The notes under the pieces are model-generated. The model saw nothing but the letters and a program-made list of their open reading frames with translations. It did no database searches and had not been told where the DNA came from. A stretch of 64,000 bases of DNA from Phycisphaerae bacterium (lineage in GTDB: Bacteria; Planctomycetota; Phycisphaerae; UBA1845). The stretch is from NCBI GenBank assembly GCA_029260165.1, contig JAJDDT010000013.1:18954-82953 (forward strand). Direction: 5' to 3'. Made by a program: the position numbers and the translations under genes. Below are positions 1-64,000 of this stretch, one piece after another. The first letter of the stretch is position 1, and every line of letters begins with the position of its first letter.

Positions 1-744
1 GGGAAGATCGAGTTTCTGACCATTGTGGTAGACCTCGATGCGCCCGGACGTGACCGAGTTGCTGCGAAGGTTCATGCGGATCGCGACGATTTCCCCAACC
101 TCCGCCGACGCGGGTGCGGTCATCTTCTCAAAAAATATTTCGCGCCGCAACTCGTACCAAAGCGGTACCACGTCGATGGTCACGCCATCCGCCGCCGCCC
201 GTTGAGCCTCTCCGAGAAGGTCGCCCATGTTGTCGTTACCATCCGAGATCATCACGATGCGCTTGGCTGTGTCGTGCGGAAACATCGCCATCGCCAGTCG
301 AACCGCGCCAGCCACGTCGGTTCGATCGGGATTGGGCATGTCGGGCAATCGCCCGCGTTCGAGAAAATAACCACCCTTCATGGGCAACTGCTCGAGGTGG
401 GCGTGGCGCGCGAAATCGATCACACCGACGCGGTCGTTGGGTGGAATTTTTTCGCAGACCCTCTCCATGTACGCTTCCTGATTGGCCTCGTGCTCGCGAA
501 CGCTCAGCGAGCGGTCCATCAGGAACATGACCGTCAGATCGTCGTTGCGTTTGACTTGTTGAATCTCAGCCAGTGTCGCGACGATGGCGAGAATCACCAG
601 TGAACGGACGACCAGCGACGCGATCCGACGGGCCATCCCCAACCCCGCCAGCGCACGATACGACGCTGCGACGAGCACCGGTATCAGCAGTGCAAGCCAA
701 AGCCATTCAGGTTTCTCAAAACCAAACGGAAGCTGATCAAACAA
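1..744 (-). CDS. VWA-domain membrane protein with BatA-like N-terminus (runs off the window edge)
   Basis: Manual translation from TTG at 744 gives LFDQLPFGFEKPEWLWLALLIP..., MIDAS motif FLMDRSLS, then TDVAGAVRLA and IVMISDG. Not in the ORF track because it is open at the edge. Confidence 0.85.
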   Translation of the reverse strand, partial: MFDQLPFGFEKPEWLWLALLIPVLVAASYRALAGLGMARRIASLVVRSLVILAIVATLAEIQQVKRNDDLTVMFLMDRSLSVREHEANQEAYMERVCEKIPPNDRVGVIDFARHAHLEQLPMKGGYFLERGRLPDMPNPDRTDVAGAVRLAMAMFPHDTAKRIVMISDGNDNMGDLLGEAQRAAADGVTIDVVPLWYELRREIFFEKMTAPASAEVGEIVAIRMNLRSNSVTSGRIEVYHNGQKLDLP

Positions 745-749
745 TCCTG

Positions 750-1655
750 TCACCGCTTAATTATCTGCACGCGATTATTCTGAGAGTCCAGAGCGTATAC
801 CACGTCACCTGAACCATACGCTGCTCCCCAGGGCGAGTAAAGTTCACCAACGCTACGCCCCGGTCCGCCCCACACCCCCAACGACTTTCCAGCCTTGTCA
901 AACCACTGAAGCCGACTGTTGCCATACTCACAAATGAGAAGAATTCCGTCTTTCATGTCCAGATCGTACGGATACCGGAGCTGCCCAGGCTCGGTTCCCA
1001 TCTTCCCGAATTGCGTCAGAAGCTGCCCATCAAGATTGAACCGAAGAACACGGTGATTGCAGGCGTCTGCTACCCACAGCGTCTGTTCATCGTCCACCAG
1101 AATCGCCGCAGGCCGCAAGAGCGGCATGCCCGCGATCTCGCCCGAAACGATTGTCGAGTCAAACGTGTAGTCCGCCTTCCATTTGGTGACCCGATCGTTG
1201 CCGCTGTACTCAGCCACATAAATGAACCCGTTGTTGTCGTAGGCGATGTCGGTGGGCAGGCGAAACTGACCATCCCCGTCACCTTCCTCACCAAACCGGG
1301 CGAGTTCGACACCATCGCGATCGTAAACCAGAACGCGATGATAATGCGTGTCTGCCACAAACAACCGCCCGTCCGAATGAACCGTCAACCCGACGGGTTT
1401 CCCAGCCTGCCTGGCGGGCATGGGCCATTGCCTCTCGAATTCACCCTCCGGGCTGAATCGCTGCACCCGAGCGGTCTTGTCGACGATGAACAATCGACCG
1501 TCCGCAGCGCGGGCGATTCCCCGGGGATAGCTGAACGCACCAGGCCCCATTCCGACCGATCCGAACACCCTGGCCACACCGTTTTCGGTCAGCGGCGGCG
1601 GTTCGCACCCGACCATGAATGCCACCAACGAAATGACAACAACCAATCTAAACAT
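750..1655 (-). CDS. NHL-repeat beta-propeller lipoprotein
   Basis: Repeated GxGxGQFxxPxxIA/VADxxNHRV units; lipobox FMVGC. Confidence 0.9.
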   Translation of the reverse strand: MFRLVVVISLVAFMVGCEPPPLTENGVARVFGSVGMGPGAFSYPRGIARAADGRLFIVDKTARVQRFSPEGEFERQWPMPARQAGKPVGLTVHSDGRLFVADTHYHRVLVYDRDGVELARFGEEGDGDGQFRLPTDIAYDNNGFIYVAEYSGNDRVTKWKADYTFDSTIVSGEIAGMPLLRPAAILVDDEQTLWVADACNHRVLRFNLDGQLLTQFGKMGTEPGQLRYPYDLDMKDGILLICEYGNSRLQWFDKAGKSLGVWGGPGRSVGELYSPWGAAYGSGDVVYALDSQNNRVQIIKR

Positions 1656-3144
1656 CGAGTTCCCTGCGACGAAGAGCGATCGTTGCCAAAACGATGGCCG
1701 GCACGACCGCCAGCGTCATCACCAGTCCGATCGACAGCAACATGCCCGTTTCAAACCGATGAAACTTCTCGACAAGGATTGTAGCCATCATTCGCGGCGA
1801 TGGCACTGCCACGATCGAAACAACATCCACGTCTGCCAACGCAAACGCACCGGTCAGAAACATCCCGCCCGCAAGCGTAGGCCAATGGTGCCCGAGCATC
1901 GCTCCATATACCTCCGACCGTGACCCCGCACCCTCGACCCGCAACGATTCCATCTGATCCCGTGCAGTCGCCCGTGTCGCAACCCAACACGCCAAACACC
2001 CGACCCACGCATATCGACCCGTCAACGCCAACACCAGGATAGGCCAATGGTTGTAAACCGCGTCAACCCGCTGATAAGCAGCCAGCATCGATTCCCCAAT
2101 CAACGCGCCCGGCAAAACCCCCGCCGCCATCGCAATCAGCGTCATGACAGCCACCAGACGGCTGCTCGCTGCAAACACCCCGATACAAACAGCGACCACC
2201 CCGACCGCAGCACAAACCGCAAACGTACCGCCCAACTCCCCACCATAGGTCACAAACAGCTCGCACAGCGGCCCGATCACCTCTCGCCCCGAAAACAACA
2301 TCCGCATCGGAACCCCGACGGTTAAGACGACGATGGCCACGACAACCACAGCGCTGCCCGTTTTCGATCCAACCTGCCGCCCGTCCCCACGCGATGGTCG
2401 GCGACCCCACATGGTTTTGACAAGAACGATTACCCCAACGAGCACCAGCAATGGCACGACGCACCCAATCGCGATCTTCGCACCAGCCACGTCAAACGCG
2501 TCACCTTCTGCGATCGCGAGCAATTCCGTCGAAAACACGATCACACCATTCGCATGTGGAACCGAGTATTCCCCGATCAACACCGCAAACAGGATCAGCA
2601 TCGAAACAGCCACATGCCGCGTCACGTTCGGCAATCCGACCCGGCGAAACGAATCCCAACCCGACGCGTCCATCAACGCGGATTCGTAACCGGATCGCCC
2701 ACCACGCAACCAACCCGCCCCAATCACCAACGCCGCCACAGGCCAACCCCAACCAGCCCAACACCACATCGTCCGCAACCACGGCGCCCACCCTTCCAAC
2801 CCGGGCGTCACGGAACCCCAATACCGTTGCCAACCGAACACGAGCACCATCGCGGGCAACATCAACGGCAGCGTCACCAGCGAAACCATCCACGACGATC
2901 GACGACCACCGATGACAAACGCAACCGGCAACGCCAACACCGTCGCAACAAGCGTCGCAACAACGGCAAGACCGGCTGTCCTGACAAACAGCAACCAGTA
3001 CCGCTCGTTGAAAACCCCGCCCAACAACGCCGCGTCGCACCGTACGGTACGCAAAACCAGCGCACCCGCTGGTACCACGAGTGTCCCCACAAACGCGACC
3101 AACCCGATCAACCTGACAATTGCAAAGAACCCGTATCGATTCAC
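1648..3144 (-). CDS. ABC transporter permease, Fe3+/thiamine-type (divergent)
   Basis: Many TM helices, two-fold internal repeat, EAA-like YESALMDASG; overlaps the SBP gene. Confidence 0.75.
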   Translation of the reverse strand: MNRYGFFAIVRLIGLVAFVGTLVVPAGALVLRTVRCDAALLGGVFNERYWLLFVRTAGLAVVATLVATVLALPVAFVIGGRRSSWMVSLVTLPLMLPAMVLVFGWQRYWGSVTPGLEGWAPWLRTMWCWAGWGWPVAALVIGAGWLRGGRSGYESALMDASGWDSFRRVGLPNVTRHVAVSMLILFAVLIGEYSVPHANGVIVFSTELLAIAEGDAFDVAGAKIAIGCVVPLLVLVGVIVLVKTMWGRRPSRGDGRQVGSKTGSAVVVVAIVVLTVGVPMRMLFSGREVIGPLCELFVTYGGELGGTFAVCAAVGVVAVCIGVFAASSRLVAVMTLIAMAAGVLPGALIGESMLAAYQRVDAVYNHWPILVLALTGRYAWVGCLACWVATRATARDQMESLRVEGAGSRSEVYGAMLGHHWPTLAGGMFLTGAFALADVDVVSIVAVPSPRMMATILVEKFHRFETGMLLSIGLVMTLAVVPAIVLATIALRRRELDV

Positions 3145-4139
3145 TTCAAAAGGATATGGCGGGCGACCTCGGCGCTCAAATCGAGCTTGCTCGCAATATC
3201 GGTGTAGGAAATGTTCACACGGACATCCGTCCTGATGCCCAGCCGATCACGCAACGACGCCCGCACCGGCACATTCCGCGACGTCGACCTCGCCAGCAAC
3301 TCCTCGACAGCAGCCGACGTCAGAAAATCGACCAGCTTTCGTCCCGCCTCCTCATGTCGACAATGTGCGACAAGGGCCACCGACGACGGAATCCACAGCG
3401 TATCCCCACGTCCCATGTCGAGATACTTCAAATCAAGGTTGGCTCCATCACGCTGCGCAACCCAGACATCATCCGTATCGGTCATGCACAGGTCCGCCCG
3501 CCCATCCATCACCGCTCGCACCGCCGACGAATTACCACCGACAATCTGCACCCCACGTTTTTTCAACGAGGTCAAAAACGACGTCGCCCGATCATCTCCC
3601 CACATCGAAAACATCGCAGCCACATGTCCCCGCGTCGTCCCGAACATCGGGTTCGCCATGACCAGCCGCCTCGCCCACCGCTCCTGCGACAGATCCTCCC
3701 ACTTGTCAGGCAACGCATCACGCTGCACACGAGACGGATCAAACGCAAGCACCCGCCCCCGCAATCCGATGGCGGTCCAACGATGTTGCTTGTCGCGAAA
3801 CGCACCGGGAATGTCCGACGCTGTCGCAGGTTCGTACGACGCGAGAAATCCCTCATCCGCCAGACGCATCGTGCTAAACAGCTCGCTGGAAAACAGAACG
3901 TCCGCGCGAGGTTTGCTGCCCTCCGCCCGAATCCGATTGATCAGACCGGTCGTCTTCCCCGCTTCAGTATCGTAAACCACGCGAGGTTCAATACCCGTCT
4001 GATCGAAAAAGGCAGCCATCACCTGCCGGGCAAACGTTTCATCAACACTGCAATAGACAACCGGGCGGGTGTCATCGTCCGCGCAACCAAACGAAACCAC
4101 GCAGAAAAATCCGCAGCACAGAAAAATGGAATGGTTCAA
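3141..4139 (-). CDS. Extracellular solute-binding lipoprotein (FbpA/AfuA-like)
   Basis: VVYCSVD, DTEAGKTTGL, MANPMFGTT and TDTDD motifs; lipobox SFGC. Confidence 0.88.
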   Translation of the reverse strand: MNHSIFLCCGFFCVVSFGCADDDTRPVVYCSVDETFARQVMAAFFDQTGIEPRVVYDTEAGKTTGLINRIRAEGSKPRADVLFSSELFSTMRLADEGFLASYEPATASDIPGAFRDKQHRWTAIGLRGRVLAFDPSRVQRDALPDKWEDLSQERWARRLVMANPMFGTTRGHVAAMFSMWGDDRATSFLTSLKKRGVQIVGGNSSAVRAVMDGRADLCMTDTDDVWVAQRDGANLDLKYLDMGRGDTLWIPSSVALVAHCRHEEAGRKLVDFLTSAAVEELLARSTSRNVPVRASLRDRLGIRTDVRVNISYTDIASKLDLSAEVARHILLK

Positions 4140-4166
4140 CCACTGACGGAAAATGACCCGGGTATC

Positions 4167-5987
4167 CTATTCGTCGTCGCCATCTGACGCGCTTTCCTTA
4201 CCGCCTTTTTCATTCCCAGCGTCCTTAGCTTCCCCAGCTTCCCCAGCTTCCTGCGGTGTCACCCCGGCGGATTCCTGCATGTCGGTGAAATACCTGCGAA
4301 CGACGTCCTGATAGCGACGCGGGATCCTCTTGCGATTGATCGCGTCAGCCGCATCACGCTCCGCCGAGTTGATCACCTCTTTCGCCGCAGACGAAACGTC
4401 ACCCTTCTCCTGCGGACCGTCCACCAGAAACTGCCCAATGATCGAACCAGCGTGGTTGTTCACCTTCTGCTTGTGTTTCTTGTAATCGTACGCCGTCTGA
4501 CGCTCCGGCGCGATCCCACCGCGACCGTTCTTCATGTTGGGACCCATCCCGCCCTTGCCCCGCCCGTTGCACGCTCCACAAGGCTTGTTCCCCTGTTTCC
4601 CCGAACCGTTGCATTGACCACAGGGCTTGTTGTTTTTCCTGCCACCCTGACTCAATTGGTTCTTGCTCTCCTGAAGCTCGGCGATGCTCGACTCGATATC
4701 GTTCATCTCCTGCTCGAGCTGATCCATCTCAGACAACTGCTGCCCAGCCCCGTTCAGCCCCTTTGACGCCTGACCAGCCTGTCCCGCACCCGCCGCTTTG
4801 GCAGCCTGCTTCAACGCATCGGACAACTGGTTGCCCTTGTTGCACGCGTTGCACTTGGACTTCATCTGTTTCGTGGTCTTCTTAATCTCCTCCTGCGACA
4901 TCCCCTTCTTCTCAAGCTGTTTCTTGAGTTTTTCGATGTCCTCAGGCGTGAGGTTTTTCAGCATCTTCTCGATGTCTTTTTTTGAAATACCCGCCTGTTG
5001 GAGCTTCTGCTTCAACTTCTTGTCATCCGCAAGCTTCGCGATCTTGTCAGCCAGCTTGTTCAACTGATTCTCCAACGCCTTGAGCTTCTGCTCGTCCCCC
5101 TCGCTCTCACGCATTTTCTGCTTCAAGATGTCAAGCTGCTTCATGGCAGCCTTGAAATCACCCTTCGCCAACGATTGCGACAACTTGTTCGTCTCACTGT
5201 CATTGGCATCGTCGGGCTGAAGCGCACGCAGCATCCGCTTGAATTCCTTCGCCTGCTCAAAACGCTCATCGCTCTTCTGCTTCTTGAGCGTGTCCTGAAT
5301 CGAGTCGAGCTTCCGAATCGCGATGCGCCGAAAATCCTTCGGACGTTGGAGCTTCGGTTTCTTCAGATTTCCGGATTCCTCAAGATCGTTCAACTGATCT
5401 TCTAATTCCGGGTTCGTGCGGGCAAGCGATTTTAACTTCTCCGTGTGTTTTTTGATCACCGTCTTCGTGTGCCGGACATTCTCAATCTGTTCCGCATCAC
5501 CGTCATCCGCGCCCACCAGCAATCCCGTCGGCAACAGCAACAGGCCGCAGGCCAAAACCACGCTCACCGCCATCGACGAAAACGCACGCGGAAACGTGTA
5601 CCGAAGATGTTGGCTGACCGTCAGATTACGACTCGTGTTCTCCGCATCCGTTACCACCGCATCCGCAAACGGATCATCTGCATCCTGACAATACAACCCG
5701 CTGCTGATCCGCTCACGAAGACCAGCCGCCTTGTCCAACGCAGCCGCCGCACCGTACGCATCAATCCGATTCACCAACGCCCAAACGACCGACACCAAAA
5801 CAGAGCCCGTCCCCAGACAGACCGCCATCAAACCCAGAGGCCAGTCAAAGGCATACAATCGATCAACGAGCACGACCGCCGCGAAAATCCCCGCGCCCGC
5901 CGTTGTCGTCTTGCAGACAAGATTGAGCCAACGGTCGGTCGTAATCCGACGCCGAGCCTTCTGAACCTGTGTCTCGATGGGTGACAT
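4167..5987 (-). CDS. Membrane-anchored long coiled-coil protein with two CxxCxGxG motifs
   Basis: Three N-terminal TM segments, K/Q/E-rich heptads, PCGQCNGSG and PCGACNGRG, C-terminal IPRRYQDVVRRYF. Confidence 0.8.
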   Translation of the reverse strand: MSPIETQVQKARRRITTDRWLNLVCKTTTAGAGIFAAVVLVDRLYAFDWPLGLMAVCLGTGSVLVSVVWALVNRIDAYGAAAALDKAAGLRERISSGLYCQDADDPFADAVVTDAENTSRNLTVSQHLRYTFPRAFSSMAVSVVLACGLLLLPTGLLVGADDGDAEQIENVRHTKTVIKKHTEKLKSLARTNPELEDQLNDLEESGNLKKPKLQRPKDFRRIAIRKLDSIQDTLKKQKSDERFEQAKEFKRMLRALQPDDANDSETNKLSQSLAKGDFKAAMKQLDILKQKMRESEGDEQKLKALENQLNKLADKIAKLADDKKLKQKLQQAGISKKDIEKMLKNLTPEDIEKLKKQLEKKGMSQEEIKKTTKQMKSKCNACNKGNQLSDALKQAAKAAGAGQAGQASKGLNGAGQQLSEMDQLEQEMNDIESSIAELQESKNQLSQGGRKNNKPCGQCNGSGKQGNKPCGACNGRGKGGMGPNMKNGRGGIAPERQTAYDYKKHKQKVNNHAGSIIGQFLVDGPQEKGDVSSAAKEVINSAERDAADAINRKRIPRRYQDVVRRYFTDMQESAGVTPQEAGEAGEAKDAGNEKGGKESASDGDDE

Positions 5988-6054
5988 GCGCGATCCTCGC
6001 AAAAAAAGTGGCTACGGGTTGCATAACAGTTCCGGCGGGGTGCAACGGACCATT

Positions 6055-6083
6055 GTAGCGTCACCCCTTGTGGGTGACGGGAA
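6055..6083 (+). repeat. REP family 1 (GTAG + 8-bp hairpin), copy 1
   Basis: GTAG-CGTCACCC-CTTGT-GGGTGACG-GGAA, intergenic. Confidence 0.85.
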
Positions 6084-6333
6084 TACAAAACGACGTCCGT
6101 CTGCAATCACGACGTCCACAACGTGCCACGCCGCAGAACAGCCACCACGATCGTACCCGCCGATTTCGTCACGCACCCGGTGGCTGCCGGCACCAAACTT
6201 GCCGGTACCCTTATTATCGTACGCATTGTACCATCTATGAGCAACCAGGTTGGATTTTGTCGGGATTTCAGTGCCAATAAAAGTTTCCGCACGCATGTCG
6301 GCGTCGGAACGCGGGCAAATGGGAGAATGTGCG

Positions 6334-8229
6334 ATGTTGTCGGCCCATCAACCGCCGCCTCAATTGAAAAACTGTTGTCGGATTCTCAGCATTCTTCTCG
6401 CAGCCGTGTTGGCAGGGGGCGTTGTCCACGCACAGGAGAATGAGGCTGAGGACGCGACGCTCGTGGAAGGGCAGGTCTTCGACTACGCGGGAAGTGGTGT
6501 CAAAGCCGTCGTGGTCGATTTGTACAAGTCAGGCGCTGACCTGTCGGGCAAACCCCTCCTGTCCGTTCACACCGAAGGGTTCGGCGACTTCAAATTCCCC
6601 AAAACAGTCAGCCTCACCGGTGACGTAACCGTCGTCTTTACAAAAGAAGGCTACGCCAGGGTCGAACGAACGGTCACCATCGAAGACGGCGGCCTGCCCC
6701 CATTCGTCGATGTACAACTCCCCGGCGCTAACACGTTCAAGGGAATCGTCCGCTCGGAGGAATCCAGGCAACCCATCGCCGACGCCAATGTGCTCGTCAG
6801 CTCCTTCGGAAGGGACTGGCGCGTCAGGACCGACAAGGACGGCCTGTTCACCGTCGAGGGAACCCACAAGCGCAGTGGCCAACTCACCGTCCAGGCCGGC
6901 GGGTTCGGAAAACTGATCATGAACGTCCCGTCCCTCGCCGCGGACGAACCCATCGAAATCGAGCTGCAATCCGAACGCATCATTCGCATCGTTGTCGTCG
7001 ATTGGCGGAGCAACCCGATTCCCGACGTGGATGTCGAACTCCAGGGAACCGAGCGGAGCGATTATTGGTACGGCATCACCGACAAGGACGGACAAATAGT
7101 CTTCACCGGTGCATCGCGCGACATGACGACCATTCGCGCCAGGCTCGACCACAAGGGATTTGTCTCAGACGTGACCTACACCCGCGAGATCGAGTTTCCC
7201 GACGATAAATTTGACACCGAATACCGCCTGACCATGGTATCCGCCGGCACCATCAAGGGAGAGGTCACCGACGCAAAGACGGGCAGAACGTTGCAGGGAA
7301 CGCGGATCACACTGGGCGCAACCAGCGATCCGAATCAGCCAACAGAGTGGACCGATCTAGCCGGATCGTACGAACTGACCGGCGTGTCTCCGGGCAAGGA
7401 CGTCGTCACCGTTTACCTGTCGGGGTACGCCCCACAACTGCACGAAATCCGCATCCACGCCAACCAGACAACAGAGGTCGATTTCGCGCTCAAAGAGTCC
7501 AAAATCGCCAAAGGCGTCGTGCTCGATTCCAAAGAGAAACCCATCGAAGGCGCGTTCATCGTCGCCACCGAATGGGCTGGAGGATCGACCCTCGGTGCAC
7601 AGGCGCTGACTGACGAAAACGGGGTCTTCGAATTGACCAACATCCCGGACGAGGAATTTGAAGTGGCTGTTCAGGCCTTCAAGCACCAACCGCTCCTCGA
7701 ACAAACAATCAAACCGGGAAAACTCGACCACCGTTTCAAACTAAAACGCGCAGAGAAATCATCAGGAGCTCTCGGATCGGCAAAACGCCTCAAAATCGGC
7801 GATTCGCTCCCGGATTTGGATTTCACAACGCTGGAGGGGAAAAAAATCAAGACCGCGGATTTGCGCGGCAAAGTGATACTGTTGGATTTCTGGGCGACAT
7901 GGTGTGGCCCATGCATCGCGGAGATTCCCAATCTCGTCGAAATGTACGACGAATTGGCGGCGGACCCGAATTTCGTTTTTGTGGGCATTAGTCTGGATGG
8001 AAACGGAATGGAGAAGACCGTCAGGAAATTCGTCAGGAAAAACAAGATGAAATGGTTGCAGGTGGTGGGTGACAAAAACGGCGTGGACGTGGCCTCGAAA
8101 AAATGCGGCGTCACTTTCATTCCGCGGACGATTCTTATCGGACCGACTGGAAGAATTCACGCGATGGACCTTCTCGGCGACGCTTTGAAAAAAGAAGTGA
8201 CATCGCTCGTCGAGAAACTCAAAAAATAG
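6334..8229 (+). CDS. Carboxypeptidase-regulatory-like repeat protein fused to a C-terminal TlpA thioredoxin
   Basis: Signal peptide; repeated GxVxD..G.PI.GA / TDxDGxF units; LLDFWATWCGPC. Start is uncertain (6319 or 6334). Confidence 0.88.
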   Translation: MLSAHQPPPQLKNCCRILSILLAAVLAGGVVHAQENEAEDATLVEGQVFDYAGSGVKAVVVDLYKSGADLSGKPLLSVHTEGFGDFKFPKTVSLTGDVTVVFTKEGYARVERTVTIEDGGLPPFVDVQLPGANTFKGIVRSEESRQPIADANVLVSSFGRDWRVRTDKDGLFTVEGTHKRSGQLTVQAGGFGKLIMNVPSLAADEPIEIELQSERIIRIVVVDWRSNPIPDVDVELQGTERSDYWYGITDKDGQIVFTGASRDMTTIRARLDHKGFVSDVTYTREIEFPDDKFDTEYRLTMVSAGTIKGEVTDAKTGRTLQGTRITLGATSDPNQPTEWTDLAGSYELTGVSPGKDVVTVYLSGYAPQLHEIRIHANQTTEVDFALKESKIAKGVVLDSKEKPIEGAFIVATEWAGGSTLGAQALTDENGVFELTNIPDEEFEVAVQAFKHQPLLEQTIKPGKLDHRFKLKRAEKSSGALGSAKRLKIGDSLPDLDFTTLEGKKIKTADLRGKVILLDFWATWCGPCIAEIPNLVEMYDELAADPNFVFVGISLDGNGMEKTVRKFVRKNKMKWLQVVGDKNGVDVASKKCGVTFIPRTILIGPTGRIHAMDLLGDALKKEVTSLVEKLKK

Positions 8230-8250
8230 CGTTTTTTCGAAGCAGCCTGG

Positions 8251-11049
8251 CTACGGTGTCGATTCGATCACATGCTGCAATTCGGCGTAATCGCGAAGTG
8301 TCAGCAGACCGTTGTTGTCGAAATCGAAAATATCGCATCCGACTGGAATCGGGTCGCCCGGCCCGAAACATCTCTGAAAACCCCCGAAATCGAGCAGATC
8401 GACATCGTGGTCGCCGTCGACATCAGCCGGTGCGCAAACGAGGTCAACCAATTCGAACTCGTCGATGCAGGCTTCGGTGATGGAGTTGTTGGGCGCGTCT
8501 TCGGCGCTGAAACGGACGATGACTTCTCCGCCATCGACGAAATCGGACAGGAGGTGCTGGGTCTGCACCCACCCGGTGGTACCGGTGACGGTTTCGATCG
8601 TCGTCCACGATTGTCCACTGTCGCTGGAGATTTCAACGGTCAGGGAGTCGTCGCCGTCATCGTTGTAGAACCAGCGTGCGTAGGAAATCGTGGCGTTGCC
8701 ACCGTCAAACGTCAGTGGCGGTGAGGTCAGTCTGACAGGCCCCCAGTCGAGGTCAAACGCTCCCGGATCGATGATGTCCCCAGCCAAACCGCCGGTGACA
8801 AACGTCAATTCGCTGAATCCACCAAAATCGTTGCCGGGTTGCGACACGGCGTTACTGTCGGCTGGGTTAAACACGGGCTCGGGATCGACCCGTTCCCACC
8901 CGCCTTCGGTGAGGTCGATGCCGGGCTTGAACGGATCCTCAGCCTTCACACTTTCCACGATCCAGCCATTGTCGTTGTCGAACCCGTCACGGAGGCGCAC
9001 GGTTGCGTTGGTTGCGACGACGGAGCGAAACAGGGAGGTTGGCGCACTTGACGGGAATGACAGGGTTTCACCCGAATCGGTGTCAGCCGTGACAAACCAG
9101 CGATAGACCTCGTAGCATTGACCTTTCGGCAGGTTGACGGCGAAACGGACGCCGTTCTCCAGTTGTTCCACGGTGGCCAGGGGTTGATCCTCAATCGGAG
9201 ATCCGTCTGCTGCGAGAAAATGGGCGACTGCGGAATCCGGCGCGAGCTGCGTGCCGGCTGGTCCGTCGGTGATGTCGAGCATGACCGAGGCGTTTGCCAG
9301 CGGTGAGGTGGTATCGGGGACACCTTCGGGGAATTCGAATTCGAGCAGCGCCAATACCGGTCCGGGCATGCCATGACGCTCGAAGGCGCTCTGAATCTGC
9401 ACATAGTGGGGCGTCCCGTTAAAAACATCGTCGTCATCATCGTCGAGCGTGAGCACCGCGATGGCGACGGGGGATCCGAGCAGGGGTGGTCCGACGATGA
9501 TCTGGTTGAACATCAACTCGCGGGTCAGATCGAGTCCCTCCTGGGCACCGAGAGCGTCGATGAGTTCGGTCCGCATATCCCAGAACGCGCCGGCGATGGC
9601 CAACCCGTCGATGTGCGGATCACCGTTTCCGACGGGAAAGAAAAAATCGGGTTCATCGACGCGGCGGAGGCAGCCTGTTTCCAAACCGCGGAAACTCTCT
9701 CCGACGCACGGATCGTCGATAAGCAGCGTCGCGATGACGTCAGCCATCCCCTCGTGATAGTCGCCGGCTGCGTTGAACCCCTGGGCGGAGTCCACCACGA
9801 AGTGCCCATACTCGTGGTAGATCACGGATGAATATGAAGTGTTGGGGCAGGCGGGTTGTGGCCCGGGTGCGGCGGCGAAAAAATTCAGTCGCGGGTTCCC
9901 AAGTGAGTAAAATGCATTGCAGGTGTCCGCGATATTGACGACCGTCGGAATCGCAATATCCAGTGCAGTCAGGCCTGGGATGATTCCGGTGACGAAATCG
10001 TGAACCCTGGTCGTGTGGATCATCGCGTTGACCTGCGCGTTCAGAAGCGGGGCACCCAGTTCGTTCAACAGGAAATCGGCCTGGAAATCCGGGGGAAGCA
10101 CGCCTTCCTGCGAGGCGAGATCGACCGCGTCCTCGCTCACATTGCGGACCTCGCACCACTGCCCGTCGAGGTTGACCTTGACGACGGTCGGTTCCTCACC
10201 GAGGTAGGGAAGTGTGTAGGATCCGTCCTCCTGTACAAACGTGAAATCCGCGTTGTTTCGGAAAACACGCGCACCAAACAGCGGGAGCGAGGCGGGAAGG
10301 TTGTTGGGCAGATCCGGATCCACGCCCGGAGATCCAAAGCCCTCCACGGTGCCCGTGATGTCCGTGTGGACGATGCCGTCGCGTTTTTCGAGGATCGCAC
10401 CAGTGACGGCGTCGATGACGAACCCCCAACGCACCTGATTGGCGGGCGATGGATCCTCCGCCCAAAATCGCCAGGCTGGTGCGACAAGGCCGTTTTCCGC
10501 GAAGACAACGAGCGTCGCCTGCTCAAATGTCGTGATGGCGGGGGCGTCTTTTTGGGCGATCGCGTGGGCGTCGGCGATCGTCAATCGGGTCGCGGGTAGC
10601 TGACCGGTCAGCCTTTTGGTCGTCGCGTTCACAAGCACCAACGGGTGATTCGGTTCGATTCGGACCAAGAGGGATGCCTGCGATTTGTGGACGGGCAGGC
10701 CGTCGTGCACCTGCTCGAATCGATGCAGTGAGAACTTCCCGTTCATCAGGGTCCGGGTCTCTGTGACCCGCAGATCACCGCGTTTGACACCGAGCATGGT
10801 GGCGTGACCGGTGAGGAACGACTCGACGGAGTCGACGGCGGTCCGACCCGTTGAGAAGGCTTTTCCGCTGATATTGCGGACGATTCCGTCCTCATTGGCA
10901 AGGCTCGTTTTGGGGTGTTCGCGTTTGAAGTCGTCGATGGCTTTGACAAGCTCTGGTGATGCGTTTTGGTTCTCGTCCGCCCCAAGCGCGAACGGAGAGA
11001 CCGCGATCATCAGGACAACCATTTTCGATATATTGTGTTTGATATTCAA
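8251..11049 (-). CDS. Secreted M4/M36-like zinc metallopeptidase with propeptide and C-terminal dockerin-like tag
   Basis: FTP/PepSY-like propeptide (FEQVHDGLPV, IDAVTGAIL), CNAFY, VIYHEYGH and HEGMAD; terminal DVDGDHDVDLLDF. Confidence 0.82.
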   Translation of the reverse strand: MNIKHNISKMVVLMIAVSPFALGADENQNASPELVKAIDDFKREHPKTSLANEDGIVRNISGKAFSTGRTAVDSVESFLTGHATMLGVKRGDLRVTETRTLMNGKFSLHRFEQVHDGLPVHKSQASLLVRIEPNHPLVLVNATTKRLTGQLPATRLTIADAHAIAQKDAPAITTFEQATLVVFAENGLVAPAWRFWAEDPSPANQVRWGFVIDAVTGAILEKRDGIVHTDITGTVEGFGSPGVDPDLPNNLPASLPLFGARVFRNNADFTFVQEDGSYTLPYLGEEPTVVKVNLDGQWCEVRNVSEDAVDLASQEGVLPPDFQADFLLNELGAPLLNAQVNAMIHTTRVHDFVTGIIPGLTALDIAIPTVVNIADTCNAFYSLGNPRLNFFAAAPGPQPACPNTSYSSVIYHEYGHFVVDSAQGFNAAGDYHEGMADVIATLLIDDPCVGESFRGLETGCLRRVDEPDFFFPVGNGDPHIDGLAIAGAFWDMRTELIDALGAQEGLDLTRELMFNQIIVGPPLLGSPVAIAVLTLDDDDDDVFNGTPHYVQIQSAFERHGMPGPVLALLEFEFPEGVPDTTSPLANASVMLDITDGPAGTQLAPDSAVAHFLAADGSPIEDQPLATVEQLENGVRFAVNLPKGQCYEVYRWFVTADTDSGETLSFPSSAPTSLFRSVVATNATVRLRDGFDNDNGWIVESVKAEDPFKPGIDLTEGGWERVDPEPVFNPADSNAVSQPGNDFGGFSELTFVTGGLAGDIIDPGAFDLDWGPVRLTSPPLTFDGGNATISYARWFYNDDGDDSLTVEISSDSGQSWTTIETVTGTTGWVQTQHLLSDFVDGGEVIVRFSAEDAPNNSITEACIDEFELVDLVCAPADVDGDHDVDLLDFGGFQRCFGPGDPIPVGCDIFDFDNNGLLTLRDYAELQHVIESTP

Positions 11050-11070
11050 TTGAATGCTCCTGATTGCTGC

Positions 11071-12909
11071 TTATGGACAGTTCGCGATATCGATGGTGAT
11101 GACGGCTTCTTCGGTCACGGTTTGTCCGCAGTCGTTGGAGACGCGGCAGGTGTAGGCACCCGCCTGGCTTGCGTCGGTTACACCAAATGAAAAGAAGAAC
11201 TCGGTTGCACCGGGAATATCCTTTCCATTGAACAACCATTGGAACTGCGGTGATGCGCCGGATGCGCTGACAAAGAGCAGGACTGTGTCACCCGGACAGA
11301 AATCACCCCCGGTGGGGTTGGACGTGACAAGAGGTGGGAGGGCGACGTCGACGAAGGCTTCCTCGCTGGTCACGGAGGTAAGCCCGTTGCTGACAACAAC
11401 GGTGTAACCTCCGGATTGATCACCACCGAGTGCGTCGAATAATAGTGTCGCCTCGGTGGCACCCTCAATTGGCTCACCCTCGAAGAACCACTGGTGGTTG
11501 AGGTCGTTTCCAATGGCGGCGACGCTCAATTCACCGGGCAGCCCCTTGCACAGTGCGAGGCTTTGCGGTTGCTCGATAATGATGATGTCCTTGTAACTCA
11601 CCGAGACCGTGGACAGTCCGTCGATCGTCAGGGTCGCGTCCTGTTGGCCGTTCGGGGCGAGGGCACCGTTTATTCGCCATCGTTCGAGGAATCGATTGTC
11701 CCATTCGAGCGGCGCGGTGAAGGTGACGACGGCGTCATTGGGATAGGCGAGTATGAAGTCAGTGGCTCCGGCGCTGGTACCGAAAACGTCAGGCTGAGAC
11801 GCGGAGATGGGGACGCCAAAGGTGCCCGTCGATTCGATGAGAACCTCGGACGTGACGCTTTCGTAGACAGCTTCGGCGAGTTTCGGTTCCTCCATGGAAA
11901 CGACCATTTCGGTCTGACCGTCTGCCTGATCCACACCGTTGACAGTCCAGCGAACAAATTCGCTCAGAAGCGTCGCCGGTGGGGCTGAAATGGTCACGTT
12001 TCGGCCTGCCTGATAGCTCCTTCGGAACGGTGTCACGTCTTCTGCCAGGTTGAAGAAGTCTGCCGGTGAGACGGTCACGTCGACATTGGGTTCGACCACC
12101 GAGCCGATATTGAGCAGCAGGAGCGGACCGGTGAAATGGCGCTGAAGTCCACCAAAATCGTTGAGATCCACATCGCGGTCATCGTCGAAGTCGAAGGCAC
12201 GACAGGTGAACTGGTCGAGGAAATCGTTGGGGCCTGTGAAGCAGTCGCGGTACACACCGTAGTCACCCACGTCGATGTCGGTGTCGTCGTCACCGTCACC
12301 GTTGGGGATGAACATGCGGATGTCGATGCGCGCCTCGCCAAAGGGTGAACCAGCCAGTTCCGGAGCAGCCAGGATGTCGTTGGCAGCCTCCTGGGAAATG
12401 ACCAGGGTGAGCCCTGTGATGGAAAGCTCACCGGTGGTGTCGTCGTAGCTGACGTCGCCGGCGGTGAAGTCTGCGAAGGATGAGAACAACTCGAAGAATG
12501 GAACCACCCGAAGGGCACCGACTGCGTACCATACCTCGGGTTCGTGTTCGGCGTCGTGAATGAATGAGAATGCGTCGATATCAAAAGGCAGGGGCGTGCC
12601 GGGGATCATGAACCGTGCGCCGCCCTCGGTTGCAAGTCTGCCATCGCGAAAGGCGGCGAATTGTCCGTCCTGAACACCGATTGAAAAATCGGAGGATTCG
12701 AGCACGCGGAGTCCGAGATCGAAACCCGAATGGGGTGGGGCGGTCGAAACGAATTCGTCAAACGTCAGCCCCGCGATCGCGAAGAAACCGATAAACGTCT
12801 CATCGAATGAGAACGACACGACGCCGTCCCGGACGAACCGTACGCCGCCAGAGCTTGGCGCTGCAAACAACGTGACCGTGCAAACGGTCACTGCAAGTCG
12901 TAGAAGCAT
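11071..12909 (-). CDS. Secreted protein with dockerin-like, InlB-B-like and Ig-like domains
   Basis: Signal peptide MLLRLAVTVC; DGDDDTDIDVGD; two F.RW.VNG repeats; two Ig repeats (QW..G..I.GAT...G.Y). Confidence 0.8.
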   Translation of the reverse strand: MLLRLAVTVCTVTLFAAPSSGGVRFVRDGVVSFSFDETFIGFFAIAGLTFDEFVSTAPPHSGFDLGLRVLESSDFSIGVQDGQFAAFRDGRLATEGGARFMIPGTPLPFDIDAFSFIHDAEHEPEVWYAVGALRVVPFFELFSSFADFTAGDVSYDDTTGELSITGLTLVISQEAANDILAAPELAGSPFGEARIDIRMFIPNGDGDDDTDIDVGDYGVYRDCFTGPNDFLDQFTCRAFDFDDDRDVDLNDFGGLQRHFTGPLLLLNIGSVVEPNVDVTVSPADFFNLAEDVTPFRRSYQAGRNVTISAPPATLLSEFVRWTVNGVDQADGQTEMVVSMEEPKLAEAVYESVTSEVLIESTGTFGVPISASQPDVFGTSAGATDFILAYPNDAVVTFTAPLEWDNRFLERWRINGALAPNGQQDATLTIDGLSTVSVSYKDIIIIEQPQSLALCKGLPGELSVAAIGNDLNHQWFFEGEPIEGATEATLLFDALGGDQSGGYTVVVSNGLTSVTSEEAFVDVALPPLVTSNPTGGDFCPGDTVLLFVSASGASPQFQWLFNGKDIPGATEFFFSFGVTDASQAGAYTCRVSNDCGQTVTEEAVITIDIANCP

Positions 12910-13091
12910 CTGTCCGAACCTCCTTCTTGTGCGGTTCTGCTTTGTCGATGTCTGGAAACCGTCTCGAACCCACATTCGACCACACGGTGCAATGTACCAC
13001 TTTTTTCGTCGAGCGTGTGTGAATATTCTCGCGAATGACAAGACGCGACAAGTACACACATAGATGCAGAAATCAGTATCAACCCCTTACG

Positions 13092-13556
13092 CTAATTACG
13101 ATCTTCAAACTCCGCCCAACTTGTCGGTGTTTCACCCACGCGGACGCGCTCGACACGCACGTCCTGTCTGATCTTGTAGGCGATCCCCGATTCCGTTGTG
13201 AATGTCGCGCCCTTGCGGATTTGATCGTTCAAATGGTCGTAAATCCGTTTGGCCATCAACTCGGTCGTCGGGTCGCCCTCCTCGAAAATAACCACGCGCT
13301 CACCGGCAGTGCCGAGTTTTTCGATCACCGGGTCGCTTATGTTAACGCACAACGCATGGTCAAACTGATCAAGAAAGTCCGCAACCGCCAGTTTGATCCA
13401 CTTGAAATCGCACACCATATCGTTGTCATCGAGCGTCGGTGATGCGAGCACCAATTCGACACGGCGCGTATGTCCATGCGGGTATTTGCATCGCTCGGGA
13501 TGCTTGCTGAGCATGTGCCCCGTCTCGATTGTGAACGCCTTACAAATCCGATACAC
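13092..13556 (-). CDS. queD: 6-carboxy-5,6,7,8-tetrahydropterin synthase
   Basis: CKYPHGH, MVCDF, FDHA, PTTE and ETPTS motifs; adjacent to queE. Confidence 0.92.
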   Translation of the reverse strand: MYRICKAFTIETGHMLSKHPERCKYPHGHTRRVELVLASPTLDDNDMVCDFKWIKLAVADFLDQFDHALCVNISDPVIEKLGTAGERVVIFEEGDPTTELMAKRIYDHLNDQIRKGATFTTESGIAYKIRQDVRVERVRVGETPTSWAEFEDRN

Positions 13557-13580
13557 GCGTTGGTCTCCGATTTCGAGGTC

Positions 13581-14267
13581 TCACACGCCTCGCACGTCTC
13601 CGTACAACAGGATGTGCAACCGCGGACAAAACCGAAACCCGCGTTCCATACAAACGGCAGACACCCACTCGGCGCGATCGGTTAGAATAATTGCGTCTGT
13701 TCCCTCCGGCATCAGCCACACATCCGACGGTTCGACGCCCCGGAGTTGACTCAACAAATCGTCGATCTCGTTGAGATCGTCCGGTGACTGAACGACAAAT
13801 TTCAACTGAAACGGGTAATTTGTGACAAATTCCTGAACGACCCCAACGTTGAGTCGCAAATGTTCGTGACGCTCCGCCCAACCGTTTTCGTCCCGGTCCC
13901 ATGGTGTCGAGTTGGACATTTTCGGGCTGACGCTCACCAGATCACAAACGACGTCGCGACAGAGCGTGCCGGCTGTCTCGATCGTGATGTGACTGCCCGC
14001 CCGTTTCAATTCCCTGGTCAACGGGCCGATGTCGGGCCAGATCATCGGCTCGCCACCGGTAATGACGACGTGCCGCGACGAATATTCCAAAACAGCCGAC
14101 ACAATCGCGTCGCAGGACATTTCCTCGCCTTCCGGTTCCCAACTCGCGAACGGCGTGTCGCACCATGTGCAGCGAAGGTTGCAGCCGCTCGTGCGCACGA
14201 AGACCGACGGCGTGCCGGTCAGCCTGCCCTCGCCCTGAATCGATTGATAAATCTCGCAAATCCGCAT
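13581..14267 (-). CDS. queE: 7-carboxy-7-deazaguanine synthase (radical SAM)
   Basis: SIQGEG, GCNLRCTWCDT, ITGGEP, IETAGT, SPK. Confidence 0.94.
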   Translation of the reverse strand: MRICEIYQSIQGEGRLTGTPSVFVRTSGCNLRCTWCDTPFASWEPEGEEMSCDAIVSAVLEYSSRHVVITGGEPMIWPDIGPLTRELKRAGSHITIETAGTLCRDVVCDLVSVSPKMSNSTPWDRDENGWAERHEHLRLNVGVVQEFVTNYPFQLKFVVQSPDDLNEIDDLLSQLRGVEPSDVWLMPEGTDAIILTDRAEWVSAVCMERGFRFCPRLHILLYGDVRGV

Positions 14268-14320
14268 CGGACCATATTCCCTCGCGATACCAGTACCCCG
14301 TCATTGATCGAGTAGCGGCC

Positions 14321-14402
14321 GGGTGGCCCATGGCTTTAGCCGTGGGGGAGTCGAATCTGAAACTCAAATCGAGTCCCCCACCTCTAAAGAGGTGGGCCAC
14401 CC
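14321..14402. repeat. REP family 2 inverted doublet (REPIN/MITE-like)
   Basis: GGGTGGCCCATGGCTTTAGCCGTGGGGGAGTCGA...TCGAGTCCCCCACCTCTAAAGAGGTGGGCCACCC. Confidence 0.85.
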
Positions 14403-14528
14403 AAACAAATCGCCACCCAATCGGCGCGTTACCCGTCCGTCGTCTCAAGCTTGACGCAGCACTACACTTCCTTTGTACCAAAAGGCGGGACGTCATACCA
14501 CTGGCCGGCGCGGGCTGGTGGCTGCATA

Positions 14529-15044
14529 ATGCTGTCGGAGGTCGATGTGTTTTTCATCCTGTTGATTCTGTTCGTCTCAATGCCCGTCATCGAGCTGGCG
14601 CTGCTGTATCAGGTGGCACAGACGATCAGTCTGGGGCCAACGATCCTGCTGGTCATTATTACCGGCATCGTCGGGGCAGCGCTGGCCAAACACGAGGGGT
14701 TAAAAGCGTTACAAAGCGTGCAGAACGAATTGGCTCAGGGACGAATGCCGACGACACAGCTATTCGACGGCGTGCTGATTCTGGTCGCAGGCGTCGTTCT
14801 GATCACACCTGGGATCATCACCGACGCCATCGGGTTCTGCCTGCTGATCCCACCGATCCGCGCGATCGTGAAAATCCTGCTAACGCGTTATTTCAAAAAT
14901 CGCGTGTCGTTTACGAGCAATTTTGAAATGCACGGCTCCTCCGTCAGCGGCGGATTCGACGTGCGCAGTGGATCCGATGACCAATTCGTCGATGTCGAGG
15001 TCAAAAAAGTGCACGACGCAAACACCAAAAGGAAATTGCAATGA
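14529..15044 (+). CDS. fxsA: FxsA family membrane protein
   Basis: PVIELALL, AKHEG, LITPGIITDAIG. Confidence 0.9.
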   Translation: MLSEVDVFFILLILFVSMPVIELALLYQVAQTISLGPTILLVIITGIVGAALAKHEGLKALQSVQNELAQGRMPTTQLFDGVLILVAGVVLITPGIITDAIGFCLLIPPIRAIVKILLTRYFKNRVSFTSNFEMHGSSVSGGFDVRSGSDDQFVDVEVKKVHDANTKRKLQ

Positions 15045-15418
15045 CGTGGAACATCTGGCTCGCGATTGGGGCGATCAACGGTCTGGTCAGCGTAGCCGCC
15101 GGTGCGTTCGGTGCCCACGGATTGAAACGCCTCGTCACGCCGGATCAGGTGGTCATTTTCGAGACCGGGGCACGCTATCAGATGTACCACGCTATCGCAC
15201 TGATCGTCGTCGCATGGCTCGCATCGCGGAACACGTCCGGACCAACAAACGCCGCCGGTTGGTGTTTCCTGGTCGGGATCGTGTTTTTCACCGGCACGTT
15301 GTACGCCATCCCCCTGACCGGTGCTAAATGGCTCGGTGCCATCGCGCCTGTCGGCGGTTTGTCTCTCATGCTCGGATGGCTGCTGCTCGCCATTGCTGCG
15401 TTCAAAACATCCTCCTGA
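15041..15418 (+). CDS. DUF423 (YgdD/TMEM256) membrane protein
   Basis: GAFGAHGL, FETGARYQMYHA, LGAIAPVGG. Confidence 0.93.
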   Translation: MTWNIWLAIGAINGLVSVAAGAFGAHGLKRLVTPDQVVIFETGARYQMYHAIALIVVAWLASRNTSGPTNAAGWCFLVGIVFFTGTLYAIPLTGAKWLGAIAPVGGLSLMLGWLLLAIAAFKTSS

Positions 15419-15427
15419 TTGATACGC

Positions 15428-15907
15428 ATGACCCTCACGCCCGACCGACAGTCCGACGACACCCCGATGCGTTGTCTCGGTTGTGGCTACCAACTGAAAC
15501 ACCTGCCGGAGAATCGATGTCCCGAATGCGGGCGAACCTTCGATCCCGACGATGACAAGACTTATGTGGGCAAACTGGTCGACGGCTGGAAATACCTGCT
15601 GGCCGCTGTCGGCGCGGGACTCGCGATGTTCGCTCCGCTCGTCGTCGTATTGTTGAACGAGCGGAGACCCTTCGGTTCGCCCTCTATCCTTGGAAATCTA
15701 GGTTTCCTCGTCGTGCTCGGACCGATTGGGATGATCGGCGGATGTATATTGGCGGTGTCGATCGCCAAGGCGTCCTGGGAGGATTTAAGGGAGCCCTACT
15801 GCGACGGATCCCGCCGACGCTACCTGATCGCAGCGCTCGTCGTGAGCCTGGCGGCGATAGCGTTGATGGGTTTTCTCGTGCTGTTCCCGTCTGTAATCGT
15901 GGTGTGA
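15428..15907 (+). CDS. Zinc-ribbon membrane protein
   Basis: CLGCGYQLKHLPENRCPECG followed by three TM helices. Confidence 0.75.
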   Translation: MTLTPDRQSDDTPMRCLGCGYQLKHLPENRCPECGRTFDPDDDKTYVGKLVDGWKYLLAAVGAGLAMFAPLVVVLLNERRPFGSPSILGNLGFLVVLGPIGMIGGCILAVSIAKASWEDLREPYCDGSRRRYLIAALVVSLAAIALMGFLVLFPSVIVV

Positions 15908-15919
15908 CCCGTTCTGGAA

Positions 15920-17017
15920 TCAAGAATTCACCATGCGCAGTTTCGTCAGCATCCGTTTGCATGCCGTCGAAATACCGACTTTTCCTGGACGGGTCCATTT
16001 CGCGACGACGCCCACCTGTTTCGAGTTGGCCGAGATTTCAAACAGGTCAAAATGCATCAACCGATGCGTGAGTCTGTGCGTGACGCGACCGATCGGTTCG
16101 ATGCTTTTGGGTTTGGGAATTTTGAGTTGCTTCAAGACGCGTTCGAGGGCGGTCTCGGGCGATTCACTATTTTCGACCACCGTGTTCGGGAATTCCCACA
16201 ACCCCGACCACAACCCGCCCGGCGGACGCTTGGTCATTAAGAACGAATCACCACGACGAATCATGGCCACGACGTGGCCAATCTCCGGTACGACCCGGGC
16301 GCGTTTTCTGACAGGCAGGCGAGCGGGGTCACCATTTTCGTACGCGACGCAATGGTTTCGCAGTGGACAGGCGGGGCATTGGGGGCCCGTTGGCGTGCAG
16401 ACCGTCGCGCCGAGGTCCATGATGGCCTGGTTGAAATCCCCACATCGGCCCCGAGGCAACAATTCCTCGGCCAATACCCAAAATCGTTTCTGCGTTCGTG
16501 CGTCGGCGATGTCGTCGTCGATTTCGAACAACCGCGCAAAAACCCGCATGACGTTGCCATCGACGACAGCCGCCCGACGATCAAACGCGATCGACGCAAT
16601 CGCACCGGCTGTGTATCGCCCGACGCCGGGCAGTTTCAGCAACCCATCGACCGTATCGGGCAGCGATCCACCGTTGCCCGCGACCATCCTCGCCGCCTTG
16701 TGCAGATTGGCTGCCCGACGGTAATACCCCAGGCCCTGCCAATGCGCGAGCAACTGGTCATCGGTCGCACGCGCCAACGCCCGAACCGTCGGAAATCGCG
16801 TCATGAACCGCTCGAAATAGGGAATGACCGTCTCGACCTGCGTCTGTTGCAGCATGATTTCCGACACCCACGTCGCATAACCATCTCCGACGCGTCGCCG
16901 CCAGGGCAAATCACGTTTGTTGCGGTCGTACCACGTCAGGAGTTTTCGTCGGATTGCCTGGCGAACGGCGGAGGCAGGCAGATCAACGTTGGCAGGTAGC
17001 TCGACGTCGGCGGGCAT
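15920..17017 (-). CDS. mutY: A/G-specific adenine glycosylase
   Basis: RDLPWR, WVSEIMLQQT, HhH LPGVGRYTA, VDGNV, FeS motif CxxxxxxCxxCxxxxxC, NUDIX-like tail; start overlaps the upstream stop (TGATG). Confidence 0.95.
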   Translation of the reverse strand: MPADVELPANVDLPASAVRQAIRRKLLTWYDRNKRDLPWRRRVGDGYATWVSEIMLQQTQVETVIPYFERFMTRFPTVRALARATDDQLLAHWQGLGYYRRAANLHKAARMVAGNGGSLPDTVDGLLKLPGVGRYTAGAIASIAFDRRAAVVDGNVMRVFARLFEIDDDIADARTQKRFWVLAEELLPRGRCGDFNQAIMDLGATVCTPTGPQCPACPLRNHCVAYENGDPARLPVRKRARVVPEIGHVVAMIRRGDSFLMTKRPPGGLWSGLWEFPNTVVENSESPETALERVLKQLKIPKPKSIEPIGRVTHRLTHRLMHFDLFEISANSKQVGVVAKWTRPGKVGISTACKRMLTKLRMVNS

Positions 17018-17202
17018 CACCGTTTCAGCGGTTGGCCACAGTGCGCGCAGAATTTCGCCATTGGTCGGTTGACCTCTCGGCAGCGACGACAACGCGGTTT
17101 CGGATTCCTGGCTGCGGTGATAAACACGATCAGCGCGACGACAAAAACCCCGACCAGATAGTAAACGCCGCTACGCATCGCCAAAATACCCGTGATAGTC
17201 AA
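17017..17202 (-). CDS. Small single-TM zinc-ribbon protein
   Basis: Hydrophobic helix then CRRC..N...AKFCAHCG; coupled to mutY. Confidence 0.75.
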   Translation of the reverse strand: MTITGILAMRSGVYYLVGVFVVALIVFITAARNPKPRCRRCREVNRPMAKFCAHCGQPLKR

Positions 17203-17208
17203 CGTGAA

Positions 17209-17847
17209 TCATGACACCGGACCGGGTTTGCCGAGTTCGAACCGATCGCGAATGGTCGCATACCAGTCCCCACCCATCCGCGCGACCAGATCGATTTTCT
17301 CGACATCCACCGTGTCGTTTGCCAACAAAAAACCGTAAGCCACATGAAAACAAACAATCTCGCCAATGCAGATGTTGGCGGACAACGGACCCTCGCCGAC
17401 CTTGACGATCTGTATCAGCTTGCATTCCATCTGCACCGGTGATTCGCCCACGCGAGGCGGCTTGACGAACCGGCTCGGCACCTGCGTGAAACCAGCCTGT
17501 TCAAACTCGTTGACCCCCGGGGGGTAGGCCGCCGACGCCTGATTCATCGCCTCGCAAATGCCGTGCGTCACGACGTTGACGACCATTTCGCCGTGCGACT
17601 TCAGGTTGTTCAGCGTGTCCTTGTCAGTCCCGTCCGCCTTGGTGGCCGGCGAAAAAATAATCGCCGGCGGGTTCGAGCCGACCGCATTGAAAAACGAGAA
17701 TGGCGCGAGGTTCGGCGTGCCGTTGGGGGTAATTGTCGAGACAAACGCAATCGGTCGCGGCATGACGCAACTGAGCAGCGTATGAAAGTTCGCACGGTTC
17801 TCGCGATCAGCCGTGACAAGCGTTTTGTATTCCGTGTGCGTCTGCAT
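17209..17847 (-). CDS. Flavin reductase family protein (DIM6/NTAB)
   Basis: PRPIAFVST, NLAPFSFFN, KDTLNN, VARMGG. Confidence 0.92.
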   Translation of the reverse strand: MQTHTEYKTLVTADRENRANFHTLLSCVMPRPIAFVSTITPNGTPNLAPFSFFNAVGSNPPAIIFSPATKADGTDKDTLNNLKSHGEMVVNVVTHGICEAMNQASAAYPPGVNEFEQAGFTQVPSRFVKPPRVGESPVQMECKLIQIVKVGEGPLSANICIGEIVCFHVAYGFLLANDTVDVEKIDLVARMGGDWYATIRDRFELGKPGPVS

Positions 17848-17875
17848 GTCGTTCCGGAACAGGTTCAATCTTAAT

Positions 17876-17900
17876 GTAGCGTCACCCCTTGTGGGTGGCG
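17876..17900 (+). repeat. REP family 1, copy 2 (one stem change)
   Basis: GTAGCGTCACCCCTTGTGGGTGGCG. Confidence 0.8.
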
Positions 17901-17955
17901 AGAAAACCAATCCATGTGAGCACGCCCCAACCGCGACGTTCGTTGTGAAACCGCC

Positions 17956-18852
17956 CTAAACAATCGGCGTGGTCAGAACCCCAAGCCGTTCGATTTCCAG
18001 TTCCATCGTGTCACCCGGTTCAAGCCAACCGTCGGTGTTCTCCGGGCGAACCTCGAGGATGCACCCGGTCCCAACGGTACCGCTGCCAATGATATCACCG
18101 GGGTAGAGCGCCGCATCACGCGATGCCCGTTCGACCATTTTCGTGAAATCGTGCGTCAGGTCCTCAAAATTTCCACGCGATATTTCCTTCCCGTTTTTCT
18201 TCGCCGTCATCGTGAGTTTGTACCGACCCGGTCCAACCTTGACGTCCGCCAACTCGTCGGTCGTGACGACGTAGGGTCCGATCGACGTCGCGAAATCCTT
18301 GCCCTTGGCAGGACCCAACATGCATTTCATCTCCTGCCGTTGCAGATCGCGGGCGGACAGGTCGTTCAATACCATGTAACCAAAAATCGCGTCGTCAGCC
18401 ACATCGCCTGAAACGTCGCTGACCTGTTTGCCCATGACGCAGCCGACCTCGAGTTCGATGTCCATTTCGCTGGTGCCGCCCGGCTTTTTCACCGGTTCGA
18501 GGTGGCCTTTCATCGTGCATGGATTCGAAAAATAGAAGATCGCCAGTTCGTACCACTCGGGCAGCATCTCCTGTCCGCGCATCGTGCGACACGTCTTGAC
18601 GTGCTGCTCGAACGCGTAGAAATCGCGAAACGTGCGCGGGTCGGGAACCGGTGGCAACCATCGCGCGACGTCCGATAATGGTCGACCACCGCCGGAAGCG
18701 TCCGCCGCCAGTTTTTTCAACCCTTCCGGACCGTACTGCTCGAGCGCCCCGCGAACGCTGCCGGGAGCGTCCAGTTCGGTCAGTTTTCCGTCTTTTTCGA
18801 CGCAGAGTTTCGCACTGCTGTCACCGCCAAATTCAACCACACAAAATCGCAC
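17956..18852 (-). CDS. Fumarylacetoacetate hydrolase family protein
   Basis: RDFYAFEQH, DIELE, NDLSARDLQ, KGKDF, GSGT; GTG start with AGGAGG RBS. Confidence 0.92.
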   Translation of the reverse strand: MRFCVVEFGGDSSAKLCVEKDGKLTELDAPGSVRGALEQYGPEGLKKLAADASGGGRPLSDVARWLPPVPDPRTFRDFYAFEQHVKTCRTMRGQEMLPEWYELAIFYFSNPCTMKGHLEPVKKPGGTSEMDIELEVGCVMGKQVSDVSGDVADDAIFGYMVLNDLSARDLQRQEMKCMLGPAKGKDFATSIGPYVVTTDELADVKVGPGRYKLTMTAKKNGKEISRGNFEDLTHDFTKMVERASRDAALYPGDIIGSGTVGTGCILEVRPENTDGWLEPGDTMELEIERLGVLTTPIV

Positions 18853-18897
18853 GTCGTCGCCTCCTGAAATTGATGTCGATGCGCCAGTTGGTCTTGC

Positions 18898-18906
18898 TGT
18901 TATAAT
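18898..18906 (+). promoter_or_regulatory. Extended -10 promoter
   Basis: TGTTATAAT about 45 nt upstream of ATG 18951. Confidence 0.5.
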
Positions 18907-18950
18907 CGAAATCCCGGCGGCGGGCGAACCGGGTATGAGGAGGTGAAGGA

Positions 18951-20339
18951 ATGACGAAATCCTGGCGATCGTGGGTTGCGGTCCTGGCGATGGTCTCGGC
19001 GGACGCGTTGGCGGGGGTGCCGACCTACGAGGAGCATCAGCTACAGGCCCGCGCGAATTTCGCAAACGCGTTCAATCTGCCGGACGGAAACTTTTTTGCA
19101 AATATCACCGCTCAGGTAAACGACCACGCCGAGGTGGCATTCAACATCACCGCCATGACAGGATCGCTCGAAAAAGCGGTCTGGTTCGGCAAACGCGGAT
19201 CCGGGCAGATTGAGTTTACCTCGATCAGCGACGCCTCGGTCAGCAATGCCTCGCTCAACAACAAGGGGCGCGTCGTATTCGAGCAGGCATTCGTTCCTGC
19301 GCCAGGGTTGTATTTCTACGACGGGCCGACCGATGCGAGCGGTCTGGAAACGACGCAGCCTTTCGGGACGACCTTCTGGTCGTCACCCACGGTGAACGAC
19401 GCGGGGCAAATCGGGTTTCGTGCGAATTTCGCAGGCCGGCGGGCGTTTGTTTCCTACGACGGCGTGTCGTTGACGGCGAACCACGCGGTCGAGGTGTCGT
19501 TGGACCCGGGCAGTCCCTATTCATTCCTGTTTACACCGTCGTTCAACAACGCCCGACAGATCGCCGGCAAGGCGCGGCTGGGACCGGCGGGGCAGGTCGG
19601 CAACGATCGCCCGGATCAGATTCTGGTTTTCGAGGCGGATGGATCATCCGTTGTCATCGCTGAGGACGCAGACAGTGACCCCGATTCACCGTTCACAAGT
19701 TTCGACAACAGCGTCGCGATGACGGACGACGGCTGGGTTTCGTTCACAGCCAATCTTGTGGGGGGTGGTCGAGGCGTGTTCGTTTCCGATGGCTCGACCG
19801 TGATCGAAATCGCGACCGAGGATCACCCGATGGTCAGCGATATCGAATTTTTCGGTTCAGCGGTCAACCGTCATCGTGTCGTTGTGTTCCGGGGGTTCGA
19901 TCAGAACGGGTTGCGCAGCATTTTCGCTGGCGACGGCACGGCCCTGCGTCGTGTTGTCACCGAGCACGACCTCCTGCCGTCCGATCTGGGACCCGCGCGG
20001 GTCGATCAGGAGACCGCGTCCAGCCCGGTGTTCGGCGGCGGCGTGTCCATCAACACCTGCGGCGACGTCGCGTTCAACGCGGGGTTGGCTCCGCCCGGCA
20101 ATAACCAGATCGAATGGGGCAGCGGCGTTTACCTCGCCGTCGCGACGCGAGAGGCCAACGGCGACTACAACTGTGACGGCGATGTTGATCGTCGGGATGT
20201 AAAAGAATTTGCCGATTGCGCGTCGGGACCCGATGGAACGGTCGATCCCATCTGCGCCGTGTTCGACTTCAACGGCGATGGCGACGCCGATTTTGCAGAC
20301 TTCGCACAGCTTCAATTGTCGTTTAACATCGCGGATTGA
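18951..20339 (+). CDS. Secreted NxxGxxAF-repeat (beta-propeller-like) protein with dockerin-like tag
   Basis: Signal peptide; repeats VNDHAEVAF, LNNKGRVVF, VNDAGQIGF, INTCGDVAF; C-terminal GDYNCDGDVD...FDFNGDGDAD. Confidence 0.8.
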   Translation: MTKSWRSWVAVLAMVSADALAGVPTYEEHQLQARANFANAFNLPDGNFFANITAQVNDHAEVAFNITAMTGSLEKAVWFGKRGSGQIEFTSISDASVSNASLNNKGRVVFEQAFVPAPGLYFYDGPTDASGLETTQPFGTTFWSSPTVNDAGQIGFRANFAGRRAFVSYDGVSLTANHAVEVSLDPGSPYSFLFTPSFNNARQIAGKARLGPAGQVGNDRPDQILVFEADGSSVVIAEDADSDPDSPFTSFDNSVAMTDDGWVSFTANLVGGGRGVFVSDGSTVIEIATEDHPMVSDIEFFGSAVNRHRVVVFRGFDQNGLRSIFAGDGTALRRVVTEHDLLPSDLGPARVDQETASSPVFGGGVSINTCGDVAFNAGLAPPGNNQIEWGSGVYLAVATREANGDYNCDGDVDRRDVKEFADCASGPDGTVDPICAVFDFNGDGDADFADFAQLQLSFNIAD

Positions 20340-20376
20340 TTCGGAGCACGTCCGATAAGTCATGACGGGAGACGCG

Positions 20377-22395
20377 ATGAGCGACAAGGAAGGTCTGTCC
20401 GCACAAGCCTACGAACCGATTCCCGAGGGCGGGAAATACGAGCCGTATATCTCCAGCGGTGAATCTCCGCTCGAATTCACGGTCAAGGCGGTGATTCCGG
20501 GGATCATCTTCGGCGTCTGTTTCGGAGCAGCCAACGCGTATCTGGGTCTCAAGGCGGGATTGACCATTTCCACGTCGATCCCGGTCGCGGTCATGACCGT
20601 CGCAGCCTTTCGCGCCTTGCAGAATTTCGGGGTCAAAACGACCCTGCTCGAAGCCAACATCTCCCAGACGATCGGCTCGTCATCGAGTTCGGTCGCAAGC
20701 GGAATCATTTTCACGCTTCCCGCGCTGTTCATGTGGGGCATGCCGCCGGAATTGCTGCAAATGACGCTGTTGGCGTTGTGTGGCGGGCTGCTCGGCGTGC
20801 TTTTCATGGTTCCGTTGCGACGATTTCTGATCGAGCGCGAGCACGGAAATCTGCCCTATCCGGAGGGAACCGCCTGTGCGGAAGTCCTTGTCGCCAGCGA
20901 GGTTGGCGGAGCCAAAGCAGGCAATGTGTTCTGGGGACTGGGTGTCGGAGCGATTTTCAAATTCCTGTTCGGATGGTTGAAACCCGTGGCTGACAAGGCC
21001 CATTTCGCCATTCCGGGGATCAAGAAAGCGGAAATCGGTGTTGAAATGTCGTCGGCGTTGTTCGGTGTGGGGTACATCCTCGGCCCGCGGATCGGTGCGA
21101 TCATGGTTGGCGGGGGTTTGCTGTCGTGGCTGGTGATCAACCCGATTATTGCCTATTGGGGCGATGGCAGAACGGAGCCGTTCTACCCCGAGCAGATCGA
21201 ACTGATCCGCAACATGCCACCGTCGCAATTATGGACGCGTTACGTTCGGTACATCGGCGCTGGGGCGGTCGCGATGGCGGGATTGATCACGTTGATCAAA
21301 AGCGTTCCGACGATGGTCGAGAGCTTCAAAATCGGGGCTGAGCAGTTACGCAACCGCGTCGGCGGCACCGGTGAGACCGTCGAACGAACGTCCCGCGATC
21401 TGTCGCTGAAATATGTTGGTATTGGCGTAATTGTCATCGCGGCTGTCATGGCGTTCATCCCAGCCGTCTTCGGCAACATCGACAACGTTGCGATACGCAT
21501 GATCGCAGCCATCCTGATCGTCATATTCTCGTTCTTCTTCGTAACCGTCGCGTCGCGGATCGTCGGTCTCGTCGGGGTGACATCCAATCCGACGAGTGGA
21601 ATGACCATCGCGTCGCTGCTCGGCACGTCCGTGATTTTTCGGCTCTGCGGATGGACCGACTCGTTGGGGATGGCCACCGCGTTGACAGTCGGGTGCGTCG
21701 TCGCCATCGCAGCCTCCATTTCCGGGGATACCTCGCAGGATTTGAAAACGGGGTTCCTGCTCGGCGCCACACCGAAGAAACAGCAGATCGGCGAGTTGGT
21801 CGGGGTGCTGACCTGTTCCGTGTTCATTTGCATGACGGTGTTGCTGCTGCACAAGACCTATGAATTTGGCAGTTCCGAGTTGCCCGCCCCGCAGGCGACG
21901 CTGATGAAAGTCGTGATCGAGGGTGTGTTGCAAGCCAATCTGCCGTGGACCCTTGTCGCGATCGGCGCGGGGATCGCCATCGTAGCAGAGCTGGCGCGCA
22001 TTCCATCGCTGCCGTTTGCGGTTGGTGTCTACCTACCCGTCGCGACGATGGTGCCGGTGTTCATGGGAGGCGGACTGCGGTGGTTGATGGAACGACGGGC
22101 CAGGGGTGCTGATGAAAAGTCCGAAGTTCGCGAACGCGGGGTTTTGTTCGGATCGGGTCTCGTTGGCGGTGAGGGATTGTTCGGCGTGGTCATCGCGGCT
22201 GTCGCGTTCATCCAGAACATCAACGCCGAAGACGGCGAGAGTGTAACATCGCGACCGGGTGAAATCGGCACCGATTGGATCACCGGTATGTTTTCGGAAA
22301 CCCCGGTCATGCACCAGATCCTCCCGCTATTGGTGTTTGCGGGGTTGGTCCTGATATTCGCGCGACGATGCAGACGTCCCGCGAGCGACGCATGA
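20377..22395 (+). CDS. OPT family oligopeptide transporter
   Basis: ANAYLGLKAG, LPYPEGTAC, SNPTSGMTI, QDLKTG, APQATL, SGLVGGEG. Confidence 0.95.
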   Translation: MSDKEGLSAQAYEPIPEGGKYEPYISSGESPLEFTVKAVIPGIIFGVCFGAANAYLGLKAGLTISTSIPVAVMTVAAFRALQNFGVKTTLLEANISQTIGSSSSSVASGIIFTLPALFMWGMPPELLQMTLLALCGGLLGVLFMVPLRRFLIEREHGNLPYPEGTACAEVLVASEVGGAKAGNVFWGLGVGAIFKFLFGWLKPVADKAHFAIPGIKKAEIGVEMSSALFGVGYILGPRIGAIMVGGGLLSWLVINPIIAYWGDGRTEPFYPEQIELIRNMPPSQLWTRYVRYIGAGAVAMAGLITLIKSVPTMVESFKIGAEQLRNRVGGTGETVERTSRDLSLKYVGIGVIVIAAVMAFIPAVFGNIDNVAIRMIAAILIVIFSFFFVTVASRIVGLVGVTSNPTSGMTIASLLGTSVIFRLCGWTDSLGMATALTVGCVVAIAASISGDTSQDLKTGFLLGATPKKQQIGELVGVLTCSVFICMTVLLLHKTYEFGSSELPAPQATLMKVVIEGVLQANLPWTLVAIGAGIAIVAELARIPSLPFAVGVYLPVATMVPVFMGGGLRWLMERRARGADEKSEVRERGVLFGSGLVGGEGLFGVVIAAVAFIQNINAEDGESVTSRPGEIGTDWITGMFSETPVMHQILPLLVFAGLVLIFARRCRRPASDA

Positions 22396-23258
22396 ACATG
22401 AAGAATTTGATCAGTATTTCAGGTGTCGGACTCCTTGCCGTGTTGGCTTGTCTCCTGGCGTCGGCAACGGTGGAGGCCCAGGTCGGGAAGGATCGCGGCG
22501 ACGATACCGAGCGCATGATCGACCGCGTCGACGGTTGGATTTCAGACCTCGGCGGACCGGATTACGCCAAACGCGAATCCGCGCATCAAAAGCTCAAACA
22601 GTTGCCGGAGGACGATTTGGTATTGCTTGCGAGGTACTATCGCCACGCCGACGATTTTGAGACCAGAATCCGCATCGAGGAAATCGCGATCCAGGCGTTT
22701 TTCATCCGCAGTCTGCCCGACGTGACCGGTTTTCTGGGGGTCAGCGCGCCGGAGGTCTATTCCCGGATGGACTCGCGAGTGCCACGCGGCATGACCGGAT
22801 TCAAAATTTCACATGTCGTGCCGGGCAGCTCCGCAGAGGTGATCGGTCTCAGGCTGAATGATTTGATTGTCGCCATCGACGGTGAGACGTTTCTGGAGGG
22901 CGCTGATTTTCGAGCGCTGGCCAACCAGATGCGAATTCGTCGGGCGGGAATGCTGATGCGCCTGGATTTCTACAGAGGGTACGGCCGCAAATCGGTGCGG
23001 TTTCCGCTCGGCGCGGACACACGCCGGAATCCCGACACACCGGGGACATCTGACGAAGCAAGACCAGGTCTGGATTCCTATCAACGGGCGGTCAGAGCGT
23101 TCCCGACATGGTGGGCGACGCATTTTGAACCGAAGACGGAAGTGCCGGGTCGTGACCGTTCGACGACGCATCTGCCAGGATTTCAAAATCCGCAATCACC
23201 GGAAGATGATCGCTCGCCTCCTGCGCCAAAAGAAGGCGGCTCCGAAAAACGCGAATAG
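22392..23258 (+). CDS. Secreted PDZ-domain protein
   Basis: Signal peptide; helical DLGGPDYAKRESA domain; GFLGV...VVPGSSAE..GLRLNDLIVAIDG. Confidence 0.8.
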   Translation: MNMKNLISISGVGLLAVLACLLASATVEAQVGKDRGDDTERMIDRVDGWISDLGGPDYAKRESAHQKLKQLPEDDLVLLARYYRHADDFETRIRIEEIAIQAFFIRSLPDVTGFLGVSAPEVYSRMDSRVPRGMTGFKISHVVPGSSAEVIGLRLNDLIVAIDGETFLEGADFRALANQMRIRRAGMLMRLDFYRGYGRKSVRFPLGADTRRNPDTPGTSDEARPGLDSYQRAVRAFPTWWATHFEPKTEVPGRDRSTTHLPGFQNPQSPEDDRSPPAPKEGGSEKRE

Positions 23259-23916
23259 GTTTGAGCCGACCACGGAAAAAAATCTTGTCGAGTCCGCCCG
23301 TCGGTGCGACGCTCGGAAACGTCCTGATCGCCCATCGCGATCCCGGCCTGCGGTTCGTCGCACAGGTGAAACCGTGTTTGGCGAATCGCTGACGTTTCAA
23401 CATGCCTCGCCAGTCGTTCATGTCGCCCGCGATGATGCAGGGGTGATCGCAGCCAAGTCTGGTGATCTGCGATGATTCCAGCAGGTCCGCCACCTGCCTG
23501 CGACGCTCCATTGCGGACAAGCCAAGGTGCACGTTGAAAACGTCAAGCGTCGCCTGAATTCCGTTCCTGGCAATCGTGATGCTCGTGTGCTGTGCTCCGC
23601 GTCGTTTTCGCCAACTGACCGTCAGATCGATATTCCGTTGTCGGTCGATGGGGAATCTTGTCAGCGTGGTGTTTCCGTATCGCCCGCGTTTCAGAAAAAC
23701 GTTCATACCGGACGCCCGGTATTGGTACCGCAACGATTGTGCGATCAGCGATGCGAGATCGTGGTGGTTGGACCGGGGGACCCCGCGATCGACCTCCTGC
23801 AGCAGGACAATGTCCGCGTCGTGATGGCCCAAAACAGCAATGATCCGATCGGGGCGGAACTTTCCGTCCACGCCGATGGCTTTGTGGATGTTGTATGTCA
23901 GCAATCGAAACCTCAC
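23092..23916 (-). CDS. Endonuclease/exonuclease/phosphatase (YbhP-like)
   Basis: TYNIHK, LQEVD, YGN, NVHL, AGDMN, LDKIF, SDHLP. Confidence 0.92.
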   Translation of the reverse strand: MRFRLLTYNIHKAIGVDGKFRPDRIIAVLGHHDADIVLLQEVDRGVPRSNHHDLASLIAQSLRYQYRASGMNVFLKRGRYGNTTLTRFPIDRQRNIDLTVSWRKRRGAQHTSITIARNGIQATLDVFNVHLGLSAMERRRQVADLLESSQITRLGCDHPCIIAGDMNDWRGMLKRQRFAKHGFTCATNRRPGSRWAIRTFPSVAPTGGLDKIFFRGRLKPIRVFRSRLLLAQEASDHLPVIADFEILADASSNGHDPALPSSVQNASPTMSGTL

Positions 23917-24223
23917 GATACCGCATTCTACGCACACATGATCGGACGCAACAAATTTTCCGGATGGTTTTTCGATTCGGGTTTTGGAACGCAGGAGCCG
24001 CGGACAGGGGGTCTGGTTCACCGGGCAACCCTTTTTATCGGAACCAGGGATTCTGCACGAAGACGTCGCCGGTCCGTGGCAACCAGGAGCGCGGTTATCT
24101 CTCAAGTTTCACAAATTGGGACGGTGACTTGAACAGGTGGCTGGGCGTACAATGGGTCAGGACAGGAGAGAGTGAAGCCGTAACTCGCCGACGCGGTTTC
24201 GAGGATGGAGGAATGAGGTAATT

Positions 24224-24484
24224 ATGAACGAAGAAACCTTTCAGAAAAAACTGGCAGAACTTGTTGCGGAAATCGGTACGCTTCCCGAAGAGGATCGCGA
24301 GCGATTGACGACGTTGGCAGAGCAGACGCGTGCCCGTCACGAACAGCTCAAGGAAACCGTCGGACAGCTTCAGGAGAGCATCGATTTCCTGAGATTGTCG
24401 ATCAAGTACATGCTGTTTGATCTTGAGGCGACGCGTCGGGAAAACACGCAACTGCGCAAGATGCTCGAACAGGACGAGGAGTAG
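24224..24484 (+). CDS. Small conserved planctomycete coiled-coil protein
   Basis: LRLSIKYMLFDLEATRREN, a motif I recall from planctomycete proteins; GAGGT RBS; own terminator. Confidence 0.85.
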   Translation: MNEETFQKKLAELVAEIGTLPEEDRERLTTLAEQTRARHEQLKETVGQLQESIDFLRLSIKYMLFDLEATRRENTQLRKMLEQDEE

Positions 24485-24519
24485 GTTCAGTCAGTCACGA
24501 AAAAATTTGATTGTGGTCG

Positions 24520-24561
24520 AATCCGTGTTTCATGATGCGTCATGAAACGCGGATTTTTTTT
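24520..24561 (+). terminator. Intrinsic terminator
   Basis: AATCCGTGTTTCATGA-TGCG-TCATGAAACGCGGATT followed by a T run. Confidence 0.75.
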
Positions 24562-24835
24562 GTCGCGTTATGTGTTGAAAAATGGAACGATTGCAAGGCT
24601 TCACTCGCGTTTTTACAGACTGAGTGACAATTTGGTCGAACATCCTTCGATTTTCCGCTGTTTCCTGATCGCGAACGTGATGGGTGTTGGTCGTGACGTC
24701 AATTGATGCTTGAATCGCATCCGGAGGCTCTGGTAAGATGCGGGTGGTGAAGGCGACGGCGAGCCGTCGTTGTCCGGGGAAACCTCGTCGTTGGTGTTTC
24801 CTTGCAGGTCGTTCGTGATTGGAGTGCGTGGTAAG

Positions 24836-26179
24836 ATGGGAAATGTTTATCGTGGGATATTCCTGGTTGGGGTGTTTGCAGGGATTGGCGTGTTTGGCTC
24901 GGTGTCGATCTTTGCGGGCGGCGGGTTGAACGAGGATCCCGGTGCCCGAATTGCGGGCAACAAGGGGGTTGGTGCTGCCAGTGGGAACCTTATTGGGCAT
25001 AACGAGGGTGATGCTGCGGGTCAGGTGATTTCGTTTGGAAAAAAAGACGGCCCTGATTTTACGATGCCGCTGCCGGGGCTGACATCTGCCCAACTGAAAC
25101 GATTCATGGCTGGTCGTCTGGAATTCGATCGCGAGCAGTTTCCCGACGATGGGCTTGGTCCCGTTTTCAACGAAGCGAGTTGTTTTCTCTGTCACTCCGC
25201 GGGGGGTTCCGGTGGGGCGAGCGGGAAGACCGTTGAGCGATTTGGTATCCTGGGGAAAAAGGGTGGTTTTGATCCTTTGAGCGAGTTTGGCGGCTCGTTG
25301 AGGCAGGCGTTAGCCATCGACATGAAAGGCGTTGATTGTGCCGAGGTGGTCCCCGCGGAAGCCACGGTCATGACGCTTCGCCTGACAACGCCGACGTTTG
25401 GTTCCGGTCTCATCGAAGCCATCCCAGACGAAACGATTCTCGCGTTGGAGGATCCGACTGACGAAGACGGCGACGGGATCAGCGGTCGCGCCCATATTGT
25501 CATGGATCCGATTGACAACGTTGAACGCGTCGGTCGCTTCGGTTGGAAAGCGCAGGTTGCGACGCTGGACACATTCTCGGCTGACGCACAGTTGCAGGAA
25601 ACGGGCATTACCAATGTCGTTTTTTCAGAGGACAACGACCCGAACGGAATCAGGCCACCGTTGCTCGATGATTGTGATTTGATCGAGGACCCCGAAGACA
25701 TACCGGACATGAACGGCGTGTCGAATTTTAACAGGATGGCTGACTTCCAGCGATTTCTCGCACCGATTCCGCGTCTGCCGACGCTGAGCAATCGCGGGTT
25801 CTTCCTGTTCCGTCAGATTGGTTGCGCCGACTGCCACACGCCGGTCATGTTCACCGGTAATCACGAGGTGGCTGCTCTGTCGAACAAACCTGTCTTCTTG
25901 TTCTCCGATTTGCTGCTGCACGACATGGGTTCCCTGGGTGACCAGATCGAGCAGGGCGATGCTGAGGGATTTGAGATGCGGACGTCACCGTTGTGGGGGC
26001 TTCGCGTGCGGTCGGATCTTTTGCATGACGGTCGATCGCAGGTCAAGGGCAAGATCAAGGACAGAATCGAGCATGCGATTGGCGAACATGCCGGCGAAGC
26101 GGCTGCGTCGCGCGATGCGTTCCTGAAACTCAAAAAACGCAACCAACGCGCACTCATCAATTTCCTCGAGTCGATTTAG
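24836..26179 (+). CDS. Di-heme oxidoreductase (DHOR) family protein
   Basis: GLGPVFN..SCFLCH, DGDGISGR, GRFGWKA, GCADCH, SDLLLHDMG, RTSPLWG. Confidence 0.92.
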   Translation: MGNVYRGIFLVGVFAGIGVFGSVSIFAGGGLNEDPGARIAGNKGVGAASGNLIGHNEGDAAGQVISFGKKDGPDFTMPLPGLTSAQLKRFMAGRLEFDREQFPDDGLGPVFNEASCFLCHSAGGSGGASGKTVERFGILGKKGGFDPLSEFGGSLRQALAIDMKGVDCAEVVPAEATVMTLRLTTPTFGSGLIEAIPDETILALEDPTDEDGDGISGRAHIVMDPIDNVERVGRFGWKAQVATLDTFSADAQLQETGITNVVFSEDNDPNGIRPPLLDDCDLIEDPEDIPDMNGVSNFNRMADFQRFLAPIPRLPTLSNRGFFLFRQIGCADCHTPVMFTGNHEVAALSNKPVFLFSDLLLHDMGSLGDQIEQGDAEGFEMRTSPLWGLRVRSDLLHDGRSQVKGKIKDRIEHAIGEHAGEAAASRDAFLKLKKRNQRALINFLESI

Positions 26180-26822
26180 CGTCGTTTCGATCTTCGACCC
26201 GACGTCGCCAGCGTGGCATCTGCTGCGGTGTGATTTTTTCCCACAGTCCGAGCGCGTTTTGACGGGCCTGGTGTTCGGATTTTTGAAATGCGTCCAGATG
26301 CGGATGCGGAAAACGCGTGTCCGCGTAGGCGTGTCCCAGTTTGACCAGCGTTTGATTGAACGATTCTTCCTTGCCTACAAGCGTCGCGTAGACCAATAGT
26401 CTGTCATACCGATCCCGCGTCCGGTCGGGCAACAAATCGAGACGCACCAACTCACCATCGAGCATGCTCTTCGCAAATCCGGACGCATTTTCGCCCCAAT
26501 GCATCAACTCCGTTCGAGGGCCAGCCACCTCGGGTGTGTCGACCCCCCACAGCCGCACGCGAATGCGTTGCGCTCCCGTGTCGGGCGACAGGAAGTCGAA
26601 CGTGTCACCATCCACGACGTAGACAACGCGAACGAACTGGTCGTGATAGCGGGTGTAGTCATCGTCCGGTGACGACGGTGAACCCGGGGGCTTCGATTGA
26701 GTCGGAATCAGACGCAGAAGGACGACGAAAGCGAAGCCGAGCGTGAGAAATCTGTGCCTGCGAAGAAAGGAGGGTTGTTGAATATGCGGGGGAAGCCGTC
26801 GCGAGCGCGGGCTTCGCGTCAT
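26157..26822 (-). CDS. Thermonuclease (SNase-like), membrane-anchored
   Basis: VVDGDT, VRLWGVDTPE, RDRYDRLL, ARQNALGLW. Confidence 0.92.
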   Translation of the reverse strand: MTRSPRSRRLPPHIQQPSFLRRHRFLTLGFAFVVLLRLIPTQSKPPGSPSSPDDDYTRYHDQFVRVVYVVDGDTFDFLSPDTGAQRIRVRLWGVDTPEVAGPRTELMHWGENASGFAKSMLDGELVRLDLLPDRTRDRYDRLLVYATLVGKEESFNQTLVKLGHAYADTRFPHPHLDAFQKSEHQARQNALGLWEKITPQQMPRWRRRVEDRNDAKSTRGN

Positions 26823-28060
26823 GCGTCCGTGCCATTGTCGTCGTGCGCGGAAAGATCGAACGCATCATGAACCGCTCGCACGCCGTTGGGACCGTCGCCG
26901 GCTGCGACTACGCAACTGATGACGATTTCGCTCGTTGAGATGCCCCAAATCGGAATGGTCGCGCTGCGAAGTGCGTCGAACATGGTTGACGCTACGCCGG
27001 AATGCGATCGCATCCCGACCCCGATCGCGCTGACTTTCGACAAATCCCGAAAGACCTCGACCTTCCCGATTCCCAGTTCACCCGCCAATCGCTGCAACAA
27101 CTCCGTCGCTGTATCCGCATCTTCCGAATCAACCAGGAGCGCCAGGCTCGCACGCTGACCGCCTGCGTGGTTGGCCTGCACGATGTCATCAACGACGATA
27201 TTCTTTTTGCCTATTTCCTCGAACACGCGGGCAGGGACGCCCGTCTGCGCGGGCACATCGGTCACGACGATCGACGCCAAATCCTCCTTGAGCGTCACAC
27301 CGCGAACGGATACGGCTTCCATTCCCTCTGATTCGGTCATAATTCTTGTCCCCGGGGCATCGGTCAGCGAGCTTCGCACATGAATCGGCACGTTGAACCG
27401 CATCCCAAACTCGATCGCCCGACCGTGCATCACACCCGCACCCGCCGACGCCATCTCCAACATTTCATCATAGCTGATCGCGTCGATCTTTCGAGCGTTC
27501 GGCACGATCCGCGGGTCAGCCGTGTAGACACCATCCACGTCGGTGTAAATCTCGCACACCGTCGCGCCCAAAACCGCCGCCAAGGCAGCCGCCGTCGTGT
27601 CCGATGCGCCCCGACCGAGCGTGGTGATTTCCCCAGCCTGATCGATCCCCTGGAATCCCGCGACGATCACGACCTTGCCCGCGTCCAGTTCCGCCTTGAG
27701 CCGCTGACGATCGATGCTCTGAATCCGTGCGCGCGTGTGCACGCTGTCTGTTCGCAGTCCAAGCTGACCCGCCGTTAGCGAAATCGCCTCATGACCGAAC
27801 CCGTGGATCGCCATCGCCATGAGCGCGATCGACACCTGCTCACCGGTGGTGAGCAGCATGTCCAGCTCGCGTTTGGGTGGGTTGGGTGACACCGCCCGGG
27901 CAAGCGTCAGCAGTTCGTCCGTTGTTTTGCCCATGGCTGAGACGACCATCACGACTTGCTGCCCGTTAAGACGTTCCTGGATCGCCCGACGGGCTGCCCG
28001 ATGGATCTTCTCCGCCGTCGCGACACTGGTCCCGCCGAATTTTTGAACGATGAGCGACAT
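26819..28060 (-). CDS. lysC: Aspartate kinase
   Basis: MSLIVQKFGGTSV, VSAMG, TLGRGASD, IYTDVDG, two ACT domains. The ORF-track 5' extension to 28537 looks spurious. Confidence 0.95.
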   Translation of the reverse strand: MSLIVQKFGGTSVATAEKIHRAARRAIQERLNGQQVVMVVSAMGKTTDELLTLARAVSPNPPKRELDMLLTTGEQVSIALMAMAIHGFGHEAISLTAGQLGLRTDSVHTRARIQSIDRQRLKAELDAGKVVIVAGFQGIDQAGEITTLGRGASDTTAAALAAVLGATVCEIYTDVDGVYTADPRIVPNARKIDAISYDEMLEMASAGAGVMHGRAIEFGMRFNVPIHVRSSLTDAPGTRIMTESEGMEAVSVRGVTLKEDLASIVVTDVPAQTGVPARVFEEIGKKNIVVDDIVQANHAGGQRASLALLVDSEDADTATELLQRLAGELGIGKVEVFRDLSKVSAIGVGMRSHSGVASTMFDALRSATIPIWGISTSEIVISCVVAAGDGPNGVRAVHDAFDLSAHDDNGTDA

Positions 28061-28130
28061 GGGCGAAATCGTAATGTCCGCCGGGAGATTTGAACAGATG
28101 GGAAGTCGTCCGGGCTTGGTGACTGGATAT

Positions 28131-38596: not shown

Positions 38597-40021
38597 ATGG
38601 TGCAGGGGTTGTTGTGGTTGTTGTGGTTTGTTCCGGCGGTGATGTCTGCCGTGCATGCGGTCATGTACAAGCGTGACCCGCGCGGCGCGGCGATCTGGGT
38701 GATCGTCAGTTTCACAGTTCCCTGCCTGGGACCGGTGTTTTACGTCACCTTCGGGATCAATCGTATCGAACGTCGGGCGGCGAAGATGCGTGGCGGTGCG
38801 TCCGTGGTTGACGCTCCGCCCAACGATTCGACGTCGGTTGTGGCTGTTGACGACGAGGCAGAGCAGGTTGGGTATCTTCGCGACATGCGTCGGATTTCCG
38901 ATCGGGTGACGCGGTTGCCGTTGTTGGCGGGCAACAGCGTGGCCCCGTTGCACAACGGTGAGAATGCCTACCCCGCGATGCTCGATGCCATTGATTCAGC
39001 CAAGCGGTCGATCACGCTGGCAAGCTACATTTTCGATTGGGATGAGGTTGGTCGGAAGTTTACCGATGCGCTGGGTCGGGCAGCCAATCGTGGTGTGCGG
39101 GTGCATGTGCTGTTGGATGGTATTGGGGCGGTGAAGGGATTTTCGCGAATCGGGCGTGGTTTGATCAAGTCCGGGGCTGAGGTGACCGCGTTTTTCCCGT
39201 TGCGATTTCCGTTGGGTCGATTCCGCGTCAACCTGCGGAATCATCGGAAGATTCTTGTGATTGATGGGAAGACGGGTTTCACCGGTGGGATGAACATTTC
39301 GCAGCGGCACATGGTCCGCACGGACAATCCACGCCGTTCGGAGGATTTGCATTTTCGGATCACGGGGCCTGTGGTTGCGCATTTGCAGCATGCGTTTGTC
39401 GAGGATTGGCAGTTGGCTGCCAGGGAATCGTTGGAGGGTGCGGACTATTTCCCCGAGTTGTGTTCGACCGGGACGGCGTTGTGTCGCGGGGTGAGCAGCG
39501 GTCCGGACGAACATTTGGGGCAGTTTCACTGGTTGGTGCAGGCTGCGTTGGATGCGGCGAGGCTGCGCGTGATTATTGTGACGCCTTATCTTGTGCCGAC
39601 GCAGGTTGTGTTGGCGTCGATTGTGATGGCTTCTCTGCGCGGGGTCGAAGTGTCGATCGTGTTGCCGGGCAGGACGGACCTGCCGTACATGCGTTGGGTG
39701 GCGGATGCGTATTTGTGGCAGTTGATGGAGCATGGTGTGCGGGTTTATCGTCGAAGGCCTCCGTTTGTGCATACCAAGTTGATGATTGTGGATGGTCGGG
39801 CGACGCTGCTGGGCAGCGCGAATATGGATCCGCGGAGTTTTCGGTTGAATTTTGAATTCAACGTTGAGGTCTATGATGCTGAACTGTCGTCGCGGTTGGC
39901 GACGTGGATGGATGAGGTGATTGCAGGCGCTGACGAGGTGACGCTGGCGGAGATTGACGCGAGGCCTGGGTATGTGCGGTTTCGCGATGGGTTGGTTAGA
40001 CTGTTTGCACCGCTCCTGTGA
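38597..40021 (+). CDS. cls: Cardiolipin synthase
   Basis: N-terminal TM pair; two HKD motifs, NHRKILVIDG and HTKLMIVDG; GSANMD.RS. Confidence 0.93.
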   Translation: MVQGLLWLLWFVPAVMSAVHAVMYKRDPRGAAIWVIVSFTVPCLGPVFYVTFGINRIERRAAKMRGGASVVDAPPNDSTSVVAVDDEAEQVGYLRDMRRISDRVTRLPLLAGNSVAPLHNGENAYPAMLDAIDSAKRSITLASYIFDWDEVGRKFTDALGRAANRGVRVHVLLDGIGAVKGFSRIGRGLIKSGAEVTAFFPLRFPLGRFRVNLRNHRKILVIDGKTGFTGGMNISQRHMVRTDNPRRSEDLHFRITGPVVAHLQHAFVEDWQLAARESLEGADYFPELCSTGTALCRGVSSGPDEHLGQFHWLVQAALDAARLRVIIVTPYLVPTQVVLASIVMASLRGVEVSIVLPGRTDLPYMRWVADAYLWQLMEHGVRVYRRRPPFVHTKLMIVDGRATLLGSANMDPRSFRLNFEFNVEVYDAELSSRLATWMDEVIAGADEVTLAEIDARPGYVRFRDGLVRLFAPLL

Positions 40022-40093
40022 TATTGAAATGACGACGAGCGTGTAATCAGCAGCGACTGGGTTTTCAAGCGGCGGGGTTGAAGGACGAGGATT

Positions 40094-40696
40094 TTGAAAC
40101 GATCAAAGGGGAAAACAAGGAAACAAAAATCGGAAGAGCACGTGGGGTTGTTCGGGCGTTTTCGACGGGTTTTTCAGCGCAGGCCTGTGTTTCGATTTAT
40201 TTCGCTGGTGACGGTCCTGATGGGGTTTTTTTACACGATGTTTTACCTGCCGGATTGGGAGGCGGGTTTGAAATCGTCCCTGATGCCGAGCTATTTGCGT
40301 GGGTATGCGAAGGTGACGACGTTGGTGTTGCGCGGGCTGGGACATGATGCGAGGGTGAGTGGTTCGAGTATTGTGACGCCTGACTATTCGGTGCGGATTG
40401 CGCAGGAGTGTAGTGCGTTGGAGCCGACGGCGTTGTTTTTGGCGGGTGTGCTTGCGTTGCAGGTTCGGCGGGGAACGCGGTGGAAGGGGGTTTTGCTCGG
40501 GGTGTTGTTGTTGGCGGTAACAAACGTCGTGCGGATCGTGACGTTGTTTTACGTTGGGATTTACAGGCCGGAGTATTTTGACGTTGTTCATATTGATGTT
40601 TGGCAGGCGTTGTTCGTGGTGTTGGCGATTGGGTATTGGGCGTTGTGGGCATTTTGGGCGACGAAAATAGAGGGGGATGATCGTGTCGCCGGGTAG
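40094..40696 (+). CDS. Exosortase (short, XrtH/archaeosortase-like)
   Basis: Catalytic Cys (IAQECSAL), Arg (NVVRIVTL) and His (FDVVHIDVWQ) in a TM context. Confidence 0.85.
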   Translation: MKRSKGKTRKQKSEEHVGLFGRFRRVFQRRPVFRFISLVTVLMGFFYTMFYLPDWEAGLKSSLMPSYLRGYAKVTTLVLRGLGHDARVSGSSIVTPDYSVRIAQECSALEPTALFLAGVLALQVRRGTRWKGVLLGVLLLAVTNVVRIVTLFYVGIYRPEYFDVVHIDVWQALFVVLAIGYWALWAFWATKIEGDDRVAG

Positions 40697-41315
40697 ACTT
40701 GTTGGCAGGTTTCTGGGGATTTTCGTGCTGGTCTATGTGCCGTTGATAATTCCCTGGCCTGCGCTGACGGATGGTTATGCCAAGGGGTTTCGGGCGGCGG
40801 GGGAGATGGTTTTGGGTTCATTTGGTGCGCATGGCGAGGTTCGTTTCAAGCCGTCGTTGATCAAGGATGGTGAGTGGGATACAGCCTTGATTCTTGGAAA
40901 CCGTCGCACGAAGGCGGGGACGCAGTTGGATATTGACGCGCGGGAGTTGGGTTACAAACCAACGGTGTTTGTGGTGGCGTTATTTATTGCGACGCCTTAT
41001 CCGTTGCGGCGGCGGTTCAGGTTGCTCGTCGTGGGCGTGGTGTTGACGCAGGCGTATGTGGCGTTTCGCGTTCTGCTGATTCTGCTGTACGCGTTTGGGG
41101 ATTCGCGCACGAAATTGGCATTTTTTGAGCTGGGGCCGTTTTCGATGAAAACGGTGGCGATGTTGCTCGCGATTCTGGACGCGTTGCCGCTGGCGGGTAC
41201 GTTTGTGCTGCCCGCGCTGATCTGGGGGAGCGTGGCGTTTCGGCGGTCGGATCTGGCGAATTTTCGCGAAAAGCTCGGAATATCGCCTCGGGCCAATGCA
41301 GCAAGTGGCTCGTAA
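40677..41315 (+). CDS. Exosortase-associated membrane protein
   Basis: Overlaps the exosortase gene; GY.P..F.VAL..ATP motif; four TM segments. Confidence 0.7.
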   Translation: MIVSPGRLVGRFLGIFVLVYVPLIIPWPALTDGYAKGFRAAGEMVLGSFGAHGEVRFKPSLIKDGEWDTALILGNRRTKAGTQLDIDARELGYKPTVFVVALFIATPYPLRRRFRLLVVGVVLTQAYVAFRVLLILLYAFGDSRTKLAFFELGPFSMKTVAMLLAILDALPLAGTFVLPALIWGSVAFRRSDLANFREKLGISPRANAASGS

Positions 41316-41357
41316 CGTTCGATTTTATAGGATGTTACGTCAATACTCCAGCAGCGC

Positions 41358-41387
41358 TTGACACAAGAGTGTGGGTTTTGGTACCTT
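41358..41387 (+). promoter_or_regulatory. Sigma70-type promoter of the PEP-CTERM gene
   Basis: TTGACA-18 nt-TACCTT with TG extension. Confidence 0.55.
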
Positions 41388-41612
41388 GGGGGCAGTTGGG
41401 AACCTCTCCAGGGTCGAATTGAGACCTCAATTCCGGGGAGGGTTTATTGAGAGAGAGCGCTGGAGGTACGCGGATGAGGGTGTGTCCTTCGTTTGTGTGC
41501 CGCGGTGGCTGTTGAACAGTCGTCGTTGTATGGGAAGAACAGCCGGTCCGAACTGGTTGGGTGCTTGTGAACCACTCAGCCCTCGATGGATCGGTTTGGA
41601 GGAGAATGTAAG

Positions 41613-42299
41613 ATGAATCGCTCTTTCTCGTTGAACGTCTGCGGTTTCGCCGCGGTGATGGTCGGATGTCTGGGTGCGTTTGCACCGGCGGCCACGATTC
41701 AGTTGGTCGATCCTGTGACGGGTGCGGATTCCGGTTGGCAGGCATCGTTCGCTGATGGCGATATGGTGACGCTGGTCGTGGATGCGGTGACGGATGGGGC
41801 GGTCTTTATTGAGAAGTTTGTGGACTTTCAAGGTCCTATTGGTCCCGGTGGTCTGTTGCCGTCGGTGAACATCGATTTTGTTCAGACCGGATCGGATGCG
41901 AATACGGTTTCGACGATCGTGATCGTTGACGAGGTTCTGACGAATCTTCAGGGCGCGGACTGGGGTGGATTCCTGTGGACGATTCCTGACAAGGGTGAAG
42001 CATTTTTCAACGTTTCGGATTCGTCTGGTTTTTCGACCAGCCCGTTTGGTAACGCGACGTTTAGTGCGTTTTCCAGTAATGATGGGAATCTGGCTTCGAC
42101 GTTGATCGCGACAGGCGGGACGGTTGCCAACGGTGAGACGTATTTCCCTGGTGCCGGCGCGGGTGAGTTGTACATCAACGTTGATCTGGGTCAGGCGGAC
42201 GTGACGTCGTTTGTTTTGAAGGAGCGACCCGTTCCCGAGCCTGCCTGTCTGGTGCTGTTGGCGATTGGTGGCCTGGCTGTCGTTCGTCGGCGTCGGTAG
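41613..42299 (+). CDS. PEP-CTERM sorting domain protein
   Basis: Signal peptide; C-terminal VPEPACLVLLAIGGLAVVRRRR; GGAGGA RBS. Confidence 0.93.
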   Translation: MNRSFSLNVCGFAAVMVGCLGAFAPAATIQLVDPVTGADSGWQASFADGDMVTLVVDAVTDGAVFIEKFVDFQGPIGPGGLLPSVNIDFVQTGSDANTVSTIVIVDEVLTNLQGADWGGFLWTIPDKGEAFFNVSDSSGFSTSPFGNATFSAFSSNDGNLASTLIATGGTVANGETYFPGAGAGELYINVDLGQADVTSFVLKERPVPEPACLVLLAIGGLAVVRRRR

Positions 42300-42345
42300 G
42301 GCCTTTTGAAACGCAGCGTGTATGGGCTGCTGACACCTTCTGATT

Positions 42346-42407
42346 TTCCCGTCACCCGCAAGGGGTGACGCTACATTGTTGGCCTCGCCTGTTGGGGGTG
42401 ACGCTGC
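42346..42407 (-). repeat. REP family 1, copy 5 plus degenerate copy 6 (reverse orientation)
   Basis: Minus strand reads GTAGCGTCACCCCTTGCGGGTGACGGGAA (42374-42346) and GCAGCGTCACCCCCAACAGGCGAGG. Confidence 0.85.
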
Positions 42408-42428
42408 GACGGATATTTTGAGCGGATG

Positions 42429-42455
42429 GGGCGTTCCGATGCGGACGCCCTTTTT
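42429..42455 (+). terminator. Intrinsic terminator
   Basis: GGGCGTTC...GGACGCCC followed by TTTTT. Confidence 0.65.
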
Positions 42456-42502
42456 GTTTGCGCATCGGTTGTCGCGTGGATTGTATCTGAAAGGGAGAAC
42501 GA

Positions 42503-42907
42503 CTATCCGGGGATGGGTGTTTCGGCTTGCGAGGCGACGATGATGACGCCGATGAGGATCATGGCGACGCCGACGCCCTGGATCAGGTTGAGGCGTTCGT
42601 TGAGGACGAGGTAGCCTACGGTTGCGATGATGGCGTATCCACCGCCGACCATGATGGGGTAGGCGATGCTGATCCTGAGCGTTTTGCTTTGCAGGGCGTA
42701 CATGTAGAAGGCGGCGTTGAGTCCGAAGCAGGTGAGGCCTATCAGCAGGGCGGGGGAGGTGAGAACGGTCTTGATGGCGCCGAGGGGGCCGTTTGCGAGC
42801 AGGCCACCGGCTTGTTCAGCCTTTGACGATCCGACTTTGATGAGGATGTTTGCGACGGCGTTGAGGACGAGGGCGGTGAGCAGGGCGACTCCGTGGATCG
42901 AGAACAT
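42503..42907 (-). CDS. SMR/EamA-like small membrane transporter
   Basis: Four TM helices; ANILIK, ISIAYP, LNERL. Confidence 0.85.
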   Translation of the reverse strand: MFSIHGVALLTALVLNAVANILIKVGSSKAEQAGGLLANGPLGAIKTVLTSPALLIGLTCFGLNAAFYMYALQSKTLRISIAYPIMVGGGYAIIATVGYLVLNERLNLIQGVGVAMILIGVIIVASQAETPIPG

Positions 42908-42981
42908 GGTGTTGGCCTTTCGTTGATGGGCGTTGGTGTTGGACGGGGAGATTGTAGCGTGGGTCGGGCGGAGTGGGGAAG

Positions 42982-43386
42982 TCAGTTGTCCGAGAGGGTG
43001 GACTGTTCGGATGGTGAGAGGAGTTGTCCGTAGACGTCGCCGAGTTCGCGGAGGCAGAATTTGTTTGCGACGAAATAGTATCGGAAGGGGTTGTTGAAGT
43101 AGGAGGACATGGCACCGGTGATGCAGAAGACGAAATGGACGGTGAAGATGACGATGGCTGGGGCGGTGACGCCGAAGAAATAGAAGAGGACCGAGCAGAC
43201 GACAAGTGCGATTGCGATGATGGCGGACCAGCAGAGGCAGGTTTTTGTCCAGTAGCGGACGTAGGGTGAGGATTGGTAGTCGTTGGATCGGGAGGCGATG
43301 AGCGGTGCGAGGATGAGGGTGACGGCTGCGAGGGCCTGGATGGCGGCGGTGGTTTGTTTTTCGGATTCGGAGGGTGTGTAGGTCAT
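42982..43386 (-). CDS. DUF4870-like membrane protein
   Basis: Three TM helices; SPYVRYW and PFRY motifs. Confidence 0.65.
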   Translation of the reverse strand: MTYTPSESEKQTTAAIQALAAVTLILAPLIASRSNDYQSSPYVRYWTKTCLCWSAIIAIALVVCSVLFYFFGVTAPAIVIFTVHFVFCITGAMSSYFNNPFRYYFVANKFCLRELGDVYGQLLSPSEQSTLSDN

Positions 43387-43585
43387 GGCGTCAGCCCGGT
43401 CGTGTTTGAACGTGCGTTTCGTCCCGGCGGGCGATGACGAAGAATTGCGAACTTGCCCGCCTCTGCGTTCATGCTAACCGATGGTGGGGGGTTGTGACAG
43501 ATATTTCGCGTTGATGTTTGTGCGACGCGGCGAGGGGATCCGCATGTCGCGTTTGGCGGGGCGCGTTGGTTTTTGAATCGAAAAC

Positions 43586-43618
43586 CGACTCCCCCACCAC
43601 TAAAGTGGTGGGCCACCC
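43586..43618 (-). repeat. REP family 2, solo arm
   Basis: Minus strand reads GGGTGGCCCACCACTTTAGTGGTGGGGGAGTCG. Confidence 0.85.
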
Positions 43619-43624
43619 GGCTTG

Positions 43625-43897
43625 TTACATTTCGTGCAATTTGGTTCCGCATTCGGGGCAGATGCCGGTTGTGTTGCCGGTGAGGTTGTAGCCGCAGTTT
43701 TGACATCGAGGTGGTGATTTACAGTTGGGGCAAATCGTTTGGGATTGGCCGTGGAGTTTTTGGCCACAGAATTTGCACGATCCGGAAGGGAACGGGCGGT
43801 TGCGATGTTGGGTGAGGATGGCCAACAGCAGAAGAATCGCGGGAAGACAGAGGAAGATGACGAAAGCGTATCCGATAATGTCGTAGAGCGAGAGCAT
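43625..43897 (-). CDS. Small TM protein with double zinc ribbon
   Basis: TM helix then CKFCG...CPNC...CQNCGYNLTGNTTGICPECG. Confidence 0.75.
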   Translation of the reverse strand: MLSLYDIIGYAFVIFLCLPAILLLLAILTQHRNRPFPSGSCKFCGQKLHGQSQTICPNCKSPPRCQNCGYNLTGNTTGICPECGTKLHEM

Positions 43898-43933
43898 GTT
43901 GATTTGGTTTCGACGCGGAATCGGTCAATCGCG

Positions 43934-46900
43934 TCACCGCACGTTGAAGTATTTTGCTTCGGGGTGGTGGGTGATGAGGGCGGTGGTGGATTGTTCGGGG
44001 TCGAGTTGGAATTCCTCGCTGAGTTTGATGCCGATGGTTTCGGGGTCGAGAAGGGGCCAGATGCGGACCTGGTCTTCGAGTCTGGGACAAGCCGGATATC
44101 CGAAACTGTAGCGTGATCCTCTATATTTTTGTTGGAAGATGAGTCGTCTTTCGCGCGCATCCTGCTCGGCGATGTTCCATTCGACGCGGATCTGTTTGTG
44201 CAGATACTCAGCCAATGCTTCGGCGGTTTCGACGCCCAGGCCGTGGAGGTGGAGGTAGTCGACGTATTTGTCCTGGGCGAACCATTCGCGTTCGATTTGG
44301 GAAACGGTCGGTCCGACGGTGACGATCATCATGGCGACGACGTCCTTTTCATCGCTGGTGACGGGTCGGAAGAAATCGGAGAGGCACCAGTAGGGCGGTT
44401 TTCCCTGTCGCGGGAATTCAAATCGGGCGATTTCGCGGGAATGATTTTCGGGGTCGAAGATGATCAGTTCATCGCCGTCGGATTGTGCGGGCCAATACCC
44501 GTAGATGGCCTGGGGGTGCAGAATGTCTTCGTTGAGACATTTTTCGACGAGTTGTCGGAAGATGGGACGGACGTCGTTGTCGATGTAGCGGTTGTATTCG
44601 TCTTTGGTTTTTCCGGCGCGGCGGTATTGCCACTGAACGTTGAAGAGCATGGATTCGTTGAGGTAGGCGAGGGTGGCGCGGAGGTCGATTTTTTCGACGA
44701 CGCGTCTGCCCCAGAAGGGCGGCGTGGGGATGGGGACGTCCTGGGCGATGTTGGAATGTCCTGCGCGTGGGGCGACGTCGGTGGCGCGTCGTTTGGGAGT
44801 GGCGGCGATTTTCCTGCTGACAGGTTCGGGGACGGAAAGGTCGCCGGCTGCGATTTTGTTCATGACCGCGAGACCCTCGAAGGCGTCTTTGGCGAAATAG
44901 AGCGGGCCTTCGTATTCGCGTCTCAGGTCGTCCTCGACGTATTTTCGGGTGAGGGCAGCGCCTCCGAGAATGACGGGAACGTTGATGCCGCGTTCGTTCA
45001 GGACGGGGAGATTTTCGCGCATGATGACGGTGGACTTGACGAGCAGTCCGGACAATCCGATGGCGGCGGCTTTGTGCTCCTGCCATGCGTCGATGATGGC
45101 GTTGATGGGTTGTTTGATGCCGAGGTTGTGGACCTTGTAGCCATTGTTGGTGAGGATGATATCGACGAGGTTTTTTCCGATGTCGTGGACGTCGCCGCGG
45201 ACGGTCGCGAGGATGATGGAGCTTTTTTCATCGCTGTCGGTGCGTTCCATGTAGGGTTCGAGAAACGCGACAGCGGCTTTCATGGTTTCGGCGGACTGGA
45301 GGACGAAGGGGAGTTGCATCTGTCCCGCACCGAAAAGATCGCCGACGGTTTTCATGCCGTCAAGGAGCAGTTCGTTGACGATGTCGAGGGGTTTGTAGGT
45401 GGATAGTGCCTGGGTGAGATCGCCTTCGAGTCCGTTGCGGTCGCCGTTGATGATGCGTTGTTTGAGGCGGTCTTCGATGGGCAGTTTCGACAGGTCTTTT
45501 TTGGTCGAGCCTATCTCCTCGCCTTCTGAAAAGAGGGAGATGTAGTGCGTGAGGGGGTCAAAGTTGTCGCGTCGGCGGTCGTAGACGAGGTCCAGTGCGG
45601 CGTTCCAGCGTTCGTCGCTGATTTTGTTTCGCGGGAGGATCTTGCTGGCGTGGACGATGGCTGCGGTGAGTCCGCGACGGGTGGCTTCGTGGAGGAAGAC
45701 GGAATTCAGGACGGCGCGAGCGGCTGGTGCGAGACCGAAGCTGACGTTGGAGACGCCGAGGATTGCGTTGCAATCGGGCATGTCGTTCATGATGGCTTCG
45801 ATACCGTCGAGGGTTTCAAGTGCGAGTCTGCGATCCGCGGGGGTGCCGGTGGTGATGGGAAAGGTGAGACAGTCGAAGAAAATGTCCTTCGGTTTGAGGC
45901 TGTGTTTGTTAACGCAGAGGTCGAAGATGCGTTTGGCGATTTCGAGTTTTCGGTCGGCGGTCTTGGCCATCGCCTCTTCGGGGTGTTCGTCGATGGTGAG
46001 CGCGACGACGGCGGCTCCGTAGCGTTTGAGCATGGGGCAGAAGCGATTGATCTTGTCTTCGCCGTCTTCGAGGTTGATGGAATTGACGATTGATTTTCCG
46101 CCGGCGAGTTTCAGACCTGCTTCGATGACGTTGATTTCGGTGCTGTCGAGCATGAGGGGGACGGTGACATCCTGGGCGTATCGGGAGATGACGCGTTCCA
46201 TGTCGGGGACGCCGTCGCGACCGACGTAATCGACGCAGACATCGAGAACGTGGGCACCTTCTGCGACCTGATCTCGTCCGACCTTGACGACGCCGTCGAT
46301 GTCGTCTTCGAGGAGGAGACGTTTGAACATGCGCGAGCCGTTGGTGTTGCTGCGTTCGCCGACGATGAGGAACGAGTTGTCCTGGCGCATGGCGACGGCC
46401 TGGTAGATGCTGCTGATGGAGGGTTCGCGTTTGGGCTCGCGTGGTTTCGGAGCGCGATGGCCTAGCGATTCGCAGAGCATTTTGAGATGTTCGGGGGTGG
46501 TGCCGCAGCAGCCACCGACGGCGTTGACACCGTCTTTTTCGACGAACTCGATCAGCCAGCGGGTGAATTCCTCGGGGGTGAGTGTGTATTGGGGTTGGCC
46601 GTCGACGAGCAGGGGGAGTCCCGCGTTGGGTTGAATGATGATGGGGCGGTCGGAAAGTCGGCTGAGGAGGCGGATGTGCTCGCTCATTTCCTGCGGACCG
46701 GTGGCGCAGTTGAGTCCGATGGCGCTGACCTCGTCGTATTGCGAAAGGGCGACGATGGCGGCGGAGGTTTCGGTTCCGACGAGCATGGTGCCGGTGGTTT
46801 CGACGGTGAAGGAGCAGAGGATGGGGAGCTGGACGCCGAGGTCGTTCATGGCGTCGATGCAGGCGACGACGGCGGACTTGGCCTGGAGAATGTCCTGGCA

Positions 46901-47377
46901 GGTTTCGACGAGCAGGGCGTCTACCCTGCCGTCGATGAGTCCGCGAGCTTGTTCGGCGTAGCTGTCGACGAGGGTGTCCCAATCGGTTTGGCGGAGGGAC
47001 GGGAGTTTGGTGCCCGGTCCCATGGAGCCTATGGCGAATCGTGGTTTGTCGGGGGTGGAGAGTTTGTCGCACTCGGCGCGTGCGATGTCGCCGGCCATCC
47101 TGTTGAGCATGCGGGTTTGGTCCGCAATGCCGAATTCGCTGAGGACGATTTTGTTGGAGCCGAAGGTATCGGTGAGGACGGCGTCGGAGCCGACCTCGAG
47201 GAAGGAGCGGTGGATTTCGGCGATGACGTCGGGTCGTGTTCGGACGAGGACGTCGGTGCAGTTTTCGTGTCCGTCGTAATCGGCGAGCGGGAGGTCGTAT
47301 TTGTAGATGGAGGTGCCCATGGCGCCGTCAAAGACGAGTACACGCTCGCGAAGTGTGTCGAGAAATCTGGAGTTCAT
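43934..47377 (-). CDS. metH: Cobalamin-dependent methionine synthase
   Basis: DGAMGT, GLNC, GGCCGT, VGERSN, GDVHDIGKN, RYSFGYPACP. Confidence 0.98.
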   Translation of the reverse strand: MNSRFLDTLRERVLVFDGAMGTSIYKYDLPLADYDGHENCTDVLVRTRPDVIAEIHRSFLEVGSDAVLTDTFGSNKIVLSEFGIADQTRMLNRMAGDIARAECDKLSTPDKPRFAIGSMGPGTKLPSLRQTDWDTLVDSYAEQARGLIDGRVDALLVETCQDILQAKSAVVACIDAMNDLGVQLPILCSFTVETTGTMLVGTETSAAIVALSQYDEVSAIGLNCATGPQEMSEHIRLLSRLSDRPIIIQPNAGLPLLVDGQPQYTLTPEEFTRWLIEFVEKDGVNAVGGCCGTTPEHLKMLCESLGHRAPKPREPKREPSISSIYQAVAMRQDNSFLIVGERSNTNGSRMFKRLLLEDDIDGVVKVGRDQVAEGAHVLDVCVDYVGRDGVPDMERVISRYAQDVTVPLMLDSTEINVIEAGLKLAGGKSIVNSINLEDGEDKINRFCPMLKRYGAAVVALTIDEHPEEAMAKTADRKLEIAKRIFDLCVNKHSLKPKDIFFDCLTFPITTGTPADRRLALETLDGIEAIMNDMPDCNAILGVSNVSFGLAPAARAVLNSVFLHEATRRGLTAAIVHASKILPRNKISDERWNAALDLVYDRRRDNFDPLTHYISLFSEGEEIGSTKKDLSKLPIEDRLKQRIINGDRNGLEGDLTQALSTYKPLDIVNELLLDGMKTVGDLFGAGQMQLPFVLQSAETMKAAVAFLEPYMERTDSDEKSSIILATVRGDVHDIGKNLVDIILTNNGYKVHNLGIKQPINAIIDAWQEHKAAAIGLSGLLVKSTVIMRENLPVLNERGINVPVILGGAALTRKYVEDDLRREYEGPLYFAKDAFEGLAVMNKIAAGDLSVPEPVSRKIAATPKRRATDVAPRAGHSNIAQDVPIPTPPFWGRRVVEKIDLRATLAYLNESMLFNVQWQYRRAGKTKDEYNRYIDNDVRPIFRQLVEKCLNEDILHPQAIYGYWPAQSDGDELIIFDPENHSREIARFEFPRQGKPPYWCLSDFFRPVTSDEKDVVAMMIVTVGPTVSQIEREWFAQDKYVDYLHLHGLGVETAEALAEYLHKQIRVEWNIAEQDARERRLIFQQKYRGSRYSFGYPACPRLEDQVRIWPLLDPETIGIKLSEEFQLDPEQSTTALITHHPEAKYFNVR

Positions 47378-47450
47378 GATTGTTTATCTATCGGATCAAA
47401 GTGTCACGCATCTTGGCGTCAGGTTGGGATTGAATGTATAGTTCGCGATC

Positions 47451-47978
47451 ATGGGCGTGTCAAGGACGGATATAGCGGACGTTGGTGTTGATCGGCGAAA
47501 CGGGTGGCAGCGGGCGTTGCTGCTGGTCGGGTCGATTGGACCGCTGGGACATATGCCTGCGTCGGGGACCGTGGCCGTTGCGGTGGCTGGGGTTCCGTTG
47601 GCGTGGTTGATGCGGACGACGTTGCCGCCGTGGGCGTATTGGGTCGTGACGGTGGTTTTTGCGGGCGTGTCGATCTGGCTGCATGAGAATGGCGATCGGT
47701 TGCTGGGCGAGAAGGACAGCCGCAAGCTGGTTTGGGATGAGTTGGCGGGGTTTTTCGTGGCGACCGGGGTGATGCCGCTGACCTGGCCTATGTTTGTGAT
47801 GTGTTTCTTTCTGGAACGGATTATCGACATCGTGAAAGTGCCCCCGGCCAATTGGATCGAGGACAAATGGCTTGGGGGATGGGGCGTGGTTGGCGATGAT
47901 CTGATGGCGGGGGGGTATACGCTGTTGATTCTGCTGTGTGTGGAGTGGTGGGTGCCGATGTCGGTGTGGGGTGGATGA
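47451..47978 (+). CDS. pgpA: Phosphatidylglycerophosphatase A
   Basis: PASGT, D...VWDE..G, RIIDIVK, GGWGVVGDDLMAG. Confidence 0.9.
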   Translation: MGVSRTDIADVGVDRRNGWQRALLLVGSIGPLGHMPASGTVAVAVAGVPLAWLMRTTLPPWAYWVVTVVFAGVSIWLHENGDRLLGEKDSRKLVWDELAGFFVATGVMPLTWPMFVMCFFLERIIDIVKVPPANWIEDKWLGGWGVVGDDLMAGGYTLLILLCVEWWVPMSVWGG

Positions 47979-49117
47979 TGGCCGCAGGACGTGACGGGAT
48001 TGTGCGCGTTTGTTTTGTGTTCGGGACAAGGCCTGAGGTGATCAAGTGTGCGCCGGTGATACGGTGCTTGTCGCAGCGCGAGGGGTTCGAAGTTCAGACG
48101 GTGTTGACCGCGCAGCATCGGGAGATGTCGGACCAGGTGATCGAGGTTTTCGGTGTGCCGGTGACGGTGGATCTGGATTTGATGCGGGCAGGGCAGACGT
48201 TGCCGTCGCTGACGGCGCGTTTGTGTGAAGGGGTGTCGGGGGCGATTCAGCAGTTGAAACCGGATTGCGTGATGGTGCAGGGTGATACGACGAGTTGTTT
48301 TGTCGGGGCGCTTGCGGGGTTTTATGCGGGGATCGCGGTGGGGCATCTGGAGGCGGGTTTGCGGACGAGTGATGTGCGTCAGCCGTTTCCCGAGGAGATG
48401 AATCGTCGATTGGTCGGGTCGTTGGCGAGTTTTCATTTCGCGCCGACGGAAGGTGCCAGGACGAATCTGTTGAAGGAAAATGTACCTGCGGATCGGATTT
48501 GGGTAACGGGGAATTCGGGGATTGACGCGCTGCGGATCGTGAGTGAGACCGCCATAGTTGCCGCGGGGACCGCGTTGGCGGATGTGTTGGCGGGGTGTGA
48601 CGGTTTGGTGATGACGGTGACGTCGCATCGGCGGGAAAATCAGCCTTTCATGGCAGGGATTGCGTCTGCGATTTACGAATTGATCGAGGCCGTGCCGAAT
48701 TTGCACGTCGTGTTTCCGGTGCACCTGAGTCCGGCTGTGCGCAAGGCGGTGATGCCGATTCTAAGCGGTGTGGACCGGTGTCATTTACTGGAACCGCTGG
48801 CGTATGATCAGTTCGTGGCGTTGATGAAACGGAGCGATGTGATTCTGACGGATTCGGGCGGGATTCAGGAGGAAGCACCGTATCTTGGCAAACCGGTGTT
48901 GGTCATGCGGCGGAAGACGGAGCGCCCCGAGGCGGTCGAGGCGGGGACGACGATTCTGGTCGGGGATGATCAGGCGACGATTTTCGATCGTACGTTGGGA
49001 CTGTTGAATGATGCCGAAGAGCGGGTGCGGATGGCAAAAGCCGCGAATCCGTACGGTGACGGTTACGCCTCCGAACGCGTGGCGGATGTGTTGGCGGGGG
49101 CGTTCGGGGGCAGATAG
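47975..49117 (+). CDS. wecB: UDP-GlcNAc 2-epimerase (non-hydrolysing)
   Basis: FGTRPEVIK, QGDTTS, HLEAGLR, PFPEE, TDSGGIQEE, NPYGDG. Confidence 0.96.
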   Translation: MMAAGRDGIVRVCFVFGTRPEVIKCAPVIRCLSQREGFEVQTVLTAQHREMSDQVIEVFGVPVTVDLDLMRAGQTLPSLTARLCEGVSGAIQQLKPDCVMVQGDTTSCFVGALAGFYAGIAVGHLEAGLRTSDVRQPFPEEMNRRLVGSLASFHFAPTEGARTNLLKENVPADRIWVTGNSGIDALRIVSETAIVAAGTALADVLAGCDGLVMTVTSHRRENQPFMAGIASAIYELIEAVPNLHVVFPVHLSPAVRKAVMPILSGVDRCHLLEPLAYDQFVALMKRSDVILTDSGGIQEEAPYLGKPVLVMRRKTERPEAVEAGTTILVGDDQATIFDRTLGLLNDAEERVRMAKAANPYGDGYASERVADVLAGAFGGR

Positions 49118-49148
49118 TTGCCCGCCTGATCGGACTGCGCGATCGTGG

Positions 49149-50411
49149 TCAGGCCATGTGGTCGATGACGGCGTCGCCGAACTCGCTGCATTTGAGCAAT
49201 TTGGCGGGCTTGCCTTCGTGCTCCATGAGGCGATGGAAGTCGTATGTGACCGTTCGGGCGGAGATGGCGCCTTGCACGCCGTTGATGATCAGATCGGCTG
49301 CTTCGGTCCACCCCATATAACGCAACATCATTTCGCCGGAAAGGATGACCGAACCGGGATTGACCTTGTCCTGATTGGTGTATTTGGGTGCGGTTCCGTG
49401 GGTCGCTTCAAAGATGGCGTGCCCGGTTTCATAGTTGATGTTTCCGCCCGGGGCGATGCCGATACCGCCGACCTGTGCAGCCAACGCGTCGGAAAGATAG
49501 TCACCGTTGAGGTTGAGCGTCGCGATGACGTCGAACTCGGTGGGGCGGGTGAGCACCTGCTGTAGGGTGATGTCGGCGATGGCATCCTTGATCAGAACGC
49601 GGTCGCCGGGTTGACCGTCGCAATCGTCCCAACCGACGGCTTTGTCGCTGAATTCCTCTTTGGTGAGTTCGTAACCCCAATCGCGGAACCCACCTTCGGT
49701 GAATTTCATGATGTTGCCCTTGTGGACAAGGGTGACGCTCTTTTTATTGTTTTCGATAGCGTATCGAATGGCTGCCCGGATCAGGCGTTTTGATCCTTCG
49801 GAGCTGACCGGTTTGATGCCGATGGCGCTGGTGTCGGGAAATCGAATTTTCTCGACGCCCATCGCTTCGCGAAGCCACGCGATGACCTTTTTGACCTCCG
49901 GCGTGCCCGATTCCCACTCGATGCCCGCGTAGATGTCTTCGGTGTTTTCACGAAAGATGACCATATCAACGAGTTCGGGACGCTTGACGGGTGAGGGGAC
50001 ACCCTCGAAGTATCGAACGACGCGTTGACAGGTGTACAGGTCGAGCATTTGGCGCAATGCGACGTTGAGTGATCGGATGCCACCGCCAACCGGTGTGGTC
50101 AACGGTCCCTTGATGCCGACCAGAAGTTCGCGGCAGGCGGTGATGGTGTCGTTGGGAAGCCAGGTGCCGTACTTGTCGTAGGATTTCTGACCTGCGTAGA
50201 CCTCGAACCATGCGATTTTGCGTTTGGGGCCGTAGGCTTTGGTGACGGCTGCGTCGAAAACACGGACGGCGGCCCGCCAGATGTCGGGGCCGATGCCGTC
50301 CCCCTCGATAAACGGAATAATCGGGTTGTCCGGGACGTTGATTCCATTGGAGGCCATTGTAATCGGTTGACCCGCCGTCGGTGCGTCGAGATTCTCGAAT
50401 GTCAGACTCAT
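49149..50411 (-). CDS. icd: NADP-dependent isocitrate dehydrogenase
   Basis: [49 protein letters not shown]. Confidence 0.97.
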
Positions 50412-50470
50412 GTTCGGAGTTCCTGCAGAATGGTGTCGAATGGTGGCGATTCACCTGAAAACCGATTGCG

Positions 50471-50499
50471 ACTGTATGGTCCGGGACATTCGGTGTCAA
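50471..50499 (-). promoter_or_regulatory. Sigma70 promoter of icd
   Basis: TTGACA-17 nt-TACAGT on the minus strand. Confidence 0.65.
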
Positions 50500-50572
50500 C
50501 GCGATCTGGAGGCCGGGCGCTGGTGGTCAGACGGAGGAACGGTTGTCCTGCCGGGATATGCAGCGTGCTGTG

Positions 50573-50601
50573 TTGACGACGCACATCCTGCGAGATACAG
50601 T
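50573..50601 (+). promoter_or_regulatory. Sigma70 promoter of the GT2 operon
   Basis: TTGACG-17 nt-TACAGT. Confidence 0.55.
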
Positions 50602-50796
50602 CACAGGGGTCCACCGTGGTGGATGTGGGCGGTTGAATCGGAAGCAGGCGGAGGGCCTGCGATTTCCGGCGGAGGCGCGGTCGGAGGCTTGCCGGTTTGA
50701 ACTGCTGACACTACCGGGAAGCCGGTTCAGGCGGGTAGAGACGACTGCAACTGGCGAAAGTATCGTGGGCGAGCACAGACTTCCGGAATTGAATCC

Positions 50797-52368
50797 TTGA
50801 GCATCACCGACGGACTGATTTTCGGCTTGTTTTTATTGGCGACGTCGATGCTGGCTGTTTATGGCTTGCATCTTTACGTTCTCCTCTGGTTGTTTCGGCG
50901 GCGGTCTGCCGTCGTGTGCAGCGAACAGGCGGACATTGTGAGGCGGTTCCGATCGGACGTGCCGCACGATCAATGGCCCAACGTGACCAGCCAGATTCCG
51001 CTGTACAACGAACGCGACGTGTCGGAGCGTATTATCCGAGCCGTGGCTGCGTTCGACTATCCGCGAGACAAACACGAGATTCAGGTTCTCGATGACAGCG
51101 ATGACGGATCCTCGGCGACCGTCGATCGTGTTGTTGATGACCTGCGGTCAGCCGGTGTGGACATCATTACGGTGCGACGTGCGGACCGCAGTCATTACAA
51201 GGCGGGTGCGTTGGAGGTTGGTGTTCGTCGGGCAAAAGGTGAGTATCTGGCTGTTTTCGACGCGGATTTTATTCCGCCGATTGATTTTCTGCTGCGGTCT
51301 GTACCGCTGCTGGAATCATCACCGGACCTCGCCTGTCTTCAGGGACGCTGGTCGCACATCAATGAAGGTGAATCATGGATTACGCGGGCGCAGGCGCTGG
51401 GTATCGATGGTCACTTCGCCGTCGAGCAGGGTGCTCGTGCCTGGAACGGGCTGTTGATGAATTTCAATGGAACAGCCGGTATCTGGCGCAAGGCGGCGAT
51501 TGACGATCCGGCGGTTGGCGGCTGGTCCGGTGATACGCTGACCGAAGACCTGGACCTTTCGTATCGTGCTCAGCTTGCGGGCTGGCGGATCGATTATTCA
51601 TTGACACTTGATTGTCCCGCGGAGTTGCCCGGTGACATCAATGCGTTCAAGAGTCAGCAACGTCGTTGGGCAACCGGCTCGATTCAGGTTGCGGTGAAAC
51701 TGTTGCGGCGGATTTGGTCGGCCCCGCTTGGATTCGGGCAAAAAATTGAGGCGACACTTCACCTGACGCACTATTCGGTTTCGGTGTGGATGCTCATTCT
51801 CGCGATCGTGGCTCGTCCCATGCTCATCATGACGATGGATGTGATGAAGATGAGTGGTTGGTTCTGGGTATTGTGGGGCGTGGTGATTCTCTCGGCGATC
51901 GCGCCGGCGATGATCTATGGTTATGCCCGCTGGAGCCTGAACGGTCGCCTGACCGGGTTCAAGCGCATTCCGCAATTGATGGCGTTGGGATGCGGGATGT
52001 GCGTCAATAATTCGTTGGCGGTCATTCGCGGGCTTTTTTCCCGGGGCGGCGAGTTCGTTCGCACTCCGAAATCCGGGAGTGAGCAGTCCGCCTCCAAAAA
52101 AAGCAGCTATGCGGCGGTTCAATCACATCTCTGGATTGTCGAGTTGTTTCTGGCTGTTTATTCGTTTGTTAGTTTTGGGTTTTATGTTTACATGGGACAA
52201 TGGCCTGTCAGCGTCTTTCTGTTGTTGTACGGTGCGGGATTCCTTTGCGTTGGACTAACGTCGCGGCCACGTTTGCGCGGCAGGCGTGTCGATCGTGGCC
52301 GGGAAGCTGAGGCGTCTGTTGCAAACCCGGCGTTGAGAACTTCCCTGGCCGACTCGTCAAACAGTTGA
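50797..52368 (+). CDS. GT2 cellulose-synthase-like glycosyltransferase
   Basis: QIPLYNE, LDDS, KAGAL, FDADF, TEDLD, QQRRW, FVRTPK. Confidence 0.92.
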   Translation: MSITDGLIFGLFLLATSMLAVYGLHLYVLLWLFRRRSAVVCSEQADIVRRFRSDVPHDQWPNVTSQIPLYNERDVSERIIRAVAAFDYPRDKHEIQVLDDSDDGSSATVDRVVDDLRSAGVDIITVRRADRSHYKAGALEVGVRRAKGEYLAVFDADFIPPIDFLLRSVPLLESSPDLACLQGRWSHINEGESWITRAQALGIDGHFAVEQGARAWNGLLMNFNGTAGIWRKAAIDDPAVGGWSGDTLTEDLDLSYRAQLAGWRIDYSLTLDCPAELPGDINAFKSQQRRWATGSIQVAVKLLRRIWSAPLGFGQKIEATLHLTHYSVSVWMLILAIVARPMLIMTMDVMKMSGWFWVLWGVVILSAIAPAMIYGYARWSLNGRLTGFKRIPQLMALGCGMCVNNSLAVIRGLFSRGGEFVRTPKSGSEQSASKKSSYAAVQSHLWIVELFLAVYSFVSFGFYVYMGQWPVSVFLLLYGAGFLCVGLTSRPRLRGRRVDRGREAEASVANPALRTSLADSSNS

Positions 52369-52390
52369 CGCGTCGGGTCCGCGGTTCGTT

Positions 52391-53677
52391 ATGAACATCC
52401 GAACGGATCATCCATTTGTGCCGGCTGTTCTTATGCGGTTTGTCGGCTGGTTTCTTCTATTTTCGTTTGCCGTCACGACCGCGTATCTGGGTTCGGTGAC
52501 CCGCAACCCCCTGGTTTTTCAGATATCCTATCTTGTTGGGTTTATCGGGTTTGCATTTGTTGTATTCTCTGTCTTGAAGCATCCACAGCAGCAGCGGTGG
52601 GGGGGGATACTGGTCGCGTGTGTCCTGATCCGCATGATCACCACCAATGTTGAATCCAGTGACGATTTGTATCGGTATTTGTGGGAAGGGCGGATCCAGT
52701 CGGCGGGATACAATCCCTATTCGACAACGCCCGACGCACCGGAACTTGCTGATTTTCGCGACGACAACTGGAAACACATCAATCACCCGGATTACTCAGC
52801 CATCTATCCACCTTTGGCGCAGTTGTCATTCTACCTGATTGCAACCCTTAAACCGTCATTGATTGCATTCAAAATCGCCAACATGCTTGCGGACCTTGTT
52901 GCGCTGGTTCTTCTTGCGCGATGGCTGCGGTTGCGAGGGCAGCCGCCGGACCGCGTTGTTTTGTACGCCGTTTGTCCGCTTACGCTGGCTGCTTTCGCGA
53001 TCGATGGGCACATCGATAGTCTCATGCTCGTCTTTCTGGCGGGTGCGGGCATGGCTGACGAAAAAGGGAAGCATCATCTTTGTGGGGTATTGATCGGTCT
53101 TGCGACATTGGCGAAGCTGGTTCCAATTGTTCTGCTGCCCTGGCTTGTACTGAAAAATCCCCGGTCAGCCTGTTTGGCGGTGGTTGTCATCGTCCTGGGT
53201 TATTTGCCATATTCGGACGCGGGCGGTGCGTTGTTCGACAGCCTGACGAGGTTCGGTGGGCAGACGGACATGCTCGGGTTTGGTTATTCGGTTCTGGCTG
53301 GCTTGTCGAACGGTGCTGTCGCGCGTCTCGTGGGGGTCGCCGCTATTGGTGGTGCGTCCATCTATGCGGCGTTGAAACGTCAGTCATTGGCTGACGCGAT
53401 TTTCCCCACGTTCGGGGCGATGATTCTGGTGATGCCTGTCGTGCAGTATTGGTATCTGACCTGGGTTCTTCTTGTGATGCCGTTCCGTGCGAGGTGGGCG
53501 TGGCTCGTTCTGTCCGCGAGCATGGTGTTCTATTTCGAGTCGGAACGGCAGGAGGCGGTGTTTGGTACCTGGAAAATGCCGACGTGGGTCATCTTCGCTG
53601 TCTACACCCCATTTGTCGTAACAGTCGTCGCGGAGTGGGCTTGGCGATGGAAGGGCAACAGGGCGATCAACGCCTGA
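52391..53677 (+). CDS. GT-C membrane glycosyltransferase (GT87/DUF2029-like)
   Basis: SDDLYRYLWEG, NPY, IYPP, GHIDS, WYL; multi-TM. Confidence 0.85.
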   Translation: MNIRTDHPFVPAVLMRFVGWFLLFSFAVTTAYLGSVTRNPLVFQISYLVGFIGFAFVVFSVLKHPQQQRWGGILVACVLIRMITTNVESSDDLYRYLWEGRIQSAGYNPYSTTPDAPELADFRDDNWKHINHPDYSAIYPPLAQLSFYLIATLKPSLIAFKIANMLADLVALVLLARWLRLRGQPPDRVVLYAVCPLTLAAFAIDGHIDSLMLVFLAGAGMADEKGKHHLCGVLIGLATLAKLVPIVLLPWLVLKNPRSACLAVVVIVLGYLPYSDAGGALFDSLTRFGGQTDMLGFGYSVLAGLSNGAVARLVGVAAIGGASIYAALKRQSLADAIFPTFGAMILVMPVVQYWYLTWVLLVMPFRARWAWLVLSASMVFYFESERQEAVFGTWKMPTWVIFAVYTPFVVTVVAEWAWRWKGNRAINA

Positions 53678-54796
53678 CTATTTTTGCGGTACCTTGATGT
53701 TGTGGGGGACGTCGCCGATCCCCGTCGGGATTTTGACACCGATGGCCCCCTGACGCTCAAACCGTGACATCAAACGATTGATGGTATCGAGCAGTTCCTT
53801 CAATCGCTCCCCTGAATCGACGAGCGACTCGTACAGCTTTGGATCGCGTACGAACATGCCGGCGGACCCCTCGCCATGTTCAATTCCCTCGACGACGCGA
53901 TTTAGCGTCGCAAACAGATGTGCCGCGTTTTCCAGGGCAGGTCGCAGGTGATCAGCGGCTTCGTTCAGGGACAGGGACAGGTCGTCCACGCCAACCTCCA
54001 GTTTGTCGGTGATGCGTTTGAGGTCCATGCGCAGCGCAGCCGCTGTCACGCGAATGTCCTCGACGGCAGATCGCGCGTCGGTGCCTATTTGATCGACGTT
54101 GTCCACCAGTCGGAACCACGCCTGGCGGACGCGCTCATCACCAAATGTCTCGTTGAACGTACGCAGTGTCACGTCGAACCGTTCAATCACCGTGGAGAGA
54201 TTGGCAGTCACTCGGCGAGCCTCGCTGGCGGGGTTGTCGACGTCTCCGACGGTATGTCTTTCGAGCAAATCGTGGAGATCGTCCGCAACCGGTGTCAATG
54301 CGCCCACGAATTCACCAAACTGCACGACGGTCTTGTCGACGGAATCCAGCAGCGTATCCGGGATCATGTCGCCCCAGATGTTGCCCATTTTCCCCTTGAT
54401 AACCGCACCCGGTGGAAACGGGGGGGCTTCACCCTCAAGCACCCGAAGGATGATCTTCCCGCGACCAAGCCCCAGACCGGCAGGCTGTACCACGGCGGTG
54501 GCGGTGTTGGGTATCTGAAAATCCTTGCTGATCGCACTGACAATCTCGACCCCGCGATCGAGGTGTGCGGCATCCAGGAATCGCAGTTCAAGCACCCGCC
54601 CGACCTGTACGCCGCTCAGGTAAATCTGATCTCCCTCGGAAATCCCGCTCGGCTCATTAACCGTGATGATCACCCTGTAATCCCCACGGCCGAACAACCT
54701 GGGCAACTCGCCGAACGATGTCATCAGCATCGCCAGCGCGAACAACCCAATGATCGTAAACAGTCCGACAAAAATGTTTCGGCGCTTTTCCTTCAT
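53678..54796 (-). CDS. mlaD: MlaD/MCE protein
   Basis: N-terminal TM, MCE domain (GISEG...SGVQVGRV), helical tail, GSAG.F..D..LY. Confidence 0.88.
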   Translation of the reverse strand: MKEKRRNIFVGLFTIIGLFALAMLMTSFGELPRLFGRGDYRVIITVNEPSGISEGDQIYLSGVQVGRVLELRFLDAAHLDRGVEIVSAISKDFQIPNTATAVVQPAGLGLGRGKIILRVLEGEAPPFPPGAVIKGKMGNIWGDMIPDTLLDSVDKTVVQFGEFVGALTPVADDLHDLLERHTVGDVDNPASEARRVTANLSTVIERFDVTLRTFNETFGDERVRQAWFRLVDNVDQIGTDARSAVEDIRVTAAALRMDLKRITDKLEVGVDDLSLSLNEAADHLRPALENAAHLFATLNRVVEGIEHGEGSAGMFVRDPKLYESLVDSGERLKELLDTINRLMSRFERQGAIGVKIPTGIGDVPHNIKVPQK

Positions 54797-54799
54797 GGA

Positions 54800-55606
54800 T
54801 TATGCAGCTCCGTCCAGTTCGAGTATGTCCTCGTCGCTCGCGTGTCCACTGATGAATCGTTGCACCCGTGGTTCATCCGAATTTCGAAGCTCATCCGGCG
54901 TCCCGTCGAAAATGAAGTCTCCACTCATCAGCATCAGCACGCGGTCAGCTACCTTGAAGACGGTCGACAGGTCATGCGTGACGACGATGCTCGTCACATG
55001 CAGCGTTTTCTTCAAACGCAGAATCAGTTCATTGATCACATCGGCTCGTACGGGATCCAGCCCGGTCGTTGGCTCGTCGTACAGAATGACCTCCGGATCG
55101 AGAGCGATCGCGCGTGCGAGGGCGACGCGTTTTTTCTGTCCTCCGGACAACTCGGACGGCATCTTGCTCTGAATGCCGTCCAGGCCGACCAATCGCAGCT
55201 TTTTGGCAACAATGCGATCGATTTGGTCGCGGGTCTTGCTGCCATCCTGCCGGATCGGAAAGCCCACGTTTTCACCAGCCGTCATCGAATCAAACAACGC
55301 GCTGAGCTGGAACAGGTAGCCGAATCGACGGCGCAGTTTCGCGAGGGCAGCGGTCGATATTTGATCGATGCGTTGTCCGCGAAACACGATTTCGCCCTTG
55401 TCCGGCTGCAACAGTCCGACGATGTGTTTGATCAAAACGCTCTTTCCGACGCCCGATGCACCGATAATCACGACTGTTTGTCCTTCGGGAATACTGAGAT
55501 TGACGCCGTTGAGCACCACCTGCGTCTTGAACGCCTTGTACACGTCGACCAACTCAATGAGCGGGGTTGGTGAATCGGTGGGATGTTTTGAATCGTGATC
55601 CGGCAT
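54800..55606 (-). CDS. mlaF: ABC ATPase MlaF
   Basis: GASGVGKS, ALFDSMT, PSELSGGQKKR, YDEPTTGLDP. Confidence 0.92.
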   Translation of the reverse strand: MPDHDSKHPTDSPTPLIELVDVYKAFKTQVVLNGVNLSIPEGQTVVIIGASGVGKSVLIKHIVGLLQPDKGEIVFRGQRIDQISTAALAKLRRRFGYLFQLSALFDSMTAGENVGFPIRQDGSKTRDQIDRIVAKKLRLVGLDGIQSKMPSELSGGQKKRVALARAIALDPEVILYDEPTTGLDPVRADVINELILRLKKTLHVTSIVVTHDLSTVFKVADRVLMLMSGDFIFDGTPDELRNSDEPRVQRFISGHASDEDILELDGAA

Positions 55607-55612
55607 CGTTTC

Positions 55613-56428
55613 CTATAGCACAGGTTTGAAGCCCCAAATCGTGTTGTACATGTCCTGCATCAGACGCAACATGAAGAAATCCGTGATCAGAATCACGATG
55701 AAACTCGTCACAAACGCGCTCGTGCAGGCTCGACCCACACCCTCAGCGCCGGAACGACAGTTAAAACCCTTGAAACAGGAGATCAGTCCGATCAAGCCGC
55801 CGAAAACAACACTCTTGGTCAATCCGGAAAAGATGTCCCACTTTTCGATCGCCTCAGCCGTGTAATATTGGTAAGGCTCGGAGGGAATGTGGTGAACTAT
55901 CACCGCGACAAACCAGCCCCCGATGGATCCCATCATGTTGCAATACATCGTTAGAATAGGTGCAAGCACGATGCAGGCAATGACGCGTGGTACGACAAGA
56001 TGCCGAACAGGATCGGTTCCCATGACGCGCAGGGCATCCAACTGCTCGGTCACACGCATGGTCCCCAGCTCAGCCGTCAGCGCTCCACCGACCCTCCCAG
56101 CCAACATCACGCCGGCGAGGACAGGTCCCAGTTCCTTGACCAACGAAAGATTAACAAGCACGCCCATTCGGGTCTCAAGCCCTGCCGCGTGGAGTTGGTC
56201 CGCTGCCTGAGCAGCCAACACCAACCCGACGAACACACCCGTTACCACCATCACAGGAACGGAACGCACGCCGATGAGATAGAATTGGGGCATGAGCAAC
56301 CGCCAATCCCTGCCCCGAACACATGCAACCGGTATTTGTGAGACGGTTTTCCACGAGAATCGAGAGAATGTGCCCATCGATTCCAACGTCCTGATCGTTG
56401 TCGCACCGACCGTCGCCAGCATGGGCAC
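55613..56428 (-). CDS. mlaE: ABC permease MlaE
   Basis: KELGPV, AGRVG..AELGTMRVTEQLDAL, GAEGVG. Confidence 0.93.
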   Translation of the reverse strand: MPMLATVGATTIRTLESMGTFSRFSWKTVSQIPVACVRGRDWRLLMPQFYLIGVRSVPVMVVTGVFVGLVLAAQAADQLHAAGLETRMGVLVNLSLVKELGPVLAGVMLAGRVGGALTAELGTMRVTEQLDALRVMGTDPVRHLVVPRVIACIVLAPILTMYCNMMGSIGGWFVAVIVHHIPSEPYQYYTAEAIEKWDIFSGLTKSVVFGGLIGLISCFKGFNCRSGAEGVGRACTSAFVTSFIVILITDFFMLRLMQDMYNTIWGFKPVL

Positions 56429-56530
56429 ACCACCTGCATCGTCGCCTGTTCACTCCGCCGTCGCGTTGTAGTCGTGGCTCCCGACAGTGTCAATACTTTG
56501 CGTCATTTCACCCATTGTGTTTTGCGCGCG

Positions 56531-57358
56531 TCACAGCGGAAATCCCGTGGCCAGACTCCGGGCGATCGACTGGTATAAATCGCGGACTTGTATGCCAAAT
56601 CTCCAGGGCGACACGCCACGCAATACGTCGGTCGGATGCCACCAGCCCACCTGGTTCAAATGGTCCATTTCCAGGACAGGTTCGACAAAACACTCGTCTC
56701 GCCATTTGGCAGAGGCAACAGAGACCAGACCGTCGTTCGCGCCTTCGACCGCGTTGACCAGTTTCCACGACGGCAGCAGCGGTGTGAAAACAGAAGGCCA
56801 CGACTTCGCGCCGGCGTGGGTTTGAAATCTTACGCCGCAGGATCGCTCCCAATCTCCCGCCAACGCATTGAACGCAGCACACGCGGTCGTCTGCAGGTCG
56901 TAGACACCGTCCAAACCGAGCCTCGGCCTGGTGAACAGGGCGGGGCAATGTTGGACGCAAAAATCCGCGACCGGCGAGCCGTGGTGGGGCGTTCCAATCG
57001 TGGTGACCGATGCCACTTTTTTCGCGATTTCGTCATTCCTGTGGTTGAACAACATACGTCGTGCATCCAGCCCGCCCATGCTATGCCCGATAATATGAAC
57101 CCGCTCTGCTCCTGTCGTGTACAACACCTTTTCTACCGTCCGCCGCAACGAGGCTGCCCGGACATCCAGCCGCTGTGCCCACCCGACGTGGGAATGCCAT
57201 GCATCAAACCCCGCATGACGCAGATGGTTTCGGATGTTTCGAAAATAATGCAACCAGTCCCACCGTCGGGAATTGTCGATTTCAAGCCCGCGCACCAGAA
57301 ACTCATCGAAACGCATAAGTCCATGAGCGAGGATGATGGGATAGGTCCGCGTGTTCAT
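56531..57358 (-). CDS. Triacylglycerol lipase family alpha/beta hydrolase
   Basis: YPIILAHG, GHSMGG, GTPHHGS, NDGLV, DH. Confidence 0.9.
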   Translation of the reverse strand: MNTRTYPIILAHGLMRFDEFLVRGLEIDNSRRWDWLHYFRNIRNHLRHAGFDAWHSHVGWAQRLDVRAASLRRTVEKVLYTTGAERVHIIGHSMGGLDARRMLFNHRNDEIAKKVASVTTIGTPHHGSPVADFCVQHCPALFTRPRLGLDGVYDLQTTACAAFNALAGDWERSCGVRFQTHAGAKSWPSVFTPLLPSWKLVNAVEGANDGLVSVASAKWRDECFVEPVLEMDHLNQVGWWHPTDVLRGVSPWRFGIQVRDLYQSIARSLATGFPL

Positions 57359-57514
57359 TGTCCCTTCAATCATCGGCTCCCCGTTGGTTGTCGGCAACCC
57401 GCCGTCCGACCGTCCAACTTGACGGGTTTGGGGTGGGGCGGTCTAATTTTGGGAATGAAACGTCCTGAACATCGTGATTTGCATTGGTACTGAAATCGTA
57501 ACTGGAGGTTCCCG

Positions 57515-58387
57515 ATGAGGCGAACGTCTGCCGCCCTGATAACGACTTGCCTGCTGGCCTGCAGCGCCTGCAACACCGACCCATTGTGGGAACCCAAACA
57601 ACGAAGCCTCGACGCTCCGACGACGTCGATAAGCCATCCCGATGGCGTGGATGTGCCGGACATCATTCTTACGGATGCGTCGGAAGTTGATCTCGTCGAA
57701 CAGGTGCTCGCAAACCGAGCCGCCTATTTCCTGTCGCTCGAGACCCTTCGCAATTACTACGAGGAAACGGGACATCACGAAAAACGTACATGGGCGGAGG
57801 CGGAGCTTGCTGACGTCCGCCGGATCAAACCGTTCCGATACATTCTTTCCGGCGAGATTCCGATCGAGAAACTGCTCCCCACCGACAGCATCCCGGAGGC
57901 AGACGAGCTTTATGATTCGGGTTTGGCGCTGATGCGAGAGGGGGGGCATGGGGTGCCCGCGCTCTACCGCAAGGGCAAGATGCGGGATGCGTTGGCGACG
58001 TTTCGAACGCTTATCGCCGAACATCCGTCCAGCGACAAAATTGACGACGCCGCGTTCCAGTGCGGGGAGATTCATAGGGAGTATTTCAAAGGTGAAGAGG
58101 AGTTGGCGGTCCGCTGGTACGAAAGGGCGTTTGCGTGGGATCCGGAGACGCCTCATCCTGCCCGGTTTCAGGCAGCCGTTGTTTACGACCTCAGGTTGCA
58201 TGACCGTGATCGCGCGTTGGAGCTGTATCATGCTGTAATCGAAATGGAAAACGACGAGCAGTCCAACGTGAATTTTGCCCTCCGGCGTATCGGTCAGCTT
58301 TCCGAAAACCCCGCCGGTGCTCAGGCTTTTGTCCCACCTTCAAACGAGAATACCAAACCCGAAAATACCAGACCGCAAGCCCCATGA
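57515..58387 (+). CDS. TPR-containing lipoprotein (BamD/CpoB-like)
   Basis: Lipobox-like LACSAC; ADELY..G, HPSSDKIDDAAF, TPR-like helices. Confidence 0.8.
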   Translation: MRRTSAALITTCLLACSACNTDPLWEPKQRSLDAPTTSISHPDGVDVPDIILTDASEVDLVEQVLANRAAYFLSLETLRNYYEETGHHEKRTWAEAELADVRRIKPFRYILSGEIPIEKLLPTDSIPEADELYDSGLALMREGGHGVPALYRKGKMRDALATFRTLIAEHPSSDKIDDAAFQCGEIHREYFKGEEELAVRWYERAFAWDPETPHPARFQAAVVYDLRLHDRDRALELYHAVIEMENDEQSNVNFALRRIGQLSENPAGAQAFVPPSNENTKPENTRPQAP

Positions 58388-58893
58388 TTCGCGTCTTTCC
58401 AGGCCTCGTCATCGCCGTCGGATTGCTGTTTTCGGCCAATGGGGTTCTGGGCTTCCTGGTCGAGGGTAAAAATCTGTACGCACAACATTTTATCCTCGGG
58501 TTTTTCACCGTGGTGATGACCGTGCTCATTCATGTCGTCGTGTTTACCTACTTCGCCGCCGGTGGAAGGATGATCAGTCAGGCTGTTTTTATCGGGCACC
58601 TCGACCGCCAACCGCTCGATCGGGTTCGCTATCACAAGGGACGCGTGATCCGGTGCATTGGCTGCTCGTTCCTGTCACTTGTCGCGCTCGTGATTTTTGG
58701 GGCGTTGCTCGAAAAGGATCCGTCCTGGCAGTGGTGGCACGTTGCCGCTGCGGTCGTCGCCATCACGACGAACGCCGTTTCGTTCTACGTTCAGTATGAC
58801 CACATTGCTCAAAACACACGAATAACTGAAATGGTTCTTGAGCAATACGGCGCGGCCCAACGCAAATCCCAACCGGGCGCGGGCAACCTGTGA
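58384..58893 (+). CDS. Four-TM hypothetical membrane protein
   Basis: Four hydrophobic helices, several with His (QHF, LIH, WWH); overlaps the upstream stop. Confidence 0.75.
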   Translation: MIRVFPGLVIAVGLLFSANGVLGFLVEGKNLYAQHFILGFFTVVMTVLIHVVVFTYFAAGGRMISQAVFIGHLDRQPLDRVRYHKGRVIRCIGCSFLSLVALVIFGALLEKDPSWQWWHVAAAVVAITTNAVSFYVQYDHIAQNTRITEMVLEQYGAAQRKSQPGAGNL

Positions 58894-58915
58894 GTGAGGC
58901 GGTACAATCGCGAAC

Positions 58916-60058
58916 ATGGTCGCGACCGATTGCAGACAACTCAACATCCTGGTCCTGGAACCGTATGACGGTGGATCGCATCGGGCGTTCCTGAATGCGT
59001 GGATGTCATCCACGAGACACCATGTCAGACTGCTCACCCTTCCCGCCCGAAAATGGAAATGGCGGATGCGCGGGGCAGCCATTTGGTTCGCACAGCAAAT
59101 CGCCGAGCTGAAACCGGACCCGACGGACCTGATTTTTACCTGTGACATGCTCTCCGTCGCCGACCTCCGCGCACTGCTGCCCGCGAATCGCCGATCCCTG
59201 CCGATAGTCACCTGTTTCCATGAGAACCAACTAACCTACCCGGTCCCCGACGAGGCTGATCGTGATTATCAGTATGGTTTCACCAACATCACCTCCTGCC
59301 TGACATCTGATGAGGTGTGGTTCAACTCGGAGTTCCATCGGACGGGATTTCTTGCCGCGGCAGACGCTCTTCTCAAAAAAATGCCGGATTTTGTCCCGCC
59401 TGACATCCCCACGATCATCGCCGACAGGTCGCACGTGGTGTACCCCATCGTTGAGCAACCTCCGAAGGGTATCGAACGCCTCGCCCGCGATCCCAACGAC
59501 CCGCCCGTATTACTGTGGAATCACCGTTGGGAGTACGACAAGAATCCCGAACCGTTTTTCAACGCGCTGGTCGAGTTGGACAACCGAGGTGTTGATTTTC
59601 GTCTGGTCTTGCTTGGCGAGACGTTTCGCGACGCACCAGCCATTTTCGACGAGGCCCGCCGGATCCTCGATTCGCGAATTCTGCACGCCGGATTTGCCCC
59701 GGACCGCCGCACCTATTGGCAATGGCTGCACCGATCCGACATCGTTGTTAGTTCAGCCATTCAGGAGAATTTCGGTATTTCGATCGTGGAAGCCGTCCTC
59801 GCCGGATGCCGTCCGTTGCTGCCCAATCGGTTGAGCTATCCCGAATTGATCCCGATCAACCTGCACGAACGATACCTGTACGCCAACGACGAAAACCTCG
59901 CACACGCGATCACAGGAGCGATTCAGAGTTGGCCGACTGATCAGGTTGATGAGACGGTGGTGGCGTATGCAAACGATCGCTTCGCGGGAAACGATCGTAA
60001 CGTTCTTTATGACAACATATTAGCGTCTGTTTCTTTATCGTTGGAAACCATGAATTGA
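58916..60058 (+). CDS. DUF3524 GT4 glycosyltransferase (GTDC1/QTMAN homolog)
   Basis: LEPYDGGSH, LPARKWKWRMR, FHENQLTYP, WNHRWEYDKNP, ENFGIS..EA, RLSYPE. Confidence 0.9.
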   Translation: MVATDCRQLNILVLEPYDGGSHRAFLNAWMSSTRHHVRLLTLPARKWKWRMRGAAIWFAQQIAELKPDPTDLIFTCDMLSVADLRALLPANRRSLPIVTCFHENQLTYPVPDEADRDYQYGFTNITSCLTSDEVWFNSEFHRTGFLAAADALLKKMPDFVPPDIPTIIADRSHVVYPIVEQPPKGIERLARDPNDPPVLLWNHRWEYDKNPEPFFNALVELDNRGVDFRLVLLGETFRDAPAIFDEARRILDSRILHAGFAPDRRTYWQWLHRSDIVVSSAIQENFGISIVEAVLAGCRPLLPNRLSYPELIPINLHERYLYANDENLAHAITGAIQSWPTDQVDETVVAYANDRFAGNDRNVLYDNILASVSLSLETMN

Positions 60059-60142
60059 TGCCCCCCCCACCGCGTCCGATATCCGAATGCAACGGAACAT
60101 ATATTATCGGACGTTTAACAGCGGCGGTGGGGGGGGTGTCAA
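60055..60142. repeat. Nested inverted repeat enclosing a degenerate dif-like site
   Basis: TTGATGC8ACCGC / GCGGTG8TGTCAA outer arms; CGTCCGATA / TATCGGACG inner arms. Confidence 0.7.
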
Positions 60143-60205
60143 GCGTCGTCGTGGTACCCGCCACAAAGAGAAGGTGGCTGCGGATGCGGCGCACATCAAT
60201 GATCC

Positions 60206-60270
60206 TGTTTCCACGGTACTCCCTCATCTTGTTTCCAAACGGTACCCCCTCATCATGACCTTGTTTCCAA
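60206..60270. repeat. Short direct repeats
   Basis: TGTTTCCA-CGGTACTCCCTCATC, TGTTTCCAAA-CGGTACCCCCTCATC, TGTTTCCAA. Confidence 0.75.
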
Positions 60271-60538
60271 TTGGTGACAGCGTTTCAAACCTCAATGGTG
60301 GCTCTTGAGCACCGGTTGGCTGGTTCAGGCGGCGGTGTTCCCGGTGCCGACCGTGGTCCGGGGTGAACCCGAAACGGTCACGCCCTCCCCTCCAGCGGTC
60401 GGGTGGCCTTCCCGCCGGGCTTATCGGGGTTTGGTGTCCATACTGCGTCCCGTGGGTAGAATGGGTGGTGCACGGTATCTCATTTTTGCGGGATGGTGTG
60501 TGGCGAGTTGGTGCGGTTTTGAGCCACAGGGTGAAATA

Positions 60539-61171
60539 GTGCATACGCAAAAAACCCGCTCGGTAACGAAATCAGAGGACGGGAACCGTCCACATGAGTT
60601 GAAACTCATCGAGACATGGGTCGACGAGCACGCCGACTACCTGTTTGGGCACGCGCTAACACGTCTGCGAGACCGTCACGTCGCCGAAGAGGTGCATCAG
60701 GAGACGTTTCTCGCGGCGTTGAAGTCCGTCGGAAAGTTCCGCGGGGATTCAAGTCCGCGTACCTGGCTGGTCGGGCTGCTGCGTCGAAAGATCGCCGATC
60801 ACTACCGGAAGCGATACCGCGAGGGCGAGGGGAAATCCATCGATGCGACGGATTTGACGATCGACGCATGGTTCGATGAGAACGGGTCATGGATCGTGCA
60901 GCCCAAACGGTGCGAGATGGACCCCGCAGAGCTTCAGCAACGGGCCGATTTCCGGACTGTTCTGCAGAGCTGTCTGAAATCGCTGCCCGATCGGCTGGCT
61001 GAAGCGTTTGTGTTGCGTGTCGTGGACGATTGGAAACCGGATGAAGTATGTAAGGTCTTGTCAATCACGCCGACTAACCTGTGGGTTGCTCTCCATCGGG
61101 CACGGGCGCGACTCCGTGCCTGTCTGGAGGCGAACTGGTTTGAATCTGACGGTCCCGGGGAGGAAGGATGA
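60539..61171 (+). CDS. ECF sigma-70 factor (TIGR02943-like)
   Basis: AEEVHQETFLAAL, FRGDSSPRTWL, LRRKIADHYRK, ITPTNLWVALHRARARLR; start uncertain. Confidence 0.92.
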   Translation: MHTQKTRSVTKSEDGNRPHELKLIETWVDEHADYLFGHALTRLRDRHVAEEVHQETFLAALKSVGKFRGDSSPRTWLVGLLRRKIADHYRKRYREGEGKSIDATDLTIDAWFDENGSWIVQPKRCEMDPAELQQRADFRTVLQSCLKSLPDRLAEAFVLRVVDDWKPDEVCKVLSITPTNLWVALHRARARLRACLEANWFESDGPGEEG

Positions 61172-61449
61172 TGCTGTCTTGTAAGGAAGCCACGCGACTG
61201 GTATCGGAGGGGCTTGATCGCAGGCTGTCGTTTTGGCGGCGAATGAGACTGCGTCTTCATGTGGTCATGTGTCGGGGTTGCGCACGCTACGCACGCCAGA
61301 CAGCGATCCTCGATCGAATCATCTCCGACCGCGATGGTGAAGACCTTTTCGCGGATGCTTCCGAGCAGATTTCGCAAAAAACTGTACGGCAAATCAGATC
61401 GTCGCTCCACCAGGCCGCCACCGATACCAATCATCCGGACGGGAAGTAA
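61168..61449 (+). CDS. zf-HC2 anti-sigma factor (soluble)
   Basis: MLSCKEATRLVS...LRLHVVMCRGC (ZAS Hx3Cx2C); coupled to the sigma gene. Confidence 0.92.
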   Translation: MMLSCKEATRLVSEGLDRRLSFWRRMRLRLHVVMCRGCARYARQTAILDRIISDRDGEDLFADASEQISQKTVRQIRSSLHQAATDTNHPDGK

Positions 61450-61603
61450 GGATTTCGGTACATCGCACGACCAACCATTCAGAATGACACGCAACGTCCG
61501 GACGAACATCCGCTTAATTGGGGCAGATTGTCGGTTGGGGTGATGTAAGGCCGCCCGGTGCGTTCGATCAGGCCTCGATTCATGAACAGGATGCGACGCA
61601 GAC

Positions 61604-62257
61604 ATGAAATTACAGAACGATTTCGGACCAACTGAGACAGCCCTGCCCGACGACGCAATGGGCCTCGAGCCGACCAGGAAGTGCCGGACGGATGCACGGC
61701 GTTGGCGGCCCATTCCTGTGACCTTGTTTGTGGGCGTCAGCATCGTGGCGGGCTACGTTGCGTACGAGCGCGTTGGAACGACAGCCAACGCTGATTCGGT
61801 GGAATTTACGAAAAATCTCGCCGGTGGGTTTCTTGCGGTGGGAATGACGGAGGATCAGCCGGGGTTTGTAGTGTTGTCGGCGCTGGATCAGAAAGTGGTC
61901 GAGGTGAACTCAGTTCAGTTTATCAATCATATTGCCGGCACGCACACGGTGGTCGAGATTCAGACACCGGACAGAAAACAAAGCACTCGCCTGCGCTCTC
62001 CGCAGGTCATATTGATTTCGGAGCAGGGCGACGTTCAGGAATATCGTGTGGACTGGACGGTTGAAGAATTCAATTCGCTGCGTGAAGCGGCGGACTGTTC
62101 TCATGAGGCAGCCATCAAAAAGCATCGGTGTGGCGCGCCATTCACCGAGTTGCAGGAGGCGTTCGCGAAGTGGCCGCCTGGGCGTGTTCCCGATCGTGTC
62201 CTTGCTTTCCTTGAACCTTTCAAGGATGACGAGGCGCACGCACATGAGAGTGATTAA
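61604..62257 (+). CDS. Hypothetical single-TM protein
   Basis: TM helix near the N-terminus; Cys pair CSHE...HRCG; co-oriented within the cluster. Confidence 0.65.
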   Translation: MKLQNDFGPTETALPDDAMGLEPTRKCRTDARRWRPIPVTLFVGVSIVAGYVAYERVGTTANADSVEFTKNLAGGFLAVGMTEDQPGFVVLSALDQKVVEVNSVQFINHIAGTHTVVEIQTPDRKQSTRLRSPQVILISEQGDVQEYRVDWTVEEFNSLREAADCSHEAAIKKHRCGAPFTELQEAFAKWPPGRVPDRVLAFLEPFKDDEAHAHESD

Positions 62258-62300
62258 CGTATCTTGTGTTACAAAAAGGACTCTTTGGGAAACAAGAAGA

Positions 62301-62900
62301 ATGAAGATTTATGGATTATCGACAGTGTGTGTGCTTCTCATGATGGGATCGGAACTTGCGTCGGCGGGAAACAAGAACGGAATACTGGGCAGGCAGGCAC
62401 CGGAATGGTCTGTGAACAAATGGTTGAATCTTCCGACGGACGAGAAAAAAGTTGACATACAGAATTTTCGTGGAAAAACATTGTATCTGTTCTGTTTTCA
62501 ATCCTGGTGTCCGGGATGTCACAGCAGCGGATTTCCGACGATGCAAAAGGTGATGTCGCGTTTCAAGGGTAACGACGATGTGAAGTTCGTCGCCATTCAG
62601 ACCGTGTTCGAGGGATTCGATTCCAACACGTTCGACCATGCCAAACAAGCCGCTCAAAAGTACAAGCTGACGATACCCGTCGGGCAGAGTGGAGAAAAAG
62701 GAAAACGGTCGGAGGTGATGGCCCGTTACCGCACCGGGGGCACGCCGTGGGTGGTCATCATCGATCGTGACGGTGTGGTGCGTTACAACGACTTTCACAT
62801 CGGTGTCGTTCAGGCTGACAAGCTTATCCGCGAATCTCTGAACAGCCCGTCGGACGAGAGCAGGAAATCCGATCGCGTGCCTTCGGGCAAGGGGCAATAG
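62301..62900 (+). CDS. Secreted redoxin/TlpA-like thiol-disulfide protein
   Basis: FQSWCPGCHSSGFP, QTVFEG, YRTGGTPW. Confidence 0.9.
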   Translation: MKIYGLSTVCVLLMMGSELASAGNKNGILGRQAPEWSVNKWLNLPTDEKKVDIQNFRGKTLYLFCFQSWCPGCHSSGFPTMQKVMSRFKGNDDVKFVAIQTVFEGFDSNTFDHAKQAAQKYKLTIPVGQSGEKGKRSEVMARYRTGGTPWVVIIDRDGVVRYNDFHIGVVQADKLIRESLNSPSDESRKSDRVPSGKGQ

Positions 62901-63014
62901 ACTACAGCGAAACAGTTGTGCGCGCAACTGGCTTCCCCACTGATTGTGCATTATTCACAAAACAGACAGGACCGTAGGACTCTTCGGTACTGCGAAGATC
63001 AAAGGAGCGTTTCG

Positions 63015-63548
63015 ATGGACAGGTTATTCAAGGCGACGAGCATGTTGGCCGTGTATTCAGTTGGCGTTGTTGCGATGGCGATTCTTCCGGCTGTCGTGGG
63101 ATGCCCGGCGGTTCCCGGTGCAGTTGGCAACGTGGACGACGCGCCCACGGGGGCGAAACTGTTTACCCGGATTACAGTGGAGGATCCCTATCGGGATTGG
63201 TCGCAGTTCCCGGATCACCAGGGCACACTTCCCAGCGCGTTGCCACACGGACCGATGTCGCGGGTATTCATTAACGGCGTGGTCGAGTCTGCAATAGACA
63301 ACTTCAACGTTGCACTTCCGGAAGGTTCGATCATCGTGAAAGAGAATGTTGATACGAGTCCCGAGGTCACCGAAGCTGCGCTCACTGTGATGTGGAAGAT
63401 CGATGGATTTGACCCGGAAAATAACGACTGGTTCTGGGCCAACATGACGCCGGAAGGACAGATCGTCGCCGAGGGCAGGGTTCAGGGTTGCATCGCATGT
63501 CATGGCGGTGCCCGCGCGAACGATTTCGTTTTCGTGCATGAATTCTGA
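63015..63548 (+). CDS. Cytochrome P460 family lipoprotein
   Basis: LPEGSIIVKEN, VMWK, NDWFWA, C-terminal CIACH and DFVF; AAGGAG RBS. Confidence 0.85.
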   Translation: MDRLFKATSMLAVYSVGVVAMAILPAVVGCPAVPGAVGNVDDAPTGAKLFTRITVEDPYRDWSQFPDHQGTLPSALPHGPMSRVFINGVVESAIDNFNVALPEGSIIVKENVDTSPEVTEAALTVMWKIDGFDPENNDWFWANMTPEGQIVAEGRVQGCIACHGGARANDFVFVHEF

Positions 63549-63622
63549 GTTCAGAGCGGGACAGGATGGCCGATGGGTAGAACAGTAGTACAGACACTCC
63601 GGCAAGGGAGGATATAACGCAT

Positions 63623-64000
63623 ATGAAACATGCGGTCATCATCGGTAACGGCGTTGCCGGAATCACTGCGGCTCGTCGTTTGCGATCCATCGAACCTGAA
63701 TGGCGCATCACGGTGATCTCGGGGGAATCGAGGTATCACTATTCCCGCCCTGCCCTGATGTACCTTTTCATGGGGCACATGCGATACGCTGATACGAAAC
63801 CATTTGAAGACCATGTATGGGAAGAGGATCGCATCGAGCTGGTGCGCGACTGGGTCATCGAAATCGACGCTGATGCGTCTACGCTGCATTTGCACAGGAG
63901 CGGGAAACTCGGATACGACAAGCTGCTGATAGCCACGGGATCCAAGTCCAACAAATTCGGCTGGCCTGGACAGGATTTGAAACGCGTCCAAGGCCTCTAT
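63623..64000 (+). CDS. FAD/NAD(P)-dependent oxidoreductase (truncated by the window end)
   Basis: Manual translation gives MKHAVIIGNGVAGITAA...YSRPALMYLFMGHM...YDKLLIATGSKSNKFGWPGQDL; GGAGG RBS. Confidence 0.9.
   Translation, partial: MKHAVIIGNGVAGITAARRLRSIEPEWRITVISGESRYHYSRPALMYLFMGHMRYADTKPFEDHVWEEDRIELVRDWVIEIDADASTLHLHRSGKLGYDKLLIATGSKSNKFGWPGQDLKRVQGLY

Follow-up and report, generated by a model that had tools for sequence, protein, structure and literature searches.

Strand-skew domains of 10-30 kb and polarity-dependent loss of REP arms in a Phycisphaerae genome

Introduction

Bacterial strand skew is assumed to switch twice per chromosome and is used as such for origin finding and assembly checks. 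As outlined in PMC7111523, the skew of single-origin replichores is an excess of G over C with T over A on one strand, which peaks at silent sites, does not depend on gene direction and switches sharply. The Phycisphaerae genome analysed here shares these properties, but with about a hundred switches, gradual declines and no contig-scale offset; the pattern of a single origin, i.e. two switches per chromosome, a switch beside dnaA and a constant sign over hundreds of kb, was not found. Sharp rises, slow declines and declines within long transcription units are known from the N-shaped skew domains and fork-polarity gradients of mammals (PMC4729899 and PMC3320577 in part, otherwise general background). 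Here, sharp rises and gradual declines occurred irrespective of gene strand, yet in a bacterium, over tens of kb instead of megabases and several times stronger, with a putative fork direction. Cyanobacteria with DnaA-independent replication likewise lack a V-shaped skew, and several starts copy their chromosome; according to the portion of PMC7198777 used here their profile is irregular and replication asynchronous, whereas our genome has very strong local skew with switch points fixed across species.

GRINS, as characterized in the sections of PMC8256042 used here, carry GC and TA skews that are intense and correlated, occur in both signs on one strand, peak at third positions and have an unknown mechanism. 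Skews of this intensity were present in the three window blocks described below (0.21-0.29 and 0.18-0.26). GRINS, however, consist of duplicated stretches and change within 1 kb, while here smooth 10-30 kb domains of single-copy genes span the whole genome. Because GRINS require duplication of >500 bp at >80% identity, they were rejected: none of 606 strongly skewed genes and 0 bases of the window blocks were duplicated, although contig breaks may hide repeats.

REP/REPIN elements with their RAYT (TnpA-REP) proteins are the closest relatives of the repeats reported here. As far as PMC3116915, PMC8266576, PMC6006769 and PMC3733652 cover them, both systems have a GTAG foot with a hairpin, many extragenic copies, strand-specific recognition, an inverted doublet as the basic unit, of which singlets are remnants, and a Y1 HUH gene with the repeat on both sides. 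RAYT binding needs the GTAG and the GTAG strand alone is processed, according to the part of PMC8266576 used. Our genome differs in that solos prevail, the surviving arm follows the local skew and damage is located at the GTAG foot, a rule not given in those portions of the REP/REPIN literature. For IS200/IS605 elements, orientation bias at the lagging-strand template similarly reads out the single-stranded strand (PMC3971601, PMC6006769, in part). There the bias is set at insertion and concerns whole replichores, whereas here insertion is unbiased and the exposed arm is lost within local domains. Strand-skew domains of this kind combined with REP-arm sorting were not found in the literature searched.

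Results

Skew blocks of the window

The window is the whole stretch of 64,000 nt under analysis; keto skew was calculated as (G+T-A-C)/n. A first-pass annotation of this DNA had described two C/A-rich blocks and one G/T-rich block. All three were present with skews of -0.166 at 1650-7800 (z -13.0), -0.171 at 29000-38400 (z -16.6) and +0.258 at 38500-49100 (z +26.6), whereas the DNA between these blocks and that following them had just +0.028 and +0.048, respectively. Their extent had to be corrected, as the strongest part of the first block was 1650-6100 and the tail of the G/T-rich block reached about 54 kb rather than 49 kb. Hand counts of 26 C and 5 G at 30841-30900 and of 9 C and 28 G at 46621-46680 were exact, and priA, queG, cls, metH and wecB scored above the NCBIfam cut-offs. 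In these five genes four-fold sites followed the block and not the coding strand, in agreement with the bias having been described as independent of gene direction.

The REPs annotated at 6055, 33030, 42374, 42407 and 43618 were found in the orientation given; the one at 35239 turned out to be a headless, bulged remnant. The copy at 17876 had been taken for an imperfect one with a weaker C bias. Its GTAG is intact, the variant is common and the local skew is just -0.05. Because skew is near zero there in the sister species as well, this copy is an exception to the proposed halo around REPs, not a weak copy. Centring on REPs applied to some domains, not to every one.

Table 1. Skew domains, genes and REP elements of the window
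Feature	Position	Strand	Remarks
C/A-rich domain on + strand, strongest 1650-6100, ends in rise near 8.0-8.3 kb	750..8229		same sign in sister-species orthologs
Family-1 GTAG REP, intact arm A of doublet, GTAG on C/A-rich strand	6055..6079	+	
Spacer plus decayed inverted partner (arm B) of the 6055 doublet, with GTAG expected on G/T-rich strand	6080..6134	+	
Family-2 GTGG REP inverted doublet, two intact arms, local skew +0.02	14321..14402		
Family-1 REP, GTAG intact, common to sister species, no skew around the copy in either genome	17876..17900	+	
Family-2 REP doublet, local skew -0.11	28131..28285		
C/A-rich domain with priA (-), queG (+), murJ (-)	29000..38400		sister species equally strong
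priA	29093..31381	-	four-fold sites, coding strand: 254 G, 70 C
queG	32021..32977	+	four-fold sites, coding strand: 29 G, 95 C
Solo family-1 REP, local skew -0.45, points towards switch	33030..33054	+	no family-1 REP found at corresponding sister-species site
Family-1 remnant without GTAG foot, bulged loop	35239..35262	+	
Sharp C/A-to-G/T switch, divergent intergenic region	38200..38600		collinear and kept in sister species; single independent unitig across
G/T-rich domain, highest at 42.5-47 kb (about +0.8 to +0.97), then slow fall to zero	38500..53700		
cls	38525..40021	+	four-fold sites, coding strand: 156 G, 48 C
Solo family-1 REP, GTAG on C/A-rich (minus) strand, common to sister species	42350..42374	-	
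Degenerate second family-1 copy, orientation as neighbour at 42350..42374	42383..42407	-	
Solo family-2 GTGG arm on C/A-rich (minus) strand	43586..43618	-	
metH	43934..47377	-	four-fold sites, coding strand: 50 G, 436 C
wecB	47936..49117	+	four-fold sites, coding strand: 150 G, 30 C

Domains throughout the genome and in the sister species

The genome was a mosaic of 10-30 kb strand-skew domains with silent-site keto skews up to about ±0.9. Per-gene four-fold keto skew had an SD of 0.36 compared to 0.084 expected from sampling (3202 genes). GC and AT skew were correlated with an r of -0.80 genome-wide, and skew autocorrelation fell to zero at about 10 kb. The domains ignored gene direction, in that lone opposite-strand genes tracked their flanks (r 0.59, n = 302; r 0.72, n = 154). 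Their shape was a sawtooth with 86 sharp rises versus 37 falls in 3.5 Mb scanned, a median distance between rises of 26 kb and gradual declines. Steps >0.6 over 4 kb went up 111 times and down 23 times among 2813, in the sister species 16 times and never among 1375. Skew oscillated in both contigs carrying the two dnaA genes of this genome.

Silent sites are near saturation between the two species with just 0.10-0.15 of identity left. For 102 orthologs that, in either species, have no catalogued REP and no contig end within 8 kb, skew was correlated with an r of 0.68 (rms 0.3). All 19 rises collinear with the sister species kept their sign, and eight of them have no REP within 9 kb there. Domains and switch points were thus kept where REPs are absent, which spoke against REPs as the main source. 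Faster divergence between the two genomes was seen neither near REPs nor in strong domains; proteins of the latter even diverged slightly less (identity 0.776 vs 0.739). Together with a steady silent-site GC of 0.70-0.76 this is expected if one uniform process merely changes direction.

Among 41 relatives a proxy of third-position A/C runs gave 1744 per Mb for this genome, 948 for relative G034, 858 for the sister species and about 25-230 for the other 38. Across 251 genomes of the phylum the proxy was swamped by low-complexity proteins, and four sampled top scorers had no domains.

The REP family and its orientation

Family-1 REPs carry GTAG immediately 5' of a hairpin with an 8-bp stem (-7 to -10 kcal/mol, z about -3 to -4). 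The genome has 159-165 copies, extragenic in the five contigs checked. Each REP represents one arm of an inverted doublet; 22 partner arms were intact and 11 decayed, and 66 elements were aligned. The suggested search for a RAYT/HUH gene was successful: a RAYT-type gene above the PF01797 cut-off is flanked by inverted family-1 copies. It has an in-frame TAG, and the truncated part matches NF047646 below cut-off. The sister species has an uninterrupted match between family-1 copies.

The orientation-dependent skew postulated from the window held genome-wide, as 127 of 135 solo REPs were on the C/A-rich strand (52 contigs; contig-level sign-flip p ≤ 5e-5). In the sister genome orientation matched skew for 26 of 29 REPs. 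The signed, decaying profile was also borne out with a skew of -0.16 within 1 kb and negative values at 139 of 159 copies, for genes on both strands. It was asymmetric: skew returned to zero by about 10-12 kb 5' of the REP, and by 7-8 kb 3' of it. Where two solos lay within 10 kb, they had the same orientation in 35 cases, were facing in 8 and back-to-back in 1. REP age, judged by mismatch count, showed no trend. Generic GTAG/GTGG hairpins outside the REP families, IS-like ends, tRNAs and DnaA boxes had no link to polarity.

In other organisms 7 of 16 solos of the same REP were negative (mean -0.01), and of the 54 loci scored 38 were doublets. Among 42 one-strand REP clusters of E. coli, counted regardless of partner arm and gene direction, 34 had the GTAG on the leading, G-rich strand, i.e. 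the opposite polarity.

Loss of the arm on the G/T-rich strand

Sorting was assayed with 40 doublets in which both arms are recognisable. Young doublets were placed without orientation bias (21 of 40 negative; skew rms 0.29 vs background 0.30). The damaged arm was the one with GTAG on the G/T-rich strand in 24 cases versus 8, and in 18 versus 2 where |skew| exceeded 0.15. Changes per site amounted to 0.095 in this exposed arm, 0.028 in the other arm and 0.050 in the spacer. In 31 elements T and A of the GTAG were changed 11 and 8 times in the exposed arm versus 2 and 0 times. Thus one arm is lost at its GTAG foot in a polarity-dependent manner. Because young doublets are unbiased in DNA that is skewed, and the G/T-strand arm is destroyed only subsequently, REPs report a pre-existing polarity. 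In the alignment many of the GTAG changes are GTAG to GCAG, which opposes the local bias. Spacer divergence climbed weakly with |skew| (rho 0.25). Family-2 doublets showed the same sorting weakly in a crude test (22 vs 13, p 0.26).

Screens for a source of the polarity

Screens with k-mers and gapped motifs yielded none that marks switches in both species. Loss of a replication or repair gene was dismissed: dnaA, mutS, mutL, RNase HI, AddAB-type nucleases, UDG, ruvA, dnaE and recG were found here, in the sister species and in weakly skewed relatives. As a putative source of the polarity, the best fit is a large number of fixed sites at which replication or gap synthesis would begin.

Discussion

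We favor the view, at a probability of roughly one half, that REP doublets in 10-30 kb domains of opposite strand composition lose the arm on the G/T-rich strand, likely since this strand is left single-stranded by synthesis from about a hundred predicted fixed sites. DNA synthesis would start there and run outwards, with the G/T-rich strand as the exposed, lagging-template-like one. A RAYT nuclease would cut GTAG-REPs on that strand, and therefore mutants without GTAG would be favoured. Strand-specific cleavage of single-stranded REP is a prediction of which the damage pattern at the GTAG is an indirect sign. Arms on the other strand would survive, best beside sharp switches where polarity is most complete, and this would produce the peaked, asymmetric skew profile of REPs. 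Strand-specific single-stranded exposure as the link between REPs and skew, a suggestion of the first-pass annotation, is retained as likely.

The least certain step is the origin of the polarity in replication forks, or restarts, that set out from the sharp C/A-to-G/T switches. The rises may be replication initiation sites. Extended to the whole chromosome, this means that the lineage copies its DNA eukaryote-style from about a hundred fixed starts 20-40 kb apart, with miniature N-shaped domains, and that doublets record fork direction by losing the lagging-template arm; we regard this as possible yet doubtful. To produce jumps of about 0.8, most sites would have to be used in most cycles, with about a hundred active simultaneously. 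To our knowledge this is far more replisomes than known bacteria use. The favored explanation is also opposed by the lack of a switch motif common to both species, the presence of two dnaA genes and ordinary repair genes, the opposite polarity in E. coli, the weak sorting of family-2 doublets and the weak increase of spacer divergence with |skew|; moreover, no more than 56-58% of the coding DNA is directed away from rises.

The replisome problem is sidestepped if bulk replication proceeds from one origin, while extended tracts of repair or recombination, such as gap filling, resection or strand-biased gene conversion, begin at fixed fragile sites and cause the same exposure that sorts REPs. 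AddAB, RuvA, RecG and PriA are present, GRINS link intense correlated skews to gene conversion (PMC8256042, in part), and biased conversion would give the lower divergence of strong domains. Yet one origin should leave a contig-scale offset, while the means of the 20 largest contigs all lie between -0.22 and +0.11. The lack of a site motif and of strongly skewed genes in duplicated DNA also disagrees, and we consider such tracts an unlikely source. In a further scheme, to which we give only slightly more credit, background polarity picks the surviving arm and the solo REP then adds a halo through recurrent nicks followed by resection 5' of the element, where the longer flank of the profile would suit a free 3'-OH from HUH cleavage. 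Old solo REPs indeed exceed the background (-0.41 vs rms 0.30) and their centre is more negative by 0.28 than the flanks predict, but survival bias in the sorting explanation predicts an equal excess. REP-linked skew is partly missing in the sister species: its skew is +0.04 versus +0.21 where a REP field here has no counterpart within 8 kb there (104 clustered genes), and -0.05 (se 0.06) at REP sites lacking a sister copy, where regression would lead one to expect -0.13. Rises that have a pointing REP in the sister species keep about 0.85 of the jump seen here, those without any REP there about 0.55. On the other hand, sites with a REP only in the sister species are equally skewed here (-0.27, n = 12; expectation -0.15) in a rerun with a wider, noisier catalogue, the first one having lacked families specific to that species. 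The absence of faster divergence near REPs and of a mismatch-count trend, and the in-frame stop of the cognate RAYT gene, argue against the scheme as well. The data leave room for a smaller added effect of REPs on skew.

That net RNA-polymerase flux, with read-through and antisense transcription over 5-10 kb, sets polarity by exposing the non-template strand is improbable. Coding-strand skew does drop along long co-directional runs (0.27 to -0.03 here, 0.10 to -0.13 in the sister species), its mean keto value is about +0.10 and the window switch coincides with a divergent promoter region. But ribosomal, ATP synthase and chaperonin genes reach just -0.3 to +0.6, the coding strand is C/A-rich in 28 of 92 long runs and strikingly so in metH, and 57 of 86 refined rises lie inside genes. 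Even less probable is the full claim of the first-pass annotation, namely that oriented REPs alone make the domains by repeated strand-specific nicking. The signed profile peaks at the REP, solo orientation agrees, family-2 doublets lie in weak skew (rms 0.19) and RAYT-type genes are flanked by REPs. However, a REP kernel explains about 14% of skew variance (cross-validated R2 0.14), REP-free domains persist in two species past near-saturation, and intact symmetric doublets exist at skews as high as +0.55 and -0.49. Young doublets are unbiased in DNA already skewed, and already sorted; neither other organisms nor the 17876 copy show a halo, and divergence is not faster near REPs. A role of REPs as the main cause of the halo is thus not supported. 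It is hardly credible that the domains are left over from many inversions of an ordinary replichore skew, or that they are an assembly artefact. Many rearrangements separate the species and some orthologs flipped sign, but rises are collinear as often as the background (19 of 25; 236 of 299) and conserved past near-saturation, declines are gradual, the sister genome has the same blocks and one independent unitig, probably from the same sample, covers 29000-43993 without a difference. Inversions, chimerism and a single oriC, which the first-pass annotation had named as possible reasons for the block edges, therefore all fail.

About a hundred conserved switches with near-maximal skew imply a strand-asymmetric process that begins anew every few tens of kb. 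The arm-sorting rule offers an answer to how REP singlets originate from doublets and would provide a sequence-only readout, applicable to other genomes, of the strand that is single-stranded in vivo, which arm loss here likely marks as the G/T-rich one. The sequence already supplies a map of candidate sites. If the process is replication, its programme is not described for bacteria and belongs to a phylum with little-studied chromosome biology; arm loss may then indicate that DNA synthesis has about a hundred fixed starts instead of one.

Skew domains in the genome and among relatives

The window is C24:18954-82953 of the source genome (G000; 4.43 Mb, 119 contigs, 57% GC), whose genes were called with a custom dipeptide model, which yielded 3689 genes and 87% coding DNA. 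Unless stated otherwise, skew denotes (G+T-A-C)/n, the keto skew, computed at four-fold sites with a correction for the coding-strand mean (about 0.09-0.10). Figures for the sister species (G001) rest on 1.66 Mb of about 5.0 Mb. Relatives of the window's MetH at 75-89% identity were labelled as Phycisphaerae or Planctomycetota MAGs, and one as Acidobacteriota.

On recount the three skew blocks of the first-pass annotation, its two hand counts, five gene names and REP positions were all correct. The copy at 17876, described as imperfect with a weaker C bias, shows no imperfection and lacks a halo, and the REP at 35239 is without the GTAG foot. The pattern is genome-wide. In 2-kb windows the keto skew had an SD of 0.15, and the correlation between GC skew and AT skew was -0.80. 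Per gene the SD of the four-fold skew was 0.36 as compared to 0.084 from sampling, with a range of about ±0.9. The most extreme C/A strand consisted of C 0.68, A 0.2, G 0.08 and T 0.05, with GC content almost constant. The switches from C/A-rich to G/T-rich DNA (rises) are sharp and the falls slow: there were 81 rises versus 26 falls in one count and 86 versus 37 among sign-changing steps. Successive rises were separated by a median of 26 kb (n=41), and the autocorrelation of skew reached zero at about 10 kb. The means of the 20 largest contigs showed no clear replichore offset. An IS-like element (at least 31 copies) and a 23-repeat CRISPR-like array were located mostly at the ends of contigs; neither was linked to polarity.

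Skew of 790 orthologs correlated at 0.62 with G001, while silent sites kept only 0.10-0.15 of identity beyond chance. The domains are real, strong and conserved. Among 41 relatives the trait index was extreme in both genomes and in G034, which belongs to another family; in the 169 kb of it that were examined, domains were of moderate strength and a clear GTAG family was missing. Strong local skew was also present in sampled stretches of G005, G009 and G017 and at loci L028-L030, L033, L034 and L045; most other Phycisphaerae loci sampled had none, some despite GTAG hairpins. In G174, a complete 5.42 Mb planctomycete chromosome, a C/A-rich stretch begins after the dnaA-like first gene, and this organism is a candidate for experiments.

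The domains are apparently new to the literature. Full-text searches of mainly open-access literature, including papers on skew, replication and orientation (PMC7198777, PMC7111523, PMC3971601), yielded no account of skew domains on the kilobase scale in a bacterium. The closest phenotype is that of GRINS, duplicated stretches with intense correlated skews (PMC8256042). Identity with GRINS was rejected because none of 606 strongly skewed genes lay in duplicated DNA.

Locations of the features discussed
Feature	Location	Observation
Skew block	window 1650-7800	C/A-rich
Skew block	window 29000-38400	C/A-rich
Rise	window 38200..38600
Skew block	window 38500-49100	G/T-rich
Public-run unitig	window 29000-43993	zero differences; possibly from the source sample itself
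Exosortase-like gene	window 40094-40696	adjoins cls; best match XrtH, under cut-off
Y1 transposase	L001:1351-1910 (source genome, C98)	one in-frame TAG
Its counterpart	G001 C85	match without stop
Orthologs of opposite skew	G001 C74:33000-44000; source genome C41 and C20	+0.4 to +0.7 in G001, -0.1 to -0.6 in source genome
First 60 kb of G174	C1:1-60000 (L215-L217)	about 50 kb of C/A-rich DNA (-0.3 to -0.6), then switch
Palindrome copies	G001, among others C6:85713 and C72:60912 (L159/L187 region)

REPs and the skew around them

The signed peak around oriented REPs, decaying with distance, that the first-pass annotation had proposed to look for was found genome-wide. Aligned on the GTAG strand, family 1 (GTAG REPs, 159-165 copies) showed a skew of -0.16 (all positions) right beside the REP, which weakened with distance and was gone by about 10-12 kb in the 5' and 7-8 kb in the 3' direction. 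Skew was negative around 139 of 159 copies, for genes of either strand, and around 127 of 135 solo copies, whose partner arm is gone (52 contigs, sign-flip p<=5e-5, all four gene contexts). Solo copies of family 2 (GTGG REPs; 20/26) and family 3 (22/30) leaned the same way; those of family 4 (9/17) showed no lean in this direction. In G001 26 of 29 REPs followed the rule, as did 6 of 6 copies of an extra GTAG family. A solo REP pointed at 44 of 86 rises from within 6 kb versus 23% at random, and solo pairs at most 10 kb apart had the same orientation in 35 cases, faced each other in 8 and stood back-to-back in 1. Compared with matched controls the skew differed solely on the 3' side. The suggested search for a RAYT/HUH gene returned five Y1 transposase matches, one between inverted family-1 copies. 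In G001 the loops of several different REP families, as well as those of tandem arrays of heptamers, contain a perfect palindrome of 14 bases whose core is GGCGCGCC. It occurs 23 times in the 1.66 Mb and is almost missing in the source genome.

The proposal that REPs cause the skew as a halo did not hold for the main effect. A family-1 kernel explained skew with a cross-validated R2 of 0.14, and the rms skew was still 0.32 in genes with no catalogued REP within 12 kb (n=329). Orthologs that in both genomes had neither a REP nor a contig end within 8 kb correlated at 0.68 (n=102); if this were a relic, the ancestral rms would have to have been close to 0.7. Orthologs flanked 25 rises on either side, and 19 of these rises were collinear (background 236/299); all 19 had the same sign in G001, 8 of them with no REP within 9 kb there. 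Where this REP occurs in other organisms, on metagenome contigs, no halo surrounded it (77 loci, 54 scorable, 38 doublets; 7/16 solos negative, rms 0.12). Faster silent or protein divergence was not found near REPs or in strong domains, although near-saturation blunts the silent test. Lineage-specific sites gave mixed results, so that REPs may add an increment: at sites with a REP in the source genome only, skew was -0.35 there and -0.11 in G001 (expected -0.20, n=19); with the wider catalogue such sites had -0.05 in G001 (expected -0.13, n=38), and the opposite class had -0.27 in the source genome (expected -0.15, n=12). The 104 genes under the REP field of the source genome had a skew of +0.04 in G001. 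Orthologs of one G001 region had opposite skews (see table), which indicates that a rearranged region takes on the polarity of its new context.

Source of the polarity

Lone opposite-strand genes tracked the flanking skew (slopes 0.72 and 0.84), 28 of 92 long co-directional runs had a C/A-rich coding strand, and ribosomal, ATP synthase and chaperonin genes were only moderately skewed. Therefore a gene's own transcription does not fit well as the source. Along co-directional runs over 8 kb, coding-strand skew dropped steadily from 0.27 to -0.03 in 5' to 3' direction, so the rises lie mostly outside long operons; 56-58% of coding DNA is directed away from them. The domain shape, the strand taken to be exposed and the unchanged rate are compatible with DNA synthesis that would start at the rises and proceed outwards, as in mammalian N-domains. 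We consider it doubtful that polarity strictly reflects fork direction from many fixed starts; with restarts included, the chances are about even. The implied number of replisomes, the two dnaA genes, the full repair set and the failure to find a sequence motif at the switches count against many starts, and the foremost alternative source would be long tracts of repair or conversion. A single dnaE match was seen in each of the whole genomes of the source organism and G001; G015 and G021 carry a second full-length one.

Loss of doublet arms

The family-1 REP represents arm A of a doublet whose two arms are inverted and separated by a spacer of 30 bases. Doublets that are intact showed no skew bias (9/22 negative), whereas those with a decayed partner were negative in 11 of 11 cases and solos in the same comparison in 122 of 130. 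Of the 66 elements that were aligned, 58 had arms of unequal damage, and in 46 of these the worse-hit arm was the one with its GTAG on the G/T-rich strand (odds ratio 19, p 7e-6). The rule was weak and not significant for family-2 doublets (22 versus 13, off-register rows kept in). Type A predominates among the solo arms (about 130 versus 14-17 of type B), though doublets lose either arm.

Doublets were counted as young if both arms could still be recognised and the spacer had no more than three changes (40 of 282 profile hits). Skew was negative around 21 of them (rms 0.29), and the damaged arm was as predicted in 24 versus 8 cases, in 18 versus 6 with at most one spacer change, and in 13 versus 3 with at most three changes in spacer and tail. 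Unless selection or conversion preserves spacer and tail, these doublets arose too recently to account for a rewriting of silent sites over 5 kb. In 31 exposed arms there were 11 hits to the T of GTAG, 8 to the A and 11 to the stem base next to the loop; the numbers for the other arm were 2, 0 and 1. The change of GTAG to GCAG on the G/T-rich strand opposes the local mutational bias, which on the C/A strand of the same elements was 0.093 for G>A versus 0.056 for C>T.

In E. coli (NC_000913.3, 0-3.08 Mb) 34 of 42 one-strand REP clusters had GTAG on the leading strand (p 7e-5), a bias opposite in composition to ours, which, like the weak family-2 result, speaks against the sorting of arms by polarity. 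The count covers 87 forward and 100 reverse matches, the first ones of 326, irrespective of partners and gene direction, and strands were assigned from the commonly given REP pattern and positions of origin and terminus. Full-text searches of mainly open-access literature, including PMC6006769, PMC3733652, PMC3116915 and PMC8266576, yielded no account of arm loss by strand polarity.

RAYTs need GTAG, and processing is limited to the GTAG strand when single-stranded (PMC8266576). The simplest reading of the arm loss is selection against a cleavable REP on the often single-stranded strand: an exposed GTAG arm on the G/T-rich strand would be cut by RAYT, and mutants losing GTAG would be favoured. 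We favor the view, with a probability of about 0.8, that the REPs are sorted by a pre-existing strand polarity, where surviving arms would accumulate adjoining the rises, at which polarity is most complete.
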